Origin: a virus
Lineage: Duplodnaviria > Caudoviricetes
Virus record (IMG/VR): IMGVR_UViG_3300021400_000134
Length of the DNA: 64,000 nt
Reading direction: 5' to 3' (one strand)
Shown: positions 1 through 64,000 of the stretch, one piece after another
How positions within the stretch are numbered: position 1 is the stretch's first letter
Layout: the number at the start of each line of letters is the position of its first letter
The notes under the pieces: generated by a model
What the model was told of the DNA's origin: nothing
The model's input: only the letters and a program-made list of their open reading frames with translations
Databases searched by the model: none
Position numbers and translations under genes: made by a program

Positions 1-2
1 CC

Positions 3-458
3 GAAGAGGAAAAGCAGGAAGACGAGCAACCTGAAGAAGAATCTGAGGACGAAAGCGTTAAATATAATCTTGATGACATTCAAGAATATATAGAACTAAA
101 GTCTCAATATGAAGAATTGAAGACACAGTTCGACAATATGAAAGCTGATTATGATAAACTTGTAGAGTTCAAGACAGTTACTGACCGCAAGGAAAAGCAG
201 TCAATGATTGATAGCTTCTACATGTTATCAGAAGAAGATAAAAAAGATGTTATTGAAAACATTGACAAATATAGTGTTGATGAAATCGAAGCAAAGCTTT
301 CTGTAATTTGTGTTCGTAACAAGGTTAGTTTTGATCTTGATGAAGATAAAGAAGTAGATGCACCAACAGTATTCAATCTAGAGAATGATGGCATTGAAGA
401 CGATATGGTTCCTGCTTGGATCAAGGCTGCTATGGCTACGAAAAAAGAGATGGAATAA
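3..458 (+). CDS. Capsid scaffolding/prohead protein, C-terminal part (5' truncated by window)
   Basis: Frame is open from base 3. Very acidic and coiled-coil-like; lies just upstream of the capsid genes. Confidence 0.65.
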   Translation, partial: EEEKQEDEQPEEESEDESVKYNLDDIQEYIELKSQYEELKTQFDNMKADYDKLVEFKTVTDRKEKQSMIDSFYMLSEEDKKDVIENIDKYSVDEIEAKLSVICVRNKVSFDLDEDKEVDAPTVFNLENDGIEDDMVPAWIKAAMATKKEME

Positions 459-475
459 TAGGAGGAAGACAGTAA

Positions 476-1201
476 ATGGCTAGAACAAGATTAAGTGAAA
501 AAGCCACATATGTCGCTCGCGGCTATGGTCAGGTTGAACCAAACCACCTTTCAGCTCAAAAAACTGCTCAAATCTATGCTCAATTACCAGCAGCTGCTGA
601 TATTGACATTTTAGAAAATGGCCAGTTTGCAACATATAACTATGCTGCTGAAGATGGCGGAGCAGTAGACTTTGAAGGCAAAGGCGAGTGGATGATGGTC
701 TTTAATGAGATCAAGCTATATCGTGACTTTGAACAGGATTGCGATTTCGCAATGAAGAAAGAAGATTATGTTGCTCGTGTATACAGCCCAATTGATGGAA
801 CACAGCCACTAACAGAATGGCAGGCTCGTTTCTACGGAGCTAAGGATAGTGAAGGTAATGACAACGCTGAACGTGTTGCTAAGTCAGCTTCTCCTTATGA
901 AGTAGATTCTACAGATGATCCATTCCATGTAGTAGAAAACTACAAAAAGCCAAAGTTTATGCCAGAAGGAACAAGAATGGTTCCTCGTCTTTTCAAGATT
1001 AATATTGGCGATATTTGGACAACAAATACAATTGCTGCTGAACCAGGTAGCCTAAAAGTTGGCGATATGTTAACACCAGGCGCTGATGGTTATCTTGCAC
1101 CAGGTGAAGGCGCAGATGAACTTCACCCAACAATGCAGGTTGTAAAGGTTTACACAATGCCTGATATGCAGCCTGGCGTAAAGGTTATGCGCGTTAAGTA
1201 A
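476..1201 (+). CDS. Head decoration/minor capsid protein (241 aa)
   Basis: SD AGGAGG; sits between scaffold and MCP; no in-frame TGA. Confidence 0.6.
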   Translation: MARTRLSEKATYVARGYGQVEPNHLSAQKTAQIYAQLPAAADIDILENGQFATYNYAAEDGGAVDFEGKGEWMMVFNEIKLYRDFEQDCDFAMKKEDYVARVYSPIDGTQPLTEWQARFYGAKDSEGNDNAERVAKSASPYEVDSTDDPFHVVENYKKPKFMPEGTRMVPRLFKINIGDIWTTNTIAAEPGSLKVGDMLTPGADGYLAPGEGADELHPTMQVVKVYTMPDMQPGVKVMRVK

Positions 1202-1219
1202 TAGGAAAGGAGTAAGGAA

Positions 1220-2341
1220 ATGTTAGATAAGAAAAATTTTATTGCATTAGCTAAGACTGTAGCTAAGGCTGATCCTAAAGCTCCTAAAGCGTATAGCTAT
1301 AATGGACAGGATTTCAGCTATGCTGAACTTAACGAAACACTTCGTAATGAGTTCAAAGAGATTGCTGGAACATACCAGTTATATCGTGAAAATAAGAATT
1401 TAGTATTCTCTATTATTGAAGAAACATTAAATGATGTTCTTCCTAAGAGAGTTGTACAGAACTATGGACAGTTCGCAGAAGTTAAGACTTTTGCTCAGGG
1501 CGATAAGCCAATGTTCCGTAGAAAGATTGATGGCACAAATCGTGCTAAGCAGTTCATTACAAGAGTAGGACTTGCAGGTAACTATGAAGTCTTCAAGCTT
1601 GCTAAGACTTCTGAAAGCTTCGAAGTTCCAACAAGTGCTATTGGCGGAGCTGCACAGATTGGATTCGAAGAATTCCTTGATGGTCGTGCTGATTTTGCTG
1701 AACTTACAAACATCGTAATGGAAGGTATGGATGACCTTGTTTACGAAGAAATTGGTAAGGCTCTTGAAGGTGCTATTAACCAGCTTCCTGCAATGAACCG
1801 TGTTGTTGCTAATGGATTTGATGCAGCTTCATTTGATGAACTAGTTCGTCTTGCTGAATCATATGGTAATGTAACAATTTACTGCACAAACGAATTCGCT
1901 GTTAAGATGATCCCTCAGGAAGCTTGGAGATACACAGAAGCTATGAAGGATGAACTCTATAGAACAGGTCGTTTAAGCGGATATAGAGATAAGAATGTTG
2001 TTATCCTTCCAAATGCTTACAAGGATATCATCGAAGGTAAAGAAAAGGTTATCGACCCATCATTCTGCTGGATTATTCCATCAGGTGCTGACATGAAACC
2101 TGTTAAGGTTGCTTTCGAAGGCGACACTCTTGTTGATGAAAGAGCAAATCGTGACTGGAGCCGTGAAATCCAGGTCTACAAGAAGGTTGGCGTAGTTTGC
2201 ATGATGAATAATGCAATGTGCGTTTATAAGGATACTTCATTATCTAAGGAAGGCTCATTCCAGCTTGCAGACACAGTTAAGAACGTTGTTGTTGTTGACG
2301 GCGGCGAAGGCTCAAGCGCACCAGAACCAGTAAATCCGTAA
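1220..2341 (+). CDS. Major capsid protein (373 aa)
   Basis: Size, position, codon usage typical of highly expressed genes, and a terminator directly after; all Trp are TGG. Confidence 0.8.
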   Translation: MLDKKNFIALAKTVAKADPKAPKAYSYNGQDFSYAELNETLRNEFKEIAGTYQLYRENKNLVFSIIEETLNDVLPKRVVQNYGQFAEVKTFAQGDKPMFRRKIDGTNRAKQFITRVGLAGNYEVFKLAKTSESFEVPTSAIGGAAQIGFEEFLDGRADFAELTNIVMEGMDDLVYEEIGKALEGAINQLPAMNRVVANGFDAASFDELVRLAESYGNVTIYCTNEFAVKMIPQEAWRYTEAMKDELYRTGRLSGYRDKNVVILPNAYKDIIEGKEKVIDPSFCWIIPSGADMKPVKVAFEGDTLVDERANRDWSREIQVYKKVGVVCMMNNAMCVYKDTSLSKEGSFQLADTVKNVVVVDGGEGSSAPEPVNP

Positions 2342-2372
2342 TACTGGGAACTAATTATAATATAAAAGGATA

Positions 2373-2410
2373 AAGGGGAGTAGGGGTAAATCCCCTCTCC
2401 CCTTATTTTC
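2373..2410 (+). terminator. Intrinsic terminator after MCP
   Basis: aaggggag(t)agggg / cccctctcccctt stem followed by attttc. Confidence 0.7.
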
Positions 2411-2440
2411 ATTAAATGGAGAAAAAGGAGATTGTTATAT

Positions 2441-3019
2441 ATGGCAGATTTAGTAGTAGTTGAAAATAGGGCCGCTGGTAAAATTGTATATCGAATTCCA
2501 GATAGAGGTATCCGTAGAGAACTTGCGCCAAGACAGGCTATTAGAGTTCCAAAGGAAGAGATTGAAGCATTATCCTATACTGAAGGCGGACTTGACTTAA
2601 TCAGAAACCACCTCTTGGTAAAAGATGAACAGATTTTAGATGATTTAAATATTCATAGAGAACCTGAGTATTATATGAATGCTGATAATGTCGCCAAACT
2701 TATTAAAGAGGGTAGCTTAAATGAATTTAAGGATGCTTTAGATTTTGCGCCAGATGGTGTTGTTGATATGATTAAAGATTTAAGCGTTCAAATTCCTTTA
2801 AATGATTTCTCAAAGAGACAGGCTCTTAAAGAAATGACTGGATTTGATGTAGATGCGGCAATTGCTCACGATAGAGAGAATAGAGCTGCGGACGGTGATG
2901 AAGCGGTTGCGGCACCAGCACCAAAGACACGTAGAGTCCAGACAACTGGCCGTAGAAGTGCTGGAGGAGTTGCAGCTGAAGCGGTCGCCGCAAACAAACC
3001 TAAGATTATTAAAAAGTAA
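2441..3019 (+). CDS. Hypothetical head-associated protein
   Basis: ORF with SD aaggag; ATG 2441 preferred over TTG 2432. Confidence 0.6.
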   Translation: MADLVVVENRAAGKIVYRIPDRGIRRELAPRQAIRVPKEEIEALSYTEGGLDLIRNHLLVKDEQILDDLNIHREPEYYMNADNVAKLIKEGSLNEFKDALDFAPDGVVDMIKDLSVQIPLNDFSKRQALKEMTGFDVDAAIAHDRENRAADGDEAVAAPAPKTRRVQTTGRRSAGGVAAEAVAANKPKIIKK

Positions 3020-3044
3020 TTTATAAGAGAAAGGAGAATATATT

Positions 3045-3641
3045 ATGGGAACTCAGTTCACAGATATATATAATCGCTTTCTTGGTAAAATCACAGATGA
3101 TATGTACATGGAATTAACTCCAGAAGACACAATGAGGGACTTAAGGTCCCTTTTAATTGATGCAATTCCAGGGTTTGAATTTCCTCGTAAGATACTAGAT
3201 GATTTTTCTATCGAAACTTTAGTTGTTAGAGAAGATGCGGTAGAAGAAGGGGATTTTGTTATTGGAGTTGTTTGAAATACTCCTGACGAAGAAGAGGATG
3301 ATGGAATTCCAGACGTATATATTGAACGCTCGCATTTTAATGTAGATTTAACGAGTGAAGAGATTAATATTCTTGCTTTACTAATGATGTGCGGTTGGCT
3401 TCAACGCCAAGTCACATCTATTGAAAATACTCGCATGAAATACAGCGGGTCAGATTTTAAATTTACCTCCCAAGCCAATCATCTTGCCAAACTATTAAAT
3501 TTATTGTCAGAATGCCAGAGACAATCATTCCATATGCAGCGTCTTTATAAGCGCAGACGCATCAACAGTGATGGATATATTGAATCCAACTGGGATGTTT
3601 TGAGAAATGGAATCTTTGGTGACTACGAAGTTAGGCATTAA
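3045..3641 (+). CDS. Putative head-tail adaptor (198 aa, code 4)
   Basis: Track ORFs 3045-3275 and 3384-3641 share a frame and are separated only by TGA; function from synteny. Confidence 0.65.
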
Positions 3642-3924
3642 TATTCCTGAGAGTTGTTTTAAGTCTGATATAAATAGACTTACAAATCAACTCTGGAAGT
3701 TAATTCCGATGAAAGAAAATGGAGAAAATTGATTAGAACAACTAAATACTGTTTTGATTGAAATTAGGGGATTATCAGAGATGTTTGCTTCAAATGATAA
3801 GTTTCTAATTCTTTTAAGTAAACTTGAGGGTTTACGAGTATCAGAGGATTTAGAATTTAGTACATATCGTAAAACAGTATTTGAATCAATTTCTTTATTA
3901 AGGGAGATGCTAAATGCCATATAG
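3607..3924 (+). CDS. Hypothetical protein (105 aa, code 4), absent from ORF track
   Basis: MESLVTTK...NQLWKLIPMKENGEN(TGA)LEQL...YRKTVFESISLL..., ends in TAG; fills the gap between its neighbours. Confidence 0.7.
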
Positions 3925-4906
3925 TACTGATAGGTCTCAATTTTCCGGAATAAATTTAATGGCAAATAGAATAAATTGGCATGGTGGGCAACCACAGCAA
4001 GACCGCATGATTCGAGATAAGCGATGGACATTAGATCATGCTACAAAATATTCTTATCAGGCTGCGAAGATAAAACATACCGATGCGGTTGACCAAGAAC
4101 AAGCGCCGGCATTAATTAATCCTGATAAGACAAAACAAAATTATGATGATAAAATTCTCTCTGTTGGTTATGAATATAGATACCAACCAGGAGATGTTTT
4201 TGATTGAATGAATACTGGTTCAAAATGAATAATTTATTTACAAGACTTAACAGAACTAGCCTATTTTAGAGGTGAGATTCGTCGTTGTAATTATACAGTA
4301 TCTTGGTTAGATGAAAATGGTGAGAAATATACTCAATATTTAGCTGTAAGAGGACCAGTAGAAACAAAGATTAATTTTATTCAAAAGAATGGTATTAGTG
4401 TAGACGAGCCTAACCATTCTCTTGATATTCTAATGACTAAGACTCCAGAAGCTCTGGAATATTTTAGACGTTATGCTAAATTCTATCTAAAAGGGATAGA
4501 CGAACATGATAAAAATACTTGTTGAAGAGTTGAAGCAACTGATAGTATTAGTATGCGCGGGGTGCTTCAAGTTGTTGCGGTAGAATATTATGCAAATGAA
4601 ACTAGAGATGATTTAGAGAACTCTCTTGTGGATGGATTAGTTATTGAGCCAGTTGATCCAAATATGATTGACGAGGATTTTGATAATTTGATTAAAGGTG
4701 AAACATTTATTAAACCGAGACAGGATTATAAGTATTTTTATAGAGGAAATGAGACTTCACAATGGAGTATTGATAAAAAAGTTCCTGTTAAACTAATTCC
4801 GCAAGGTAAGAAAGTTACATTGAAGTGGGATAGTGGTTATAGTGGACAATTTGTATTAAAGTATGGCTCGTCAGAAAAAACCATTGTGGTTGAGTCATTG
4901 TTTTAA
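3914..4906 (+). CDS. Putative head-closure/head-tail joining protein (330 aa, code 4)
   Basis: One frame with 3 TGA in Trp-like contexts (GDVFD-W-MNTGSK-W-IIY; C-W-RVEA); function from synteny. Confidence 0.65.
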
Positions 4907-4924
4907 AGGAGAAAATGGAGTATT

Positions 4925-5545
4925 ATGATAATTAAGAACTATTCAATACCACATTCTTCTTTCATGTCGGTTGATAAAGATTTAGAACTTATTACAACCT
5001 GAATGATGAAGAATAAGAATTTGTGTAAAATTCTATATTACACAGACAGGGATGCTCTTAGTAGACCAGCATTGACTGATAAACAGCGTGCAGAATTGAT
5101 GGGTAAAAATATTAAAATTGTTCCTAAATTATATGTTGATGGTAGTGTTTTAGCATATGTTATCATTTCTATGGATAATTTTACACCAACTGCAAATCCA
5201 CAATTTAGAGATAATATTATTACTTTTGATATTATTTGTCATTTTGACCAATGACATTTACAAGATTTTCAATTGCGTCCTTATCGCATTGCTGCTGAAA
5301 TTGATTCAATGTTTGATAATCAGCATCTAACTGGAATTGGCGAGATGCATTTTATGGGAGCAAGCCAGATTATTCTTAATGACGAATTTGCTGGATTAAC
5401 ATTAATGTATCAAGCGATTCATGGTGGAGAGGATAAGAAAAATGCCCCAAATCCACAAGACAATAAGCAAATGGTTGATGATTTTAATGAACTCTATGAT
5501 CAAGATTTTACACCATTAACTATTTTTAAATCATCGGATGAATAA
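4925..5545 (+). CDS. Putative tail completion/terminator protein (206 aa, code 4)
   Basis: Joins ORFs 5003 and 5273 across TGA (ICHFDQ-W-HLQDFQLRPYRI); function from synteny. Confidence 0.6.
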
Positions 5546-6267
5546 TGAAAGACATTGAACTTGCACTATTCACTGGAGTAGATATTCCTATTCCAGAGTG
5601 TCAGATAATAATTCATCAACCATCAATTAAAGAAATTTCTATGCTTGGTGAAAGATGGTTTTTAACAGGTGTTCAAGTTTTGTGTATAGATAAAGAGCAA
5701 TTTAAGAAGGACAATTCAGATTTATCTAATACTACTAATTTTCAAATATTTATGACAATAATGCATGAGAAAGAGGCTAGAGAAAGTAAAGAGAGCGTAA
5801 TAGAAGCTCTTTCTTTAATAGTTCCTAATTCAAAGGTCACTCTTACTCCAAGGTCATTATTGTTAAATTATAATGGCGCAAACATTATAATAGATGAAGG
5901 AAATTTTGATAGTTTTCAAGAAATCTTACGGCAAGTTTTTTGTTTAAAGAAAAAAGAGGATGATTTTAATCCAGCGAATGCGGCTGCTGCAAAAATCGCA
6001 GAAAAAATTAAAAAAGGTCGAGCTAAGGTAGCGCATTTAAAGGGTGAAGATGTGGGCAGCGTTTATGCACGCTATATATCAGCTTTATCTGTTGGATTAA
6101 AGATTCCAATCAAAGAATTAATAAATTATACAATTTATCAAATAAATGACCAATTAGAGCGTTTTGGATTATGAACTAATTGAGATTTAGATATTCGATC
6201 AAGACTTGCTGGGGCAAAAGGTGACGGCAAGCCTGAAGATTGAATGAGAAATATCCACAAGGATTAA
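5545..6267 (+). CDS. Tail assembly protein (240 aa, code 4)
   Basis: Extends past TGA 6172 through RLAGAKGDGKPEDWMRNIHKD to TAA 6265-6267. Confidence 0.6.
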
Positions 6268-6286
6268 AGAAGGAGGAAAAAGCCCA

Positions 6287-7357
6287 ATGAAATATGGTAT
6301 TCGTGACGTCGTTGACGTTGTACTTAGAGCCAAGGGTACAATGGATTTAGGAAACAAGCGTTTCTATAAGAATGAACCAGTATTATATTTTGATACACTT
6401 ACTACTTCAACATTAGAGGGCGCTTCTACCACTGTTTATGCACAGGGCGGTAAAGGTAATGCTCGTTTAATGGCTTGGGAAGGTGAACGTACAGTTACTT
6501 TCACAATGGAAGATGCATTGATTTCTCCAGAAAGTTTATCAGTTCTTACTGGTGCAGGATTAATTGAAGCTTCTGACGAAAAGCCTGTTTATCAGCATAT
6601 CGTTGAAACAACTGATGTTCTTCCAGAAAAAGATGGTAATAACTATGTTATTTATGTAGATAAAGAACCTTTCTTACCAGAACCAGATAGCGGTATTGTT
6701 GAAAATGAAAATTATGCTTGCGTAATGTTTACAAGAGATGGTGAAATTATTTCTGAACCATATATTGTTGATCAAAATGCAGAATCTAAGGCAGTAAAAG
6801 ATGAAGAAACTGGAAAATGGAAGATTATTGTTAATGAACATAAGTGCAATTTTGGTACAGCTAATTGCTTCCCAAAAAAGCCAGATAATTATATTCCATC
6901 AAATATTGAAGCAGACCAGCCATTGGCTAATGGTATTTTAATTGACTATTATCATCCAGTTAAGACTGGTGCAAAACAGATTGAAATTGATGCTGAAAAG
7001 TTTGCTGGTTCTTATTATCTTGAAGGTTCAACTCTTTGGAGAGATACAAATGGTGTAGACCATCCAGCAGAATTTATTATTCCTAACTGCAAGATTCAGT
7101 CTGCATTTACATTTACAATGGCTGCTACTGGTGATCCATCAACATTTACATTTACAATGGATGCATTCCCAGATTATACAAGATTCGATAAGAGTCATAA
7201 AGTCTTTGCCGTTGTTCAAATTATTGAATCTGAAACAACTGCTTCTGATGCTAATAATGACCTACACCGTGGTAAGACATGGCATGGTGGAAAGACTTAT
7301 GCTAGTGATTTAGCTGGTACAAGTGCTGATAACCATGATGACCCAAGTCAGGCATAA
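6287..7357 (+). CDS. Major tail tube protein (356 aa)
   Basis: VYAQGGKGNARLMAWEGERTVTFTMEDAL and FTMAATGDPSTFTFTMD resemble tail-tube motifs; strong SD; no TGA. Confidence 0.8.
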   Translation: MKYGIRDVVDVVLRAKGTMDLGNKRFYKNEPVLYFDTLTTSTLEGASTTVYAQGGKGNARLMAWEGERTVTFTMEDALISPESLSVLTGAGLIEASDEKPVYQHIVETTDVLPEKDGNNYVIYVDKEPFLPEPDSGIVENENYACVMFTRDGEIISEPYIVDQNAESKAVKDEETGKWKIIVNEHKCNFGTANCFPKKPDNYIPSNIEADQPLANGILIDYYHPVKTGAKQIEIDAEKFAGSYYLEGSTLWRDTNGVDHPAEFIIPNCKIQSAFTFTMAATGDPSTFTFTMDAFPDYTRFDKSHKVFAVVQIIESETTASDANNDLHRGKTWHGGKTYASDLAGTSADNHDDPSQA

Positions 7358-7370
7358 GAGGTAAGTAATC

Positions 7371-7559
7371 ATGTTTACTCGCTCTAAGAAAGTAAGTAGA
7401 AAGATGGTTGCAAAACCAGCTACTATTAAGATTATTAAACCAGAACAGAGCGAAAGAAAAGAAGAAGCTTTAGACTTATCTAAGGCTAAAATTACTATTA
7501 TTAAGCCTGAAGCTGGTTTAAAGATTATGGTTGAAGAAAATGAAGGGAAGGACGAATAG
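7371..7559 (+). CDS. Small hypothetical protein (62 aa) with a duplicated (T)IIKPE motif
   Basis: SD gaggt; ORF ends inside the terminator. Confidence 0.55.
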   Translation: MFTRSKKVSRKMVAKPATIKIIKPEQSERKEEALDLSKAKITIIKPEAGLKIMVEENEGKDE

Positions 7560-7574
7560 TCCTTCCCTTTTTTT
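7543..7574 (+). terminator. Intrinsic terminator
   Basis: aagggaaggac-gaata-gtccttccctt followed by a T run. Confidence 0.8.
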
Positions 7575-7598
7575 GCTTAGGTAAGAGGTGATAAAAAT

Positions 7599-8726
7599 AT
7601 GGCGAGAGGACAACGAAATTTGACCTTTAAACCTAGTGATTTAGACAAAGTTTTGACAATTGAAGAGTTAACTCAGTATTGCGTAAATGTTATTAAAGAA
7701 ATTAGAACGAATGCTGGTTCTCAATACAGTGAATTAATAAATGATATAAAAAAATTAGAAAGTTTAGAATTAGAAGTAGAAAATTTAAAAATTGATAAAA
7801 ATAATAATGAAAATTATTTAATAAATATAGCAGATAAAATGTTAAAATTATATCATGAGGTTATTAATGTTAGTTTAAAACTCCAAAGATTGTTTCCCTC
7901 AACTTTAAATCTTGCTGAATATGATAAAATAGAATATGCCATTTATGTAAATGGAGAGCGATATTATATAGATTATGATGATATTAAAAATAGTGGAGCT
8001 TTTAGATATAGTGAAAGTAAAAATGCTTTAATGTTAAATTTAAATAAAGCAACAAAGTCTTTAAAAGAAAACATTTCTTTAAAACAAGGTCAATCTATTT
8101 TTAATATTATAAACAAACATTTTGATAAATTTTCAATAATGCTTGATAATACATATAAAGGTGGAGGAAAAATCAATAAAGGCCATAAAGCGGAAGCTTT
8201 TGAGGAACATCTCTCTTTACATCATAGTGGAGCTTATCAGTTTTTAAAAAACAAGGAATACTTGACAGAAATGATTGTTGATCATCGGCAAATGCTTGGA
8301 AATGAATTATTAACAGTTCCCTTTAATGAATGAGGTACTAAAGCACAAATGGCTAGTGGAGAACGACATGAGAGTATAACTGAAGCTTGACAACATATTA
8401 GATCAGCAAAAGGAACATTAAGAGGTACTGTAACGGGTGACGTAGGGAATGTTCAGGTAAAAGAAGGACAAGGTTCTTCTGCACAGGTAAAATTAACAAG
8501 TTTTACTAATTTAAAGTTAGGAGTTCAAATTTATTCTGCAATAATTGATCCAGAAAAAAACATTTATGAAATTGGATATAAATTAGCAAATTATATTTCT
8601 GAAACAGTTAAAAAGGATGCTGTAAAAGGATTAAATAGTAGCGCTCCTATTGAAGAATTAGACAATGATTTAATTGATTTTTTTGATAAACATAAAAAGT
8701 ATCATAAAATAGTTCATATTGGCTAA
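7599..8726 (+). CDS. AT-rich hypothetical protein (375 aa, code 4), possible PD-(D/E)XK-type nuclease
   Basis: Reads through 2 TGA to TAA 8724-8726; motifs KGHKAEAFE and TGDVGNVQVK. Confidence 0.55.
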
Positions 8727-8730
8727 AAAC

Positions 8731-8760
8731 TTGCTTTTTGATAAAATTTTTTGTTATAAT
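8731..8760 (+). promoter_or_regulatory. sigmaA-type promoter with extended -10
   Basis: TTGCTT-N18-TATAAT with TGn immediately before the -10. Confidence 0.6.
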
Positions 8761-8790
8761 AAAATAGAACATAATAGGAGAAATTATATC

Positions 8791-9315
8791 ATGGCAAAAA
8801 TTTCATTAACTAAATTAAAATTAACTCCAAAAGAAAATGTTCATACAATAACTTGAAATGAACAAGAAATTGAAGTTAAGCAATATATCTCTATTGAAGA
8901 TAAGTTAAATATGATTTCTGAGGTTTTAAATGCAGCCGCAGATGAAAATAAATTTTATAATCCGGGTAAAATTGATATGTTTTTTGCTTTAAAAACAATT
9001 GATTATTATACTAATGTTTCAATCACTGATAAGCAAAGAGAAAATCCAATCAAGTTATATGATAATTTTATCTCTTCTGGATTTTATACAGATGTTTTTC
9101 ATGCTATTCCAGAAGACGAAATTGGATATGTTTATAAGGTAATGATGGAAACAGTCGAACAGATTTATAAATATAATAATTCTGCTTATGGAATTTTAGA
9201 CGCATTAGGAACAGATTATAAAGATTTAGATTTCGATATTCAGAAATTAATTGGCGATATTAGAGATAAAAAAGACGTTGAGTTTCTAAATGACGTTATG
9301 ACCAAACTTGGTTAA
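8791..9315 (+). CDS. Putative tail assembly chaperone (174 aa, code 4)
   Basis: ATG 8791 after aggag; one TGA at 8854; directly upstream of the tape measure. Confidence 0.6.
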
Positions 9316-9345
9316 TCCATCTATTTATTTTTTGAAATAATAAGA
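9300..9345 (+). promoter_or_regulatory. Putative phage late-promoter motif, copy 1 (variant)
   Basis: GACCA-N8-TAA-N18-GAAATAATAAGA. Confidence 0.4.
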
Positions 9346-9360
9346 AGAATAGACATATTT

Positions 9361-9402
9361 AATACCCTTATGAGGATATTTTCTTCATAAGGGTATTTTT
9401 TT
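9361..9402 (+). terminator. Terminator-like hairpin
   Basis: aatacccttatgagga / tcttcataagggtatt followed by a T run. Confidence 0.7.
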
Positions 9403-9427
9403 ATATAGGAGAGAAAGGAGCGGAAAT

Positions 9428-12400
9428 ATGCCAAAACAGATAAATGTTAAGCTAGGTTTTGAGGCTGATACCTCGCAAGCGCGAAAACAAATAGCTGATT
9501 TGCAAAAATCGTTAGATGGTTTGTTATCTAGTTCTATTAAACAAGGTGCATTAACCGGTTTTGATAAAGAAGTATCTAATGCACAACAGTCAGTCTTAAA
9601 ACTAAAAACCGCAATTGATAATTCATTAAATGCGGATACGGGTAGATTAGATTTATCAAAGTTTAATACACAATTAAATAATTCTGGATTGACTCTTGGC
9701 CAATTATCTAAGGATATGAATAACTTAGGGGCTGATGGTCAGAAGGCATTTTTAAATTTGGCAAATAGTATTGTAACCGCCCAAAAGCCAATGGCAGAAT
9801 CTAATAAACTATTGGATAATATGTGAACTGCTTTAAAGAATACGGCAAGATGACAGTTGTCTAGTAGTTTATTACATGGATTTATGGGGGCGCTGCAAGG
9901 TGCATATGGATATGCCCAGGATTTAAATAAATCTTTAACTGATATTGCAATCGTTACTGGAAGGTCTACCGATCAAATGGCGGCGTTTGCAGAACAAGCG
10001 AATAAATCGGCGCAAGCATTAAGTGTCAGTACCACAGCTTATACTGATGCTGCTTTGATTTACTATCAACAAGGTTTGAGTGATGATGAGGTTAAAGCCA
10101 GAACTGACATTACAATGCAAATGTCGAACGTAACTGGAGAATCAGCTGAACATGTATCTAGTTATATGACAGCTATATGGAATAACTTTGCGGAAGGCAG
10201 TGAAAACCTTGACCATTTTGCAGATGTTATTACTGCGTTAGGTGCGAAAACTGCTTCTAGCTCAGAAGAAATCGCTAATGGTATGCAACAATTTGCGGCT
10301 GTAGCAGATACCGTAGGATTAAGTTATGAATATGCAGCAACCGCATTGGCAACTGTTGTAGCACAAACTCGTCAAAGTGAATCTACTGTTGGCAATTCAT
10401 TTAGAACAATTTTTTCAAGGTTACAGGGTTTGAAACTTGGCGAAACTCTTGAAGATGGCACCAGCTTAAATAAGTATTCTAAAGCTTTAGCTACTATTGG
10501 AGTTGATATTAAAGATCAAAATGGTGAACTTAAAGAAATGGATACTATTTTGAATGAAATTGGTGCTAAATGGCAAGCATTAACGAAAGATCAGCAGGTA
10601 GCATTGGCACAAACCGTTGGTGGCGTTAGACAATATACTAATTTAATTGCGTTATTTGATAATTGAGATGCTTTTCAAGAGAATTTACAAATTGCAAACA
10701 ATTCTGATGGTGCTTTACAGCAACAGGCTGATATATATGCTGAAAGTTGAGAAGCTGCTCAGAAAAGAGTTAGAGCAGCTTGGCAGGCTATTTATCAAGA
10801 TTTAATTAGTGATGATTTTTTTATTACTATTCTAAATGGTCTTGAAGCCATATTACATGGAGTTGATGGATTAATTGATTCTCTTGGTGGATTACCAGGA
10901 GTACTAAGTGGGATTGGTGTATTGGTAACAAGTGTTTTTAATAAACAGATTGTAGAGGGTTTAAAAAGCGCGCAGCAGCAATTAAAAGTATTTACAGGTA
11001 CAGCTCAAGCAGAAAATGATGCGATGGTTGCTTGAACAAATCAGTACTTACAAAATAATAGAATAAAAGATATCGCTGGAACCGGTGATATCCCATACGA
11101 AGATTTAGAAAACGGGTTATTAAAGCAAAAGCTTGCATTAACAATAGAGTTGCGTGAAGTATATGATGGTTTAAATGACATACAAAAGCAATACGCTAAT
11201 AGTCTATTAGAGTCTGTTGAAAACCAGCAGAGATTAACTTTAGAGGCTAAAAAAACAGAAGAAGCCACAAGAAGGTCTCAAGAAGATGCTATGAGATCTT
11301 TAAAAAATTCCGCCATACAGGGTGAGAATAATAAAATGATGAGCTTTTTAAATCAGTTTCGTTTAGATAATGGTCAGTTTGGTGGTGAACAAACAAAATT
11401 TGAACGAGGAATAGAAAAAATTGCATCTGCGGGAACTGTAAAACAACAAGAACAAGCTTATAATGAATTATATAAAGCAATGCTTAAAGTAAGTGATGGT
11501 TCTAAAGAAGAAGCAAAACTTATTGAAAATGTAATTAATAAAACTTTAGAACATGTTCAAGCTCAAAAAGAATTTACTAATCAAACCGAAGTTTTAGATA
11601 ATGAAACTGATCAATTTAATCAACGTTTACAAGAACTTGTTCAAAGCCATCATAATGGATATTTATCTACTCAAGAATTAATTCAGGCACTAGAAACCGA
11701 AAAAGCTAAATTTGATGAAACTTCAGAAGAAGCAAAAAAATTACAAATTCAAATAGATAAATTAGAAAATAGTAATAAAGGTGTTTTTGGTCCAGAATTT
11801 GCTCAATCATTTGTTAATACTACTAAAGGTATATCTCAATTGTCGATGGGATTCAATTCTTTAAAAACCGCCTGAGATACTATTCAAAATCCAGATGTAT
11901 CTGGATGACAAAAAGTAACTTCTGTTATTACTTCTTTAAGTTTTGGAATACCGGCAATTATAAATGGATTTAAAAGTTTAGGCGGGCTTAAATCCATTTT
12001 ATCTGGAATATCCAATGTTTTTACTGTTGGAACAAAAGCAAAAATAGAAGAAATTAATCAATTAGCTATTGCAAATGCAAAAGCAGCAATATCTCAAATA
12101 GAATTAACTAAGGCTCAAGCAGTCGGAAATTTAGTTCTTGAAGGATATGATATAAATACTGCTGAAAATATAGTAAATACTAAAATATTGGCACATGAAA
12201 AAGAAATATTAGCAGCAAAAGAAAAAATGGTTAAAGCTGGTCTAGAAGGTACTAATGCAGCAGCTTTAGCAAGTAAAGCGGCAATGTGAGAATTGTATCT
12301 TGTTATTGGTCTCGTTATTGCTGCCATTGCTTTATGGAATAAACAAGAAAAAGATAAAGAACAGGGATGAAAAGATCAAGATAAAGCTATTCAAGATACT

Positions 12401-15400
12401 ACGGAATCTGCAAAAAAATTAATTAATGCATATGATGAATTAAAAAATAAATTAGAAGAATTACAGGGGAAGAAAAAAGCTTTAAAAGATTTAGAGAAAG
12501 GCACTGAAGAGTATGAAGCTGCTGTTGCAGCTTTAAATGCTCAAATGCTTGAATTAATTAAAACATATGGACTTGTAGAGGGTAAAGATTTTGTTTTTAA
12601 GGATGGTGTTATTGATTTTACTTATGATGGCAATAAAGCCATGGAAACAAAGGCCAGGGAACAAAGACAAACTGGATATGCTAGGCAAATGGCAGCTCTC
12701 ACCACTTCAGATTCAAGCGGAGACAGAGCAAGAGACGATATTCAAAGAATAGTTTCTTCAAAAATTGAGGGCATTAATAGTAATAATCAAGAGGCTTTTT
12801 CAGAAGCATATTTAAAACTTTTAGATTCAAAAAGTATAAAAGCTTTAGCTCAAACTGATTTAACAGATAAAGGTTTAGTTGAAGATCTTTTGGGTCAGTT
12901 AGGAATTACTGGAGATGTTCAAGCTGCTTTTGTAGATTTAATTACTTCTAATGGAGATTTACGTGGAGCAATAGAACAACTTTCTGGTTCTATGCAAGAG
13001 AATACTGCAGCTCAAGCAGCAATTAAAGCAGGAATATATGATAGGTTCGGTAGTGATTTAGATAATCTTTCAGCAAATTATTTAACAGATAAAACCCAGG
13101 AACTTTATAATGAAAATTATGAAAAAATGGGAGATATAACAGAAGAAGACTATATCAGAGCGGGTTATAAGAAAAATTCTGATAATGAATGAGAAGATGA
13201 GAATGGCGTCGTTCAAACATTAAACGATGAAATGATTCGTTCTCAATTAGCCTATTTAGATGCGTTAAATCAATTAGATGCTCAATATAAAAATAATTTA
13301 GATACACTTACTGAAGAAGCTAGACAGCATGCTCAAGAAGAAGTTTCTAATAATTTTAATAAAGAATTTGGTTCAGATGCTTCAGATGAAATTGGTGCTT
13401 TAAATGACACTGAGCTTTCTGTAGCTTTGGATACAGATTTGAGTCAATTTCAAACTGTAAAAGAAGCTATTGATTATATCAAAAAAGCAAGTGAAGAAGA
13501 ACATAAAATTCCATTAGAAATTAGTACAGAGGGATTATCTCAATTTAAGGGAAAAGAAGAAGAATTAAATGCAGAAATAGAAGAATTTTCTGAGTTTTTA
13601 AAAAGAAATTATGAAGACTATGAAGGTCTAAGTGAACATATAGCAGAATGTGACGCAGCAGCAGATGCGGCTGCAGCTTCTTTTATCCGCTTTGATGATG
13701 CAATGCAAGACGTTTCAAAAAATTATAAAACATGAAAGAAAGCTCTAGATAGTAAAGATATAAAAGAAGTAAATGATGCAGTAAAAGATTTAAGAAAAAC
13801 TTATGCTAATTTATTAGATTTGGACGGTTCACAAATTTCAGAAGATTTTTTAAAAAGTTCTAAGAATTTAGATTTATTAAATACTGTTTTAAATGGTACT
13901 GAAGAAGAGGCAATTGCGGCTTATGAGCAACTAGAAAAAATACAAGCAATAGAATTTGCTAAAGATATAAGTCCAAATGTAGATATTGATGCTTTTTCTG
14001 CGGCTTATGATGAAGTTGCTTATTGAACGGATCAAATGCGACTTAAGATGGGAGATGACTTTGTTGCTGGAGATGTTAATTATCAAAATATTGTTGATGG
14101 TTTAAATGCAGCATTAGCGACAATGTCAATGACAAAAGAACAAGCTGATGCATTGATGAGGAGTATGAACTATTCCGGAGAACTGCAATTAATGCCAGTA
14201 AATACTACTGATGTTGATAGTAAAGAAGACGCTATTGCAAATGTAGAAGAAGTAGATGTTCCTGCTCAGTCAATTCATATTGAAACTTCTGATACAGACT
14301 ATACTCCAAGCTTAGGAGAAATGATACATGGAACAGTTTCTTCTGTAATGTGAAATAAAGGCGGACTTTTAAATACAGTAAAAAAAGTAGCTAATACGGT
14401 TCAGTCAATGCGTTGACAAGTTGCCGATGGTTCAACTGTTCATTATTTAGGTGGAGCTGCCCCAAAAATTAGTAATATGCCAGCTAGAAATATTAGCAAT
14501 GGCGGTGGAGGCGGCGGTTGTTTTGCCGCAGGCACTCAAATTATTTTAAAAAATTTTCAAAAAAATATTGAAGATATTAAACCAGGTGATTTAGTATTGT
14601 CCTATAATGAAAAAACTCATAGAAATGAATTTAGTAAAGTTATTCAGACTATGATTCATAATGTTTATGAAAAAATATATAATTTATTTGTTAAAAATGA
14701 TAAATTGGTAGTCACTGGTAATCATAGATTCTTAGTCATTCATAATAAAAAACAGCAATGGATGCCAGCAGAAGATATTAGAATTAATGATTTAGTACTT
14801 TTATCTTCTGGAGAATGATGTAAAATTTCCAATATTGACACTGAGAAAAAGTTCTTAACCGTATATAATTTTGAAGTTTCTAATACACATAACTATTATG
14901 TTGGCGAAAATCATATTTTAGCACATAATAAAGGTGGTGGAGGAGGCTCAAAACCTAAAAAGAAAAAAGTTGAGAAGAAAAAAGAGCCAACTAAAAATAT
15001 TAAAGAAGCTGACCGTTATCATAATATAAAAGAAAAAATTGAAGACCTTAATACAGAAATGAAACGCTTAAATGAAAATAAAGATCGAGCCTATGGTAAA
15101 GACCGTATTAAGTGAATGGATGAAGAAATAAAGAAAACTGAAGAACAAATTAAATTAACTGATGAATATATAGATGAAATAAAGAACTATGCTAAAATTG
15201 ATAAAGAAGACTTAAAAAATAAACTTGGTTCATTTATTTCTGATGCTGACTTTGATGAAAATGGCGTTTTAAAAGATTATGAAGGTCTGTTGGCTAAGAT
15301 TCAAGGTGCATTTGATAATAAAGTCACTGCTGCGTTAAATAAAGCAACAGATGAATATAACGCTGCGGTTGATAAATTTAATGCTAGTGATCAAGAAGAT

Positions 15401-17938
15401 GATGCTACTGAAGAATTTGAAAAAGCTAAAGAAGCTTGAGATAAAGCTAAAGAGACTTATGATAAAGAAAAAGAAGCTTATGATGAAAGATTAAAATCAT
15501 TAAAGCAGTATGAAGATACAATAAATCTTTTACAAGAAAAAGAACAAGAACGCATTGACCAATTAAATGAACTTTATGATAAATGATTGGCTAGAACAAC
15601 CTATAAAGTTGAAATTAGTTTAGAAATGAATGAAGATGATATGAATTATCTTCAGTGAGTTTATGATAATTTAGGTGATAGTGCTGATAAAGCTGCTGAT
15701 AGAATTAGTTTATTAAGCAAGCAGATGAAAACTACCCAAAAAGATATTGCTACCTATAAGAAAGGTATTGAGGAATTATTTGCTCAAAATGGCATGAATG
15801 TTGATTTGGGTGATGATTTAAATGGTACTCAATTAGGAGAGCGTTTAGACCAATTAATTCAAAAGATGCGTGAGCAAGGTGGAGAACCTAATATCCAAGA
15901 GGTTATTGACAAATTAAGCGAATATCGCGATGGCCTCATGGACACTTATGATACAATGCGCGACTTAGCGGATGCCGCAACTGAAAATGTGGTAAACGCA
16001 TATGATGAGTGGAATGAGCGTCTCCAAGAAAATCTTGACCTAATGGATCATTATGATTCTGTTATTGATACCATTAAAGAAATTGCGGATTTACTTGGTG
16101 AAGATCAATTAGGTTTAGGCGACGAACAAGCCAAGGCTTATGAACAAGCTAAGTTAGATAATCAACGCAATGCCGCAGCTATTGCTAAAGACAATTATGA
16201 TGCCATTGCTAAAGAACGCGAAAGGGTTCAGAAATTATTAGAAACTTCTGAAAGTGAAACCGAGAAAAAACACTGGGAAGAAGTTCTTAAAAATCTTCAA
16301 GAAGCTGAAAATGAAGCAATGGAAGAATATCTATCCAGATGGAGAGATGCGCTTCGTCAAGCAGAAGAAAATTACCAAGCCAGTTTAGCCCGTAACGAAA
16401 AAGCTTATCAAAAAGCCATGAGTGGCGGTATGGGAACTCTTGATATGCTTCAAGAGCAATTTGACCGCCAAAAAGAGTTAGATGATTTATATTTAGATGA
16501 TTATGAGAAATATAAGAAACTTGGTGATATTACCTCAAAGATTAACAAGAATCTTGTAAATAACCCAAGCCCAATGATTCAAGAAAAGATGAAAGACCTT
16601 CTTGATGATGTTAACGCTAAGATGGAAAATGGCGCTGATATATCAGAGGGTGAAGCCACAATTCTTGAAAAGAGATTGGCTTTATTAGAAGCAGAAGACC
16701 AGTTATTAGCAGCACGTAATGCCAAGAGCGCAGTTAGAATGACTCGTGATAATGAAGGTAATTTCAGCTATACTTATACAGCAGATACCTCAAAGATTGA
16801 GGAAGCTCAACAGAACTACGCTGATAAATTCTATGAACTTTTGGATTATGAGAAACAATATTCTGATGAAACTCAGGGCAATATGTTAAAGTCATGACAA
16901 GATTTTATTAACAAACGTAATGAAATTTTGGAAGACGATATGTTAAGCGAAGATGAGCGCAACAAAGCTATGGAGCGTTTGCAGGCTGATTATGATAAGA
17001 TGGTTGCATATTATAGCGATGAACTTAATATGGTCATGGAGGAAATGAGCCGATTAAAAACTGATGATTGAAAGGATATGGAAAATATTCTTGGTAGATT
17101 ATTAGCCGGCCCAGAAGACTTTGAAACTGATTTAAGTAAAACTACTTTAGGTCAATTAACTAATGCTTGAAATGACCCAGAAGGTATGGCTAAATCTTGG
17201 AGAGAAGCAGCTGATACATTGTATACTCAAGATGCTGATGCGCGAGCTGCTTGAGTTGCCGCAAATGAAGAAACCAATAGAAGGGTAGATACTTCTACAA
17301 AAGAGTTTGCGGAGAATTATAAATCCACTCTTGGAGATATTGTTGAAGCTAGTGATGAGGTTGCAGAATCAGCCGAAAAGATGGCTGAAGAAATGCCAAA
17401 GGCTATGACCGAAGTTTTGAATGAAGCTGAAAACTTCTTTAACGAATTTGGTAACTATATTGACACATTATTTACAAATATTCAAAATATTGTTAAAGCA
17501 ATTAATGAGTTAAAAGATGTGTTGGCTGGAGTTGATCCTGAATATAGAACAAGTATTTTAGGAGACAAAGTTTCAAAAACTGCTGATTATGAATTACCGG
17601 TTAAACCTGTATCCGGTGCTACTGGAATGTACACTGGTGAATGAGGTGCTGGTGGTAAGTTAGCAATTCTTCATGAGAAAGAATTATTGTTAAATGAGGC
17701 TGATACTCAAAACATTTTGAAGGCAGTAGATTTTGTTAGAAATATGCCACAATTTGGTGGAGTGTTGAATATTAATAATAATGTAGATTATTCTAAACTT
17801 GCGGCCGTCGGTGCAACCGATCTACAACAGCAAGTTCATATTGATGCTTCATTCCCGAATGTGGAATCACATACAGAAATTGAGTTAGCTCTTAATAATT
17901 TAATTAATTCAGCTAGTCAATATGTTAATAGAAAATAA
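9428..17938 (+). CDS. Tape measure protein (2836 aa, code 4) containing a Hint domain
   Basis: Twelve track ORFs share one frame, separated only by TGA (more than 20). TP901-like TMP core at about 9900-10700; hydrophobic stretches; long coiled coils; C-terminal TGMYTGEWG..GKLAILHEKELLLN motif. Confidence 0.9.
14519..14929 (+). other. Hint (intein-like/BIL-type) domain, 137 aa, no endonuclease
   Basis: Block A CFAAGTQI, IEDIKPGDLV, block B VVTGNHRF, block F VYNFEVSNTHNYYV, block G LAHN. The +1 residue is Lys; flanked by Gly6 and K-Gly5. Confidence 0.9.
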
Positions 17939-17942
17939 TTTT

Positions 17943-17977
17943 TAAAGGAAGGCAGAAATGCCTTCCTTTATTTTTTT
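17943..17977 (+). terminator. Intrinsic terminator
   Basis: taaaggaaggca-gaaa-tgccttccttta followed by T7. Confidence 0.85.
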
Positions 17978-18024
17978 GGCCGGATAATGATAATATACTT
18001 TATTAGATTTTTTAATTATTAAAG
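17978..18024 (+). promoter_or_regulatory. Putative late-promoter motif, copy 2
   Basis: GGCCG-N8-TAA-N19-TAATTATTAAAG. Confidence 0.5.
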
Positions 18025-18052
18025 AGATATAAGAGAAAAAGGAGGAAAGGAT

Positions 18053-21000
18053 ATGGCAGATTTAAATGCGAATAAAGTTGATGATATGCTTGATGCGTTA
18101 AATGAAGCTATGGAAATTCATGCTCAAAATGCAATTAAGAATTTATCATTTAATAAAACTGAATTAGCTGAAGTCGTTGATATCACTCGCCGCAATGAGG
18201 GTTGATATATTGTATGAAATGGCTCAACTAGATATATGGCATTTTCTGAAAATACTTCATACAAAATGGGGATGAAAGTATATGTCAATATCCCAAACAA
18301 TGATTTTAGTAGTCAAAAAACTATTATCGGTCAATATAAAGAAGATAGTGAGCAGGCTGTTTTCTTTAGGTCTCCATTAGACGGGTTTTTACCATTGACA
18401 GATAATATTTTGGAGAATAGCTCTACTGCTACTGGAGAATTCTGTTTATTGGCTAACTGTAATAAAGAAACACAAGCTTTTGGAAAGCAGTCTCTTGAAA
18501 TTTATCGAAATAATAGTATGACTTATACCGAAGGAGAAGGCGCCAATGAAAAGGTAGTATCTCCATATAGTGGATATAAATATATTGGTATTTCAGCAGA
18601 AGTTAAAACCTTGTTAAAGCAATTTGATACAGTGCAAGGAGATTATGGTATTAGAATTGTTTTAGAGGGTATTCAAAAGCTTGACGTTACTGAAAATGCG
18701 GAAACAGTAAAAAGAGTTTATTATTTAGATTCTAAAAATATGATTGGTGATATTTATAATTTTCCAGTATATTTTAAGCAAGAAGCTCTTTTTAATATAG
18801 AAGAATTCGATACCTTAAGCAGAATTATTGTTGGTATTTATCAAGGCGGAAATTTTAAAGATATTGGTAATGAAAATATTCCTTATAATAATAATGGATT
18901 GGTTTCTGATGGAACTGGTGTACAGTTAATTGGTGATGATTCTAATAATTTGTTGCCAGACAATATCTTTATAAAAAATATTTCCATAAGATTTGGCGAT
19001 GATGATACATCAAGAAAAGATGTAGTTAAATTATCGACATTAACTGGTAAAACCTATGATAGTGCGCAGACAGATTTGTTGAATAGAAAAACTATTGATT
19101 TAGAATGGCTACACACTGACCCAAATACAGAGAAGAAAATTAAGATTACTTCTCCAAGTGATGTAAGTGCGGATATAGGTATTGCTAGATATGTGATACA
19201 TTGATATCAAGATTCAATACATTCAGCAACTGATTATAACGCTATTTTAAAAGCAGGTGAAGAAGACAGAAATTTAAAGTTAAATCTTTATGACAAATGA
19301 AAGAATTCCCGTCCTACTGATCCAGACGAGTTAGCGCAATTAAAGAATGAATTAACAGCTAGTTTTAATTTAACCTCAAAGAATGATTGACAAACTAGTG
19401 GTGAATTAACTGAAACTGGGGTTAATAAAATTAAATCTGCGCTAAGTGCGGCAAGTCGAACTTCAGTCGCCGTAGACACATTAGCTGGTGCCTTTTGGCA
19501 ACCTATAAACAATGGCACTAATCGATTTGAGTTGAAAAGTTTCTTGCCAGATTATACAAGAGCTTATTCAAAGATTAAAGTTGTTATAGAGTATTGAGAA
19601 GAAGCTGGTAACGATGACACTTATAATAAAGTTGAGAGTAATGAGCTTCAATTTGATAATTTAAGAGAAGTGTTATCAGTTGATAAAAATTCGGGATTAA
19701 AGATTGGGTTTGATGATAAAACAGGTGGTAATTATCCAATTTATGATGGAATTACAGGACATTTGTTAAGCAGATTAGAAGAATCAAAAACCAGAGGATT
19801 AACTGCTACTTTTTTAGATGAAAAAGGTAGAGATTATTTTAATGGGAATGAAACTATAATTTGAAAGATTCCTATTGGTGGGACAATGATATTATTGGGA
19901 GACAGTTTTTATTCTAATAGTGAAAAAATGTCTGCCAATGATACTGTTTTCAGTGATTATGATATAGATTACGAAAATGGTTATATATATATTAAGCGAG
20001 AAGCCATTAATAGCACCGTTCCAGTTAATTCAAAACAATCTTATCAAATAGCACCATATTATAATATAGGATTTACTTCCAATACAGTATGATGTTATGT
20101 TATAAAAAATAATCAGTTATATTCAACTAGCGCAACCATGACATTTAATCAACATGGTACATGCGGAACTGATTATACATTTACACTAGGACTAGGTCCA
20201 AAGATAATTGATGAAACTCCTGACGAAACTGGAGCAGAGCAGATATGAACTGTAGTAGGGCCATCAGATACAGCTCTTACTATTGGAGATACATATGATG
20301 GAAAACCTGCTTACCATGAAATTTTATTTAACTTATATAATGCGAAAAATGAGCCAATTGAGTTGACAAGAGAGCAAAAAAATGTTATAATAACATCATG
20401 GAATAATCATACAAGTAATGGTTATTACACAGGTCAAACAAATGCTCGTCATTTACAATTTATACTAGGAACTGGAGACAATGCTGGACGAATTATTGTA
20501 AGAGCGCCAGATAGAGATATTGAAGATTTCCAATATATTGTATTTCAAGCGTTTGTTACAAGCGATGTATTAGATGAAAATGATGAAAAGCTCTTGGATA
20601 AAGTCAACTTTGTTCAGTATTATCCGCTACATATTCGTGAAAAGAATAGTGATTGAGAATTAAATGGTTCTGATTATATTGTTTATGATGATAAGGGCGC
20701 AAATCCTACTTGTTATAACGATAAATTTGAATTAATATCTAAAGCGGATGGTACACAACCAGAAGAGTTATTATTTAAAATAATTACAGATGATGTTGAG
20801 ACACCAGGAAGTACCGATAATAGTCCAGAAACTTATTATCCAAGAATTGTAAACGGGAAAATACAGCCAACTCCATTGTATATAGGTAGTATTTCTAAAA
20901 ATGTTGCCTTAATTGGAACAGTTGCAACTGGAGATAATTTAAGAATTGCTTACACATGTCCAATTGTTATTATAGAAAATAAATATCAAATTCCAGCAGT

Positions 21001-22360
21001 GAATAACTGGAATGGTGATTTGCAAATTGATACTCAGGGCAATAAAATTTTAGCTTCTATGGTTGGTGCAGGACATAAAGATGAGCATAATACTTTTAGT
21101 GGAGTGCTCATGGGAGATGTCCAATATAAGGATGACTATAGTGGCGAAGATATTATTACTACTGGATTATTTGGTTATGACAAGAGTGAACAAACTTTTG
21201 GGTTTAATATAAATGGGCAAGCATTTATTGGTAAGTCTGATGTTGGTAGAATTTATGTTGATGGTAATACTGGACGTATTACAAGTGCTGCAAGAGAAAG
21301 TTATGATATTAATAAGGCTAAGGGGGTAACAGATAATGACCCTCGTGGTACTGAAATTAATTTAAAAGAAAATTATATTGATATTCAAGGCGAAAGTACT
21401 AGTGTTGCTGAAGATACTAATAAGTCTAGAATTCATATTGATACTGCAATTAGACCCAATAATCAAGGTGGTACTAATGCATATTTTTCAATAGATAGTA
21501 ATAATGGCAAGCGATTAATTCATATTGCTAATGATGAATATTATTTACAAACAGAGGATTACCCTTCTAGTCAAATAGAAGTAATGACTCAAGATGGGGG
21601 AACAACTACTGTTACAAGACCGTCAGGACTAAAGATAGATTTAAAAAATGGTAGCTTTGATTCTAAAGGTAAATTAACCATTACCGGTAATAGTGAATCT
21701 AGTATAAATTTTGGTAATGGCACATTTAAAGTCGATGGAACTGGAGAAACTACTTTATCAAGTTTAACTTTTAAAAATCCTAACACTGGAGTTGTTCAAG
21801 CAACTGGAATCAAACCACATTGAATGACTTTTGTTTCTGACATAAGTGGAAGTGTTACTTTGCAAAAAGTTACTGTTACTATGGACAATATTCCTGTACC
21901 ACATACAACAGTAACAAATAATTATAACACATATACCACTTACAATACTGCTGAAGGGACAACAACATTTAAATATGTAAATAACACTACTGCTGGCATT
22001 ATATCAAATTATGTTGATGATGTAGTAACTGGAGATGTTACAGGACAAATAACGGGAGATTTTTCTCCTAGTGCAAGTCCAAGATTTTATAATCATAGCG
22101 CTACAGTGCATTATAGTTATACTGTTGAAACCCCAGTGGTAGAAGGCCCATATAAAACTACGACTACAGATACCGTTTATGTAGATGGCAAAGGTTCTAC
22201 AGATGTACCAGTTGTTACTGCGATTAATTTTACGATAAAAAAAGTCTCAATGTGGGCTTTAACAAATGATACCGCACAAACAAAAACTTATTCTATTAAT
22301 GCAAAAGGAGATGCTAGCTATACTGGCGAAGCCATTGTCCGTACTATGACGGAGGTTTAA
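18053..22360 (+). CDS. Large tail tip/central spike-like protein (1435 aa, code 4)
   Basis: Six track ORFs in one frame, gaps contain only TGA; Gly-rich beta-strand repeats in the C-terminal third; follows the TMP. Confidence 0.7.
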
Positions 22361-22361
22361 T

Positions 22362-22631
22362 ATGAATATAAAAGAAACAATACAATTTGAAAATAATTTA
22401 TATGAATTAATTAACACTTGTGGTTTACCAGTAGATACAGCATTTTATGTATTAAAAAGTGTTTATTTAGATTTTCAAAAAACACTTTATGAATGCGCAA
22501 ACAATGAAGGTGAAACATATACTACAGAAGAACAGGTATATAAGTTATATAATGAGGAAAAGGAGAATGAAGATGAACAATCAATCAGTACAGATGCTTC
22601 AGAATATTCTGGAAGCGTTAATGACGATTAA
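22362..22631 (+). CDS. Small hypothetical protein (89 aa)
   Basis: SD ggagg; coupled to the upstream gene. Confidence 0.6.
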   Translation: MNIKETIQFENNLYELINTCGLPVDTAFYVLKSVYLDFQKTLYECANNEGETYTTEEQVYKLYNEEKENEDEQSISTDASEYSGSVNDD

Positions 22632-22761
22632 TACAAAGGGTAATGATACAATTACAATGAGCAATGTTTTACAAGCATTACAAAATGTAATTGATGTGGA
22701 ATCTAGAACTGGGGCTGTCGCACCTAAGACTCCAGAAATAGAACCTATTACAGAAGAGTAA
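22573..22761 (+). CDS. Small hypothetical protein (62 aa)
   Basis: SD aaggag at 22560-22565 favours ATG 22573 over the track start at 22489. Confidence 0.55.
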   Translation: MNNQSVQMLQNILEALMTINTKGNDTITMSNVLQALQNVIDVESRTGAVAPKTPEIEPITEE

Positions 22762-22776
22762 AAGGGGGTAAAAAAT

Positions 22777-25700
22777 ATGGCAAAATTATATCCTCCATAT
22801 ATTGAAGGAACATTGCCAGCGTTTTACTTAAATAAGAATGGGGATGGCGAATTAGTCATCCCCTTTGCTCATAATCGTGCCTTAGTAAGTAAAGAAGAAA
22901 TATCTTCTTTTGCTATAAAAATTAAGTCGGTACAAAATGATGTGTTGTATGGCGATGTAGAAGTTGGTGCGAATTGAGAAGGTAATGAAGTAAAGTTTGA
23001 AGTTAATAAATTTAAAATTGCGGAATTAGAAGATTTAACTTTTAAAATTGGACAGTATTACAAAATTCAAATGGCATATATTGATAGAACTGGTATTGTT
23101 GGATACTATTCAACTGTTGGTGTTGTTAAATGCACATCAGAACCAGAAGTTAGTATAATGAATTTTGACGAGAATAAAGTTAATAATAATGCCGCAGAAT
23201 TTATAGGACTTTTTAAACAAGCTGAAGATGGTGATGTTAGTGAAAAAGTTTATTCTAGTAAGTTTATAATAACTGATTTAGAAGGTAATGAAGTTTTCAG
23301 TTCTGGAGATATATTACATTCAATAGAAAACAACCCAAATTCTTACGAGTCTCAAGATAGTGTTTATTTTAACAGAGATTTGGAATATGGTGAAATATAT
23401 AGAATACAATATATAGTTACTACAACTAATGGTTTAGTTATATCTAGCCCAAAATATCTTTTAACTCAGCAAAAATCTATTTATATGGAATTAAAGGGTA
23501 AATTAGTAGCAGATTTAAACTATGATGAAGGATTTGTTGATTTAAAGATTGAGGGCGCTAAAAATGAAAATGGTGCTGAAGAAATTATAGATGGCTTGTT
23601 TATTGTATCAAGAGCTGATACTTTGAACCCAAATGTTTGAGAAGAATTAACTAGATTTAGTTTAAAACATGAATATCCATCTAGAACAATCTTTAGAGAT
23701 TTTACTATTGAACAAGGTAAAACTTATACCTATTCATTACAGCAATATAATGCTAATGGAATTTATTCAGATAGAAAAAAATCCAATGAGATATTTGCGG
23801 ATTTTGAAGATATGTTTTTGTATGATGGTGAACGTCAGTTAAAGCTGCGTTTTAATCCGCAAGTAAGTAGTTTTAAAACCCAGTTAGCAGAAACTAAAAC
23901 AGATACTATTGGTAGTAAATATCCATTCTTTTTTAGAAATGCGCGAGTTGGTTATAAGACATTCCCAATTTCTGGATTGGTGTCAATGTTAAGTGATGAC
24001 AATCAATTTTTTACATCATATAAAGAGATTTTAAGAGAAGATACTAAGGCTGATAGAGAATCTACAGCCGCAGAATATACTAAAAAATTATGACCACCAA
24101 TTATGGATAAAAATACTGACTTGGTTTCTGATAATTTTGTATCAGAAAGATTGTTTAAACTAAAGGTTTTAGATTGGCTAAATGATGGCCATGTAAAATT
24201 ATTTAAATCTCCAGGAGAGGGAAATTATTTAGTTAGATTAATGGACAATTCTTTAACTCCAAATACACAAGTTGGTAGAATGCTACACACAGTAAATGCT
24301 ACAGCCTATGAATGTGCGGAATTAAATTATAAGAATCTAATAGATAATAGAATTGTTAGGGAAGTCCAATTGCGCGATGAGGACACTTATGTCCCAAGCT
24401 GGAGAGATTTTACTTTAGACAATGAATGATTAAATGAAAATACTTTAAAACCTGTTACCGCAGCCAAAAAGGGCAGTAATATGATTTTAGGTGCGTATGT
24501 AAGTTCACCACAACTATTAAGTGATATTAACTTGCTTGATACAGAAGATGCGCCGGGTGCATCAACAACAATGCTAAGGTTTTTAGACTGCTTACCAGGA
24601 GACAGAATTAGATTAGTATTTGATACTTCTGGAGCAAAAGAGGCCAAAGATCATGTTGACATTACTATTGGTGCAACTGGTAATTACATGGCAGATGATT
24701 TAAGACCAGTTTATGGTATTTATTTCTTATCTGATATTGGTTATGGTTCAGATAGTAACTATAATCGTAGTGGCTTTCCATCAATTAGTTATCAATATAA
24801 TATACCTAATAGAACTGCTTTTAGGTCTATTGAAAAAATTCAAGCTGATATTGGTGGATATAATCAATTTGTTGGTGAAGTTCCAAATTTAGTTAAGCAT
24901 TTAAGTTATACTAGAGAAGTTCCTACTAAATTATGCTTTTCAAGATATTTTAAAAGACCTGTTGAGTATTTATATTACGCAACAGATGAAATACCAAATG
25001 TTATAAGTGGAGAAGATATATTTGATGGGACTTATGACTATTGGGGATATAGAAATTTAACAGAAAAGTATGCTTATCGTTTATCTTGGGATGTATCTAC
25101 AAAACATCTTTCTCAAGAAGAAAGAGAAGAAAAAATGAGAAAGTATACATTCCAAAAGACAAAAAACACAAATGGTTTAAATGAAGACTGGTGAGAAGTA
25201 CAGGATTGAGCTAGATATTATGCTCAGGTACAAGCTTTCTTAAACGGAGTAAATCCAGAAGATTTATCTCCAGAAGAATTAGAAGATCTTTATTATCCAA
25301 AACAGTGATTAATGTATTATAAATCAGTTGATAACGATAATTTATTACCGACTTATGCTGATGTTTCTGCTCAAATAGGAGGTGGAAATAATTCAGATAG
25401 ACATATTCAAATGATAATACAAAAATCAGATGGGTCTTGAACCTCTCATGGATCGAGTTGTTCTCATGCATATAATTGATTTTTAGATAGTTTAGAGCCG
25501 GGAGAGGTGGCTTATGTTTGGAAACCTACTCTTGGAGATGAAGAAGTCGCATATCACACAGACCAAGATGGAAATACTATCATTGACATGTCTGCCTATA
25601 AAGGAAGAGAAGAAAGTCCAGAGTGGTTTGATGACCAAGAAAGTTTACAGTATTCTCCATTCTCTTTATATGTTTTAAGAAATCAATATATTACAACACT

Positions 25701-26310
25701 TGATGGTGTTAGACAAAATATATTTAATCATTTACCGACATCTTTACCAATAGAAGAAAAAACCCATGTTGTTAACCATGCTTTTGAAAGATACTATATT
25801 GATAGATATATAAATGCGCAGACACCTGAAGAGATGCTTGAAGAGCGTACTTTACTTGCGCAGCAACTTGCCGCAGATGGAAATAATGAAGAAACTGCTG
25901 CGGTAGATGCAGCAACTGCTTTATATGTACTAGATGCTTGATACGGAAAAGTATATGAAGTAGGTAAAGATTTTATGTATGATCCATCTATTACATATAA
26001 TAATGAAAATATTGATTTGCGTGAAATTGATAGATATGAGTTAGAAGCTCTAGAGCCAGATGAAACAACTATTAAAGTTGGTAATGGGGTTTATGGGGAT
26101 GTATATTACCAGAAGGTAGAGCAAACATTCTCTTATGAACCAGAAGAGTATAAAAACGCTTGAGAGTCTGCGGTGGCCGCTGCAAAGATCGCTTCACCGG
26201 GATATAAAGAAGAAGCTGCAGAGCGAGCTGCATATAAACTATTAAATGATGGTATTGATGCTGAAAGAGAAGCATGACAAAAATTAAGAGGCGAGGAAGA
26301 GGAGGTATAA
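22777..26310 (+). CDS. Baseplate/distal-tail-like protein with Ig/Fn3-like segments (1177 aa, code 4)
   Basis: Seven track ORFs in one frame; FRDFTIEQGKTYTYSL, KTDTIGSKYPFFFRN and KVLDWLNDGHVKLFKSPGEGNYLV motifs. Confidence 0.65.
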
Positions 26311-26313
26311 TTT

Positions 26314-28746
26314 ATGAAAAACCCAATGTTAGATGAAGTGTTTTTACATGAATTAGACCAGTTTCAGCACAAGTTTATCTGAGCTAAAATTATCGCCTTA
26401 AATTGAGATGAATATCCATTAGAAGAGATTACAGGGCGTATTACAAGTGGAAGTATTAATATTGATGGTGCTTCTGCGGTAAGACGTACCTGTAGTCTTA
26501 CTCTCGCCGCAAATGAAGTCAATATAAATAATTTTTATTGAAGTCTTAATACTAAGTTTAGAGTAGAGATAGGATTGGAGAATTGAATAAATCCAGATTA
26601 TCCTGATATTATTTGGTTTAAGCAGGGAACATTTATAATATCCACATTTAGATGCTCTGCTGGAGTTAATAATTATACAATTAATATTCAGGGTAAGGAT
26701 AAGATGGTGCTATTAAATGGAGAAGTTGGTGGTGTTGTTCCAGCTTCATGAGATTTTGGCACAGAAGATGTAACTATGGAAGATGGAACCATTCAAAATA
26801 ACCCAATTCCTATTAAAGATATTGTTTTGCAAGCCGTTCATGAATATGCGCAAGAGGGTTGACAGAATATTATTGTTAATGATTTAGACGATTATGGCAT
26901 TGAGCTTTTGGAGTATGAAGGTGGAACGCCGTTATATTATATAATTCAGTATGATGGAGGCGCCAATGATTCGAGAGAAGTTGTTAATATGACTTTAAAA
27001 GGTGATATGCCTTGTTGGGTGCGTCAAGATACTTGGAATAATGGTAGACAGATTGGCGACAGATGAATTGCAACAACAATTTCGGAGCTGGAAAATGCTG
27101 GGGGAACGGGAGGCACATCCAGTGCCGGGCGGCTCTGTTATGAGAAGTTGATGGAGCAGCTTGATCCTAGCGGCGCAGTCACGGAAACTGCAAATTATTT
27201 GCGCGCAGTGGTAACACTAAAAGATCCAAATAGTGGTATAACGGACGAGGATTTATATACTATTGCGAAAATAACAAAAGATAATGGATTGCAAGTTTGC
27301 GGTTATCGCATTTGTGATATTATATATCCTTATGATTTGATTGCTTCTCCTGGCGAAGCATTAACATCAGTTTTAGATAAATTAGTAAAGATGCTTGGTA
27401 ATTTTGAGTATTTTTATGATGTTGATGGAAGATTTATTTTCCAGAAAAAAAAGACTTATTTGGATGTTTCTTATAATAATATTTTAAATGAGCATTCTAT
27501 AAGTGAAGAAGTTTGAGCAGATAATAGCGAGTTTAGTTCAAAATATTCTTATACATTTGATAAGGATACTCTCGTATCTTCTTTTCAGAATAATCCTAAT
27601 TTAAGCAATTTAAAAAATGACTATTCTCTATGAGGACAAAGAAAGCAGGGCGATATTGAAGTTCCTATTCATATGCGCTATGCAATAGATCATAAACCTG
27701 TTTACTATAAAACTTGAGATGGTATAGTCTATATTTCAGAACAGGGTATGCAAAAATATGGAGAAATTGGTGATGTAGTTGATTGACGTGAATTAATTTA
27801 TCAAATGGCAAATGACTATCGTCGTCATTACAGAGATGAAGATTTCTTAATTACCTTAAGAGATAATAATAAAATAGGTACAGAATATTTATATCCAAAA
27901 GGTTATACTGGATATGAGAAATATTATATTGATTTTGAAATGAATCTATCTCAGGGTATTGTAGCCTATTGGAGAGAATTATATAATCCAGATGTTAGAA
28001 ATAGTGAATTAAGAGATGAAAAAGTTCATTACCAGCAAGTAAAAGACAAAGTTGAGATGATAAAAGAGTCTGAGTTAGAGGATTGAACTCCTTCTAAAAT
28101 ATATTCTAAATCTGATTTAGTTAGATATAAAGATACTTATTATCGTTCAATAGCAGACAATAATCAAACAGAGCCGCAATCAAAAGAGGCTAAATGAGTA
28201 AGTGACTATTATGTAGTATATAACTCAGACGGTTGGAATCTTGATATTTTAAATAACCCAGAAATGTTAAATTTTTGATTTGATTTTTTAGATACTGATG
28301 GATTTTTAAATAGATATAGCGTTTGTAATATTGGGCAAAGGTCAAAAGCCGCTAATGATGATAAGATAAAAGCCATATATTTTAGAGAAACGCCAAATGT
28401 AATTTTTGAATTGGCTGATGATATTAGTCAAGCAAATTGACGTAAACCTGGGTATGCGCATATTCGTATTCCAAAGGGTTTAGATAATATGTTTTCGATT
28501 AGCTCAAGAGGTAAAAATGCAATGGATGTAGTACAAGAATATCTTTATACTTATACTTATCCAGTTAGCGCAGTTACTTTGAATGTAGTTCCTATCTACT
28601 ATTTATCACCAAATACCTTGATTTATGTAGATGATGAGGCTACTGGAGTTGTTGGCGAATATATTATGCAAAAATTTTCATTCCAGTTTGGCGTAACAGC
28701 ACAGATGACAATAAATGCTGTTGAAACAGCGAAGCGTATATATTAA
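26314..28746 (+). CDS. Tail hub/Tal-like protein, DUF5048-like (810 aa, code 4)
   Basis: ITGRITSGSINIDGASAVRRTCSLTL, IWFKQGTF, GKDKMVLLNGEVGG and C-terminal VPIYYLSPNTLIYV; CBM5/12-like insert at about 28084-28200. Confidence 0.7.
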
Positions 28747-28761
28747 GGAGGAATTGGAGTA

Positions 28762-29097
28762 ATGGCAAAGAAACTGCTACAATTTCGCTACAAGGTAAAA
28801 GGTGATGAATATAATTATCCTAAGACAGCTGATGGAGAAGGCTTTATTAGCGGAGATGTTTTTTCTAGCGTTATGCCAATTTCTCAGCTGGGTATTCAAG
28901 CATTACCTGGTACGAAATTTTATTTAAATGGCGCAGTAAATCCAATAGTAATAGGTGTTTCAGGAATTTATGATTTGGATATACGAAATGGTGCTAGAAT
29001 TACTAATTTAAGATTCTCAAAGGAGTCAATAGAGAGAATAGAAGGAAGCATTGGCGGTTATTTGATCGTTGATGTATTATATGGAGAGGAGGATTAA
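28762..29097 (+). CDS. Small baseplate-region protein (111 aa)
   Basis: SD and intact ORF. Confidence 0.7.
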   Translation: MAKKLLQFRYKVKGDEYNYPKTADGEGFISGDVFSSVMPISQLGIQALPGTKFYLNGAVNPIVIGVSGIYDLDIRNGARITNLRFSKESIERIEGSIGGYLIVDVLYGEED

Positions 29098-29100
29098 GAT

Positions 29101-32100
29101 ATGGGCTTTTATGGTAATATAACTAATATTAATAAAACTACTTTCCAGTTTGATAAAATTTATCCAAATCGTAAAGAAATGGACGATGCTTGCGCCGGTG
29201 ATGGAGTTTTTATTGGTAGATATGTTTTAGTCGATTATAACGAAGATTCTATTCTAGGATATGTTCATGCGCAAATTGCCGATGAAAATTTAAAAAATAA
29301 GCCGGTTGTTGTTGGATATCAGGAAAAAAGAGAAGATGAAAATGGGAATGTTGAAATATTGGCTGATAGATTTTATAGTGGCATTCCAGAAGTTACAGAA
29401 GATGGCACCGCTATTAAAACTGATAGGTTATATAAAATTGGGGAAGAGACCAGTGGTTCAACTGTTGCTCCAGATACTTTACTATTAAGTTTAGGCTATA
29501 TTTCAACAAAAGTCGAAATAAAAAGAGAAGGCGGTACAGAAGAAGAACCAATAGAGTCAATTCATTATATTATTAATGGTATTGAAAATAATAATTTTAA
29601 TCCTCAAATTTTTGTGGCTAGAGCTCCTGCTGAAGAGGGCGAAAGTGCAGATTTCCTTCTTTTAAGAGATATTGACAGTATTTGGGATTGGAATAAAGGA
29701 AGGTTCTTTATAAATCATCAAATTGATGCTACCTCTTATGGAGAAAGTAATATTGGTAGGGGTTGAGATTCTACTGTATGACAAAAGGTCTATAAAGATG
29801 GTACACCTAGTTATGTAATGGTAGCAGAGTTAAATTCTGTTGTACCTACATTTGACGTTGTATCGGATGCGCCAACTGTAATTCCGCAAAAGCCATATTA
29901 TGATGCAGATTCTTCAAATGTATATTATAGATTACATATGCAGCCATCTTGAGGATTACGTGTAAAAGCAGATGAGGACAAAGATTATTCTGATGGAGTT
30001 GTATTGCCATCAGATGTAAAGGGCCCTTATGAAAAACGCTATAATTATACGGAAGATGAAGATTTGGCTATTTATTGATTTAAAGATGGTTTTAATAAAT
30101 ATATTGAAAGCGTTTCTGAATATAATGAAGATATTGTTAAAATGTCGCCCACTGGAAAAAGTGGTAATACTTATTACGAAAATGGCACATTTGGGCAAGA
30201 AAAAATCGATACTTATGAATTAAGTATGATGTTACCTTCAATTGGTCAAGCAGTTTCTAATTTATGGGATATTGTATATGGTAAAGGTACTTATACAGAT
30301 ATTTTAGGAAATACGCTATGAGATAAGAGTAGAACAGATTATGATTTTGTCTATTCTAAAAAGCCAGTAGAAGGTGATGAAGATTCAGAAGATATTAAAA
30401 TTAGAAATACTGCATTAGAATGAAATACTCGCAATGGCGCAAGAGCATATTGAGAATATGATTCTGAAGAAGAACGTAAAATTACATATAATAAAGAAGC
30501 GTTAAATACATTAGCTGGTACAATTAACTCAGCGCATGATTTAATGGGAATGATTATTATAGAAAATGATAATTTATTAAGCAGCGATAGTAGCCTAAAA
30601 GCTAAAAACGCAGACCCAAGTAATATTTATTATGATAAAACAACTAAAAAATATTACAGAAAAGGAAAGAAATATTCATTTTCAGGTAGCGCGCCTATTG
30701 GTATTAGTGGTTCTAATATGTTTAATCCAGCAGATGGAAATCATTATAAGTTAGAGTCTTATGCTTATGATAACTATGATAACATTTATGCAGAAGATAA
30801 GGAATCTGATACACCTAAATATGAGCAAGTTGTTAATAATTATTATAAAGTAAAAAATACCGATATTCTTTTTGAGAACGAGGTTTATGGAACTTTAACT
30901 TCAAGTAAAATAAATAATTTTAGTCCAAAAAATTATGATCCATCTGGGGAAGAAGAAACAGATTTCTTATGGTGGCGTTGTACTGATCATGCTTTACCAC
31001 ATTATGTGCACGAAGTTGCGGAAACTCCAGCGCATGGTTCTTATTATAAGATAACCGCAGAACTTACTGCAGAAAGGCCAACATTCTATACCCCTAAAGT
31101 TTATTATTTAATGAAAAATAGTGAGCTTGCAACAGTGCAGGAGAGAGAGGATTGGGAAAATCCAGATAAAACCAATTTTAAACAAGCAGATTTTAATTAT
31201 TTGGGGATAATGAATGATGCTACACTAACGTCAGCTTTGGTTAACAATGGGATTAACCTAAATGATGAAAATAGAACCGTTGGTTATAGAATATTAAAGG
31301 GTGTTAGTGTAGACCCATCTCGTTCTGATTATATCTTAGTAGATATTAATAGACGTAAAAATGAAGAAACATTAACAACTGACTCTAATATTACACAAAA
31401 TGAAGATGGTGCTTTTGTTTATCAGTGAAATAATTTAGAAGCAACTCTTCAAAGCGTGGATACTATTGTTGAAGAAGTAACTGTAGAAGATGAGGTTCAA
31501 TATATTGAAAAATATCAATATGATATTACAGTTTTTAGAAGTCCAAGTCATACAGCTTTAGGTTCAAAGACTTTAAAAGAGTGGAAAGAGTATATTGAAA
31601 ATCTAGATAATCATGTTACAATAGAGAATTTCAGTGATTTAATTCCAGACATGAATTTTGAAAGAAGAATTACTGACCCATTCTATACACTTGACCGTGC
31701 TACAGATGTTACCAAGATAATTAAAGACCTTGTTCAAGAGAACGGCATTGCAACAACAGGATACTATTTCTTGTATGATGAAACAGCTGCGGCTAGAGAA
31801 GATATTCACGATGATAATGGTCAACGTTATTACGAACCAATTATTAATCCTAATAGCACTCAAGCAGAGAGTTCATCTTGATACAAATTAACAATTACTC
31901 CAGTACCAATTTATTATAGTCTAGATGGGCAATACTATATTAAAAATAATAATAATTTCTTAAGAGAAACTGCTTCAATTCTATTCTTAGAAGAATTGGA
32001 AGAGGGAGAAAAACCTTCTTATTATACAGTTAGCTTTACTCCAGAAACAAAAACTCCTTTTGTTCCTGGGTTATATTACACTAAAACTGGTAATGAATAT

Positions 32101-34077
32101 ACTATAGCTAATACTTTTGACTCTAGTAAGACATATTATAGATATATTGATAGATATGTTTCAGCAGATTCATCAGGTATTTATGATGTTGGTGCTAAAT
32201 GGAATGAAGATATAGTACCGGTACCTAGTACTGTAACGGTATCTGGTAAGACATTTGAATGAGAATTCCAAGAGATTCCAGATTTTGCAAAAGATGTTAA
32301 TACATTACATGGTTTGATTTTAAAAGTTAATGAAGTATTATTATCTGACGATAAAGTTACTAGAGATAATAACACAGTTCAAGGATGTATTAATCTAATC
32401 AATGATATTCTTGACAAATTCGATCAATTAAAGCCAGCAGAAATTGTAATGGTTGATACTTATGGTAGAATCCATAGTGGCGACTGAAGTAGTGAACAGA
32501 AATTCGGATACAGTAATATTGGTAAACCAAGTGCGGATCTTGCTGTGCCGACCGGAGATCCAGTTGCCGCAGATAATGAGCGCTGACTAAAATTAACCAC
32601 ATCTTCTGGAATTAGTAACAATGGTTATAAGCCTCATATCAAATTGGAACATACTTTTAACAAAGTTGAAGATACTACTACTGTTGCAGATAAAAATAAT
32701 ACAAATGGAGATGGCTTAAATAAAGGCAATAATGATGAATTAAAGTTATATACTCCAATAGTTGATAATACAGGTCATATTGTTGGAAATAATATAGAAA
32801 CAGTCACATTGCCTTATAATTTTAAAACTGTTAATGCAGATACAGGTAGTATAATTGCTGAAAATACTTTAGATAATTTTGGTATAAAAACTGCTGATAA
32901 TTGATTAAGTACATCTGTTAATAATAAAAATGTTTTAATTGCTCATGATAATCCGCAGGCTGTAGAAGCTAGAACGATTGAAAATCAAAAATTGCATTTT
33001 GGAAATAGTTTTACTGTTGAAGATTGAAGTTTTGATGCTAAAGGACATAAATCTCGTGTTGATACTCATACAGTAACAATTCCTAATTTAACTATTAGTG
33101 GAAATGGAAATCTTATTGCCAATGCAGCCACTAATGCAGAGGGTGATTTAACATTAACAAAGAATAATGTTGGAGCACTTGCTTTAACTGGATATAGTGC
33201 GATTTCAAATGAGGTTACTCCACAAGCTCCAACCGCTGAAACAACTGTGAATAATGCAATTGCCAATATAATGAGATATCTTGGTAATGGTAGCTTAAGT
33301 GCAGAAGTAGAAGATGGAAATGAGGTTGTTACCGGAATTAATCTTGCTAATGGTGCGATTACTTTAGAAAGTACGCAACTTGGAACTGCAGCTTGACAAG
33401 ATTCAACTGCATTTGATGCAGCTGGTACTGCTGCTCAGGCTAAGGCCGATGTTCTTGGAGATGCGGCAACCGCGACAGCATCAGATAATACTCTTGCCGG
33501 ACTAAGAAAATATATTGTACAAGAATTTAATAATGTTACAAATACAGGTAGCTTCTGAGGCGCCCAATTTAAATATGACAATAGTGCATATTCTAGTACA
33601 AATCAACAAGAGATTCAAATGCAAACTCAAAATGATAGAAGAGCTCTTGTACCTTTAAGTAATAGTGATGTAATTACTTATGGTAGTTTTGCTCAGGATA
33701 GTTATACAGTAAATACAAATGGTGGCATAGCAATAACTTATGCTGGACTTTATAGAGTTCAGGGATCCATTGCAGCTTCTTTTGGTAGTGGAGTATATTC
33801 GGTGAAAACTTGGATAATGAAAAGTAATGATAACTATGAAAATCCAGCTGTTATAAGTAGTGCAACAGAATCTTTAGATGAGGATAGTTTATCTGGGGGT
33901 GTTTTCTGCACTGGTTCTAAATTGGTTCAATTACAAGCTGGAGATGTTGTTTATTTAGCTTGTACTATAACTCCTGGACAAGCAGGAGGAGGAGGAGGTT
34001 CTAGTACTATTACTACTGCAACCATTCTCTATGACAACCCAGGAACATATTTCTTACTAGAAAGAATTTCTGCTTAA
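29101..34077 (+). CDS. Long tail fibre/baseplate protein with C-terminal C1q/BclA-like head (1658 aa, code 4)
   Basis: Six track ORFs in one frame; the C-terminus ITYAGLYRVQGSI...LVQLQAGDVVYL...TYFLLERI fits the C1q/TNF-like pattern. Confidence 0.7.
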
Positions 34078-34087
34078 TATATTCTAT

Positions 34088-34118
34088 AAGGAGGAGAGAA
34101 ATCTCCTCCTTTATTTTT
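34088..34118 (+). terminator. Intrinsic terminator
   Basis: aaggaggaga-gaaa-tctcctcctt followed by a T-rich tail. Confidence 0.8.
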
Positions 34119-34120
34119 CA

Positions 34121-34166
34121 GGACAAATATAGTTAAAACTTCTTAAAATATTTTTAAATAGTATGA
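34121..34166 (+). promoter_or_regulatory. Putative late-promoter motif, copy 3
   Basis: GGACA-N8-TAA-N18-TAAATAGTATGA. Confidence 0.55.
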
Positions 34167-34186
34167 ATAAAGGAGGGATAAAAGAT

Positions 34187-35050
34187 ATGGCGATAAATTA
34201 TGTAAAATTTATGCGTGGTACTCAAGCATTGTATGATAGTCTTGCAACTAAAGATCAAGATACATTATATTTTGTGTATGAATCAGTAGGAGATGACCAC
34301 GGTAAGTTATATCTTGGAAATAAATTAATTTCCGGTTCTTCCTCTAATATAGATGGGAATATTTCTTTATCGGATGTAGAAGATATTGTTTTAGATTCTA
34401 ATTTATCAGATGGTGATGTTCTCATATATGATGAGGCAGAAGGAAAATGAGTAAATTCTACTCTTGCCAATGCTTTATCAGTAGCGGTCATGACTGGGGC
34501 TACCGCCAGTACGGACGGTGCTTCTGGTTTAGTTCCGGTTCCAAGCGCAGGGGATCAGTTAAAATATTTACGTGGAGATGGTACATGGGCAACTGTTGAA
34601 GCTCAATTGCCAGCAGAGCAGTTAAATGATATAAGTGATTTAAAGGCAACTGTAGCAACTCTTGTAGATACTGATACTGGTAAATCTGTTGCTACTATTG
34701 CTGCTGAAAAAGTAGCAGAATTATTGATTCCAGAAGGTGCAAAAGAAAGTTTAGATACTTTACAAGAAATTGCTAACTGGATTCAAGACCATCCAGATGA
34801 CGCAAGTCAAATGAGTTCTGACATTACTGCTTTACAAGGACAAGTTGCTGATTTAGAAGATTTGTTAAATGGTGATGGAACTACAGATGGTTTAACTGCA
34901 AGAGTTTCTACATTAGAAACTACAATGGGAACTTTCACTCCAGTAGAAGGAAAATACTCGAGTGTTGGTTCTGCAATTGATTATTTAAATAATTCCTATA
35001 CGTCAATTGACGAACGTCTACAATGACACGAATTGGCAAATGAGGGATAA
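34187..35050 (+). CDS. Tail fibre-associated protein (287 aa, code 4)
   Basis: Joins ORFs 34163 and 34490; GASGLVPVPSAGDQLKYLRGDGTW and LDTLQEIANWI fibre-type motifs. Confidence 0.7.
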
Positions 35051-35071
35051 AAAAGAAAGGAGAATTAAAAA

Positions 35072-36829
35072 ATGCCTGCAAGTAATTTAATTCGTTTTAA
35101 ACGAGGTACTTCTGCACAGTTAGCCACAATTAAGAGTGGTAAAACAGGTGTTGATGGTGCTTTTTATTTAACTATTGATGATGCAGATGCATCGAGTAGA
35201 TTGTATGTAGGTCGTGCTAATGGTGATGTTGTGCCGGTTAACCAAGGTATTTATACGGTCACTGCTGTCACTGACTTAACGAGTAGTGTTAATAGTGGTA
35301 AATTACAGCCTGGTGATTTTGCTTATGTCACAGGTACTGCTGCTCAAAATTATACAGATGGTAATATTCTCGCTTATTGGACAGGAGATAAATGGCTCCA
35401 ATTAAATAAGGTTGATGTTACAGATAAATTCTTGAGCTCTTTGGATGTTGCTATTACCACAACAGGTGGAGTTGCTACAGTAAAACTTACTGGCTTAGAT
35501 GAAGGTGGAACAACTCTTAACGGTGCTTTAGAAACAACATTTACAATGCAAGGCGCAAATGGCGTTACTGTTTCTAACACAGATGATGCTATTACTGTTA
35601 CTGGTACATCATATGGATTAAGTTCTGCCGCAATTGCCGCAGAAAGTAATCAGGGTGTTATTTCATTAACAGGAAATGATGGTACTAATAATGCTGCTGC
35701 TGGTTCAGTAACGATTAAATCTGCTGATGGTAATCATGTTCATATTACTGGAACTGCCAATAACATTGAAATTGATACTCCAGTAGTACAAACAGCAACA
35801 CTTTCAAATGAAGCCAACGGTTTTGGTCTTCAAGTAACAGATAGTTTTAGCAATCAAACTACAAAGTCAACAATTGATCCAACTATAAAATATGGTGGAA
35901 CTGGTAGTTCTACAGCGCATTTTATTAGTGGCGAAGCTACATTAAATGTCTATAATAAAGATGAAATTGATGGCTTATTAAAGGGTCTTGATGCTTTAAC
36001 TTATAAAGGTACTGTAGGTGCTAGTGGCTCATATGCTCAAAGTGTAAGTGGAATTACCGCTTCAAGTATGCCAGCTCTTCATATTGGTGATACTTTTAAA
36101 TTAGTTGGTGATCATAGTACTCCATATGGAAATATTCCGATTAACACTGGAACTCCTCAAAGTCCTACTGTATCTACTACAGGAACAGCTCATGGTGGAG
36201 ATTTATTAATTGCCAATGGTGTTGAAACTAATGGTGAAATTACAACTCTTTATTATGATATTATCGAAGTAGAGCAGGGAGAGGATACAACTTATACAAT
36301 CACTGCTAGTGATGTAGATAAGAAGATTACAGTTGCAGATAGTCATGGCGATACTATTGGTGGAATGGCTATTGCCGCAACTGCAAATAATCCTATTGCA
36401 ATTAGTGGAGCATCTGATAGTAATAACATTGAAACAGTTACTATTGGTCATGGAGTTGTAAATCAAGCTTCTGGTTTAACTAACGGTAAGTTAAATGCTA
36501 CAACAGAAACAGCTGTTACAGATGCTAACACTATTACAGCAGTAACAGATGTTACAGTAGATGAATTTGGTCATACAACAGCATTTAAGACAAAAGAATT
36601 TGGTATTGCAAAACTTGCTGCAGTTTCAGAATCATTCTCTACATCTGCTACAGGTAATGTTGCAACAATTACAAATACTCCAACTGCTACAAATTCAGAT
36701 AGTTCACCAATAACCGCAACTGCCGGTTCTTTTGATTTAGCATCTGAAAACTTAACAGTTACTGCTCCTGCAGTAGCAGCTGGCGAAAACCCACAGGTAA
36801 TGGTTAATTTTGTTTGGGAATCATTCTAA
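35072..36829 (+). CDS. Thr/Gly-rich fibre protein (585 aa)
   Basis: Intact ORF without TGA; IRFKRGT N-terminus resembles those of neighbouring fibre genes. Confidence 0.7.
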   Translation: MPASNLIRFKRGTSAQLATIKSGKTGVDGAFYLTIDDADASSRLYVGRANGDVVPVNQGIYTVTAVTDLTSSVNSGKLQPGDFAYVTGTAAQNYTDGNILAYWTGDKWLQLNKVDVTDKFLSSLDVAITTTGGVATVKLTGLDEGGTTLNGALETTFTMQGANGVTVSNTDDAITVTGTSYGLSSAAIAAESNQGVISLTGNDGTNNAAAGSVTIKSADGNHVHITGTANNIEIDTPVVQTATLSNEANGFGLQVTDSFSNQTTKSTIDPTIKYGGTGSSTAHFISGEATLNVYNKDEIDGLLKGLDALTYKGTVGASGSYAQSVSGITASSMPALHIGDTFKLVGDHSTPYGNIPINTGTPQSPTVSTTGTAHGGDLLIANGVETNGEITTLYYDIIEVEQGEDTTYTITASDVDKKITVADSHGDTIGGMAIAATANNPIAISGASDSNNIETVTIGHGVVNQASGLTNGKLNATTETAVTDANTITAVTDVTVDEFGHTTAFKTKEFGIAKLAAVSESFSTSATGNVATITNTPTATNSDSSPITATAGSFDLASENLTVTAPAVAAGENPQVMVNFVWESF

Positions 36830-36837
36830 AAATTAAA

Positions 36838-36884
36838 GGCCAAAACCCAACAATAGAGTTTTTATATTCTTTAAACTTTTTGAA
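36838..36884 (+). promoter_or_regulatory. Putative late-promoter motif, copy 4
   Basis: GGCCA-N8-CAA-N18-TAAACTTTTTGA. Confidence 0.45.
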
Positions 36885-36895
36885 GGATAATATAT

Positions 36896-36933
36896 ATAGG
36901 AGAGAAGAGAATTATTCTTCTCTCCTATTTTTT
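36896..36933 (+). terminator. Terminator-like hairpin
   Basis: ataggagagaaga / tcttctctcctat followed by a T run. Confidence 0.75.
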
Positions 36934-36961
36934 ATATTACAAGGAAAGAAAGGAGAATTAT

Positions 36962-39900
36962 ATGGCTAATGATAAAATTAAGTTCTGGCCTGTTCGTGGC
37001 ACTTATGAACAAATTATAAAAGAACCATATTGCGATGGAAAGATTTATTTTGCATATGATACAAATCAAATCTTTTTAGATGTTAATGGTGAAAATAAGT
37101 GTCCGATGGGTAGTAGTAGCAGCAGTTCTGGTATTTTATATGCAGAAGCAGATAGTGATACTTTAGAAAAAGAGATACCGGAAGATGATGCCGATGATAA
37201 ATATTTTATGTCAATTAGTGCTCTTGAAGAAAATAGTCGTGAAAAGAAACTTTTTGTAGATGACTTAATTTTAAATTCTGATGGGAAATTTTTCAGAATA
37301 TTGTCAATAGATAACACTAACCAAAAAATATATTGTCAATTATTAGCTGTTAGCGGTTCTGGTGGAGGCGGAGGTGGAAGCGCCTATTCTAACCGCAGTA
37401 AGATTTACAAAGAAGATCCAGAATCTAATTACTTAATTAATGGTAGAGAATCTTCAATTAGAGTCTATGCTGTTTCTGGTAAAGATCCAGAAGATGGCAC
37501 TCAATTAGACACTAAATTAATTGTACATTGAACTTTGGCAGAAAAAACTCCGACAGGACTTTGAAGTATTTATAGCCAAAATACTTTTACTATTACAGCT
37601 TCGACTCAAGAGGAACCTATTTGAGAAGAATTTGAATTTGGTACAAAAGCGCGTCAGTCAACAACGAACTTACTTACTATGTGAGTAACAGGTAGTGCTA
37701 GTACCGAAAGCCGCAGTTTTGAATATGAGTTTTATACTTCTGAATTAGCGTTAGAAAAGCATCCAAACTTCAATAACGTTAATACATATTCTCCATCAGA
37801 TGTAAATATTTATTGTACTGCTGTTGGTGATTTAGAAAAAATAATTTATTATTATTTTGGAACAGAGGATGGTGAAATTCTTCTAAATCAGGGTGGGACA
37901 GTATTAGCTTCAGGCACATCAGAGCAGATTTATCATGTTCCTGAAGAGCTTGCTACTCATGGTGCTCACACCGTTAGGATTGAGTTATATCAGTATATTA
38001 ATGGAAAAGCTGATTTTACAGCTTCTGCTGCACCTATTCAGATGGAAATTGCTGTAATTGATCCAGATAATAGCCTTCCAGTTATTTGGTTGGGAGATTA
38101 TCAAGATGAATATTATCAATATGATAATGTTAGAATTCCTTTTAGAGTATATGACCCTAAAGCTGTAATTGGTACAAATATTACTCTTTATAAAGATACT
38201 AATAAATTGGGTGAAAGATCAATTACAGATAGCTCAGTCTTTTCTATTTGAGAAATTGTAAATACTGATTTGAATATGCGTAATTATTACAGTATTTCTT
38301 GTGGTCAAGACGAAAATGAAGTTCGTAAAGAAATTTCTTTTAATGTCGTTGAAGATCCAAATAGAAAGAATATGAAAATTGCTACAACTGGTTTAAAATA
38401 CTCTTTTGACGCCAGTGGTCGTAGTAATAGTGAATCAAGTATTAATCGTTCTACTTATGTCTATGGAGAAGGCGATAATGCAATTGCTGCAAAATTTGAA
38501 GGATTTAACTGATATAATAATGGTTGGATTACAGATTCAGAAACAGGAAATACTTGTTTAAGAATTAGTAATGGCGCTGTATTCTCAGTTCCTTTGAAGC
38601 GTACACATTTTGCTACTTCTGATACAAGTAATCAGTCTCATACTTTTGAATTCCAGTTTAAAGTAAGAAATGTTCAAGACTATAGTAGTATTGTTCATAA
38701 TATTACTCGCTATAAAGGAAATACAGAAGAAGAGCATCCTCCAGTTTTTATCTGGGATGATAGTGATAATTATCCAACAAAAGCGTATAGTACTTATAAC
38801 GATCCAAGTTTATATACCGAATGGAGCGGTGGAAAAGTTTTTGATAACTATGACGCATTCTTATCTTGGTATTTACCAGCATATGCAGAACATCATCCAG
38901 AAACAGTTGGAACAATTCCTCCGTCTTATGATAATTTGGAATATAATTATACTGAAAAATTATTAAATACAAATTATGCTGCTGGACGTTATTATGATGA
39001 TCAACATGGTATTTGTATTGGTGCACAAGATGCATTATTTACAAATGGTGTTAATACAGTAAACGTCTCTTATGTAGAAGATAAAATTGTAAATCTTACA
39101 ATCGTTTATTCTCATGGAGATGGCAAACCAAATGGCAGTAATAAATTAATGTCAATTTATTTGAATGGTGTGTTAACAGGTGTTACTCGTTCTGTATTAA
39201 ATGATGCTTGAGATATCGGTAATGATGATAATATCAATCTTGTATTCGATTCTAAGTATTGTGATTTCGATCTATACAAAATTAGAGTCTATAATCAACC
39301 ATTAACATTACCAATGGTATTAGTTAACTATATGGTTGATTTAAAAGATCCAATTGGATATGATTTGACACAATTAGCTGTTGTTAATAATACAATTAAT
39401 GAATCTCAATTAGTTTATAAAAATATGACTGATTATAATGAGGCTCATCCAGATGGATATATTATGCCATATCTTATCATCACAACAAATCCATCAGAAG
39501 ATAATAGACTACCTTGGTCTAAATCTAGAAAATTAGAAGATTATGCTCGTTTTGAATTTGTTAATACAGGCCTTGATAGAGCTTATACTACTGGTGAATT
39601 AAACCAGTTGGCTGAACGCGCCGGACAAACCGTAGAAGAGTATTATAAGCATCATTGTCCATCTTGAATTGGTGATAATATTACAATTCAGATTCAAGGA
39701 ACTTCTTCTGAATTTTATCCAAGACGTAATTATAAAGCAAAAACTAAAGATTCAAGCAAAAATGTAAATATGTATATGAACAGAGGTCCATTTGCTCAAA
39801 AGTATGTTTCAGAAGATGCTGCTGAGAAAGAGCAAACTCATTTAGACTTTTTCTATATGGACAATGACACTGTTGGTACTACAAAATTTACACTAAAGAT

Positions 39901-42900
39901 TGACTACATGGAATCTTCTGGTACTTATAACATGGGTTTTGCAAACCTTGCTAAAAATATTTATACACATCATCCACTTTATGACTATTATACAAAAGGA
40001 GCTTTTTTAACTGCTGATACAGCGTATGAAGAAGCTACTTCTTATTCAGAAGGAAAGACTTATTACTATAAGAATCATAAGGGAAATTGAAAAAATACCA
40101 CAGATGATGAATTAAAGATTGCTACTGCAGAAGAATTCAATATGGGTCCAGTTGCATATGCGCAATCTAAAGGTATTACAAAAGTATTAACTGATACTTC
40201 TGTGCCTGAATATAATAAATGATATGTAGCAACTACTGTTTATAATACAGCAGAAGTTCCAAATTATTTAGATGATTATCGTACTTCAGTACAAGGTTTC
40301 CCTGTTCTGACATTCCATGAAACAACAGATGCTAATGGAAATAGTACAGGTATTAGATTCATTGGTCGTTACAATATGCTATTAGATAAAGGCTCAGATG
40401 AAGCATTTGGATTTAAACCAGCAGAAGAGGTTTATCAAAAATTTGCAACAAACAGCAAAGGAAAACCGTTAAAGGTTAGTAAAGTTGCCGAATGTTGAGA
40501 AGCAGAAAATAACTCTCGTGGTTTCTGTTCATTCCGTGACGCCGCAACTAATAGAACAGATGATAAATTCTTTGACACTGGTACTTTAACTAATGCTGGT
40601 GCACCAATAGTGGCAGACTATTGGGAATACCGTTATCATGATAAAGCAGACTCATTAGATGTTCTTTATGAATTAAAGGATAAAATAGCTGATGAAAAGT
40701 CTATTGCTACAGTCGCTGATGAAATGGGTGTTGATATTCAGGATACAACTGTTGTTCCTTGCCCTGATCCAAAATATACCGGAACCTATACTCAAGGTAT
40801 GGCAAATGCGGGCCAGGCTTTATTAGATACTTATTCTAACTGGGAACGTGCGGTTAGATGGGTTTATAGCACAGACCAGGAAGCAGTTCCTTCCGCAGGT
40901 ACATATCGTGAAGTAGATTTAGGTCTTGAAGCTTATCAGCCAAATATTTACTATATTTTTGATGAAGAAAATAGTAAAATGGTAGAAGACCCAGAAACAG
41001 GCGAAGAAACTTATGTATATGCTTATAAATTAGATAATTCTGAAAATTATAATCCATCACAGGCTTATTATAAGAAGATTAATAATAATTATGAGCCTAT
41101 TAAGCTTTGCGCCGATTCAAGTCTAGTATATCAAACTAATACATATTATATCCTAACTACTCTTGGAGATTATGTATTAGATCCTGATACTGCATTTAAT
41201 CCAGATTATACTTACTATTTCTTAGATGCTGATGAAGCAAACAGTGGAGCTGCTTTATTGCCAGAACCTGTTGTTTATAATGGAAAAACATATACTTATG
41301 ATACAAAAGAATATCGTAATGCCAAATTTACAAATGATTTAACAAAACACTTTAATCTTGAATATCTTGTTACATACTTTATTATGACTGAAGTGTTTGA
41401 GTGTTATGACTCTCGTGGAAAGAATGCGATGTTTGCTTCTTGGGGTCCTCAAGAACAGGGTGGAGATTATATTTGATACCCAATTTTCTACGATATCGAT
41501 ACTCAATTAGGTATTAATAATACTGGTATTCCTTCATTTGAGTATTATGTAGATGCTACTGAAAATGGAACATTCTCTACTAATGATAGCTTGCTATGGA
41601 ATAACTTATATAAGAATTTCCGTGGTCAAATTATTCAGAAATATAGACAGTTAAGAGGAGCAAATTCAACATATCCTTCTTTAAGTCCAGCTCCATTGCA
41701 AACAGTAGATAGAATTGAAAAATGGTATTTAGCTGATCCTAATACAACAAATAGTTTTGCTATGAGAGGTGAAAGACCATTAATCGCGTTAAATCTTGAT
41801 GAATATTATAAATATATTACTATTACAAATCCTTTAATGGGTTATCAAGATAGAAATGGCGGTACTGGTTATGATAATGGTACTTATTTCTATGCATTAC
41901 AAGGTGATAGAAGCTTATCAAGACAGCAGTTCTTAACAAACCGTTTAAATTATATTGATTCTTGGTTGAACCAAGGCAACTATGAACGTGGTGGCACAAA
42001 TATTATTAGAGGTCGTGTTGCTGCAAATAATCCAGAAACTCAATCAGATAAGTGAATTGATATTGGAGGTAACGCTAATAATATTTCAGCGCTTAGTGAG
42101 AGTGCTTATTGGTTAGATGATGAAGAAACGCGTAAGCATCATTTATTTGATGGTGAATATTGGATTAATATGGAACCAGTAAGAAACTCATATGTAACTG
42201 TTGGTACAGACGCCGCAAACTTCCCTTCATTAAAATATACCAATCTTGAAGGGCCTGTTAGATTTATCACTTCTGATTTAGAAAATGGTGTTCGTAAAAG
42301 TGGTAACTATAGAGAGCAGCTTTACTATATCTATGGCTTAGACCAGATGAAGAGTTTAGGCGATATGAGTAGATTATACTGAGCAGAATTTAATATTGAA
42401 GGCTCCGCTGCGAAGATGACTGATTTATTGCTTGGCTATGATGGTGTAGATGAAGATAATGCGCATTATAAGAATGAAAGAATTAATATGTATGGTATCC
42501 ATGCTAGCAATTCAGCAAGTGATAAAGGCGGTATGCCATTATTAAAGAAAATTAATTTATCATATATTAAATTCAATGATGCTTCACCAACTTATGATTT
42601 TACTAGCTGTGAAAAACTTGAAGACTTTAGAGCTATTGGTTCAAATATTACTAATGTTTCATTTGCAGATGGTGTTGCTTTAAATACCTTATACTTGCCA
42701 GATACAATTAAACGTCTTGATTTAACTGAGGCAACAAAATTAAATAATATTGTTACAGATTTCAGAGTTCGTAAAGATTCTATAAATCAAGATGTTTATC
42801 CAGGACTTTATATCCCTGGTTTGACTGATAATAGTGAAAATCCAATTTCTGCAATTGAAGCGATTAATATTATTGGTGATCACATGGGTTATGATAGTTA

Positions 42901-44884
42901 TAAACTATTGCAAAACTATTTTAAAGCTAGACGTCAAGCAGGAATGTCTTCTATTACAATTACGGATGTAAAATGAACTCCTTATGAATTACTAGAAGAA
43001 GGCGCCTCTTATAATAGCGCTGAAAGCGATTCTTATTATGTAGATGACGGTCACTTTGGCTTTAAACCTTTCGTTTATAATAGTTATAATGAATGAAATT
43101 TATTAATTAAAAATGGCGAGTTATATAAATTTAATTCAACATTAGATAGTAGTATAATAAAAACAACTCAATTATTAGACCTTTTAGCAGATGAAGCTAA
43201 TTTTAATAGTGCTTCTTCTAATACTAGCACAGTTCCAACCATTACAGGAACTGTTTATGTAAACAATGATACGGCTATAAATGAAAATGATATTGAAGCA
43301 AATTTAGTAACAAAATACCCAGGAATAAAATTCTTCTTTAAAAAGGTCGATAAAGTTCCAGCCGCAAAATATGTTATTTTAAACGATGATGGAACTTATG
43401 ATGTATTGGCAAGAAAGTCTTTAAGTCAAAATGAAACTTTCTTCCCAAATCCATTGACATTAATTTCTTCAAAAGAATTGGATAAATATGATACTAGATT
43501 AAAATATGATTTCTATGGATGGGGCAGTAAAGCATTGAGTCCGGCTGGAGTAGAAGCATTAAATGATATTGAGTGGTATTTAAGCTCAAAGAATAACTTA
43601 ATTGTTACTACAAATAATCCTGATTCTGCAGCATTAACGCAAGATCAGTGGTATGACAATTGGGCAACTCAATCTGTTCAAGAAGGAGTCTATGACTATA
43701 CATTCTATGCTGTTTATGGTGTTCATAAATATATTATGACATTCTTAAATGGTGATAATAAAACAGTCGCAGGAGAACTTCGTGTTGAAGCAGATGAATT
43801 TGTTCCAATTCCAACATTTATTCCAAGCAAGGATGAATCAGATTTACCATTCGATCAAACTTATAGATTTACTGGTCAATGAGCTCTTGAAAATGGCAGA
43901 GTTTTAGCAGAAAATACAATTAAGTCTAATAGAAATTATACTTTCTATTCAGATTTTAAGCAACAATCTGTATATGATGAACCTACAAACATAGATTATT
44001 TCACATTCTCAAGTCCATTACCATATTCAGAAACAGAAGGAAGCTTAAGTGATGTTATTGCAATGACATTATTAAGCGGCTCTAATGCACTGGATCCTGC
44101 ATATAATGTAAGCGATGGTGTTGTAATTAATATCAAACCAGGCGTACATTTGTCAGGAAAAATTACTTTACCTATTCGCTCACCAGCTGGAAATCCAGTT
44201 ATTGGTGTTGGCAATAGTTTTGCAATTGCCAATAACGCAGGTGTTATTCAAAATGGTGGAAAAGATATTACTCATATTTTCTGGTATCATACAGATACAG
44301 AAAAACCAATGGTAAGATATATTAGTGTTGGCGCATTTGCAAGTACCGTTGCAGCATCTTCTGCTAGTGTTATACCTTCAAAAATAAGATATGTTGAACT
44401 TCCTGAAGGATTAAGAATCATTGGTACAAATGCTTTCTTCTGGACTAGGTCTTTAGATGTTACTTTGATGGAATTACCTTCTACTTTAATTGCAATTAAT
44501 AGTAATGCTTTTAACCAAGCATTTACATCTAATATTACTGGAGGTACATTTACAATTCCAGGAGCTGTTAGTGGTATTGGCGAAAGAGCATTTACAAATA
44601 TGGTTCGAGTAGATACGTTTAGATTTGGAACAATTGATGATCCATCTAAATTAGAGAATATCGGTGGAAGTAGATATGTAGATGGAACTTATACCGGTGC
44701 TGATGTATTTAATGGAAATGGTGCAACTCCAAATAAGCTTGAATTCTATGCCAGTAGTGAAAACCAGGTTGAAAAATGGGTTGAATTCTTAACGGGCTCA
44801 AGACAAGGAGTAGATTCTTATTTCGCAAATATGAGTCAAGCAAATAGATATTTCTACTTTAATGGAAATACCATAAATCAATAA
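36962..44884 (+). CDS. Giant multidomain protein (2640 aa, code 4): LamG-like, CotH-like kinase, LRR, InlB B-repeat-like, BspA-type LRR
   Basis: Twelve track ORFs in one frame. Kinase-like motifs QGTSSEFYPRRNYK, FTLKIDYMESS, GRYNMLLDK, YDSRGKNAMF and WYPIFYDIDTQLG. LRR_5-like VELPEGLRIIGTNAF and TIPGAVSGIGERAF. Confidence 0.8.
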
Positions 44885-44898
44885 GAGGAGGATACGTA

Positions 44899-45117
44899 AT
44901 GAAAAAACAAGCATTATATACTTATTTAGGTACTAATGGAACAATTACTTCTCCCGTTCATCTTGAAGATATCTATTATACATTAAAGTATGAAATAGAG
45001 GCTGAAGCTAATAAAATGCTTACTAAAGATGGACAAACATTTTTAAAAAGAACAGTAGTTCCAGCCGATGAATTGGATGAATGGAAAGAAGTATATTCAA
45101 AGGTCAGTTCTAAATAA
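44899..45117 (+). CDS. Small protein (72 aa), possible fibre chaperone
   Basis: SD gaggagg; directly after the giant gene. Confidence 0.6.
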   Translation: MKKQALYTYLGTNGTITSPVHLEDIYYTLKYEIEAEANKMLTKDGQTFLKRTVVPADELDEWKEVYSKVSSK

Positions 45118-45147
45118 TTAAACTTAATGAAAAATTAAGTATAATAG
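45102..45147 (+). promoter_or_regulatory. Putative late-promoter motif, copy 5
   Basis: GGTCA-N8-TAA-N18-TAAGTATAATAG. Confidence 0.5.
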
Positions 45148-45150
45148 TTA

Positions 45151-45184
45151 AAGGGAGAGGATTTATCTCCTCTCCCTTAATTTT
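45151..45184 (+). terminator. Terminator-like hairpin
   Basis: aagggagagga / tcctctccctt followed by aatttt. Confidence 0.65.
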
Positions 45185-45203
45185 AAGATAGGAGGAAAAT
45201 TAG

Positions 45204-47354
45204 ATGATTACTTATATCAATAATGATAATAAACAAGACTATACAGTATTGTTTAATAAAGCCTCTGCTAAACTAGGTCTTGCACCAGTAGAAAAAGAAG
45301 TTGGCCTAGATAGTGATGGGAATCCAATTATCGAATATTATAAGTATGCATTAGCTGCTAATGGTACAAGAGAATTGGTTCCTTGTGTTGCTTTTGACCC
45401 TGCTGAAGGTGCAGATAACAGTAACGCAGATTTTGATGCAGATGGTAATTTTCTTATCTCAAAAGATGGACAAAAAGTTATCTCTAATGGAATCACTAGT
45501 TTAAATGAATATTTCCAACATATTGAAGAACTTTCTGAACTCGCTATTGGCGAGGGCAGAACGGGTTCAGATCCATATTTCTTAAGATTGCCTCTTGACG
45601 AGCCATTCTTTGAAATTAATGCAAATACCCGTGGAATTACAGTTCCAGGAGAATTAAGCCAGGTTGGTGTTGTTGGTGATAAACTTGCGGAAATTCTTTT
45701 CTTTAAAATAGATAGATATTATGATGCAGTTGATTTAGACACTCGTCATATCTATATTGAATGGGAACTTCCTGATGGAACTAGGGGTATTTCTAGAGAC
45801 TTTTTAAGAGATACTCAGTCTGAAAAAGATAAGATTATTTTTGGCTGGTTGATTGATGATGTTCTAACAAAACAAATCGGTACAATTAGATTTGCAGTAA
45901 GATTTGTAGAATGGACAGATAGAGGAGATGAAGCTGCTGTTAACGCTCAATTATTATACAGCTTTAGTTCATTACCAGCAACAATTTCTATTTCAGATAC
46001 TTTACACTACACCCTATTTGAAGATGATGAAGAGTTAAAATATAATACAGATGCAAATGTCACAGCAATCCAGACATTCAGAGGAGCTTTTGAAAACGCA
46101 AATCCAGATTCTGCAGACGAAACAGCTCCTGCATTAGCTGCAATTCCAGTATTTGTACGTAATCTTGATGTTAATGCAACATTAATGTCAGAAGGATTAT
46201 ATACTCGTAATCTAGAAGGTGGAGCAAAGAACCAGCCAGAAGGCTCATTAAAACTTATTGGTGAAGCTTATTCTCCAGACAGTGGAAGTGTTACTTATAT
46301 GTTTGGCTTCAAGGCTCAACAAGAAGATGGAACACAGGGCATGGCTACAAAGCATGACTTTATTGAAGTTACTGATTATAGTGATGAAAATAGAAGTTAC
46401 TTTGTTAAGGCTGATAATGGTATTTATGAATCAGTATCACAAACAGATATTGAAGCATTACCAGAAGGCACAAAGGTTTATGAAAAGATTGCTTATGCTA
46501 TTGCAACTAGACCTGGATATTATAAAGTAAATGCTCGTAATAGAGTATCTGGTAAGAAGACTAACACTGCAGATAGTTATATGCTTTATATTCCTTATGC
46601 AGCAATGCCTGAAGTTACTACACAAATGGCCGATCATTTTGTCATTAGCCAGGTAGATTATGAAGAAACTTTCAATGCAAATGCACAAAGTGGTGCAAAT
46701 GCAACAAGTAATATCGAATATATTCCAACTGCCGCAGCCGCAGCTAAATTAACTTTAGCCCCAGTAGTTAAGGCTAGTGATGGAAGTGCTGCTGGTCAGA
46801 CTGAAAACCTAAGTTATCAGTGGTATAAGAGTGAAGATATCTATGATACAGCAATGGAAAATGCTGTATTAATGGAAGGTGCAACTGAAGCTACTCTTGA
46901 AGTAACTACTCCTGGTTGCTACGCAATGAAAGTAGACAATCATTTTAATAATGACCATACTGAAACAGAGTTATTAGATGCTGGTGTTTGCCGAGTAACT
47001 AGAATGCCAGAAAAACCAACAATTAATTGGAGTGAATGGGAAGCAACAATTATCGCTGGTAGAGTAAATATTCCTGACCTTGAGGTTTCTGTTGGAGACC
47101 ATGACAAAGTTTTATATGCATGGCATAAGATTACAGACAATGCTGAAGATAAAGACCCAGTTGCTGAAGCTGATATGCTTCAAGCTTCTGGCGAATTAGA
47201 ATTCAACGCAGAGGGTAAAGCAATGTTACCATTCAGACCATTAACAAATGGTAGATATTATTTGATTCTTGAAAATCAATTAAATGGAGCAAGTGTATTC
47301 TCTAATTCAGCTTACGAATATGGTGTAATTTACGTTGAAGCTCAAAACAATTAA
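45204..47354 (+). CDS. BppU-like baseplate protein with Ig-like domains (716 aa)
   Basis: GVVGDKLAEILFFKIDRYYDAVDL...GTIRFAVRF (BppU N-terminal-like); LSYQWYK Ig motif; 7 of 7 Trp are TGG. Confidence 0.7.
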   Translation: MITYINNDNKQDYTVLFNKASAKLGLAPVEKEVGLDSDGNPIIEYYKYALAANGTRELVPCVAFDPAEGADNSNADFDADGNFLISKDGQKVISNGITSLNEYFQHIEELSELAIGEGRTGSDPYFLRLPLDEPFFEINANTRGITVPGELSQVGVVGDKLAEILFFKIDRYYDAVDLDTRHIYIEWELPDGTRGISRDFLRDTQSEKDKIIFGWLIDDVLTKQIGTIRFAVRFVEWTDRGDEAAVNAQLLYSFSSLPATISISDTLHYTLFEDDEELKYNTDANVTAIQTFRGAFENANPDSADETAPALAAIPVFVRNLDVNATLMSEGLYTRNLEGGAKNQPEGSLKLIGEAYSPDSGSVTYMFGFKAQQEDGTQGMATKHDFIEVTDYSDENRSYFVKADNGIYESVSQTDIEALPEGTKVYEKIAYAIATRPGYYKVNARNRVSGKKTNTADSYMLYIPYAAMPEVTTQMADHFVISQVDYEETFNANAQSGANATSNIEYIPTAAAAAKLTLAPVVKASDGSAAGQTENLSYQWYKSEDIYDTAMENAVLMEGATEATLEVTTPGCYAMKVDNHFNNDHTETELLDAGVCRVTRMPEKPTINWSEWEATIIAGRVNIPDLEVSVGDHDKVLYAWHKITDNAEDKDPVAEADMLQASGELEFNAEGKAMLPFRPLTNGRYYLILENQLNGASVFSNSAYEYGVIYVEAQNN

Positions 47355-47375
47355 TTCAAAAGGAGGTAAAAGCTA

Positions 47376-48167
47376 ATGATCACAACTCCTGAAGAATATG
47401 TAAAATATCTATGGGGGATTGAAACGCAAGAGCCTCTTTATGGTAGCCAAGTAACAGCGGATGAACCAGACCAAGCAATTCTAGATTATCTGGAATTGCT
47501 TGGTATTAATCCAGCAGAATTGCAATTAGACGAGGAAGGATGTGTGCTAAATCCAACTACTGGTGAAGTAGTAATGCATACAGTTAATCCTTATAATAAT
47601 AAGCCAATTCTATCTGTTATTTTGCCATCTGATGAAAAGACTTTTGATGTTGATTTAGACTCTAGAGAGATTTCAGTTCCAACATTTTTAAGTGTTTCTA
47701 AAGACCATAGGGCTGAAACGATTTACTTCCTTGTGGATAGATATTATGACTATAAAGATTTATCTCAAACTTCTTGTATTATTGAATTTATTAATGCGGA
47801 AGGTGAAGGTGGATATTATGTAGTTCCATTTTATGACATTAGTTCATATCCAAGATATTTTGATGAAGATAATGTCGAACATGAAGCAAAAATGCTTATA
47901 CCTTGGTGCATTGAAGGCAATGCTACTAAGGGTTCTGGCCCAGTTCAATTTGCAATTAGATTTTATCAATTAGATGATGCAAATAAAAATTTCATTTATA
48001 ATTTAAGAACAAGAGTCGCAACAGCGCAAGTTCTTGAAGGAATGGATGAAAGTGTTTTGGATGCACATCTTGATACTGATTTGATGGCTAATTTATTGCT
48101 ACAAATTAATAATAAATTAGAAACCACCGAAGCAACAATTTATTGAACTGATTTACCAAAATATTAA
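47376..48167 (+). CDS. BppU-like baseplate protein (263 aa, code 4)
   Basis: DHRAETIYFLVDRYYDYKDL...GPVQFAIRFY, paralogous to the previous gene; reads through TGA 48144 to TAA. Confidence 0.7.
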
Positions 48168-48173
48168 AATTAA

Positions 48174-48209
48174 AAGGGTATCCTAATTTAGGATACCCTT
48201 ATTTTTTTT
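48174..48209 (+). terminator. Intrinsic terminator
   Basis: aagggtatccta / taggataccctt followed by aT8. Confidence 0.85.
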
Positions 48210-48255
48210 GGCCAAATGTATATAAGACATTTTCTATAAAACTCAAATATTTTAG
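48210..48255 (+). promoter_or_regulatory. Putative late-promoter motif, copy 6
   Basis: GGCCA-N8-TAA-N18-CAAATATTTTAG. Confidence 0.55.
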
Positions 48256-48321
48256 AAAGAAAATAAGATTTTCTTTAATAGAGAAAATTTAATAGAATAA
48301 AAGGAGAAAGGAGCGTAATAA

Positions 48322-51246
48322 ATGTCTGATACATTGGTAAAATTTAAAACCGGAACTGTTGAAGACCTAGCCTCAAAAAAGGTTATTGATGGAGTAGAAT
48401 ATCCTTCTATTCCATTGGAATCAGGTTCAGTATATTTTGCAGTTGATACGGAAAATTCTAATGGTAAAATTGTATATGACTATCCGCTTGTGCGAACAGG
48501 TTTAAGTAATTGAAACAGTACCACTTCATATGCAAAAGACGCAGAAGTAATTTATAATGGAAAATATTACAAATCCTTTGTTGCTAATAATATTGGACAC
48601 GTTCCTTATGGAGCAGCGAATAGTTATAATTACTGAAGAGAAATTGTAACTCGAGTAGTAATGGGAAGTAGCTATGGATTGAAACTTGAAAATGGAAATT
48701 TAATACTGGTAAGAGATGGTCAAAATACTTCGGTATCATTACCAGATAATAATACTTGGCAAGCAAATACCAATTCTCAAGAAGGCTATGTTGCTTCTGG
48801 CTCTGGACAAGCTAACAAGGTTTGAAAAACAGATGGCAGTGGAAATCCTGCATGAAGAGATGATGATAACAACACATATTCAACTGCGACTAATACAAAT
48901 TTAGGTTTGGTGAAACCTTGATATAGTCATACTAAAGCCAGTACTGGGCCTACTACAGGCTCAAATGCAACCGCAGTAAATGTAAATGCTTTATCTTCTA
49001 CTGTAGGAAAGTATTATGCAATAGAGAGTGATAGCAATGGTAGATTATTTGTTAATGTGCCATGAGCCAATGATAATACATGGCAAGCCAATACAAATGC
49101 CCAGGCGGGTTACGTTACTTCTGGAGCTAGTCAAGTTAATAAAGTATGAAAAACCGATGCAAATGGAAACCCGGCTTGACGCGATGATGCAAATACTACA
49201 TATTCAACAGCAACATCTTCTGTCCTTGGATTGACAAAATTAGGTTCAGATACGGTTCAGTCTGTTGATGCAAACGCAGTTTCATCTGAAACAGGAAAAA
49301 CATATGCAATTCAATTAAATGGTTCTAGCCAAATGGTTGTTAATGTGCCTTGACAAAATGATAATACTTGAAATAAAGCAACTACGGCACAAGATGGCTA
49401 TATTTCTAAACTATCTGGAAATGCAACTCAGTATTTAAATGGTAAAGGCCAATGGTCAACGCCACCTAATGATAATACAACCTATGGGTTATCTATTTCC
49501 GGTCATACGGTTTCTCTCGTTGCAGGAGGTACAACTACGTCTGTTACAGTTCCAGATAATAATGACAACACTTGACAGGCTAATACGGCAACTCAAGAAG
49601 GTTATGTATCAGCGCCTCCAACAGGAGATGATGGAAAAAACAAAGTTTGAAAAACAGATTCTTCTGGAGTTCCTGGATGGAGAAATGATAGTAATAATAC
49701 TTATAGTCTTGCTAAATACAATAATTTAGGTCTTGTAAAACCTGCTTATAGTTCTACTGGTGCTGCTACATTAACAACAGCAGCCGCACAGAATTCTTCT
49801 ACTCCAACAATTGCAGCAAAAACAACCGATGCGGGAAGATATTATGGGGTAGAAGCAGATAAAAATGGAATTTTATTTGTTAACGTTCCATGAACAGATA
49901 ATAATACATGACAGGCCGCAACCACAGGTCAAGTAGGTTATATTCCAAAATTATCAGGTACCGCAACACAATATTTAAATGGCGCTGGTCAATGAACAAC
50001 TCCCCCAAATGATAATACTACTTATGGATTGTCAATAAGTGGACATACAGTTTCTATTGTTGCTGGAGGAACAAATACTTCGGTAACAGTACCAGATAAT
50101 AACGATAATACATGACAGCTTAATACAAAAAATCAAGAAGGATATGTAGCCTCTCCAAACGGTGGAACAAATAAAATATGAATGACAAATTCAACAGATG
50201 GAACACCAGCATGGACTGCAATTGGGGATGTACTAAAAGTTGGCGATGCAATGGTTTTTAAAGGCGTTATTGCAGGTACTGCCACATCACCGGGTGCATT
50301 TACAAAAGCCGCAAATTGCGGTGATACATATAGAGTTTCTACTGCTGGATATGTTAATGGACAAAAAGTTGAAGCAGGAGATTTGTTTATTTGTACTGCT
50401 GACGGCACAGTTGCTGCAACTTCTTCAAATTATTCAACGGTACAAAATACATGAACAATTGCACAAACAAATTTAGACGGTGCAGTTATTGGTCCTGCTA
50501 GTGCGTCTACAGGTAATTTCGTTCAATTTGATGGCACAAGTGGAAAATTAATTAGTGATAGTGGATATTCATCAAGTAGTTTTTCGTTAGTAGGACACAA
50601 TCATGACGGTGCTTATGTCAACGTTACTGGCGATACAATGACTGGTGTATTAAAGGCATATGCTAATCAATACACGGATGATTATACTACATGTGGTATA
50701 AATATGCAAAATTCTGATATTGTGGGATTAAACAGTATTTATACTGCCGATAGCGCAGACGGGGCAGGAGAAGGCATTCATTTTTATAGAGATTCAACCC
50801 ATGTTGATACTTTATGAATGAATGGTGGAGATATTCTATTTGTTCCCAATAGAGCTTTAGGGACAAATACGTCTAAGGCGAATTCTCAAAAAGTTGGTAG
50901 ATTTACAGCTAATCCAACTTCTGGACAAGTTGTAATTACAGATGGAACTACTGGTGGGATGAAATCTAGTGGTTATACCATTGCTAAAAGTGTTCCAAGT
51001 GATGCCAAATTTACTGATACAGACACTAAGCAAAATATTACATTAAAAACAACAACAAAAGGATATATAACGGCTGTTGAAACAACTCCTACTGGCACAG
51101 CAGCCGCCCAGCCGGGTATTGCCGATACTGGAGTTTATTTAACAACAACAGCTGGTCAAATAAATGCAAAAACATATAAAGTAGATGAAGCAGTAACGCT
51201 TCAATACAATTCAACAACAAAGTCATTAGACTTTATATTCGCATAA
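48322..51246 (+). CDS. Repeat-rich tail fibre (974 aa, code 4)
   Basis: One frame. CBM5/12-like segment near the N-terminus, then repeated NTWQAN..QEGYV...NKVWKTD..G.P.WR, VNVPW and QYLNG.GQW.TPP modules. Confidence 0.8.
48745..50220 (+). repeat. Modular protein-coding repeats of the fibre shaft
   Basis: Four NTWQ.N/NKVWKTD-type units, three VNVPW units and two QYLNG-GLSISGHTVS units. Confidence 0.8.
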
Positions 51247-51251
51247 TATAG

Positions 51252-51278
51252 AGGAGAGTTAACTTGACTCTCCTTTTA
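51252..51278 (+). terminator. Terminator-like hairpin overlapping a -35 box
   Basis: aggagagt / actctcct followed by a T-rich tail. Confidence 0.6.
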
Positions 51279-51293
51279 CTTTTATGTTATAAT
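51264..51293 (+). promoter_or_regulatory. sigmaA-type promoter with extended -10
   Basis: TTGACT-N18-TATAAT with TGn. Confidence 0.65.
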
Positions 51294-51313
51294 AAGAGAG
51301 AAAGGAGACTACT

Positions 51314-53683
51314 ATGGCGTTAAGAGTTTGGCTACCGCTCAATGGTAGTCTTGAAAATAAAGGGGTTAGTGATTATGAAATTAGAAGTGCTAATATCACT
51401 ATAGCAGATGATGGGAAAATAGGAAAATGCTATAGCTTTAATGGAAGTAATTCTTATATTAATATCACTAATTTTGAAATAGGAAATAATTGGTCATATG
51501 GATGTTGAATTAATACTCCAAATTCTGATTCTAGAGGTTGAGAAATTGTTATGATATTAAATAATTCTGGGTCAGATGCAGATTCTCAATTTGCTTTTTG
51601 AGTTCATCAAAAAGAGAATCGTTTTGAAAGTTTGGCAAATACTCAATATGTATCTACCATTCCCTATACCAATTATTATAATAATTGACATCATTTTTTT
51701 GCAACTTTTAATGGCGCTTTATTAACAACTTATATTGATGGAAATGTAGTTAATACAAAAACTATTACAGCAACGCAATATAATGCCGTGAACTTAACAA
51801 TTGGTGCACGAAGTACAAATGCAACAGGAACAGCTTTTGCAAATTGATTTCAAGGAAAATTAAATGATATTCGTGTTTATGACCATTGTCTTTCCGCAAA
51901 GGAAGTAAAAGAAATTTCACAAGGTTTAGTTTTGCATTATAAATTAGATAATCCTTCTATTACAAATTATTTTGAAACAGGAAATCTTATTCCAAATTAT
52001 AGGGAAATGAATTTAGGTTCGGCCAATGTTTCTACAGGAACTTGGCGTTTAGCTGGGACAAGTAATATGACTAGAGCAAGAATTCAAATTACAGATTCTC
52101 CAATTGGAACATGTTATTGTTTTCAAAACTCTGGTATACAAACAGCTAATGATGGTTCATGTTATGGAATAGATAGTACAACTTATTTTGAACCAAATAC
52201 TGAATATAGAATTTCAATGTTTGCAAGAATAACATCTGGAACAGAAGGATATGCAGGTTATAATATTTATAATATTTCTTCAGAACTAGGTGGTTCTCAT
52301 ACGAAAATTGATAAAAATTATAGAGTAACTTCTTTAAATTCAGATGGTTCTTGAACTTATTGTTGATATCATTTTAAAACAAATTCAACGGCTACTAGAA
52401 ATATTTATATTGGTATTACCACTGGAGAGACTTCTGTAACTACACAAATGTGTTTAATTAGAATTGATAAATGAAATGATGGAATGGATACTACTAAAAT
52501 TGTTGATTCTTCTGGTTATGGGAATGATGGAAGTGTAATTGGAAATACTTTAATTCAAAGAAATTTCTCTAGATATAATACATCTATTTATATGAACAAT
52601 ACAGGTACAACAAATCATATTGAATATAATGCTTTAAATATTAGTGGCGCATTTACAATTAGTTTTTGAGTAAAGGCAGCATTGTCAAAAAATCAAGTAA
52701 TTTTTATTGATAATGGACATGGTTATGAATTTGGTATTTTAAATAATTTATTTTATACATCAACAACGACAAATAAGGGATGAGCAACGTCAAAATTTTT
52801 AACAAATAATTGAAATCATATTGTTATAAGATCCTCTGATGGAACGACAGCAGAATTATTTATTAACGGAATTCAAGAAACTTCAAGAACGGGTGCGAAT
52901 AATAATTATTTACATAATAAAACCAATCCTTGATTATTAAATAGAGGTAATAATAGTAGCTATGCAGCTGATGCTAGTTTATCTGATTTCCGTATTTATG
53001 CAACTGCCCTTTCTGCAGAAGATATATTAGATTTATATCATACTCCAGCAAATATAGATAATTTACAAAATATGCATACTTTTGAATTTCGAGAAAATAG
53101 TGAAAAAACTTCAATATATCAAAATGGTATTACATCTACAACAAATGAAATACATGAATCAAATGCAGAATTATTAAATACCATGAGTATTGGAGGTTAT
53201 ACTCCAGCAAAAAATATAGCAAATTCTTGCACTAATTTTGGATATGCAAATTTTGATAATTATGCTTCTTTGGGCAAAGATTTAGCAGTGCATATAGAAT
53301 GTGATGTTGAATGGACCGCATTTACAGCAGATACCGGAGGAACTTTTAGAGGAGTTTGGTTTCAAGGAGCAAATTATGAAATTGCTTCAAGTTCTTTTAA
53401 ATGAGCTGGTACGAATTATATATGTAGTGCTTTAAATTCAGCCTTTTCATTACAAACCATATCTACAATAACAACAGCTGGAAAACACCATTATAATATT
53501 ACGACAACAATTCCTGCTAGTTGATTTGCAACATATAGTAGATCTAATTTAGGTTGAAGATGTGATTATTCTGATGGAACAGGTCATATTGATATAAAAA
53601 ATTTAAAAATAACTCCATTGCAATACTACAATGCTAAAATTGGTGAAGATTTTATTTCAGCAAATAATTTTATAGAAAAATAA
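51314..53683 (+). CDS. LamG/ConA-like lectin-domain adhesin (789 aa, code 4)
   Basis: Two LamG-like units (WHHFFATFNG..YIDG..GKLNDIRVYDHCLSAKEV; WNHIVI..LFING..LSDFRIYATALSAEDI) plus CBM-like inserts. Confidence 0.8.
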
Positions 53684-53695
53684 GGAGGTGCCAGG

Positions 53696-54319
53696 ATGGC
53701 GCAATTAAATACATATACGGTATATTGTCATACCAATTTAATAAATGGAAAAAAATATGTTGGTATAACAAAAAATGTGCCAGAAATCCGTTGAGGATAT
53801 AATGGCATCAACTATAAAGGTTGTACTTTATTTTGAAAAGCGATAGAGAAATATGGTTGAAATAATTTTTCACATGATATTTTAGAAACTGGCTTATCAG
53901 AAAAAGAAGCTATAGAAAAAGAACGATATTATATAAAATTATGAGACACAATGAAAACTAATGGATATAATTTGACTTCTGGCGGAGAAATTAATAAAGA
54001 AATTGACGAAGAATATAGACAGCGTTTAAGAGATTCTCATTTAGGTATAAAGTATTCTGAAACTACAAGAAAGAACATGTCTAAAGCAAAAATGGGTCAT
54101 CCTGGTTATAATTGTAAACCTGTTTGAATGTGTGATAAAATAACACATGAAAAAATTAAATATTTTAAAAATTCTATTGAAGCAGAAAAATTTTTAAATA
54201 AAGGCAACACGCGTGCTCATATTGGGCACGTATGCCAAGGAAAAAGACCTTCCGCTTATGGATATTACTGAATGTTTGCGGATAAGGCAGAAGGAGGTGT
54301 TGACCTATCGCACAATTAA
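53696..54319 (+). mobile_element. Free-standing GIY-YIG homing endonuclease with NUMOD-like C-terminus (207 aa, code 4), absent from ORF track
   Basis: YTVYCHTNLINGKKYVGIT, RW, AIEKYGWNNF, EKERYYI, GYNLTSGG and C-terminal CQGKRPSAYGYYW; all 6 Trp are TGA. Confidence 0.9.
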
Positions 54320-55107
54320 AAGATAGCTTAATTACTGGTGATTTGCGAGTCACTGGTACGATATATGGAGACGCCAATTTGAGTTCACTTAATGCGAGCG
54401 GAACTGGATTGGGGTCTAATGGACAAGTTTTAAAATCAACAGGAACTGGATTGGCTTGATTGACATTGGGAAGCTTGGCTTCTAAAAGTACAATTTCTAA
54501 TCATTCTGTCACAATACCAACAGGAGAGACTAGTAGAACAGCGGATGTTGCAGTAAATACAACAACGGTTAACTCAATTACTGGTGTTGGTACATTGCCA
54601 AGTTTAACTGTTACGGCAACTGATGTAGTAACAGGCGGTACTACTACTGCTATTCCAAATATTTCAAAGAAAACTGTTGTAACGGGTGTTACTAAAAAGA
54701 CAGTTGTAACTGGAGGATCTACAACAGCAGTTCCTAACATTTCAAAGAAAACTGTTGTAACATCAGCAACTGCAGCAAAAGCTACCTATAGTTCTGGAGT
54801 ATTGACAATTTCCGATGGAAGTGTGACGACCGGTGATTCAGTAACAGTAGGAACTGCAATTAATGCTTATACAAGTTTAACAACTGGAGATAGTGTTACT
54901 GTAACAACTGGTGATTCAGTAACAGTTGGTACAGCTATTAATGCTTATACTGCTTTAACTACTTCAAGCATCGGTTCCGCTAGTAATTGAAGTGCTGGTA
55001 CATTACCAACTAAAGGTTCTAATACAACTGTTGCTACTGGAATTAAAACACAGCCTACATTTACAGTTACAACGCAAACAACAACATTAACACATACAAT
55101 AAGTTAA
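54307..55107 (+). CDS. Thr-rich needle-type fibre protein (266 aa, code 4), apparent ATC start
   Basis: SD AGGAGGTG 7 nt before ATC-GCA-CAA-TTA-AAA-GAT (xAQLKDSLITGDLRVTGTIYG); in frame with track ORF 54460; ends at TAA 55105-55107. Confidence 0.65.
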
Positions 55108-55119
55108 GGAGGTAATTAA

Positions 55120-56577
55120 ATGGCAAATGGTTTAATAGGAAAAATAACTGCCGGAGGTGGTACACATTTAATTGCCTCGACAGCTTACTTTACGTGTGCA
55201 ACGGCTAAGGCTACTGCGGCAAAAGTGGCAGCTGCTGCAGATACAAATTTAGATAATATAACTTTAATGACAGGCTTAACTATTTATGTAAAATTTACAA
55301 ATCATAATGAAGTAGCAAATCCAACATTGGCTTTATATAAATCAGATGGTACGACTAATTTAGTTGCTGCTAAACCTATTATGAGATATGGAACAACAAC
55401 AGCTTATCAAAGTGCTGCTGGTTCTTGGCGCGATGGGGCAGTAGTAGCTTTTACTTATGATGGAACTAATTGAGTTGAGCACTCGAGTATTGATGATAAT
55501 AGTAATGATACAGGATATTATGTTAGACATATCTATACAAATATTAAAGCTGGTTCTGTTGGTATTTTCCCTTATACAATAATTATGCAAAGAAATGACG
55601 GACGTTGAGATTCTATTGTAACAAGTAGTTCTACTGGTACGTCAAAAGCGTGTAATACAAATGGATTCGTATTAGGTCAAGTCATGCTAATGTATGCGAA
55701 TAAAACTTATGCCGCAGATGCTAATGTTGATACATATAATGTATGACAAATGCATAGCGGACTAGTTGATCATAGATATAGTTTTAATACCGCTAATAAT
55801 GCAACAAGTGGTACTGCCGCTAGAAAACCTATATATTTAGTTGGGACTGTTACTAATGGATTATTCTATTTAGATACAACTAAATGATGAGCTACTGCTT
55901 TACCGACAAGTGCTGATGGGAAAGTCTATATTTATATAGGAGAATCTTATGATTATTATAGACTTACGTTTACTGGGTATCATCCAATATATCATTATAC
56001 AAATGGAGCTTTAAGACTATACGGGGGAGACGCCTCAACGGTTAATGGACAAGTATTAGGTACATTAGCAACTAAATCCAGCATTGCTAATCATTCATAT
56101 ACGCCAGCTGGAAGTGTCTCCGTTTCTACTAATGCGACAACCAATAAAACAGCTACGGTTAGCCCAGCGTCTTCTGGAACGGCTACATATACACCAGCTG
56201 GAACAATTGCTGTAAATACTGCAGGTTCTACTGTTGCTGCAGATGATATTACCGCATGAACAACTAATACGCCAACAGCGGTTACTAAAAAAACTGTTGT
56301 AACTGGTACGAGCGCAACTACAATTAGCGTATCTTCTGAAGTTTTAACAATACCTGCTTCCGTTATAACGTCTGCAACTACTGGTGATAGCGTTAGTGTA
56401 ACAGCAGGTACAGCTGCATCATTATCATACACTGCACGTACAGTTAAATCTGGAGATGCCAGTTATAAATTTACTGGTACTGGTGTGCGTTTGGTTACTG
56501 GTAATATTGCGGTTCCTAATACATATACCGCATCATTTACCGGCACAGCAGCAACATTGACTCATACAGTTTCATAA
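55120..56577 (+). CDS. Tail fibre protein with needle-type C-terminus (485 aa, code 4)
   Basis: YFTCATAKATAAKV and SWRDGAVVAFTYDGTNW fibre motifs; tandem TGA-TGA at 55885-55890; C-terminal domain homologous to the previous gene. Confidence 0.75.
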
Positions 56578-56587
56578 AATTTTTTTC

Positions 56588-56616
56588 TTGACACATCAAG
56601 AAAAATTTCGTATAAT
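56588..56616 (+). promoter_or_regulatory. Perfect-consensus sigmaA promoter; the -35 lies within an inverted repeat
   Basis: TTGACA-N17-TATAAT; tttttcttga-caca-tcaagaaaaa palindrome. Confidence 0.8.
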
Positions 56617-56620
56617 ACAT

Positions 56621-56715
56621 ATAGGTTAAGATGGTAAGTCGATACCAGAATGAAAAGTTTAAAAAATGGATTGGGAATATTTAGCTGGAAAATCCTTATC
56701 ATCTTAATCTATTTT
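56621..56715 (+). ncRNA. Candidate structured small RNA or leader
   Basis: ataggttaagatggtaag pairs with cttatcatcttaatctat (18 bp, 2 G-U); starts at the expected +1 and ends in tttt. Confidence 0.4.
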
Positions 56716-56746
56716 AAAAAATCGCCTCTTATTCCAAAAAATAGGA

Positions 56747-56790
56747 GGGAGGGGGTAAGTTTTAAATCTCTTACCTCCCATATTTTTTTA
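56747..56790 (+). terminator. Terminator-like hairpin
   Basis: gggagg(gg)gtaag / cttacctccc followed by a T run. Confidence 0.6.
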
Positions 56791-56804
56791 TAGGAGGATA
56801 CAAC

Positions 56805-57758
56805 ATGGCGGATATAAAACAGATAAAGGTAGGCACTACTACCTATGATATAAAAGATGGTACCGCTAGAGAAGCATTATCTGAAAAAGTGTCTAAAGCT
56901 GGTGACACCATGACAGGAAACTTATGAATAAGTAATGGTTTAACCAAAGGAACAAACCCAAGTTCTGATACCACTCGCTATGTATCTTTTGTTGATGGTG
57001 AAGGAATCGCTGTAGATAATAGAACAGGTGCGATTATTAACCAGATAAAAACAGATGGAACATCTTTTACTGGAATTTATGCCTATGATTTTACTGCTGA
57101 TTCTACTCAAGCCCAAGTTTTAAGAACATTTAAACCGCAAGGCGGTAATGGATATTCAAATGTTAGTAGCGCTGATGTTTCTAATGCGGTTTTAAGAAAT
57201 ATTGGTTATGGTACAGGCTCTCCTAGTGGTGGCAGTGATGGAGATGTTTATATTCAATATAATACAACTTCCACACATCCATTTTTAGATTTAGTTTATC
57301 CAGTGGGTGCAATTTATTTATCTACTGTTAATACAAATCCTGGGACTTTGTTTGGAGGAACTTGAAGTCAAATTAAAGACAGGTTTTTGCTTGCGGCAGG
57401 TGATACTTATGCTGCTGGAGGTACTGGTGGTGCTGCAACAGTAACGTTAAGTAAAGCTAATATGCCGGCTCATACTCACAGTAGAGGCACCATGGAAATC
57501 AAAGGTAGTTTTCGTATTAATGATGATGGCAATAATGCTGGTCTTGATGCTGCTAGTTCTGGAAGCGGAGCCATTAGCGCGGTAAGCGGAACAGGAACAG
57601 GTTCAGATGTAGATGGAACTGGATGAGCAGTAACGAAAGGTTTTGATTTTCAAGCTTCTAAGAATTGAAGCGGGGCAACATCTTCAGAAGGCTCTGGTAC
57701 TGCGCATGAAAATATGCCACCATATCTTACTGTTTATGTTTGGCAAAGGACTGCATAA
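56805..57758 (+). CDS. Short fibre with tail-collar/T4 gp10 C-terminal-like domain (317 aa, code 4)
   Basis: YPVGAIYLSTVNTNPGTLFGGTWSQIKDRFLLAAG...MPAHTH...HENMPPYLTVYVWQRTA. Confidence 0.8.
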
Positions 57759-57771
57759 GGAGTAATATAAT

Positions 57772-58842
57772 ATGGCTGTTTATGTAGGAAGTAGTTGAGT
57801 AGAATTAGATAGATGGTCTGATGCTACTGGTTATGGTAATAATGCTGAATGAAGACTAATGGCATATTCCAGACAAGGCGATGCAACAAGCAATAGTTCA
57901 ACAGTTTATTTTAAATGACAGGTAAGTTGTTCTACCGGCTCTGTTTATAATTATGATGCTCATTATTCGAGTGTTTCTGGTACTGGCCCAATGGGGGACG
58001 GTCATAATGCAACACAAACCTGAGCTTTTGGAAGTGTACCTGATACGAGTTGGCATGAAGTTACTGGCGATTCTTCTGATATGTATTGGTCAGGATTGAA
58101 ACATAGGGCAGATGGAACTTGTTCTCTTACTCTAAATGCTTCTGGTACAAGGTGGAATAATTCTAGTTTTAGTACAAATATTAGTATTACTTTACCGACA
58201 ATTAGTAGAACCTATACTGTTTCATACAATGCTAATGGAGGAACAGGCGCCCCAAATAGTCAAACAAAAACGCAAAATGTTACTTTAACATTATCAAGTA
58301 CAAAACCGACGAGAACCGGTTATACTTTTTCTAAATGAAATACCAAAGCAGACGGTTCTGGCACTAACTATAATCCAGGAGCATCTTACACTACTAATGC
58401 TGCACTTACGCTATACGCGCAATGAACAATTAATACCTATACAATTACTATTAACCCTAATGGCGGTTCATTTACTTCAAGCAAAAATAGCACAGCGCAA
58501 TCAACGGCTCAATCTTATACAGTAAATTATGGCAGTAGTATTACAAATATTACTGCAAGTCGTTCTGGTTATATGCCAGCTGGATGATTTACTGAGTCTT
58601 CTGGTGGAACAAAAGTTATAAACAATGGTGGAAGTTTAAATTCAATTTCTTCATCTCGTACTATATATGCACAATGGACAAAAGAAGACCCCCCACCAGA
58701 CCCAATTTATGATGTTTATACAAAAATTGGCGGAACATGGGTGCCAGGAGTGATTTGAATTAAAGTTAACGATGTTTGGTATAGAGGCTTAGAAACAACT
58801 CTAAAAGTTAGTGGTTCTTGAAGAAAAATGAAAGCGCAATAG
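57772..58842 (+). CDS. Virion adhesin with InlB B-repeats (356 aa, code 4)
   Basis: YTVSYNANGGTGAP...KPTRTGYTFSKWNTKADGSG...TLYAQW, followed by a second repeat; DUF859-like N-terminal region. Confidence 0.75.
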
Positions 58843-58858
58843 AGAAAGGTGGTAGAAT

Positions 58859-59515
58859 ATGGCAGCGGTTAAACAAATTAAAATTGGAAACACAAATTAT
58901 GATTTAAAAGCTCTCAATGCTGCTAATCAAAACCAAAGTGGTGCAGTAGTAAGAGATATACAATATGGCACTGCAGCTCCAACAGGCGGTTCTGCGGGAC
59001 AGATGTATTTACAATATGTTAATACAGATACTGAAAATTTATATTTATACGCAGAAGATACCGCTGCAGATACTACAGGAGTGGCTGATAAATATTACAG
59101 TAAAAGTGAAGTTGATGCTATGATTGCTAATCTTACTAATAAAACAACCTGACATAACTATGCTTGAGGAGGCAATACATCTTCAGGTCAAACTGTAACT
59201 ATTACATGTTCTGGTCCTGGCTTTATTATAATTTCAGCTTTTATTAGAGCTAATAATAGTACAGATAACTATGGTCTTTTAGCTACCTCTATATCTAAAT
59301 CAGATAATAATGGTTCTTCTTGGAACGAAATTTCTAGAGAAGAACATAGAAAACATGGATCAGGTTATTCTATAGCTCCTGCTGCTTTTGCTTCAACAGG
59401 AACTTCTACTTCAAGTGCTACAAGATTTAAAATTGAATTTAATAGGTCTTATGAGGGAACTCATTATTGAAGAATAGAGGTTCTTTCTGTTGGATGTACT
59501 GTAACTAAATTATAA
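58859..59515 (+). CDS. Receptor-binding candidate, conserved N-terminus and variable head (218 aa, code 4)
   Basis: MAAVKQIKIGNTNYDLKALNAA; reads through TGA to TAA 59513-59515. Confidence 0.75.
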
Positions 59516-59529
59516 GAGGATAATCGATT

Positions 59530-59946
59530 ATGGCACAAAACAAGTATATTAAGCAAAATGGTGAAGTAATATACCCTATTACGAAAACTGAAAATGTATT
59601 AAATAAAGCTGGATTGGATTGTTTTGGTTGATGTAATGGCATAATGTGATGTTACGCAACTAGAAGTTCTACCAGTACGGTAGATTGAACTTTAAATGCA
59701 AATTTTGGTTCTAATGGAATAAAGATTAATACTTTAAAGATGGATGGAACTGTGCAAAGGGTTACTTTTACGTCATCTTTAGCTTCAACAAACTATGGGG
59801 TTTGAGTTTCAGCAGAAGTTGGTGGAACAGCCAGCGAAATTCTTGGCGTATATGGTAGAACTACAAGTGGTTTTGCCATCGATTGTGCGAATTATAATGG
59901 AGCTGCAACTCAACCAGTCCAAATAAGTATTTTAATTATATATTAA
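59530..59946 (+). CDS. Small fibre-tip/lectin-like protein (138 aa, code 4), absent from ORF track
   Basis: MAQNKYIKQNGEVIYP...VTFTSSLASTNYGVWVS...RTTSGF; 4 TGA. Confidence 0.7.
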
Positions 59947-59966
59947 TTAAAGAAAGGTGATAGAAT

Positions 59967-60056
59967 ATGGCGGCTGTAAAACAGATAAAAATAGGTAATA
60001 TTAATTATAATATGCTGCTATATTTAACAGTTTACATGTGAAGAAGAACGGCATAA
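59967..60056 (+). pseudogene. 29-codon internal-deletion relic of a collar-domain fibre gene
   Basis: MAAVKQIKIGNINY fused in frame to NMLLYLTVYMWRRTA (compare NMPPYLTVYVWQRTA); SD retained. Confidence 0.75.
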
Positions 60057-60072
60057 CTAAAGGAGGTAAGAC

Positions 60073-61077
60073 ATGGCTACACTTGGAACTTCATGAACTA
60101 ATATAGGAAGTCAAAGTTTCTCTGTTGGCGGTTATGGTCATACCGCCTACATATATGCAAAATTAAACCATCAATCTGGATTAACCTCTTATATTGATTT
60201 AGAATTAAGAATTAATTATAGTGTTTGATTACAATCTTATGATACAGACTTTTATTTAACCGGTTATGGATGATTAGGCTATGCCTATAGAGAATGAATG
60301 AGTGCTGGAACATATACGATTATGTCTTCTAGCATAACGGTAGGACATGACTCAAATGGAAATGCATCCTTTGCAGCTCAAGGTGGTTATGAATACAAAG
60401 GAATGGGTGTCAGCGCAACCACATTCTGAAGTAGTACCTATAGTCTGCCTAAAATTACTGTAAATTATACAGTAACTTATAATGCGAACGGTGGTTCTGG
60501 CCAACCTGGAAACCAGACCAAAGTTCATGGAACAAATTTGACATTATCTTCAACTAAACCTAGTTGAAGTGGACATACATTTAAACATTGAAATACTGCG
60601 GCGAATGGTTCTGGTACATCTTATAATCCAGGAGGAACATATTCTACAAATGCGAATGTTACATTATATGCACAATGAGATAATGAAACATATACAATTA
60701 CATACAATGCAAATGGAGGAGATGGCGCGCCAGATACTTCAACTAAAGTTTATGGTAGTCCAATGAGATTATCTACAATAACCCCAACGAGAGCAGGGTA
60801 TACGTTTTTTAGATGAAATACTGCTTCTGATGGAACTGGACAAGATTTTAGTCCAGGTGGATTATTTGGAATAGATGCCACTACAACATTATATGCTATT
60901 TGAATACCGAATGGTACTGCGCCGACTGGTTTGTTTGATTGCTACACTGCAATCAAAGGAGCTGGACAATATACTCCTTGCTTTATATGGATTAAAGTAG
61001 GAAGTACGTGATATTTTGTTAAAAAAACTGCGGTAAATGTCGGCGGGACATGGAAAACTGTAAGTAACAAAGGATAG
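60073..61077 (+). CDS. Virion adhesin with two InlB B-repeats (334 aa, code 4), paralog of 57772
   Basis: YTVTYNANGGSGQP...WNTAANGSG...TLYAQW repeated; 11 TGA and 2 TGG; missed by the ORF track. Confidence 0.8.
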
Positions 61078-61086
61078 GAGGAGAAT

Positions 61087-61743
61087 ATGGCAGCTGTAAA
61101 ACAGATTAAGATAGGTAATACAAACTACGATTTAAAAGCATTGAATGCGGCTAATCAAAATCAATCAAATGCTGTTGTAAGAGATGTCCAGTATGGAACA
61201 GCTACTCCTACTGGCGGAAGTGCTGGTCAAATATATTTACAATATACTAATACAGATACCACCAATCCCTATGTTTATGCTGAGGATACTCCTGGAACTG
61301 AAGTTAATGTCAGTGATAAATATTACAGTAAAACTGAGGTTGATAATAAATTTGCTTGAAAAAAATTTGGTTCACATAGTGGAGCAGATAATTGAGATAT
61401 AACTTCTTGTTGAAACCAATGTCAAGAATTATATATTGTTGTTAGTAAATACTTTAGAGGTTCTAACACTTCAGCGAATGAAGTCATAGAATTACAATGT
61501 CACGTATTAAAACAGCAGGTTGAAGAAGATTGGACTAGTTCATACAATACTGGAAAAATTGTATTTATTCCAGCTGGAAATAGATATAATAATAATCAAG
61601 GAAATAGCAGTATTTGAAATGCCCTTTTTAGATTACATAATGGTAATGGTAATGTTTATCTTCAGTTAAACGAATTATTTTGTGTATCACTCGCTTCAAC
61701 AAATCAGAATGGCTCAGGGTATTATATATTATATTGAAGGTAA
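61087..61743 (+). CDS. Receptor-binding candidate (218 aa, code 4), paralog of 58859
   Basis: First ~88 aa highly similar to 58859; the C-terminal part is unrelated by eye. Confidence 0.75.
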
Positions 61744-61748
61744 TTATT

Positions 61749-62225
61749 ATGGCACAAATACAATATTTAAAAAAGAATGGGGAATTAATATATCCTCATA
61801 TTTCAGTTGACCAAATATACCCAGTGGGGAGTATTTATATGAGCATAAATAACGCGAATCCTGAAGACCTTTTTGGTGGAACATGGGAACAGATCCAGGG
61901 AAGATTTTTACTTGCAGCTGGTGGTGGTTATAATGCCGGTGCAACTGGAGGAGAAGCTAATCATACGTTAACCTCTAACGAAATGCCAAGTCATTATCAC
62001 TCTTTTCAATGGTCTGCTTCTAATTCTGAATATGATGCTGGAGTTAGTGGTAGTACAAATCCTTGAAATTTTGGTAATTTAACAGATGAAGGACATTCTG
62101 TTATGGTACACTGAACATATAATGGTAGTGAAAGGCAGGGTAATACCAGCAGCACCGGCGGAGGCGCAGCACATAACAATATGCCACCATATTTAGTAGT
62201 ATATGTTTGAAAAAGAACAGCTTAA
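61749..62225 (+). CDS. Short collar-domain fibre (158 aa, code 4)
   Basis: MAQIQYLKKNGELIYP N-terminus like 59530, plus YPVGSIYMS...GGTWEQIQGRFLL...HNNMPPYLVVYVWKRTA like 56805. Confidence 0.8.
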
Positions 62226-62331
62226 TTAATAAGATCGAGGAAATACTAGATGAGCTTTTGTCTTTAAAATTGCTGATGGATCAGTGGATGCACATATTGA
62301 TTAAAATAAAATATAATAGTAGATTTAATTT

Positions 62332-62377
62332 GGACAGGTTTATATAATTTTGCCTGCCCATTTTTTATTTATAATGT
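62332..62377 (+). promoter_or_regulatory. Putative late-promoter motif, copy 7
   Basis: GGACA-N8-TAA-N18-TATTTATAATGT; overlaps an imperfect hairpin and T run. Confidence 0.5.
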
Positions 62378-62434
62378 ACCGAGGGAAGGTACTCAATAGA
62401 AAAGTTTTACTAATAATGGAAAGGAAGTAAAGTT

Positions 62435-62815
62435 ATGATGAATTATTCAGGATACCCTGCTCCAACGTATCCAACTTATGGAGCAATGGGTCAACAACAA
62501 CTTTATACCCAGAGACAAGAAGTGGTTAGGGTCAATGGGCGAAATGGTGCAAATGCTTATCAAATGGCGCCAAATAGTAGTATACTACTTTTAGATGAGA
62601 CTGCACCAATTATTTGGTTAAAAACAACAGACGGAGCATCATATCCAACAGTAACTGGATATACGATTACTCCAATTGAAACTCAAGCAACAACTACGGC
62701 GAGTGTAGATTATTCAGCTTTAGAAGAAAGAATATCAAAATTAGAAGAGGCATTCAATGCAAGGAAATCCGATGCTTCAGATTCTAAACCAATCAAGACC
62801 ATTAATAAACAATAA
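62435..62815 (+). CDS. Hypothetical protein with Tyr/Pro/Gln-rich N-terminus (126 aa)
   Basis: Intact ORF with SD; short C-terminal coiled coil (LEERISKLEE). Confidence 0.75.
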   Translation: MMNYSGYPAPTYPTYGAMGQQQLYTQRQEVVRVNGRNGANAYQMAPNSSILLLDETAPIIWLKTTDGASYPTVTGYTITPIETQATTTASVDYSALEERISKLEEAFNARKSDASDSKPIKTINKQ

Positions 62816-62996
62816 TATGGTCTCAATGATAAAAAACTCGCCTAATCCTCAAGTTTTGCTAAATAATTTATTGGCGCAAAATCCTAAAGTATCTGGATTA
62901 ATAAATCAATATGGCGGTGATGCAAGAACCGCTTTTTATGCGCTTGCGCAACAAAAGGGGGTAGACCCTAATTCAATATTAGACATGTTAAAATAA
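62757..62996 (+). CDS. Gln/Asn/Met-rich hypothetical protein (79 aa)
   Basis: SD gagg; overlaps the upstream gene; NPMLQ...AQQKGVDP. Confidence 0.7.
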   Translation: MQGNPMLQILNQSRPLINNNMVSMIKNSPNPQVLLNNLLAQNPKVSGLINQYGGDARTAFYALAQQKGVDPNSILDMLK

Positions 62997-63001
62997 GTCA
63001 A

Positions 63002-63043
63002 CCTAATTAGTAAGACTTAACTATTGAATTACTAATTAGGAGG
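63002..63043 (+). promoter_or_regulatory. 12-bp hairpin overlapping the SD of the 63051 gene
   Basis: cctaattagtaa (63002-63013) / ttactaattagg (63029-63040); SD aggagg at 63038-63043. Confidence 0.5.
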
Positions 63044-63050
63044 ATTTAAA

Positions 63051-63716
63051 ATGGAAAATGGAAGTTTATCAGCTAGTGATGTTGCTTTACTCAGTGATCG
63101 CAATGGTTATGGTGACATGTGGGGCGGCAATTCCATGATGTGGATTTTTGCTTTATTGATTCTTGCTGGTGGCGGCTTTAATGGTTGGGGTAACAACGGC
63201 TTCGCTAACGCAATCGGTTATGAAAACTTGGCAACACAATCACAAGTAGATCGTGGTTTTGATACCCAGAATATGATGGCAAATCAAAGAGAAACTCTTG
63301 CTGCTGTCAATGCTGGAACCGCACAAGCAGTAGCCGCAACTAATCAGACATTCCATGACACAGTTAATGCTTTAAGTGATAAATATAGTGAACTTGCTAG
63401 AGATATCAGTGGCTTAGCTGTTGGTCAGGCTAATTTGTTAGCAAAAGAAAATGAATGTTGCTGCCAGACACTTCGCGCAATTGATGGTGTAAATTATGCG
63501 AATGCTTTAAATACAGCTGCAATTAATGAAAACACAACTGCGCAGACTCAGAAAATCCTAGATGCTATTACTGGTAATCGTATGGCTGACATGCAAAATC
63601 AAATTAACCAATTACAGCTTCAGCAAGCTGTTGCTGGTGTAGTTCGCTACCCAAGTGCTAGCACTTATTACGCAGGAACAAATCCGTTCTGCGCTTGCGG
63701 TGGAGCAACACTTTAA
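63051..63716 (+). CDS. Hypothetical protein: hydrophobic helix, Gly-rich segment, CCC motif, coiled coil (221 aa)
   Basis: MMWIFALLILAGGGFNGWG, ENECCCQT, MQNQINQLQLQQ and C-terminal FCACGG. Confidence 0.8.
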   Translation: MENGSLSASDVALLSDRNGYGDMWGGNSMMWIFALLILAGGGFNGWGNNGFANAIGYENLATQSQVDRGFDTQNMMANQRETLAAVNAGTAQAVAATNQTFHDTVNALSDKYSELARDISGLAVGQANLLAKENECCCQTLRAIDGVNYANALNTAAINENTTAQTQKILDAITGNRMADMQNQINQLQLQQAVAGVVRYPSASTYYAGTNPFCACGGATL

Positions 63717-63726
63717 TATGTAAATG

Positions 63727-63760
63727 AAGGGCGACTATTTAAGTTGCCCTTTTTATTTTT
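63727..63760 (+). terminator. Intrinsic terminator
   Basis: aagggcgact / agttgccctt followed by a T run. Confidence 0.75.
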
Positions 63761-63794
63761 AATCAAAAGGGAAAAGTTTAGGAGGAATGATTAA

Positions 63795-64000
63795 ATGTTA
63801 GAAGTATATTCTAAAAATGTAACAGTTGCGGAAAATGGAATAATTCCACTAACTACCGTAGCTTTAGTTAAAGGAACAAGCACTCAATTATTAGGCACAT
63901 CTACAATTCAGTTTAACAAATGCGGAATTTATGAAGTTACAGTATCTGGTAGTGTAACTGGAAGTGCGGCCGGAGAGATTGTAATCCAGCTTGAGAAAAA
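63795..64000 (+). CDS. BclA-C/C1q-like beta-domain protein (3' truncated by window)
   Basis: SD aggagg; MLEVYSKNVTVAENGIIPL...TIQFNKCGIYEVTVSGSV matches the G.Y.V pattern of BclA-C-like domains. Confidence 0.55.
   Translation, partial: MLEVYSKNVTVAENGIIPLTTVALVKGTSTQLLGTSTIQFNKCGIYEVTVSGSVTGSAAGEIVIQLEK

Follow-up and report, generated by a model that had tools for sequence, protein, structure and literature searches.

The analysed DNA (the window, 64,000 nucleotides in full) is the late, virion-encoding block of a TGA-to-Trp recoded siphovirus of ~160 kb from the ruminant (cattle) gut. Use of the recoded codon within this block is gene-specific: TGA is avoided in the genes of highest expected abundance, an avoidance that GC3 does not explain. 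This uneven codon distribution is conserved among relatives, which are themselves dual-coded, recurs with TAG in other lineages and is linked to codon adaptation. It is best read, with a probability of roughly 0.7, as graded translational selection against an inefficiently suppressed TGA.

Genetic Code and Relatedness

Read with TGA as Trp, the window contains 38 genes on the positive strand with 197 TGA and 122 TGG codons; these genes terminate at TAA, apart from two at TAG, and none terminates at TGA. In relatives without TGA recoding, W stands opposite window TGA codons in 168 of 253 cases, approximately the same share as opposite TGG, indicating that TGA encodes Trp. The TGA share in relatives G1 to G3 is 0–5% in the early and replication genes and 50–85% in the late genes. 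Because the early genes of these close relatives hold so little TGA, the host very probably uses the standard code, and competition with release factor 2 (RF2) at TGA is a plausible cost in such a host. A tRNA(UCA) is encoded by relatives G1 and G4; that of G1 lies at the distal end of the late block, with which it shares its strand. Searches of the window, of the 6 kb downstream of gene 63051 in a twin contig, and of G2 and G3 yielded no suppressor tRNA, an observation that counts against the preferred reading. This tRNA is missing from the G1-equivalent place in 12 relatives, so that its position is not conserved.

By its features, the phage resembles the Agate-type clade of alternatively coded gut and rumen phages, which includes TGA-recoded, TAG-recoded and standard-code members (bioRxiv 10.1101/2021.08.26.457843). 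Shared characteristics are low GC, TAA as nearly the sole stop, TGA read as Trp, a cattle gut source, recoded structural and lysis genes alongside standard-code replication genes, a suppressor tRNA that part of the genomes lack, and codes that differ among close relatives. That study regards recoding as uniform across the structural block, and its preprint text makes no mention of the capsid, whereas the block described here is heterogeneous, with the bulk virion genes exempt. The phage is also similar to phAss-1/'Phassvirus' and the Enterococcus phage EF1-like siphoviruses, with capsid identities of 50% to phAss-1 and 38% to EF1; that group has genomes of 130–180 kb, 20–36 tRNA genes and tape measure proteins of ~3000 aa (3149–3209 aa in relatives) (PMC10607447). 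phAss-1 differs in reassigning TAG to Gln rather than TGA to Trp, and PMC10607447 holds no analysis of genes escaping recoding. No DNA-level match to the window was found in the phage collection.

Gene Content of the Window

Trp codon counts are given as TGA / TGG.

3..458, + strand: 3′-terminal 151 codons of a scaffold-like head gene, phrog_34215; 0 / 1
476..1201, + strand: gene 476, directly upstream of the capsid gene; 0 / 3
1220..2341, + strand: major capsid protein, by tblastn to annotated Bacillus phage major capsid proteins; 0 / 3
2432..3019, + strand: gene 2432, head module; no Trp codons
3045..6267, + strand: connector/neck-position genes 3045, 3914, 4925 and 5545; 9 / 8
6287..7357, + strand: probable tail tube protein, three genes upstream of the tape measure; 0 / 4
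7542..7570, + strand: terminator-like hairpin 3′ of the tube gene, 12-bp stem, 6 of its pairs GC, plus a T run
7599..9315, + strand: two genes in the tail-chaperone position between tube and tape measure; 3 / 0
9428..17938, + strand: tape measure protein, 2836 aa, identified by its length and place in the gene order; 24 / 9
18053..35050, + strand: large, TGA-rich distal-tail/baseplate genes, with a Phage_tail_C tip domain at 34163–35050; 56 / 28
35072..36829, + strand: gene 35072, 585 aa, no function assigned; 0 / 3
36896–36928: hairpin 3′ of 35072
36962..44884, + strand: giant tail protein, 2640 aa; 17 / 23
44899..45117, + strand: 72-codon ORF; one Trp codon, TGG
45204..47354, + strand: gene 45204, 716 aa, a conserved N-terminal domain, then a string of Ig/FN3-like domains; 0 / 7
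47376..48167, + strand: gene 47376; 1 / 2
48174–48200: hairpin 3′ of 47376
48322..62225, + strand: twelve TGA-rich genes; 87 / 26
53696–54319, + strand: GIY-YIG endonuclease, one of these twelve; 6 / 0
60073–61077, + strand: gene with Listeria-Bacteroides repeats, another of the twelve; 11 / 2
62435..62815, + strand: gene 62435; one Trp codon, TGG
63051..63716, + strand: gene 63051, 221 aa, an N-terminal hydrophobic segment and a Q/N-rich coil; 0 / 3
63726–63752: hairpin 3′ of 63051

The product of 476 is possibly a cement or decoration protein; an atlas match to Phage_cement, on 15–19% of the members in two clusters, is a lead only. Assignment of the tube protein draws on an atlas score of 0.98 to the YomU/Tube clusters and a match to phrog_2729 (virion structural protein), with a poor AlphaFold model (pLDDT 54). 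A TTG at 6206 was rejected as its start in favour of the ATG at 6287, where the alignment opens at an invariant M1, and the TGA of the longer ORF therefore lies outside the gene. Foldseek matched the AlphaFold model of 45204 (pLDDT 82) to tandem Ig arrays, titin and Dscam among them. No family match was found for the two genes at 7599..9315. A terminator-like hairpin lies behind each of the tube gene, 35072, the 45204–47376 unit and 63051, which may therefore be separate expression units. RNA-library contigs from two studies stop at 36904, just past 35072, a weak hint.

TGA-Free Genes in the Window

A preliminary description of this DNA had listed nine TGA-free genes, and a recount confirmed 26 TGG and no TGA codons across them (one each in the scaffold-like fragment, 44899 and 62435; three each in 476, capsid, 35072 and 63051; four in tube; seven in 45204). 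The counts cited there for contrast, from the GIY-YIG endonuclease, 60073 and the tape measure, also hold. TGA share is heterogeneous between window genes (chi2 78.8, 34 df, p 2e-5), and in none of 20,000 permutations did the TGA-free genes contain as many as 26 Trp codons, the null having a mean of 3.9 and a maximum of 21. Among the seven Trp codons of capsid and tube, chosen a priori, there is no TGA (Fisher p 0.001). In a composition control akin to the GC3 control proposed with that description, heterogeneity remained beyond the per-gene A/G third-base preference at Lys, Glu and Gln (p 0.0002); with the scaffold fragment included in the a priori set, P was 0.0066 after this control.

Genes 62435 and 44899 carry no weight as evidence because each has a single Trp codon, and 2432, 22489 and 28762 have none. 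The Trp codon of 44899 is TGG in seven of seven alleles, one site that adds little. Gene 62435 had been named among the TGA-avoiding genes, however relatives' alleles carry TGA in 7 of 11 cases, and its TGA-free state in the window is thus chance. The scaffold-like fragment is indeed TGA-free over its last 151 residues, but full-length homologues carry 1–4 TGA or 3–5 TAG, so depletion in this gene is only partial. A scaffold-like protein, a putative role here, would be expected at high copy, and its TGA codons in relatives count against the preferred reading.

Conservation and Turnover Among Relatives

The avoidance seen in the bulk genes of the window is conserved in TGA-recoded relatives and recurs as avoidance of TAG in sister lineages. 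The comparison covered 7 non-redundant TGA-recoded and 17 TAG-recoded genomes, in which genomes of the same clade are not fully independent samples. Across the 7 TGA-lineage genomes, 476, capsid and tube together have TGA at 0 of 62 Trp codons (0/20, 0/22 and 0/20, respectively), compared with 38–76% in neighbouring genes. Across the 17 TAG-lineage genomes, the same genes contain 8 TAG against 543 CAA/CAG (1 against 203, 2 against 217 and 5 against 123), compared with 27–48% TAG in most neighbours. Connector-position genes 3045, 3914, 4925 and 5545 show 45–76% TGA and 27–48% TAG in relatives, with polymorphic Trp sites. TAG is scarce in 476, capsid and tube although CAG, its one-step precursor, peaks exactly there; a few relatives tolerate TAG within the capsid and tube genes (two in the capsid gene of L028), and 2432 is intermediate in the TAG lineages (17 TAG against 112 CAA/CAG, 13%). 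The capsid tree requires at least five code changes, and the pattern therefore arose repeatedly.

When individual Trp sites were followed through eight genomes, TGG was present in all eight at 10 of 10 sites in the bulk genes and at 2 of 23 elsewhere (Fisher 7e-7). As 17 of those 23 sites are polymorphic, turnover is rapid, and TGG is maintained in the bulk genes; with TGA and TGG flipping freely in low-copy genes, elapsed time does not by itself account for the pattern.

The avoidance is graded, with intermediate classes at 4–20%. Alleles of 35072 in the TGA clade (six) have TGA at 1 of 19 Trp codons, and the homologue in TAG-recoded G9 has 0 TAG against 18 CAA/CAG. Gene 45204 has 5 of 62 in seven TGA-clade alleles, compared with ~55% in flanking genes, and in TAG relatives ~17% TAG compared with ~35% in the flanks. 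Gene 63051, which is widespread in standard-code phages, has 5 of 26 in the TGA clade. Of the large genes, the giant tail gene 36962 uses TGA least; it is TGA-poor in certain relatives (5/36, 6/21), and in G9 it has 6 TAG against 80 CAA/CAG.

Codon Adaptation

A codon score that leaves out Trp codons was built by contrasting the capsid and tube genes with five large tail genes. In the comparison with codon adaptation that the preliminary description had called for, this score correlated negatively with TGA fraction over 21 held-out genes (rho -0.79, p 2.5e-5). The top ranks comprise all TGA-free genes with at least three Trp codons, and 476 has the highest score among held-out genes. The correlation is reproduced in G2 (-0.59), G3 (-0.64) and, for TAG, G9 (-0.45); its weakness in TAG-recoded G8 (-0.26) and G7 (-0.12) counts against the preferred reading.

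The capsid, 476 and tube genes avoid ATA and prefer TTC, ATC, CAG and CTT, several of which are read by the G1 phage tRNAs Gln-CTG, Phe-GAA, Ile-GAT and Trp-CCA. All 11 Gln codons of the capsid gene are CAG; in capsid and tube together CAG accounts for 88% of Gln codons versus 27% in low-copy genes, and GAG for 6% of Glu codons versus 22%. These opposite shifts show that the bias is no general G3/GC3 shift. The prediction that 35072, 45204 and 63051 are high-copy products is favoured by their near-top codon scores and weakened for 63051 by its TGA codons in relatives; high expression of all three is suggested by this codon evidence. The strong capsid-type GC3 shift is absent from 35072 and 45204, which counts against the preferred reading.

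Origin of the Pattern

Under graded translational selection, AT-biased mutation from TGG to TGA would be nearly neutral in low-copy late genes, bringing TGA to ~60–80% of their Trp codons, with reversion back and forth among close relatives. Each particle would need hundreds of copies of the capsid, 476 and tube products, raising the cost of each TGA: decoding relies on a suppressor tRNA and presumably proceeds more slowly, and some ribosomes are probably lost to RF2, yielding truncated protein. Whether RF2 competition or tRNA limitation makes up this cost, purifying selection would retain TGG in the bulk genes. The process would be an expression-graded codon bias of the selection-mutation-drift type acting on a reassigned stop codon. 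Classical translational selection likewise produces synonymous codon bias in highly expressed genes, and the graded preference for particular codons in capsid, 476 and tube resembles it. It differs in that the disfavoured codon here is a stop in the host code, and the penalty may therefore include termination besides slow decoding.

Earlier interpretation had gone further; its gene-specific avoidance, now joined by conservation and the link to codon adaptation, stands, and its designed control of stoichiometry or of virion completion left no sign. Such a gate or throttle, in which TGA in connector, tape-measure and fibre genes delays or limits translation until a suppressor is active and TGA-free bulk genes are translated earlier or independently, is unlikely; if true, recoding would fix stoichiometry and control when virions are completed. 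In every relative, nearly all low-copy late genes keep at least one TGA, as a gate would have it, but with 3–30 Trp codons at ~60% TGA chance alone predicts this, and the positions are unconserved. The G1 tRNA(UCA), placed at the end of the late block, would also suit a gate, however it is missing from that place in the 12 relatives noted above. The hairpins are compatible with one, as is the dual coding of relatives with TGA-free early genes, on which the late-gene switch model rests (bioRxiv 10.1101/2021.08.26.457843); the proposed dependence of low-copy proteins on the switch repeats that model without new evidence. Avoidance in graded classes rather than all-or-none, TAG inside some relatives' capsid and tube genes, and a pattern that tracks general codon adaptation, which a gate does not predict, all argue against it.

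Slightly less probable still is cassette exchange, applicable only to 35072, 36962, 45204 and 63051, in which exposed tail or lysis genes are often swapped across codes. The fast divergence of 45204 (alleles 42–69% identical where capsids are 89–98% identical) fits such exchange and counts against the preferred reading; 63051, with a GC of 0.42, is closely related to genes of many standard-code phages that are 35–40 kb long and higher in GC, and 36962 is TGA-poor in some relatives only. However, 35072 and 45204 are depleted in nearly every allele examined, and in a TAG relative at 28–30% identity (0 TAG against 18 and 24 CAA/CAG, respectively), which would require constant import from standard-code donors, only about one third of the family. 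These two genes also rank high on codon adaptation, and exchange is inapplicable to capsid, 476 and tube, whose trees follow the clade.

That TGA-free genes are simply GC3-richer or Trp-poor, or that the host reads TGA as Trp with the same bias, is largely refuted: head genes do have a GC3 of 0.29–0.31 versus ~0.17 elsewhere, the A/G covariate takes part of the variance and several listed genes have one Trp codon or none, but heterogeneity survives that control, GC3 is ordinary in 35072 (0.13) and 45204 (0.18), Glu codons move the opposite way, relatives' bulk genes avoid both TGA and TAG, and their nearly TGA-free early genes are not required under a TGA-reading host.

Graded selection has precedent in eukaryotes with reassigned stops, where these codons are scarcer in highly expressed genes, as in Blastocrithidia (PMC12153298) and the ciliate PL0344 (PMC10553269); no statement of the principle for phages was found. 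In the phage as in these eukaryotes, reassigned codons are distributed non-randomly and become fewer as codon adaptation or expression rises, a trend interpreted as translational burden. In the eukaryotes, the cell's release factor and tRNAs themselves changed over long periods, whereas the contrast in this phage lies among genes of one operon-like block. Here the code is imposed on a standard-code cell, with RF2 intact and within one infection, and the cost should therefore exceed that in the eukaryotes.

The Late Module and Its Genetic Code

Read with TGA as a stop codon, the plus strand of the window is fragmented, whereas with TGA as sense it forms one unbroken run of 38 genes, named here by their start coordinates; six-frame coverage by long open reading frames rises from 0.50 with code 11 to 1.10 with code 4. 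The stop codons in this DNA, which has a GC content of approximately 0.34, are TAA and two TAG, with no TGA. Relatives in which TGA is not recoded have tryptophan at 168 of 253 positions aligned with window TGA codons, a share about equal to that opposite TGG (274 of 426), and a code in which TGA specifies glycine is rejected by these alignments. In TAG-recoded relatives, TAG aligns with glutamine. No tRNA genes were found in the window. The genes on which the analysis centers are the following:

476-1201, plus strand, g476, gene just upstream of the capsid gene
1220-2341, plus strand, major capsid protein
6287-7357, plus strand, probable tail tube protein
9428-17938, plus strand, tape measure protein

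The capsid protein shares 50% identity with that of phAss-1, 38% with those of Enterococcus phage EF1 and related phages, and some 25% with annotated capsid proteins of large Bacillus siphoviruses. The gene order runs from the capsid through four genes in connector positions, gene 6287 and two genes in chaperone positions to the 2836-aa tape measure, placing 6287 in the tail-tube position. ESM Atlas groups 6287 with YomU/Tube clusters at a score of 0.98; its AlphaFold model is poor (pLDDT 54) and BFVD matches to that model are labelled merely "structural protein", so the tube assignment draws on gene order and the Atlas lead. Pfam returned no family for 476, 2432, 6287, 35072, 45204, 62435, 63051 or the connector genes, PHROGs matches of window genes are mostly of "unknown function", PDB sequence searches with the capsid protein and a tube profile gave nothing useful, and megablast of 20 kb of the window against the phage collection gave no match. 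In IMG/VR, 75 loci surround a related capsid gene, the closest on contigs up to 138-178 kb, and window DNA is present in bovine and sheep gut metagenomes from 13 studies. From the capsid kinship, gene order, contig sizes and metagenomes, the window is the late module of a large siphovirus from ruminant guts that belongs to the phAss-1/EF1 assemblage (PMC10607447).

Distribution of TGA within the Window

The window holds 197 TGA and 122 TGG codons, distributed unevenly among its genes (chi-square 78.8, 34 df, p = 2e-5). The preliminary description had proposed that TGA-encoded tryptophan is kept out of abundant virion genes, and its counts are correct throughout: the nine genes it listed contain 26 TGG and no TGA, and in none of 20,000 permutations did TGA-free genes hold as many as 26 Trp codons (null mean 3.9). 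Its list has weak points in 62435 and 44899, with a single Trp codon each, and in the scaffold fragment, which has one Trp codon and full-length homologues with 1-4 TGA. The capsid and tube genes, chosen before looking, have 0 TGA in 7 Trp codons (Fisher p = 0.001).

The head genes are GC3-richer than the rest, and the preference for A or G at Lys, Glu and Gln codons accounts for part of the variance. Third-base composition does not fully explain the avoidance of TGA, however; under A/G third-base control the residual heterogeneity has p = 0.0002, which rejects an explanation by GC3 only, the outcome that would have refuted the preliminary description, and the a priori gene set has a probability of 0.0066. 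CAG is used at 88% in the capsid and tube genes versus 27% in low-copy genes, while GAG is avoided (6% versus 22%), and the bias is thus not a general liking for codons ending in G.

A GIY-YIG endonuclease gene at 53696-54319, located among the tail genes, contains 6 TGA and 0 TGG. Most relatives are without a homologue at the same place, and it probably represents a mobile homing endonuclease gene now written entirely in the code of the phage.

Recoded Codons in Related Genomes

Recoded codons in relatives were counted solely inside segments homologous to window proteins, using one genome per 95% capsid cluster, and the code class of each relative was taken from the counts of in-frame TGA and TAG within those segments. 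The capsid-linked loci comprise three groups of genomes (TGA-recoded, TAG-recoded and standard-code), and the capsid tree needs at least five code changes. The three groups are interleaved within one capsid family (L002-L076), and some pairs of standard-code and TAG-recoded genomes are very close on the tree (L036 and L034).

Recoded codons in the TGA lineage (7 genomes; TGA among Trp codons) and the TAG lineages (17 genomes; TAG versus CAA/CAG)
g476: TGA lineage 0/20; TAG lineages 1 versus 203
Capsid: TGA lineage 0/22; TAG lineages 2 versus 217
Tube: TGA lineage 0/20; TAG lineages 5 versus 123
Neighbouring genes: TGA lineage 38-76%, 97/167 in all; TAG lineages 27-48% in 5 of 6, 12% in 8719

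The recoded share is lower in the bulk genes (g476, capsid and tube) than in other genes in 7 of 7 TGA genomes and in 17 of 17 TAG genomes (Wilcoxon p = 1.5e-5 for the latter), and the same genes have been spared in independent recodings to TGA and to TAG. Scarcity of the precursor cannot explain the avoidance of TAG, since CAG, one step from TAG, is commonest in the spared genes, with 128 in the capsid genes versus 14 in g3914, a neighbouring gene. At the level of single sites, all 10 bulk-gene Trp sites are TGG in all eight genomes of the TGA clade, whereas the 23 Trp sites in other head and tail genes comprise 17 that are TGA/TGG polymorphic, 4 that are always TGA and 2 that are always TGG (Fisher 7e-7). 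The polymorphic sites indicate that TGG and TGA interchange fast at this level of divergence and that the bulk genes are actively held at TGG. The recoded share forms a continuum, from 0-1% in g476 and the capsid gene, 4% in the tube gene, 7-13% in the scaffold-like gene, 2432 and 8719, and 8-17% in 45204 up to 27-76%.

Codon Adaptation

A relative-synonymous-codon score was trained on the capsid and tube genes versus five large tail proteins, with Trp codons left out. The highest held-out scores belong to g476, the scaffold-like fragment, 63051, 45204, 35072, 2432 and the giant gene 36962, the last having the lowest TGA share among the large genes. A comparison of TGA share with codon adaptation had been proposed in the preliminary description; among held-out genes with at least 3 Trp codons, the TGA fraction falls as the score rises (rho = -0.79, p = 2.5e-5, n = 21). 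The same correlation is found in relatives G2 (-0.59) and G3 (-0.64), both TGA-recoded, and in TAG-recoded G9 (-0.45), and is weak in TAG-recoded G8 and G7.

The favoured codons are TTC, ATC, CAG and CTT, with ATA avoided, and such a set carries the usual marks of translational selection. Several of these codons are read by tRNA genes of the TGA-recoded relative G1. The tRNA genes of relatives number 22-30, located in G1 at 1-9000 and at 170-175 kb (L077, L085). Among them are Gln-CTG (twice), Phe-GAA, Ile-GAT and Trp-CCA, which read codons that the capsid, g476 and tube genes favour (CAG, TTC, ATC and TGG, respectively).

Host Code and Suppressor tRNAs

Three near-complete relatives are dual-coded: TGA makes up 0-5% in their replication blocks and 50-85% in their late ones; the replication region of G1 at 30-50 kb has 3 TGA versus 70 TGG. 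A host reading TGA as tryptophan would not require TGA-poor replication genes, and the host is therefore very probably a standard-code bacterium with RF2, as judged from the TGA-free early genes of the relatives; a code-4 host is rejected on the same ground. No release-factor gene (RF-1 domain) was found in four relatives. No suppressor tRNA(UCA) was found in the window or downstream of 63051 in its twin contig, nor in G2 and G3, while G1 (95 nt) and G4 (72 nt) each carry one; a search with the G1 suppressor tRNA gave T-arm matches alone in other relatives. The detection rate of suppressor tRNAs in recoded phages is low (bioRxiv 10.1101/2021.08.26.457843). The long-armed suppressor tRNAs are located as follows:

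G1 (IMGVR_UViG_3300021387_000299) 58412-58506 (L079:18412-18506), minus strand, tRNA(UCA) with long extra arm, 95 nt
G9 20170-20259, tRNA(CUA) with long extra arm, 89-94 nt across the three TAG-recoded relatives
G8 47560-47653, tRNA(CUA) with long extra arm
G7 22379-22467, tRNA(CUA) with long extra arm

The acceptor stem, D arm and anticodon stem of the G1 tRNA(UCA) are almost the same as those of the G9 tRNA(CUA), and despite these alike bodies TGA aligns with Trp and TAG with Gln. The G4 tRNA(UCA) is of normal length, unlike the long-armed G1 form. One tRNA body may serve both codes through a change of anticodon, UCA versus CUA, in which case flips between TGA and TAG recoding would be easy.

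Distal Genes Predicted to Be Highly Expressed

The prediction that 35072, 45204 and 63051 are high-copy products is supported in part by codon usage. All three have high codon scores, and recoded codons are depleted in 35072 and 45204; 63051, however, carries TGA in some relatives (5 of 26). Six TGA-clade alleles of 35072 have 1 TGA in 19 Trp codons, and its homologue in TAG-recoded G9 (30% identity) has 0 TAG versus 18 CAA/CAG. For 45204, seven alleles have 5 TGA in 62 Trp codons versus approximately 55% in flanking genes, and the G9 homologue has 0 TAG versus 24 CAA/CAG; the depletion is less complete in other TAG-recoded relatives, with approximately 17% versus approximately 35% in the flanks. 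The model of 45204 (pLDDT 82) shows a row of Ig/FN3-like domains after a conserved N-terminal domain, a predicted build that suits a decoration or fibre protein. The listing of 62435 as a TGA-avoiding gene did not survive: 7 of 11 alleles use TGA, and its absence from the window copy is thus due to chance.

Frequent cassette exchange among phages of different codes is an alternative explanation for 35072, 45204 and 63051, and would be consistent with how quickly 45204 diverges and how widely 63051 is distributed. It agrees less with the codon score and with recoded codons being depleted in almost all alleles. Gene 63051 (63051-63716; loci L119-L180) has about 150 IMG/VR relatives, many in higher-GC standard-code phages of 35-40 kb, and its product has an N-terminal hydrophobic segment, a Q/N-rich coil and a Cys cluster; it is a widely shared small late or lysis-region gene. 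In the giant gene encoding a 2640-aa tail protein (36962-44884), the TGA share varies, with TGA/TGG counts of 17/23 in the window, 5/36 in L097 and 6/21 in G3, and the protein is just 30-70% identical among relatives, which suggests recombination or replacement of parts.

Eight strong terminator-like hairpins, all intergenic, are predicted on the plus strand:

7542-7570, plus strand, predicted terminator-like hairpin
9361-9397, plus strand, predicted terminator-like hairpin
17943-17970, plus strand, predicted terminator-like hairpin
34088-34111, plus strand, predicted terminator-like hairpin
36896-36928, plus strand, predicted terminator-like hairpin
48174-48200, plus strand, predicted terminator-like hairpin
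51250-51276, plus strand, predicted terminator-like hairpin
63726-63752, plus strand, predicted terminator-like hairpin

Several lie directly 3' of TGA-free genes (the tube gene, 35072, the 45204-47376 unit and 63051), an arrangement that suggests separate expression units within the late block. Across 34-54 kb, two small RNA libraries gave contigs solely at 34163 and 45204-47376, with DNA carry-over possible, and in two studies RNA-library contigs stop at 36904, next to a predicted hairpin; as such contigs cannot rank expression, the pattern is a weak hint.

Mechanism and Significance

The pattern is real, general and useful, and its likely mechanism is ordinary. A two-part account of AT-biased mutation and purifying selection proportional to load is probable, at roughly 70%. 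Mutation would convert TGG to TGA, and CAG to TAG in sister lineages, with little effect on fitness in low-copy late genes, and selection in proportion to translational load would keep the capsid, g476 and tube genes clear of recoded codons and act more weakly on a second tier comprising the scaffold-like gene, 2432, 35072, 45204 and the giant gene. Given the lengths involved and the scaling of tape measure and tail length, this phage would need its capsid protein and its tube protein in several hundred copies apiece. A recoded codon would presumably be costly because RF2 terminates translation early, because a suppressor in short supply decodes slowly, or for both reasons.

The preliminary description had gone further, proposing that recoding controls stoichiometry and gates virion completion. 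If recoded codons acted as a translational throttle or timer, the code-neutral bulk virion proteins would be made once late transcripts appear, and the connector, tape-measure and tip proteins would wait for, and be limited by, the suppressor tRNA. Any TGA does render a gene dependent on the suppressor, and nearly all low-copy genes have one. However, the effect is graded, a continuum from 0-1% to 27-76% and not all-or-none, TGA positions are not conserved (in low-copy genes, 17 of 23 Trp sites vary between TGA and TGG among 8 genomes), and rare TAG codons are tolerated inside the capsid and tube genes; for these reasons the gating claim is not supported, and it is unlikely that recoded codons set stoichiometry or gate completion. 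A role as a throttle or timer helping to set assembly order and stoichiometry is equally doubtful.

Recoding of late genes with standard-code early genes has been published for gut phages (bioRxiv 10.1101/2021.08.26.457843), and the window phage resembles Agate-type recoded phages, by description, in genome size, habitat and mixed codes; its terminase gene lies outside the window. In Blastocrithidia (PMC12153298) and a ciliate (PMC10553269), highly expressed genes have been reported to be depleted in reassigned stop codons. The sparing of bulk virion genes inside a recoded late block was not found stated in the literature searched, which included Borges et al. in the preprint version.

The idea of recoding as a finely designed regulator is tempered by these results, as mutation pressure with graded selection, the account preferred here, would yield most of the pattern; were the throttle to prove true, the code switch would help set the assembly order and stoichiometry of virion proteins. 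From sequence alone, the sparing pattern can mark out virion genes of high expression or high copy number in recoded phages that have not been cultured, flagging g476, 35072 and 45204 here, and it warns annotators that a capsid gene intact under code 11 does not prove a standard-code phage. As the most heavily loaded genes refuse the recoded codon, a stop read as sense is not free for a recoded phage, and the pattern supports the view that these phages impose their own code on a standard-code cell.

Follow-up and report, generated by a model that had tools for sequence, protein, structure and literature searches.

UGA is, on the evidence of its codons, decoded as tryptophan in the phage described here. 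The window, i.e. the whole stretch of 64,000 nucleotides that was analysed, is the virion-gene (late) arm of a large uncultured tailed phage from the rumen or gut. Judged by near-complete relatives, which measure 138-178 kb, the complete genome would comprise roughly 140-180 kb. Our overall explanation, to which we assign a probability of about 0.9, is that UGA means tryptophan in the late arm, that the host uses the standard code, that the other arm of the genome avoids TGA, and that a phage tRNA(UCA) is charged by the host TrpRS while RF2 competes at UGA.

Reading frames and gene content of the window

When read with table 11, the window is covered to 68% by stop-to-stop ORFs of 100 aa or more, the longest of which comprises 716 aa. 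If TGA is taken as a sense codon, coverage by the same measure amounts to 96.5% with a longest ORF of 2,861 aa, whereas taking TAG as sense gives only 76%. With table 4, 38 genes were obtained, all on the + strand and with a longest product of 2,836 aa, of which 36 end with TAA, two with TAG and none with TGA. These genes contain 199 in-frame TGA versus 121 TGG codons, together 1.57% of all their codons, while the G+C content of the stretch is 33.7%. Thus the ORF fragments parted only by TGA, to which the first-pass annotation had drawn attention, are real. Since frames of 1,000-2,800 codons lack TAA and TAG at 34% G+C, and since the same frames are kept across dozens of IMG/VR contigs, their sequences exclude a random origin.

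We give almost no credence to the view that the TGAs are true stops, be it in pseudogenes under decay, through errors in the assembly or with slight read-through. Its only support is the fragmented appearance of the genes under table 11. However, up to 2,836 codons are free of TAA and TAG, and the frames persist in dozens of independent contigs, where a given site may have TGA in one and TGG in another. A gene with as many as 24 TGAs would yield essentially no full-length protein if it depended on leaky read-through. The genes are as follows:

3-458, +, head gene, cut by the window edge; 0 TGA
476-1201, +, head gene; 0 TGA
1220-2341, +, predicted major capsid protein (phrog_4088 at 4.5e-63; AlphaFold/Foldseek); 0 TGA
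2432-3019, +, head gene; 0 TGA
3045-3641, 3914-4906, 4925-5545 and 5545-6267, +, recoded virion genes; 9 in-frame TGA together
6287-7357, +, probable major tail (tube) protein (phrog_2729 'virion structural protein' at 1.3e-51); table-11 ORF
7599-8726 and 8719-9315, +, recoded genes preceding the tape measure; 3 in-frame TGA
9428-17938, +, tape measure protein of 2,836 aa (phrog_4211 at 1.8e-60); 24 TGA, 9 TGG
18053-22360, +, giant distal-tail gene; 11 TGA
22266-22631, +, small gene among the distal-tail genes; 1 TGA
22489-22761 and 28762-29097, +, small TGA-free genes among the distal-tail genes
22777-26310, +, giant distal-tail gene; 12 TGA
26314-28746, +, giant distal-tail gene; 15 TGA
29101-34077, +, giant distal-tail gene; 16 TGA
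34163-35050, +, recoded gene, 295 aa; 2 TGA
35072-36829, +, TGA-free gene, 585 aa, no Pfam or PHROG match; 3 TGG
36962-44884, +, giant virion gene, 2,640 aa (phrog_14959 at 1.9e-62); 17 TGA, 23 TGG
45204-47354, +, TGA-free gene, 716 aa; 7 TGG
47376-48167, +, tail-fibre-like recoded gene; 1 TGA
48322-51246, +, tail-fibre-like repeat protein (NTWQAN and GQW.TPP repeats); 19 TGA
51314-53683, +, tail-fibre-like Laminin_G_3 protein; 15 TGA
53696-54319, +, free-standing GIY-YIG homing endonuclease, 207 aa (phrog_314 at 2.6e-34; PF01541)
54343..62225, +, recoded tail-fibre and receptor-binding genes, among them Gp10_C paralogues (56805-57758, 61680-62225) and Flg_new repeat proteins (57772-58842, 60073-61077); 47 TGA together, including a tandem TGA-TGA (55885-55890)
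62435-62815 and 63051-63716, +, TGA-free genes at the window end; 4 TGG together

The assignment of gene 1220-2341 as an HK97-type major capsid protein is based on predicted structure: although the AlphaFold model is of low confidence (pLDDT 61), its top Foldseek matches were solely HK97-fold capsid/encapsulin chains at E values of about 1e-4. For gene 6287-7357, the place before chaperone-like genes and the tape measure suggests the role of tail tube. It is free of TGA from its ATG at 6287, while a longer, TTG-started frame (6206) contains one TGA at codon 14. The tape-measure gene joins 25 table-11 fragments across its TGAs.

The amino acid read at TGA

Within the window, TGA and TGG replace each other in repeated motifs, and all the exchanges claimed earlier were recovered at their positions. 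The NTWQAN repeat has TGG at 48757 and 49081 and TGA at 49573, and the GQW.TPP repeat TGG at 49453 and TGA at 49993. The collar paralogs swap reciprocally in GGTW (TGA 57363, TGG 61884) and VYVW (TGG 57741, TGA 62208). The TGA at 53858 in the KYGW motif of the GIY-YIG gene was likewise confirmed, as was the tandem at 55885/55888, the sole one in the window.

Codons aligned to the TGA and TGG sites of the window were then taken from two sets of relatives that do not recode TGA, one TAG-recoded and one using the standard code. Opposite TGA, TGG accounted for 277 of 393 codons in the former and for 54 of 95 in the latter, which is similar to the control of window TGG sites (439/693 and 97/164, respectively). 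Compared with the complete standard-code relative G006, the partners of TGA were TGG (33/85), followed by gaps (9) and TAT (8), with no glycine codon among the 15 commonest. TGA and TGG together make up 1.35% of the window's aligned codons versus 0.96% TGG in the standard-code relative, where TGA is absent from 11,812 aligned codons. A site-weighted likelihood over 84 sites favoured tryptophan (-198 nats) over the runner-up, tyrosine (-292), by 94 nats; phenylalanine followed at -304, and glycine was outside the top six. The first-pass interpretation of TGA as tryptophan, rather than glycine, selenocysteine or leaky read-through, is borne out by both the codon alignment and the likelihood.

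Individual genes give the same picture. For seven of the nine TGA sites in genes 3045..6267, almost every TAG-recoded or standard-code relative has TGG. In gene 3914-4906, codon 98 is TGG in 31/31 TAG-recoded and 7/7 standard-code relatives, and its TGA codons 105 and 204 align to TGG in relatives as well. Codons 142, 413 and 441 of the tape measure match TGG in 5/5, 5/5 and 4/5 standard-code and in 23/24, 14/19 and 17/19 TAG-recoded relatives, and in the distal-tail genes TGA and TGG swap at identical sites among the TGA-recoded relatives L076-L083. All six tryptophan codons of the GIY-YIG nuclease are TGA (53792, 53834, 53858, 53942, 54125, 54269); when set against 22 homologues, three of them occupy tryptophan columns, of which W33 and W55 are near-invariant and column 192 is mostly W. 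A homologue with 39% identity, located in the TGA-poor arm of relative G002, has 0 TGA and 4 TGG.

It is consequently very improbable, given the lead of tryptophan in the likelihood, that TGA encodes another residue such as glycine (code 25), selenocysteine or cysteine. Glycine is frequent among relatives at tape-measure codon 133, a variable site, yet it is rare at TGA-aligned positions of the TAG-recoded relatives in general (GGT 8, GGA 6 of 393). In the code 25 phages of Absconditabacteria and Gracilibacteria, TGA stands for glycine and about 90% of the genes contain it in frame. Membership in this group was rejected, given the rarity of glycine and an other arm that is nearly TGA-free in relatives.

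A probable suppressor tRNA beyond the window end

The first-pass annotation was right that the window lacks a suppressor tRNA: neither a tRNA nor an Rfam family was found in it, even with intron-tolerant ARAGORN. Gene 63051-63716 served as anchor for retrieving the downstream site from relatives, and the search beyond the window was successful, with a tRNA(UCA) present in contig L149 and in the TGA-recoded relatives G001-G004. As read in L149, which is 98% identical to the window over a shared 1.7 kb (62344-64000), it lies approximately 3.7 kb past the window end on the late-gene strand, and G001-G004 carry it at the same site. G004 has the gene without an intron, G001 has a variant whose variable arm is long, and in L149, G002, G003 and others the gene is split by an intron. 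In most close relatives this group-I-like intron of 206 nt sits between U34 and C35, and 20 IMG/VR contigs carry its core. At least 15 of 17 distinct intron-split copies yield the UCA anticodon, the cloverleaf pairs across the intron with compensatory changes in 33 of 66 pairs, and in silico splicing turns the L149 copy into a perfect tRNA(tca).

A small group I intron between anticodon positions 34 and 35 is found in the tRNA-Leu(UAA) of cyanobacteria and plastids. The phage intron resembles it in position, in the U before the 5' splice site, in the G at the intron end and in the conserved cores AGACUAGA and GAAGAUAUAGUCC. In contrast, it resides in a phage opal-suppressor tRNA, its splicing is predicted, and its Rfam score is far under the gathering threshold (RF00028, 16.6 bits against 50, E = 0.053 in a 331-nt search, with no match in larger searches). 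Group I identity is thus weak by Rfam, and we call the intron group-I-like.

The best bacterial match of the tRNA is tRNA-Trp(CCA) with 71% identity, closely followed by a tRNA-Gln with 70%. RF1 and TrpRS, which the first-pass annotation had supposed might be encoded elsewhere in the genome, did not turn up in the relatives searched: no RF-1 domain was detected in G001-G004 or the partial G005, and no match to the TrpRS family in G001-G004 or G006. Since the tRNA has G73 as well as C35 and A36, and a phage TrpRS was not found, it is probably charged by the TrpRS of the host.

ARAGORN labels the UCA tRNAs 'SeC', and the long variable arm of the G001 copy is as in tRNA-Sec or tRNA-Ser, both of which would speak for a residue other than tryptophan. 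However, in bacterial tRNA-Sec the acceptor/T arrangement is 8/5 and the D stem measures 6 bp, whereas the acceptor and D stems of the G001 and G004 tRNAs comprise 7 and 4 bp, respectively, and the G004 and spliced L149 copies are ordinary class I tRNAs. Furthermore, selenocysteine decoding concerns few UGA sites aligned to Cys/Sec, each with a SECIS element. The 199 Trp-aligned sites of the window, 1% of its codons, are far above what it allows, and no Rfam family reaches the gathering score there. It was rejected on these grounds.

Two genome arms, host code and related systems

TGA appears to be concentrated in late genes, with the other arm readable in the standard code, as seen in G001 and G002; the window itself covers late genes only. 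In these two genomes TGA/(TGA+TGG) is 0.03-0.2 in the other arm versus 0.4-0.85 in the virion arm, and the G001 arm at 20-58 kb contains 32 ORFs of at least 100 aa that are intact under table 11 (stops TAA 29, TAG 2, TGA 1). From a published model, the TGA-poor arm is probably the early arm. That this arm is almost TGA-free in near-complete relatives suggests a standard-code host.

TGA use is uneven among the genes of the window as well (permutation p <= 5e-5), where ten TGA-free genes hold 21 TGG combined. The four head genes (3..3019; 7 TGG, 0 TGA combined) are TGA-free also in G001-G004, in which the orthologues of the other TGA-free genes have 0-1 TGA: the tail-tube candidate 0 TGA and 3 TGG, gene 35072-36829 0-1 TGA, gene 45204-47354 1 TGA versus 7-12 TGG, and the last two genes 0-1 TGA. 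The capsid gene avoids TGA in every TGA-recoded relative examined (G001-G004) and is without in-frame stop in 14 of 15 relatives sampled over all three code states. The base following TGA did not point to selection against RF2 (p = 0.21 versus TGG).

Mycoplasma and Spiroplasma and their phages use code 4 natively, reading UGA as tryptophan uniformly across the genome and in the host by a tRNA-Trp with anticodon UCA, and lack RF2. A host of such a Mollicutes-like kind, with no code switch in infection, we consider unlikely. The A+T-rich genome, the negative searches for phage RF1 and TrpRS and the labels of MAG bins holding relatives ('Tenericutes' in one case, 'Erysipelotrichaceae' in two) would agree with it; the bin labels are mutually inconsistent, however, and the relative in the 'Tenericutes' bin is 67% identical and outside the TGA-recoded group. 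Such a host would impose no split between the arms, and thus the split with ORFs intact under table 11 counts against it; G001 and G002 lack the uniform usage of a native code-4 phage. In addition, these phages encode their own tRNA(UCA), either the standard code or TAG as glutamine is found in relatives with 50-70% capsid identity, and in all TGA-recoded relatives examined the capsid gene avoids TGA. The TGA-recoded group spans 83-100% identity, except for L019 at 70%.

A standard-code host, the reading we prefer, also has precedents. TGA-to-Trp recoded gut and rumen phages, the clades Agate and Jade, were described by Borges et al. (10.1101/2021.08.26.457843; later Nature Microbiology), as the first-pass annotation correctly stated for apparently standard-code hosts, and the present phage is a further example of this known phenomenon. 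Those phages are likewise large, A+T-rich and from animal guts including those of cattle, read TGA as tryptophan in structural and lysis genes with replication genes in the standard code, include one clade in which standard-code, TGA-recoded and TAG-recoded members are mixed, and carry a homing endonuclease with strong TGA bias; TGA suppressor tRNAs were found in just 35% of their code-4 genomes (10.1101/2021.08.26.457843). Jade phages possess RF1 and TrpRS, which the relatives searched here lack, and the resemblance to Agate concerns genome size, source and code mix only. Borges et al. mention neither an intron in the suppressor tRNA nor avoidance of the recoded codon by the capsid gene.

CrAss-like phages and Lak megaphages read TAG as glutamine in late genes (Yutin 2021 PMC7886860; Devoto 2019 PMC6784885; Peters 2022 PMC9523058). 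They share with our phage the confinement to late genes, apparently standard-code hosts, phage-borne suppressor tRNAs and, in Lak phages, intron-bearing tRNAs; the meaning glutamine for TAG is shared with the TAG-recoded relatives of our phage. They differ in codon, amino acid and lineage (here a 2,836-aa tape measure and a predicted HK97-type capsid), and Lak phages encode RF2. For code 15, proof from peptides has been reported (Peters et al. 2022, PMC9523058).

Under the explanation favoured here, the host would translate by the standard code, and the other, probably early, arm could be read by the unmodified host since TGA is avoided there as a sense codon and as a stop alike. The phage would supply its own tRNA-Trp-like tRNA with UCA as an anticodon that is formed only once the intron has been removed by splicing, and accumulation of this tRNA would lead to read-through of the in-frame late-gene TGAs. 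Since a phage release factor was not found, host RF2 is probably still competing at UGA. Such competition would explain why TGG alone is used for the major capsid protein and the probable tail tube, which are the virion's most abundant proteins.

Reading of TGA in the window

A first-pass annotation, made from the sequence alone, had proposed that this phage reads TGA as tryptophan. The recoding of TGA in the window is confirmed. Under the standard code (table 11), ORFs of 100 aa or more, counted from stop to stop, span 68% of the window and the longest comprises 716 aa, while with TGA as sense codon they span 96.5% and the longest reaches 2,861 aa. With TAG as sense, ORF coverage is just 76%. 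The window has a G+C content of 33.7% and all of its genes lie on the plus strand. If called with TGA as Trp (table 4), the genes number 38, contain 199 in-frame TGA and 121 TGG codons and stop at TAA (36 genes) or TAG (two genes). TGA and TGG together account for 1.57% of the codons, which is an ordinary tryptophan content. On re-reading of the window, every coordinate of the first-pass annotation proved right. Among these are the sites at which TGG and TGA swap reciprocally within internal repeats and between the Gp10_C paralogues, the TGA within the KYGW motif of the GIY-YIG gene and the tandem TGA at 55885, the only tandem of the window.

That the encoded residue is Trp is supported by alignment to homologues, a check the same annotation had suggested. 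Window genes were translated with TGA as X and the codons of relatives were read at the aligned sites. Opposite window TGA, TGG was found in 277 of 393 aligned codons of TAG-recoded relatives and in 54 of 95 of standard-code relatives, and window TGG sites gave the same rates (439/693 and 97/164, respectively); Tyr and Phe codons were the next commonest partners of TGA. If the complete standard-code relative G006 is taken alone, TGG is again the commonest partner (33/85), followed by gaps (9) and TAT (8), and no Gly codon is among its 15 commonest partners. Where three or more non-recoding relatives are aligned, Trp is the most frequent residue at 12 of 18 TGA and 14 of 22 TGG sites. A site-weighted likelihood over 84 sites yielded -198 nats for Trp, -292 for Tyr and -304 for Phe. 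The GIY-YIG endonuclease, as an independent family, agrees with this; compared with 22 homologues from a general protein collection, its TGA codons fall on the near-invariant W33 and W55 and on the mostly-W column 192.

Within aligned proteins, TGA plus TGG make up 1.35% of the window codons, compared to 0.96% TGG in G006, which has no TGA in 11,812 aligned codons. As many window TGA sites, moreover, stand opposite Tyr, Phe or Leu codons or at variable positions, the phage may on balance have gained Trp since it was recoded.

For annotation the consequence is practical: table 11 splits the virion arm into about 80 fragments and loses the giant tail proteins, which makes TGA as Trp obligatory here. 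The virion module was identified by PHROG and Pfam matches.

Gene content of the window by PHROG and Pfam matches
Window, plus strand: virion structural proteins
Window, plus strand: tape measure protein, 2,836 aa
Window, plus strand: giant distal-tail proteins of 1,435, 1,177, 810, 1,658 and 2,640 aa
Window, plus strand: Laminin_G_3 protein
Window, plus strand: two fibre proteins with Gp10_C domain
Window, plus strand: two proteins with Listeria-Bacteroides repeats
53696-54319, plus strand: free-standing GIY-YIG homing endonuclease

The gene at 1220-2341 is tentatively assigned as HK97-type major capsid protein by its predicted fold, a low-confidence model (pLDDT 61) whose top Foldseek matches are all capsid or encapsulin chains. 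A sequence-profile search of the capsid alignment against the PDB gave no match, nor did Pfam on the first ten window genes or megablast of 25 kb of the window against the INPHARED phages. A tblastn search with the 716-aa protein delivered a single weak match.

Uneven TGA use among genes and genome arms

TGA use varies between the window genes above chance (permutation p <= 5e-5). Ten genes contain 21 TGG codons and no TGA. Neither the first four genes, among them the capsid gene, nor the probable tail-tube gene at 6287-7357 contain TGA in any of the four TGA-recoded relatives compared. Furthermore, among 15 sampled relatives covering all three code states, the capsid gene is free of in-frame stops in 14; only the TAG-recoded relative L027 differs. 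We infer that the recoded codon is selected against in the proteins of highest abundance, and this avoidance points to a lasting cost of suppression in a host keeping RF2. Host RF2 would keep competing at UGA, with which the avoidance in capsid and tail-tube genes is consistent. The base after TGA does not differ from that after TGG (p = 0.21) and thus provides no supporting bias; T after TGA is weakly depleted if compared to all codons (p = 0.02).

The two arms of the genome differ as well. In G001 and G002, two near-complete TGA-recoded relatives, a crude gene call gave a TGA/(TGA+TGG) ratio of 0.4-0.85 for the virion arm and 0.03-0.2 for the other arm. Following the published model, the TGA-poor arm may be taken as early or replication arm. 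Between 20 and 58 kb of G001, this arm contains 32 ORFs of 100 aa or more, the longest of 1,301 aa, that table 11 leaves uninterrupted and that stop at TAA (29), TAG (2) or TGA (1). Thus the arm can be read with both codes, as one would predict if a standard-code host has to translate it before any code change. The GIY-YIG endonuclease occurs in both arms: all six Trp codons of the late-arm copy in the window (53696-54319) are TGA, while in G002 the TGA-poor arm has a copy of 39% identity (114993-115565) with four TGG and no TGA. Consequently, the choice of Trp codon follows the genome arm even in a mobile gene.

The suppressor tRNA and its intron

The first-pass annotation saw no suppressor tRNA in the window, and this is borne out: Rfam families, tRNAs and intron-bearing tRNAs were all absent from it. 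It had also named tRNA-Trp(TCA), RF1 and TrpRS as candidates beyond the window. Relatives do encode a tRNA(UCA), but RF-1 (PF00472) was not found in G001-G005, nor TrpRS (PF00579) in G001-G004 and G006. G004, another TGA-recoded relative, carries an ordinary 72-nt tRNA(UCA) with G73. In G001 the same tRNA has a well-paired, 23-nt long variable arm and comprises 95 nt in total. It lies on the late-gene strand, about 3 kb downstream of the homologue of the window end; the G004 gene is found on the same strand further down, and the same gene end precedes both. An exact-pattern scan for the G001 variant gave no match beyond G001. The TAG=Gln relative G010 possesses a 94-nt tRNA(CUA) with an odd variable-region insert (G010 47560-47653). 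Such a class II form, as in G001 and G010, is not expected of a Trp or Gln tRNA.

The contig L149, 98% identical to window 62344-64000, carries at the suppressor site a tRNA(UCA) gene that is split between U34 and C35 of the anticodon.

Intronless and split tRNA(UCA) genes
G001 58412-58506 (= L161:13540-13634), minus strand: intronless tRNA(UCA)
L149:14687-14966: split tRNA(UCA), pre-tRNA of 280 nt, about 3.7 kb past the window end
L149:14687-14720: exon 1, 34 nt, ends in U34
L149:14721-14926: insert, 206 nt, ends in G
L149 from 14927: exon 2
L154:14278-14546 (G002): split tRNA(UCA)
L165:12385-12674 (G003): split tRNA(UCA)

Spliced in silico, the L149 gene yields a perfect tRNA(tca) cloverleaf; the predicted exon junction joins ...GGUCUU to CAACACCG... 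and the anticodon reads UCA. Besides G002 and G003, other contigs carry a tRNA gene split at the same site. A pattern scan detected the insert core in 20 IMG/VR contigs; of 17 distinct copies, at least 15 give the anticodon UCA. When 13 copies are aligned, pairing of the tRNA stems spans the insert, with compensatory changes in 33 of 66 predicted pairs. The Rfam group I model RF00028 matched the insert over its full length, yet weakly: when 331 nt were searched, the score was 16.6 bits and E = 0.053. Rfam on 10 kb of L149 gave no match and missed the split tRNA as well, and a 41-kb multi-locus search missed the intron again. ARAGORN in standard mode also overlooked the split tRNA(UCA). Because the intron splits the anticodon, the suppressor escapes standard tRNA finders. 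The intron mode of ARAGORN placed the intron one base off with anticodon GCA; this call was rejected, since it deprives the intron of its terminal G and conflicts with the UCA of intronless homologues.

One intron copy (L151:5482-5877) is enlarged by about 116 nt inserted into a peripheral loop. In another contig (L250:99-3902, IMGVR_UViG_3300031992_000025) the split tRNA(UCA) ends a 12-gene tRNA array and is not placed after late genes. In three TGA-recoded relatives, ARAGORN further called tmRNA-like genes within the tRNA arrays; their tag peptides start with ANF(I/V)K.

tmRNA-like genes called by ARAGORN
G002 147276-147625, minus strand: tmRNA-like gene
G003 138397-138751, minus strand: tmRNA-like gene
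G004 132745-133054, minus strand: tmRNA-like gene

Similarity to bacterial tRNAs is a near tie (Trp 71%, Gln 70%) and hardly helps to type the tRNA(UCA). Judging from G73 and C35 A36, the host TrpRS would charge the tRNA(UCA). One might speculate that the code change is gated by splicing, as the sole UGA decoder would come from a pre-tRNA lacking an anticodon until a group-I-like intron self-splices. If so, when or to what degree late genes are translated would hang on splicing, and capsid and tail-tube proteins, being abundant, would stay TGA-free to escape the gate. We consider this unlikely, at roughly one chance in ten, and favor a passenger intron, because the sister phages G004 and G001 have intronless copies.

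Relatives and published recoded phages

Many relatives of the window phage are present in IMG/VR, and MAG records that also contain relatives are labelled as rumen- or gut-derived. Near-identical contigs occur in the IMG rumen samples 3300021256 and 3300001480. The labels of these MAG bins (L265-L274) name Treponema, Tenericutes, Erysipelotrichaceae, Clostridia, Bacillota and Lachnospiraceae; being mutually inconsistent, they were dropped as host calls, for which they are unfit, and the contigs of the family are probably mis-binned. Near-complete relatives comprise 138-201 kb with 22-33 tRNA matches each. Three coding states occur in this one family (L001-L075, 50-100% capsid identity). TGA-recoded members are close kin of the window (mostly 83-100% identical in the capsid), while TAG-recoded members are 57-70% identical, with Gln the commonest partner of their TAG (325 of 1,114 aligned positions). 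G006, a complete genome of 175.6 kb with terminal repeats, exemplifies the standard code.

Recoding of TGA to Trp and of TAG to Gln has been described in large gut phages of standard-code hosts, including cattle-derived Agate phages; there the recoded codons cluster in structural and lysis genes, single clades contain all three codes and an intron endonuclease is TGA-biased (Borges et al., 10.1101/2021.08.26.457843). Thus the window represents a further case of a known phage type, possibly within one of the clades named there. TGA suppressor tRNAs were detectable in just 35% of the code-4 genomes of that study, which a split anticodon may help to explain. The study mentions neither an intron in the suppressor tRNA nor avoidance of TGA in capsid genes. 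The additions to the published picture are an intron-split suppressor tRNA and TGA avoidance by the virion proteins of highest abundance. For Lak phages, tRNA introns of unknown type were reported. A full-text literature search of incomplete coverage found no description of an intron-split suppressor tRNA in a phage; since the coverage was incomplete, this absence is only a weak indication of novelty. With the standard code, TGA as Trp and TAG as Gln together at 50-70% capsid identity, the family is a good system to study code evolution over short distances.

Follow-up and report, generated by a model that had tools for sequence, protein, structure and literature searches.

The tape measure protein (TMP) encoded in a 64,000-nucleotide stretch of viral DNA (hereafter, the window) carries an insert which is a type-A bacterial intein-like (BIL), or PT-HINT, mini-Hint domain. 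It lies within a Gly/Lys-rich hinge and, on balance, is probably a heritable, optional and self-excising passenger of that permissive site rather than an essential maturation protease. Tape measure proteins set the length of phage tails and help to open the host envelope. The positions of the gene and of the parts of the insert are as follows (window coordinates, strand, feature):

9428..17938, +, TMP gene, a single ORF of 2836 aa under translation table 4 (TGA = Trp)
14501..14518, +, Gly run on the N side (G1692-G1697), leading up to the predicted scissile bond Gly1697-Cys1698
14519..14929, +, 137-aa type-A BIL/PT-HINT domain, Cys1698-Asn1834, without endonuclease (PT-HINT 52.3 bits; match to 2LWY)
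14519..14521, +, Cys1 codon (C1698), predicted nucleophile of the N-S acyl shift, invariant in 141/141 unique copies
14714..14725, +, block B T-G-N-H (T1763, H1766), with Thr and His invariant in 141/141 copies
14816..14818, +, TGA read as Trp1797 (Hint position 100), a column that is Trp in 63% of homologous copies
14861..14902, +, block F VYNFEVSNTHNYYV, with V115, N117, E119, V120, H124, N125 and Y126 invariant
14924..14929, +, block G, the terminal His1833-Asn1834 where Asn cyclisation is predicted, invariant in 141/141 copies
14930..14932, +, Lys1835 at +1, Lys in 141/141 TMP copies including 29/29 internal tandem junctions
14933..14965, +, remainder of the hinge on the C side, a Gly run with a basic tract (GGGGGSKPKKK)

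The protein was assigned to the tape measure proteins from its family domains and from its position in the tail module. It contains a PhageMin_Tail domain (Pfam, 103 bits, aa 189-399), and its best match to the PHROG tape measure families is at 1.8e-60. The gene lies downstream of genes for PHROG 'virion structural protein' members (placed by PHROGs in the head-and-packaging category) and upstream of a gene whose product has a Phage_tail_C tail-tip domain; the giant downstream tail genes gave no Pfam match. The full-length, unprocessed protein would be about 317 kDa. The Hint domain separates an N part of 1697 aa from a C part of 1002 aa, precisely the lengths given in an earlier note on this DNA, and the hydrophobic segments and acidic C part described there were borne out: the two segments found (482-504 and 946-971; 19-residue Kyte-Doolittle mean above 1.6) both fall within the N part, and the C part has a pI of 4.5 and 21.8% D+E. 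The suggestion that the TGA inside the domain (14816) ties its synthesis to recoding was rejected, since this codon is one of 24 in-frame TGA codons read as Trp, the first at codon 133, and a 59%-identical relative (L003) uses TGA in the same way throughout its TMP.

The Hint domain is directly preceded by NGGGGGG and followed by KGGGGGSKPKKKK. Against a cut-off of 27.7, the Pfam PT-HINT profile scored 47.7 bits in the whole TMP and 52.3 bits for the domain alone, and the Intein_splicing profile 30.9 bits in the whole TMP, under its cut-off of 35.8, and 48.1 bits on the isolated domain, above it; the match to Hint-domain profiles is far beyond chance. The AlphaFold2 model of the domain (pLDDT 90) is a single contiguous all-beta fold without an endonuclease insert. 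Its best solved relative by sequence is the BIL domain of C. thermocellum (PDB 2LWY; E 2.3e-12), which was also the top Foldseek match (target-normalised TM-score, TMt, 0.91; rmsd 1.5 A), followed by BIL2 of the Tetrahymena BUBL protein (TMt about 0.8). The profiles, the model and the table 4 ORF thus uphold the earlier description of a 137-aa Hint domain with Gly runs on both sides and no endonuclease inside a TMP. Its comparison of the +1 Lys with BIL/pretoxin-type Hints is likewise in keeping with a PT-HINT score above cut-off and a BIL as nearest structure.

The assignment to type-A BIL/PT-HINT (PF07591) draws on a profile score above cut-off, an endonuclease-free Hint fold, a Cys1 nucleophile with block B Thr-x-x-His, a C-terminal His-Asn, a +1 residue other than Cys, Ser or Thr, and a location in a variable region of the host protein. 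A canonical class-1 intein would have Cys, Ser or Thr at +1 and be inserted in a conserved functional site, neither of which is the case here, although the sporadic presence among orthologous host genes is shared with such inteins.

Type-A BIL domains (PF07591), with 2LWY as a solved example, were described by Amitai 2003, Dassa 2004 and Aranko 2013 (as cited in PMC4031507 and PMC7664689). With 2LWY the TMP domain shares a mini Hint fold (about 137 aa), Cys1, the TxxH of block B, the terminal His-Asn and, in the alignment, the block F Asn and the VYNF..H.Y pattern; like type-A BILs it lacks a +1 Cys/Ser/Thr and an endonuclease and occupies a variable low-complexity region of its host. It differs in that the host is a phage TMP and not a secreted or polymorphic-toxin bacterial protein, in its invariant Lys+1, its Gly+2 (97%) and the Gly runs on both sides, and in occurring in tandem, with two or three copies to a hinge; activity of the TMP domain is a prediction. 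A tblastn search of deposited phage genomes with the Hint domain returned only distant Hints (35% identity or less), some belonging to inteins of helicases, ribonucleotide reductases and portal proteins and others to hypothetical proteins, and, where annotated, none within a TMP. True inteins have been listed in tape measure proteins of actinobacteriophages (bioRxiv 10.1101/2025.01.02.630785); apart from that preprint, the literature search yielded general BIL and intein reviews only, and a BIL/PT-HINT domain in a TMP hinge was not found in it.

The domain is no rare oddity, being carried by 116 giant TMPs, all at the same hinge, as one copy (92 proteins), two (19) or three (5) in tandem. A self-processing module, as predicted here, at a conserved hinge of more than 100 giant TMPs would therefore be a widespread feature of phage tail assembly. 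Across the 141 unique copies C1, T66, H69, H124, H136, N137 and Lys+1 are 100% conserved and Gly+2 is conserved in 97%, so that the residues which the earlier note had found intact in the window (Cys1, the block-B His and the terminal His-Asn) are invariant. Two of the checks that it proposed, a profile search and a comparison of the +1 residue in relatives with and without the insert, gave the PT-HINT match above cut-off, with Intein_splicing above its own only on the isolated domain, and Lys in 141/141 copies, with no Cys, Ser or Thr. Gly makes up 64% of the 8 residues upstream of the domain in the 116 TMPs, with Ser or Gly at position -1. At the 29 internal junctions of the tandem arrays the linkers are KG, KGG, KGGG and similar, and HN, Lys and Cys are retained at every one. 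The tandem copies are old: paralogues within one TMP are only 52-71% identical, whereas orthologues occupying equivalent positions are up to 97% identical. Nor is Lys+1 a peculiarity of this gene, for every copy in the TMP subfamily has it, and among the unrelated proteins of the wider Hint family Lys is the commonest +1 residue (49%), with Ala, Arg and Gly also occurring. Some related TMPs have a second BIL-type Hint, with Ala or Ile at +1, about 110-125 aa before their C end.

A Gly/Lys-rich low-complexity hinge is common to all TMPs of the giant family, and the insertion site falls within this Gly/Lys/Ser region, which varies in length and sequence among relatives. Close relatives without the Hint have a continuous Gly/Lys linker there; their hinges read GGGGAGKKSSGGGGSK, GGGGGKKGGGGGGKAKK and similar, with an equivalent Gly run followed by SKKK or SKPK about 30 aa before a conserved DRYHNIKE motif, the distance to which is unchanged. 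The single Gly-rich linker of these relatives agrees with the earlier idea that the two Gly runs are one linker split by an insertion. Hint-less proteins are found among the closest homologues, for example P0122 (68% identity), the product of a complete gene on a 31-kb contig, which groups beside P0001, P0007 and P0008 within the window's own Hint-bearing clade (SH-aLRT 99). On a TMP tree of 205 leaves the presence or absence of the domain requires at least 14 changes, against about 68 with shuffled labels. The homologues were gathered by Hint-based and C-terminal-based searches, and the proportions of proteins with and without the domain are therefore biased.

Because TMPs with a continuous linker interleave with Hint-bearing ones, including the nested P0122, the domain appears to be dispensable, which tells against the earlier proposal of a built-in protease as a needed function. 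It seems to be optional, inherited within clades, tandem-duplicated in some of them and cleanly lost in others, and for these reasons the self-excising passenger is preferred; clades that would have undergone clean loss resemble hinges that were never interrupted. The conservation of the catalytic residues is expected under both passenger and adaptive readings.

By analogy with BIL biochemistry, processing might proceed as follows. After translation the Hint domain would fold, and Cys1698, aided by Thr1763 and His1766, would turn the Gly1697-Cys1698 peptide bond into a thioester. Asn1834, aided by His1833 and His1821, would then cyclise and break the Asn1834-Lys1835 bond, and the 16-kDa domain would thus remove itself from the TMP. 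The 1697-aa and 1002-aa fragments might stay apart, or the freed amine of Lys1835 might attack the Gly thioester and rejoin them. The tail tube is unlikely to have room for a folded beta domain on every TMP chain, and selection therefore probably maintains the exit of the domain. As TMPs can carry other globular domains, this argument is one that we infer from established knowledge. Type-A BILs with His-Asn and no +1 nucleophile mostly cleave (PMC4031507, PMC7664689), and the mainly cleavage products of the published examples would favour two fragments; such domains can also splice when the amine of the freed C-fragment attacks the thioester (PMC4031507, PMC7664689). For the TMP the odds between the two fates are roughly even, with a slight lean towards rejoining in the native Gly/Lys context. 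Rejoined flanks would make Lys+1 and poly-Gly a natural, scar-small means of splicing without a nucleophilic side chain, of interest to intein biochemists and protein engineers; flanks that stay apart would give the first autoproteolytic two-piece TMP, as far as the literature search showed.

The invariant Lys+1, taken together with the Gly-run flanks, raises the tentative possibility of a nucleophile-free, lysine-ligating Hint which excises itself and rejoins the TMP by direct aminolysis of the Gly thioester. The join would be a Gly-Lys peptide bond or an isopeptide through the Lys epsilon-amine, and the reaction could link TMP chains. Were this so, protein splicing would have a natural and efficient variant needing no Cys, Ser or Thr.

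Slightly less probable, and on the whole unlikely, is a dedicated built-in protease that cuts at the N- and C-terminal ends without religation, as a required step in tail maturation or in the release of an injected fragment. The products would be a 1697-aa N fragment bearing the membrane-type hydrophobic segments, a free Hint domain and an acidic C fragment of 1002 aa that now starts with Lys. The lack of a +1 nucleophile is in line with such a role, BIL domains predominantly cleave (PMC7664689, PMC4031507), and both hydrophobic segments found fall in the N part. Some related TMPs also possess the second BIL-type Hint near the C end. In phage lambda, gpH is shortened to H* close to the C end, which would be a position similar to that of this second Hint. 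The TMP may resemble gpH in being shortened or cut after translation; gpH, by contrast, is not known to be cut by a domain of its own or to lose a segment from its interior. Against the protease, close relatives manage without the domain and with an unbroken hinge, though Hint-less hinges might be cut by a separate protease, to which the Hint would then be the equivalent built-in cutter. For a pure cutter in a tandem array, Cys1 of the first copy and Asn of the last would suffice, yet the 29/29 internal junctions keep HN, Lys and Cys despite divergence to 52-71% identity, and every tandem copy keeps the catalytic residues of both ends, more than a simple 'cut once' device would require. No TMP split in nature, whose C module would form a separate gene starting at the hinge, was found; the shorter matches either start at an internal Met codon or are fragments of contigs or gene calls. 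By analogy with other tailed phages the C end of the TMP should sit at the tail tip, and an N fragment cut loose from it would then lack a tether to the tip while tail length is being measured. What stands of the self-cutting maturation protease put forward in the earlier note is the intact BIL-type Hint; cleavage into two pieces is only one possible outcome, because type-A BILs can also rejoin their flanks (PMC4031507).

In a distinctly improbable reading, a lysine amine would capture the Gly thioester that the Hint forms, either in cis through the epsilon-amine of Lys+1, which would give an isopeptide-linked TMP, or in trans through a lysine on another TMP chain or tail protein, which would give a covalent cross-link. 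Such chemistry would resemble the ubiquitin-like conjugation by Tetrahymena BUBL BIL2, the second-best structural match. Lys+1 (100%) and Gly+2 (97% of 141 copies) persist even where the 'C-extein' consists of KG only before the next Hint, and a Gly run lies upstream. A thioester at Gly is sterically free and reactive, as at the C-terminal GlyGly of ubiquitin. BUBL BIL2 (Tetrahymena thermophila; PDB 6Y75/6TMM) likewise follows a Gly-ended segment and reportedly transfers its N-flank onto the epsilon-amine of a lysine, forming an isopeptide between Lys epsilon-NH2 and the C-terminus (PMC8616854); for the TMP Hint the transfer is conjectural, and BUBL BIL2 differs in being eukaryotic, flanked by ubiquitin-like domains and only about 27% identical. 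Lys+1 is also the commonest residue in the wider Hint family, in unrelated proteins, it may merely aid Asn cyclisation or folding, and the confidence of the model is low around it (mean pLDDT about 57, residues 151-160).

With canonical class-1 mini-inteins the TMP domain shares the Hint fold, Cys1, TxxH, His-Asn, a patchy presence among homologous hosts and the need to remove itself for the host protein to work, and it differs in its +1 Lys, its non-conserved hinge site and its tandem copies. Class-1 inteins have Asp in block F where the TMP Hint has Asn. That the window simply holds a decayed ordinary intein or a sequencing error, with the +1 Cys, Ser or Thr lost in this one genome, accords with the Intein_splicing score of 48 bits on the isolated domain and with the sporadic distribution among TMPs, but is rejected as extremely improbable on the strength of Lys+1 in 141/141 unique copies from 116 proteins, of a block F Asn, not Asp, in all copies as in BIL 2LWY, and of an insertion in a low-complexity hinge and not in a conserved active site.

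The window has a G+C content of approximately 29–39% and TGA must be read as Trp. Table 11 splits nucleotides 9428–17938 into pieces of approximately 100–400 amino acids; under table 4 this region is a single ORF specifying the tape measure protein (TMP), in which the Hint domain lies:

9428–17938, + strand: TMP gene, a single 2836-aa ORF under table 4 with 24 in-frame TGA codons
14519–14929, + strand: Hint domain, TMP residues 1698–1834, reading CFAAGT...TGNH...VYNFEVSNTHNYYVGENHILAHN

TMP residues 189–399 match Pfam PhageMin_Tail (103 bits), and the protein also hits several PHROG tape measure families, the best at 1.8e-60. The genes on the 5′ side match PHROG "virion structural protein" families (head-and-packaging category), while on the 3′ side there are very large ORFs and a protein in which a Phage_tail_C tail-tip domain is recognised. 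Four very large ORFs at 18053–34077 (1435, 1177, 810 and 1658 aa) gave no Pfam match at an E-value of 0.001; presumably they belong to unknown families of tail-tip or baseplate proteins. The ORFs at 476–1201 and 1220–2341 contain no TGA, the TMP 24 and the downstream giant ORFs 11–17 each, so that the use of TGA as Trp is uneven across the structural module. The TGA at 14816 specifies Trp1797, position 100 of the Hint domain, a column which is Trp in 63% of copies. The earlier note had proposed that this codon ties synthesis of the domain to recoding, but it is merely one of 24, the first being codon 133, and the domain is therefore tied to recoding no more than the rest of the TMP. An IMG/VR relative with 59% identity likewise reads TGA as Trp throughout its TMP.

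Translation gave exactly the 137 residues previously counted for the Hint domain, with 1697 on its N-terminal and 1002 on its C-terminal side; NGGGGGG stands directly before the domain and KGGGGGSKPKKKK directly after it. The HMM search that had been proposed placed PT-HINT (PF07591) above its cut-off of 27.7 bits, at 47.7 bits in the whole TMP and 52.3 bits when the domain was taken alone, for which Intein_splicing scored 48.1 bits. The closest sequence match among solved structures, 2LWY, a bacterial intein-like (BIL) domain of Clostridium thermocellum (E-value=2.3e-12), aligns end to end, VYNF..H.Y..LVHN included. An AlphaFold2 model (pLDDT 90; input alignment of 35 sequences) is one all-beta fold with no endonuclease insert, in agreement with the reading of this domain as free of a homing endonuclease. 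Foldseek ranked 2LWY first (target-normalised TM-score 0.91, rmsd 1.5 Å), followed by Tetrahymena BUBL BIL2 (6Y75/6TMM) and then by mini-inteins and the Hedgehog autoprocessing domain. From the PT-HINT score, the 2LWY match, the fold and this ranking, the domain is a type-A BIL on all sequence and fold criteria. It departs from a canonical intein in having no Cys, Ser or Thr at +1, the residue directly after the terminal Asn.

Using TMP residues 1640–1900 as query, 116 giant TMPs with the same domain were found (1.6–4.7 thousand residues, contigs of up to 334 kb), a sample biased by the way it was collected. Ninety-two carry one copy, 19 two and five three, the tandem copies lying head to tail with junction linkers KG (10), KGG (8), KGGG (4) and similar others. 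Cys1, the block-B His and the terminal His-Asn are not only intact, as the earlier note had it, but invariant in 141 unique copies; the fully conserved positions are C1, F2, T6, T66, H69, W81, N117, E119, H124, N125, Y126, L134, H136, N137 and Lys at +1, so that the absence of a +1 nucleophile holds across the relatives. Gly occupies +2 in 97% of these copies, and –1 is Ser or Gly. Copies of one protein are 52–71% identical, compared with up to 97% between related proteins at equivalent array positions, which indicates that the arrays are old and stably inherited.

The domain is optional. When the last 537 residues of the TMP served as query, Hint-less and Hint-bearing proteins were intermixed in the similarity ranking, the homologs P0122 (68% identity) and P0123 (55%) being without Hint and P0007 and P0008 (72%) with it. 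Mapped on a tree of the N-terminal TMP domain with 205 leaves, the presence/absence pattern required at least 14 changes versus approximately 68 for shuffled labels; inheritance is thus mostly vertical, yet with repeated gain or loss. An IQ-TREE tree computed from the part that aligns with the C-terminal module, after removal of any Hint, placed P0122 beside the homologs P0001, P0007 and P0008 (SH-aLRT 99) within a Hint-bearing clade. The P0122 gene is complete, on a 31-kb contig, and the next gene specifies 1420 aa (1435 aa for the ORF after the window's TMP). Hint-less TMPs have an unbroken Gly/Lys/Ser hinge, e.g. GGGGAGKKSSGGGGSK, GGGGGKKGGGGGGKAKK and SSGKSGGGGGGGGGSKKKT, at the same place, approximately 30 residues upstream of a conserved DRYHNIKEKIEDLNTEM motif, which bears out the suggestion that the insertion divided a single linker into the two Gly runs.

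Type-A BILs form an N-terminal thioester and are cleaved at the C end by Asn cyclisation; they yield mainly cleavage products, although ligation of the flanks is possible through attack of the C-fragment's freed amine on the thioester (PMC4031507, PMC7664689). All residues required for both steps are invariant in the TMP Hints, which would accordingly be expected to excise themselves. We argue that selection maintains complete removal rather than a single cut, since sister TMPs lacking the Hint function with an unbroken hinge and all 29 internal array junctions (29/29) keep HN, Lys and Cys1 despite long divergence; for mere severing, the Cys of the first copy and the Asn of the last would suffice. 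Moreover, by analogy with other tailed phages, the TMP C end should be anchored at the tip while the tube polymerises, and a detached 1697-aa N-terminal fragment would be untethered from it. Rejoining of the flanks and their persistence as separate fragments appear about equally probable, as cleavage dominates in published BILs, which counts against religation. The invariant Lys at +1 with Gly behind it, in combination with a Gly run ahead of Cys1, would favour direct aminolysis, a Gly thioester being unhindered. BUBL BIL2, the second-closest structure, is reported to form an isopeptide through the Lys epsilon-amine (PMC8616854, section 2.4). By analogy, and given the Lys/Gly context, lysine-based ligation or cross-linking by the TMP Hint is a live, though hypothetical, possibility.

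A full-text literature search returned BIL and intein reviews and nothing on a TMP hinge that carries a BIL/PT-HINT domain; true inteins in the TMPs of actinobacteriophages are listed in one preprint (10.1101/2025.01.02.630785). The domain type is already known; its host protein and context are new.

At E≤0.001, an exhaustive representative search retrieved 16,362 proteins. Lys stood at +1 in 49% of 199 full-length domains from the top matches, against 11% with Ala, 9% with Arg and 8% with Cys, Ser or Thr, and in unrelated proteins as many as seven copies follow one another in HN|KGG|CF tandem arrays; Lys at +1 and arrays are therefore traits of a wider Hint subfamily, fixed in the TMP branch. 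Head-to-tail arrays with such linkers occur in P0235 (seven copies), in P0275 and P0331 (four copies plus a Tim44-like domain), in P0228 (subtilase, PKD and four copies) and in P0335 (two copies and Phage-tail_3); one of the array-bearing proteins is another phage tail protein. Given their presence in many non-TMP proteins, tandem Lys-linked Hints are a general architecture, apparently unstudied. The bacterial alpha-2-macroglobulin-like proteins P0119 and P0120, the latter from Candidatus Bipolaricaulota according to NCBI, have an internal PT-HINT flanked as GGG|CFAAGT...HN|EKGG, a Gly-run setting similar to the TMP hinge. Hints with approximately 29–33% identity to the one in the window are found in unannotated hypothetical proteins of cultured Ruminococcus phages of Ca. 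Heliusvirales (NatCom_28775, PV036440.1, and two sister records), with three matching places each in two of the three records. In related TMPs a second, different insertion site for a BIL-type Hint immediately precedes a conserved GGYTG.WG...LHxxE motif, approximately 110–125 aa from the C end:

P0121, residues 2587–2734: second-site Hint
P0056, residues 3132–3278: second-site Hint
P0127, residues 2582–2728: second-site Hint
P0130, residues 2322–2468: second-site Hint

The window's TMP is without a counterpart of this site, at which +1 is Ala or Ile, likewise a non-nucleophile.

Follow-up and report, generated by a model that had tools for sequence, protein, structure and literature searches.

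The locus described here raises the question of how a phage structural gene can be expressed once a homing endonuclease gene has taken its ribosome-binding site, its ATG and its first codons. The window, by which we mean the whole 64,000-nucleotide stretch analysed (IMG/VR record IMGVR_UViG_3300021400_000134), is the late region of a recoded phage in which TGA encodes tryptophan; the locus must be read with this code, and codon counts show that the endonuclease Trp codons are TGA in six of six cases. Many fibre-like genes are present in the window. On the plus strand, a 789-aa ORF (code 4; 51314..53683) encodes a LamG (Laminin_G_3) receptor-binding-type protein (Pfam PF13385, E 2.7e-35), and its TAA stop (53681-53683) abuts the native Shine–Dalgarno (SD) sequence of the fibre locus, AAGGAGGTG (53682..53690, plus strand). 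This SD is now used by a 207-aa GIY-YIG homing endonuclease gene (53696..54319, plus strand, code 4), whose ATG at 53696 lies 5 nt downstream of it. A tail-fibre-like structural gene of 266 codons plus stop (54307..55107, plus strand, code 4), reading xAQLKDSLITGDLRVTG..., completes an order of LamG, endonuclease and fibre that recurs in contigs L004, L006 and L294.

The start signals of the fibre gene occur twice, 611 nt apart and in different frames. The first copy, AGGAGGTG-ccagg-ATG GCG CAA TTA AAT at 53683-53710, opens the 207-aa ORF, and within it ATG GCG CAA TTA AA (53696..53709, plus strand) represents the original first fibre codons, which now specify the endonuclease N-terminus MAQLN. 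The second, AGGAGGTG-ttgacct-ATC GCA CAA TTA AAA GAT at 54292-54324, falls in the 3' end of the endonuclease ORF, where a replacement SD (54292..54299, plus strand) stands 7 nt upstream of an ATC (54307..54309, plus strand) that we infer to be the fibre initiation codon. The fibre frame has a TAA at 54283 and then no ATG, GTG or TTG up to the ATC, and the endonuclease stop, TAA at 54317-54319, is formed by fibre codons 4-5 (TTA AAA). The composite pattern of SD and first codons occurs twice in the window against none expected from 100 shuffles. Two copies, their 611-nt separation, their different frames and the TAA at 54283 had all been described in an earlier sequence-only reading of this DNA, and all were verified. 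The ATC is the sole non-ATG codon among the SD-led starts of the window and its sole orphan start of the form SD plus ATY. A phage-wide habit of non-ATG starts is ruled out, every other SD-led start in the window being ATG.

That reading predicted that an endonuclease-free allele would join the two CAATTAAA copies and begin MAQLKDSL, and exactly this join is present in three contigs, L001-L003. These lack the 611-nt insert, read SD-ccagg-ATG GCG CAA TTA AAA GAT, and share the first 14 nt of their fibre gene with the 5' copy in the window. By alignment of the window with L004 and L001, and from the blastn blocks, the insert occupies 53710..54320 (plus strand), with boundaries that can slide by 8 nt because CAATTAAA stands at both ends (53702-53709 and 54313-54320). 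To its left, 53672-53709 is 100% identical to L001 over 38 nt (blastn); to its right, identity is 99.56% over 1805 nt (54307..56111, plus strand; blastn and mismatch list), with eight differences and diverged DNA on either side of the block; the endonuclease sits at the left edge of a 1.8-kb near-identical segment. The fibre is a 100% match to the 266-aa protein P0001 (MAQLKDSL...) of the empty alleles. The C at 54309 and the A at 54312 make up two of the eight mismatches, both within the first 6 nt (P~3e-4), a clustering which argues that SD-ATC-GCA belongs to the cassette. A search of IMG/VR DNA with the pattern ATNGCNCARTTAAAAGA returned nearly all chance internal matches and one true empty allele, L124.

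The occupied allele is also represented by an independent assembly, L004, which is ~2.4% diverged, carries 24 SNPs inside the endonuclease and keeps ATC GCA CAA TTA AAA. Reads showing ATG at 54309 had been named as an outcome that would overturn the interpretation; an assembly error there is excluded by the diverged L004 together with the family codons, which are ATC or ATT in nine of 11 lineages checked at the DNA level. To judge from these assemblies, the ATC is real and not an artefact.

The product of the inserted gene matches Pfam PF01541 over residues 7-87 (25.3 bits, cutoff 22.6) and phrog_314, 'homing endonuclease' (E 2.6e-34), and residues Y10, Y21, G23, R32, E76 and N92, which we take to correspond to the catalytic residues of I-TevI, are invariant in an alignment of 20 family members. 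The gene thus meets two tests for a GIY-YIG homing endonuclease, a catalytic domain and presence or absence at one precise site among near-identical genomes; site-specific cleavage of the empty allele with immunity of the occupied one would be expected of such an enzyme. It also passes as free-standing, since no Rfam intron is found, the ORF takes up the entire insert, and the endonuclease and fibre are read in different frames. No Hint or intein domain was found in the domain search, a PDB sequence search with the endonuclease profile gave no match, INPHARED phage records gave no DNA match, and only distant endonuclease relatives (<=49% identical) were found in IMG/VR. The fibre itself matched no Pfam or PHROG family and an IMG/VR peptide-pattern search found no relatives of it; PF03406 (Phage_fiber_2) is present in some fibre relatives, and it is called a 'tail fibre' on the strength of its gene context and of Phage_fiber_2/gp36 matches in relatives.

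The layout is not confined to this genome. Ten further endonuclease lineages share it at 54-74% identity, in phages that read TGA as Trp (TGA=W) or TAG as Gln (TAG=Q). The regenerated start is ATC in L006/7, L008, L009/10, L210, L211, L212, L294 and L296-9, ATT in L005 and L295, and ATG at the same position in L290/1 and L292/3. Inference from the endonuclease tail residues, verified by DNA in two instances, gives ATC in 12, ATT in three and ATG in two of 17 informative protein clusters, and the endonuclease tree has ATC in each of its two deep clades. An SD-like GGAGG/GAGGTG stands at equal spacing in all occupied lineages, and the layout has been kept while the endonuclease diverged by ~45%. 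The earlier claim that the endonuclease had captured a fibre start needs qualification here: only the TGA=W clade shows clear capture of four to five fibre codons, whereas in some TAG=Q lineages (L009-type) the endonuclease begins MEKIY... and is unrelated to the fibre. Capture is therefore not universal, and the ancestral event could have been an intergenic insertion followed by recombination. For the TAG=Q lineages, the assignment of TGA as a stop rests on codon usage and on where genes end, and is unproven.

We consider it likely that the locus holds an intron-less GIY-YIG endonuclease cassette in the first codons of the fibre gene, with a built-in replacement AUC/AUU initiation site that is possibly helped by reinitiation. 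The sequence-only reading had proposed just such an insertion with a regenerated ATC start, and the empty alleles, the conserved ATC/ATT and the lack of any intron signal support it. In this arrangement the endonuclease would use the strong SD and the ATG native to the fibre, and so begin MAQL-, and the last ~30 nt of its ORF would supply a second strong SD, the near-cognate ATC and replacement fibre codons 2-5. The SD 7 nt upstream would direct initiator tRNA to the AUC, and the fibre would be made as a separate full-length protein with the N-terminal peptide AQLKDSLITGDLR, with or without Met; ribosomes terminating the endonuclease ORF 10 nt downstream may also reinitiate there. No tRNA genes were found in the window, and hence no phage initiator-like tRNA reading AUC there. 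The efficiency of the AUC/AUU start and any role for coupling are inferred, and the sequence alone does not separate unaided from coupled initiation. In E. coli, AUC and AUU initiate at ~1-2% of the level of AUG, with an N-terminal Met (bioRxiv 10.1101/063800), and for T4 endonucleases both reinitiation within ~7 codons of a stop and the embedding of downstream-gene expression signals in endonuclease ORFs are documented (PMC2988022). That a virion protein should rely on a start 50-100-fold weaker is unexpected and counts against this reading.

Since direct repeats flank the insert and its exact removal would restore the ancestral ORF, the fibre might instead start at ATG 53696 as MAQLKDSL, the insert being removed from the RNA as a group I, group II or novel intron or else bypassed by ribosomes as in T4 gene 60; phage GIY-YIG endonucleases are, moreover, often intron-encoded, as family names indicate. 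A permissive Rfam scan of 53000-55200, down to E=10, revealed no intron family, however, and the endonuclease ORF occupies the whole insert, leaving no space for a ribozyme core. No placement of the junction ends in G (the base is A or T within the 8-nt repeat and C or A further left), and RNA structure at the junction is neither significant nor conserved (z -0.9 to +0.6, with one value of -2.0), so that the locus fails the criteria for a group I intron, namely a P3-P9 ribozyme core, a 5' exon ending in U and an intron ending in G. The same folds revealed no SD-sequestering hairpin common to the lineages. Nor is the test for a gene 60-type programmed bypass met. The gap in T4 gene 60 is 50 nt, and 611 nt is far longer; it is translated as endonuclease, with no stop after the 5' copy. 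The L006 and L009 lineages lack matching take-off and landing codons: the MEKIY N-terminus of L009 and L210 offers no fibre-like codons for take-off, and the CAA of the 5' copy in L006 corresponds to TAG in the 3' copy. Neither splicing nor bypass would explain why 11 lineages conserve a correctly spaced SD, an ATY in frame and codons 2-5 of the fibre, and we leave only a very slim chance for removal of the insert by either route.

The case that translation instead begins at ATY comes largely from the sister lineages. In L006, L009, L210, L212 and L294 an in-frame stop precedes the ATC by two codons, and no further canonical start appears until 9-183 codons downstream, with ORFs of 218-989 codons. 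Between the window and L291, fibre codons 2-17 show nine synonymous codon changes against one nonsynonymous, and AQLKD..G..R.T..Y is conserved in all lineages; the synonymous excess and the conserved AQLKD motif argue that the fibre N-terminus is translated and under purifying selection. In L006/7 and L212 the endonuclease tail ends before the ATC, yet ATC GCN CAR/TAG YTA AAA is retained, which suggests that it is the fibre that maintains the overlapped codons. A test for a near-cognate (AUY) initiation site is thus met, with an SD 7 nt upstream, no canonical alternative and selected downstream codons. Decoding of AUC/AUU as initiator is nonetheless an inference drawn from metagenome assemblies alone, with no direct data on the protein N-terminus or on expression and with host initiation fidelity unknown. 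Reversion to ATG in two lineages suggests that ATC may be costly.

These observations bear equally on the possibility that the fibre of occupied genomes is truncated, or is a pseudogene in decay that nearby paralogous fibres have rendered dispensable, an outcome which the sequence-only reading had listed as grounds for rejection. Gene callers do pick TTG 54343, the first canonical in-frame codon (codon 13; 54343..54345, plus strand), giving a 254-aa protein, P0002, that is called from the occupied allele only, and the window is rich in fibre-like genes. The TTG is not preceded by an SD, however, codons 2-12 are conserved across lineages with synonymous substitutions, and several sister lineages have no canonical start for many codons (59-183) while their ORFs of 218-989 codons stay open. 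Against decay, the occupied fibre shares 99.56% identity with its ATG-bearing counterpart and carries no disabling change, and the arrangement has persisted through ~45% endonuclease divergence. TTG 54343 is probably not the true fibre start, and truncation or decay of the gene seems to us very unlikely; purifying selection on the N-terminus, and a next canonical start as far as 183 codons away in the sisters, speak against both. Across the family, gene callers shorten the fibres by 12 to >400 residues or leave 'gaps' of 450-1250 nt.

A programmed frameshift would dispense with ATY initiation altogether, either by a -1 shift out of the endonuclease ORF, giving a fusion, or by a +1 shift after an out-of-frame ATG or TTG 7 nt upstream of the ATY. 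Such an ATG (GATGAC), or TTG in the window, is found at this position in most lineages, and the two genes of L006 and of L212 lie in one frame with only TGA CTT between them. No slippery heptamer precedes the endonuclease stop, though, and the relative frame of the two genes varies by lineage, so no single shift would work. The ATG at -7 is only 0-1 nt from the SD core, too near for initiation, and L005 has AGG in its place; from the 16S 3' end we presume it to be part of an extended, GGAGGTGAT-like SD. Fusion of a 200-aa nuclease to the fibre N-terminus is itself implausible, and we give frameshifting hardly any credence.

If initiation at ATY is accepted, why it should predominate over ATG remains open, the candidates being a near-neutral ancestral C that hitchhikes with a driving cassette, tuning to low expression, and avoidance of target recreation. 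According to the last, the G of the start codon would help to recreate the endonuclease target beside its intact right half, and ATC, ATT or altered codons 3-4 would be needed for self-immunity. The insert of T4 mobA/gene 60, which has been proposed to protect against cleavage, is a precedent. The full empty site, ATG GCN CAR TTA AAA GA, is present in L001-L003 and L124 and in no occupied allele (11 lineages). Both ATG lineages have changed codons 3-4 (ATG CTT, ACA CTT), and CTT occurs in two of two ATG lineages against none of nine ATY lineages, a post-hoc comparison (Fisher P~0.02) without phylogenetic correction. On the other hand, the target of the enzyme is unknown, and the spacer at the regenerated site is already of another sequence and length than that of the target (ccagg versus ttgacct), perhaps enough for immunity. 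Variation at the third start-codon position (C 12, T 3, G 2) is also about as great as at the adjacent four-fold GCN site (A in the majority, with T, C and G minorities), which fits near-neutral drift from an ancestral C. We thus offer self-immunity only tentatively, as an unlikely though not unreasonable cause, and are equally doubtful of the wider proposal that the start change is functional, a G there or the intact ATG-GCN-CAR-TTA-AAA string recreating the target next to the insert, immunity to self-cleavage being bought with a near-cognate start and expression rescued by a very strong SD and reinitiation. A separate idea, that ATC removes an I-TevI-like CNNNG cleavage motif, was checked by eye, proved inconsistent across lineages and was dropped.

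Homing endonucleases are thought to survive in genes only through intron or intein removal, or else by lying between genes. The family described here would represent a third solution, in which the element enters the first codons, seizes the initiation site of the host gene and supplies a spare. It would also provide rare conserved natural AUC/AUU starts on essential-looking virion genes, in at least 11 lineages and two genetic codes and with ATG revertants, a set usable as a comparative series on near-cognate starts, on compensation by the SD and on reinitiation after termination. Within the receptor-binding modules, the position of the endonuclease marks a boundary of recombination, which is relevant to host-range evolution in recoded gut and rumen phages. 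Should self-immunity prove true, this would be a new route into a coding region without intron or intein, and a natural system with AUC initiation under selection.

Among known systems, the 50-nt bypass cassette of T4 mobA/gene 60 is an endonuclease-linked coding insertion tolerated by unusual translation, for which protection against the endonuclease has been proposed, and its non-coding gap is hopped between matched GGA codons. Here, in contrast, a full ORF spans the 611 nt, the family shows no conservation of take-off and landing codons, and the evidence points to initiation rather than bypass. The AUU starts of E. coli infC and pcnB are similarly conserved near-cognate codons behind an SD, with IF3-sensitive, low-efficiency Met initiation (10.1101/063800), but those genes are autoregulatory and cellular, whereas ours is a phage structural gene with its start tied to a mobile endonuclease and AUC as the main form. 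A literature search found no description of this arrangement or of an endonuclease-linked conserved ATY start. Close parallels are the seg and mob genes of T4 (SegF, SegG, MobE; intronless homing), GIY-YIG or HNH endonucleases without intron or intein that are present or absent at a precise site; such free-standing endonucleases of T4-like phages are often promoter-less, use host-gene signals and overlap neighbouring ORFs, and segG carries gene 32 signals (PMC2988022). They differ in that the present insertion lies inside the target ORF after codon ~5, taking the target's SD, ATG and first codons, and in that the cassette brings a replacement SD, a near-cognate ATC/ATT and duplicate codons 2-5. 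Unspliced insertion within a coding sequence with retention of function is likewise seen in genes in pieces (mobE in Aeh1 nrdA, mobA between T4 genes 60 and 39, and seg in phage 25 gene 43; PMC2988022), although there two polypeptides reassemble, while here ~5 displaced codons are duplicated and the fibre remains whole. Finally, the hidden HNH insertion of ShiLan in phage methylase genes is neither intron nor intein, and the insert and its endonuclease ORF share an end (PMC11855218); that insert is read in frame as an extra domain, with the endonuclease out of frame from a GTG start, whereas at the locus described here the host gene restarts downstream.

Read with translation table 11, the region breaks into scattered short ORFs; once TGA is read as Trp, long structural genes emerge on a single strand, which identifies the window as late-region DNA of a TGA-recoded phage. 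This background fits that of the Agate-type recoded phages, among which TGA-recoded, TAG-recoded and standard-code relatives lie close together and a preference of one endonuclease for TGA as its Trp codon has been noted (10.1101/2021.08.26.457843). The 64 kb window yielded no tRNA or tmRNA gene despite its heavy use of TGA for Trp; a suppressor tRNA, if there is one, must lie in another part of the genome. In the last three ORFs listed (62435-62815, 62757-62996 and 63051-63716; together 62435-63716) no in-frame TGA occurs, in contrast to the fibre genes upstream, and this may reflect a switch to another module or expression class.

The stop of a 789 aa Laminin_G_3 gene merges into AAGGAGGTG at 53682-53690, and five bases past this sequence a 207 aa ORF (53696-54319) opens with ATG GCG CAA TTA AAT. 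The ORF encodes a GIY-YIG homing endonuclease (Pfam PF01541, above cutoff; phrog_314, E 2.6e-34), and its final 28 nt read AGGAGGTG-ttgacct-ATC GCA CAA TTA A. From that ATC at 54307, in the -1 frame relative to the endonuclease, runs a tail-fibre-like ORF of 266 codons (xAQLKDSLITGDLRVTG...), in whose frame there is a TAA at 54283, no ATG, GTG or TTG between this and the ATC, and a first canonical codon only at TTG 54343. The composite pattern SD-spacer-ATS-GCR-CAATTAAA occurs exactly twice in the window and in none of 100 shuffles. On rechecking both copies, the frames, the TAA and the TTG, every detail described in the sequence-only reading proved accurate; that reading held that an intron-less homing endonuclease had taken the fibre's SD and first codons and regenerated its start as ATC.

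Searched at the protein level, the fibre matched a 266 aa protein (P0001) with the N-terminus MAQLKDSL, in whose three contigs (L001-L003, from three assemblies) the LamG-type gene is immediately followed by AAGGAGGTGccaggATG GCG CAA TTA AAA GAT, precisely the predicted join of the two copies. Against L001, the window shows 100% identity over the 38 nt left of the insert and 99.56% over the 1805 nt right of it; beyond both blocks the two are only ~80% alike or unalignable. Of the eight differences on the right, two fall at the fibre start, in the C of ATC and in the A of GCA, a clustering (P about 3e-4) which indicates that the SD-ATC-GCA stretch belongs to the 611 nt insert and did not arise by later point mutation within the fibre. 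Nor is the ATC an assembly error, since ATC GCA CAA TTA AAA recurs in L004, a diverged occupied allele that comes from an unrelated run and differs by 24 SNPs within the endonuclease. In the protein database, a 254 aa gene call from TTG appears only alongside the endonuclease and the 266 aa ATG form only without it. An intron is rejected: no Rfam family matches at the locus even at E=10, the endonuclease ORF occupies the whole insert, no possible junction placement ends in G, and the RNA at the junction shows no unusual stability and no conservation.

Relatives of the endonuclease form about 24 clusters (54-99% identity, about 200 aa) with an oddly conserved C-terminal tail, ...G-x-D-D-L-S-H-N*; this tail is the endonuclease-frame translation of the SD, the spacer and ATC GCA CAA TTA A. 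DNA contexts were obtained for ten further lineages, from TGA=W as well as TAG=Q recoded phages. The regenerated start is ATC in L006/7, L008, L009/10, L210, L211, L212, L294 and L296-299, ATT in L005 and L295, and ATG in L290/291 (ATG GCA ATG CTT AAA) and L292/293 (ATG GCG ACA CTT AAA); all ten have an SD-like GGAGG/GAGGTG about 7-8 nt 5' of it, and the fibre continues with AQLKD, AMLKD or ATLKD. The endonuclease stop is a TAA drawn from fibre codons 4-5, or in two truncated-tail lineages a TGA one codon before the ATC. In the latter (L006/L007, 3570-3600; L212, 2570-2595) a 1 nt frame change has shortened the tail and the TGA is now in the fibre frame, one codon (CTT) 5' of the ATC; a different frame still preserves the ancestral tail, GRDDLSLS*. 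Tail residues report the start codon (L-S for ATC, L-L for ATT, Y-G or N-G for ATG), and by this inference, checked against DNA in two cases, 17 informative clusters comprise 12 ATC, 3 ATT and 2 ATG. ATC occurs in both deep clades of the endonuclease tree, with ATG and ATT as scattered tips, so that an ATC start would most simply be ancestral and long-lived. Trp is encoded by TGA in TGA=W-clade endonucleases (6/6 codons in the window, 7/7 in L291, 4/5 in L008) and always by TGG in the TAG=Q clade, where 1-4 Gln codons are TAG; codon use tracks the code of the host phage, and one endonuclease family has thus been recoded in two different ways.

These lineages also bear on how the fibre is translated. 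Bypass by the ribosome would have to skip 611 translated nucleotides, and its take-off and landing codons are not conserved: the L009 endonucleases start MEKIY, and the L006 copies have CAA (5') and TAG (3'). Entry by frameshift is counted against by the relative endonuclease/fibre frame, which varies among lineages; an out-of-frame ATG 7 nt upstream adjoins the SD core and makes better sense as an SD extension. Initiation at the ATY codon itself (ATC or ATT) is favoured in L006, L009, L210, L212 and L294 by an in-frame stop two codons before the ATC, with CTT alone between; the ORFs, 218 to 989 codons long, have their next canonical in-frame start 9 to 183 codons further downstream. Sister lineages have ATG at the identical position, which marks it as the fibre start. 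Between the window and L291, fibre codons 2-17 show nine synonymous codon changes and one nonsynonymous, and the motif AQLKD..G..R.T..Y is retained in all lineages; judged from these comparisons, the codons directly after ATY are under protein-level selection. The string ATC GCN CAR/TAG YTA AAA persists in L006/7 and L212 although the endonuclease tail is lost there, and is therefore conserved for the fibre, not for the endonuclease. Selection on the N-terminal codons and the ORF lengths contradict a truncated fibre or pseudogene, and with it the downstream TTG start named beforehand as a refuting case. Every other SD-led gene of the window starts with ATG, so a near-cognate start is not a genome-wide habit. 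In E. coli, AUC and AUU initiate with Met at about 1-2% of AUG (10.1101/063800). The endonuclease stop always falls within four codons of ATY, inside the window discussed for reinitiation by terminating ribosomes at T4 endonucleases (PMC2988022), from which we infer that coupling may add to SD-driven initiation: the fibre would be initiated from its SD, possibly aided by reinitiation after endonuclease termination. ATY as fibre initiator is thus supported, albeit without N-terminal protein data. Public gene calls leave 'non-coding gaps' of 450-1250 nt after the endonucleases (L005 3612-4860, L006 3591-4234, L009 1285-1738, L296 1222-1831) because the ATC/ATT start is unrecognised, and such fibres are mis-annotated, with N-terminal truncation by up to about 400 residues.

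Capture of the fibre's first codons is clear in the TGA=W clade, where the endonuclease plainly carries the N-terminus of the fibre (MAQLN, MAQLR, MAQLK), but is not evident in the TAG=Q clade (MAQY, MANY, MEKIY or MSQNY); it may have been ancestral and then eroded, or else secondary. The third base of the start (C 12, T 3, G 2) is about as variable as the adjoining four-fold site of GCN, and persistence of ATY is consistent with near-neutral drift in which a C hitch-hikes with a driving cassette. Self-immunity of the endonuclease is only a lead: the complete empty-site string ATG GCN CAR TTA AAA GA is present in no occupied allele, and codons 3-4 are altered in 2/2 ATG lineages versus 0/9 others (post hoc, uncorrected), but the spacer likewise differs from the target.

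A 1.8 kb block (54307-56111) spans the fibre and the leading two thirds of the gene that follows (55120-56577); it shares 99.56% identity with L001 and about 98% with L004, between flanks only ~80% alike or unalignable, and its right edge, at about 56111, lies at the same point against both and falls within a gene. These alignments point to a putative recombination module with the endonuclease as its left boundary, a mosaic-boundary location like that described for other phage nucleases (PMC10448857). Within the fibre, 54625-54963 holds internal direct repeats of ~60 nt (off-diagonal blastn matches at about 82% identity), with the protein repeats ...ISKKTVVTG... and ...TGDSVTVGTAINAYTSLT.... 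Paralogous fibre-module genes at 58859-59515 and 61087-61743, and at 59530 and about 61746, have near-identical N-termini (MAAVKQIKIGNTNYDLKALNAANQNQS...; MAQ..Y.K.NGE.IYP) and then diverge, as would be expected had a receptor-binding cassette been duplicated. In the window, most fibre-type genes begin MA.

Overall, the observation made from sequence alone is confirmed and its interpretation supported: the element is real and conserved and represents a hitherto undescribed form of intron-less homing with a naturally occurring AUC/AUU initiation site, initiation being inferred. In full-text literature searches, no description of an ATC/ATT start linked to an endonuclease came up. Ribosomes bypass the gene 60 element, unlike the present insert, and in the split-gene cases mobE/nrdA and mobA/60-39 the insertions cut the host protein in two. 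The ShiLan HNH insert, again unlike the present element, is translated through in frame (PMC11855218). Closest in likeness are the free-standing seg/mob endonucleases of T4-type phages, which home without introns as promoter-less cassettes with ORF overlaps and embed signals of the downstream gene (PMC2988022); the present element works in a similar way, but differs in that it enters the target ORF, takes its initiation region and brings a replacement with a near-cognate start.
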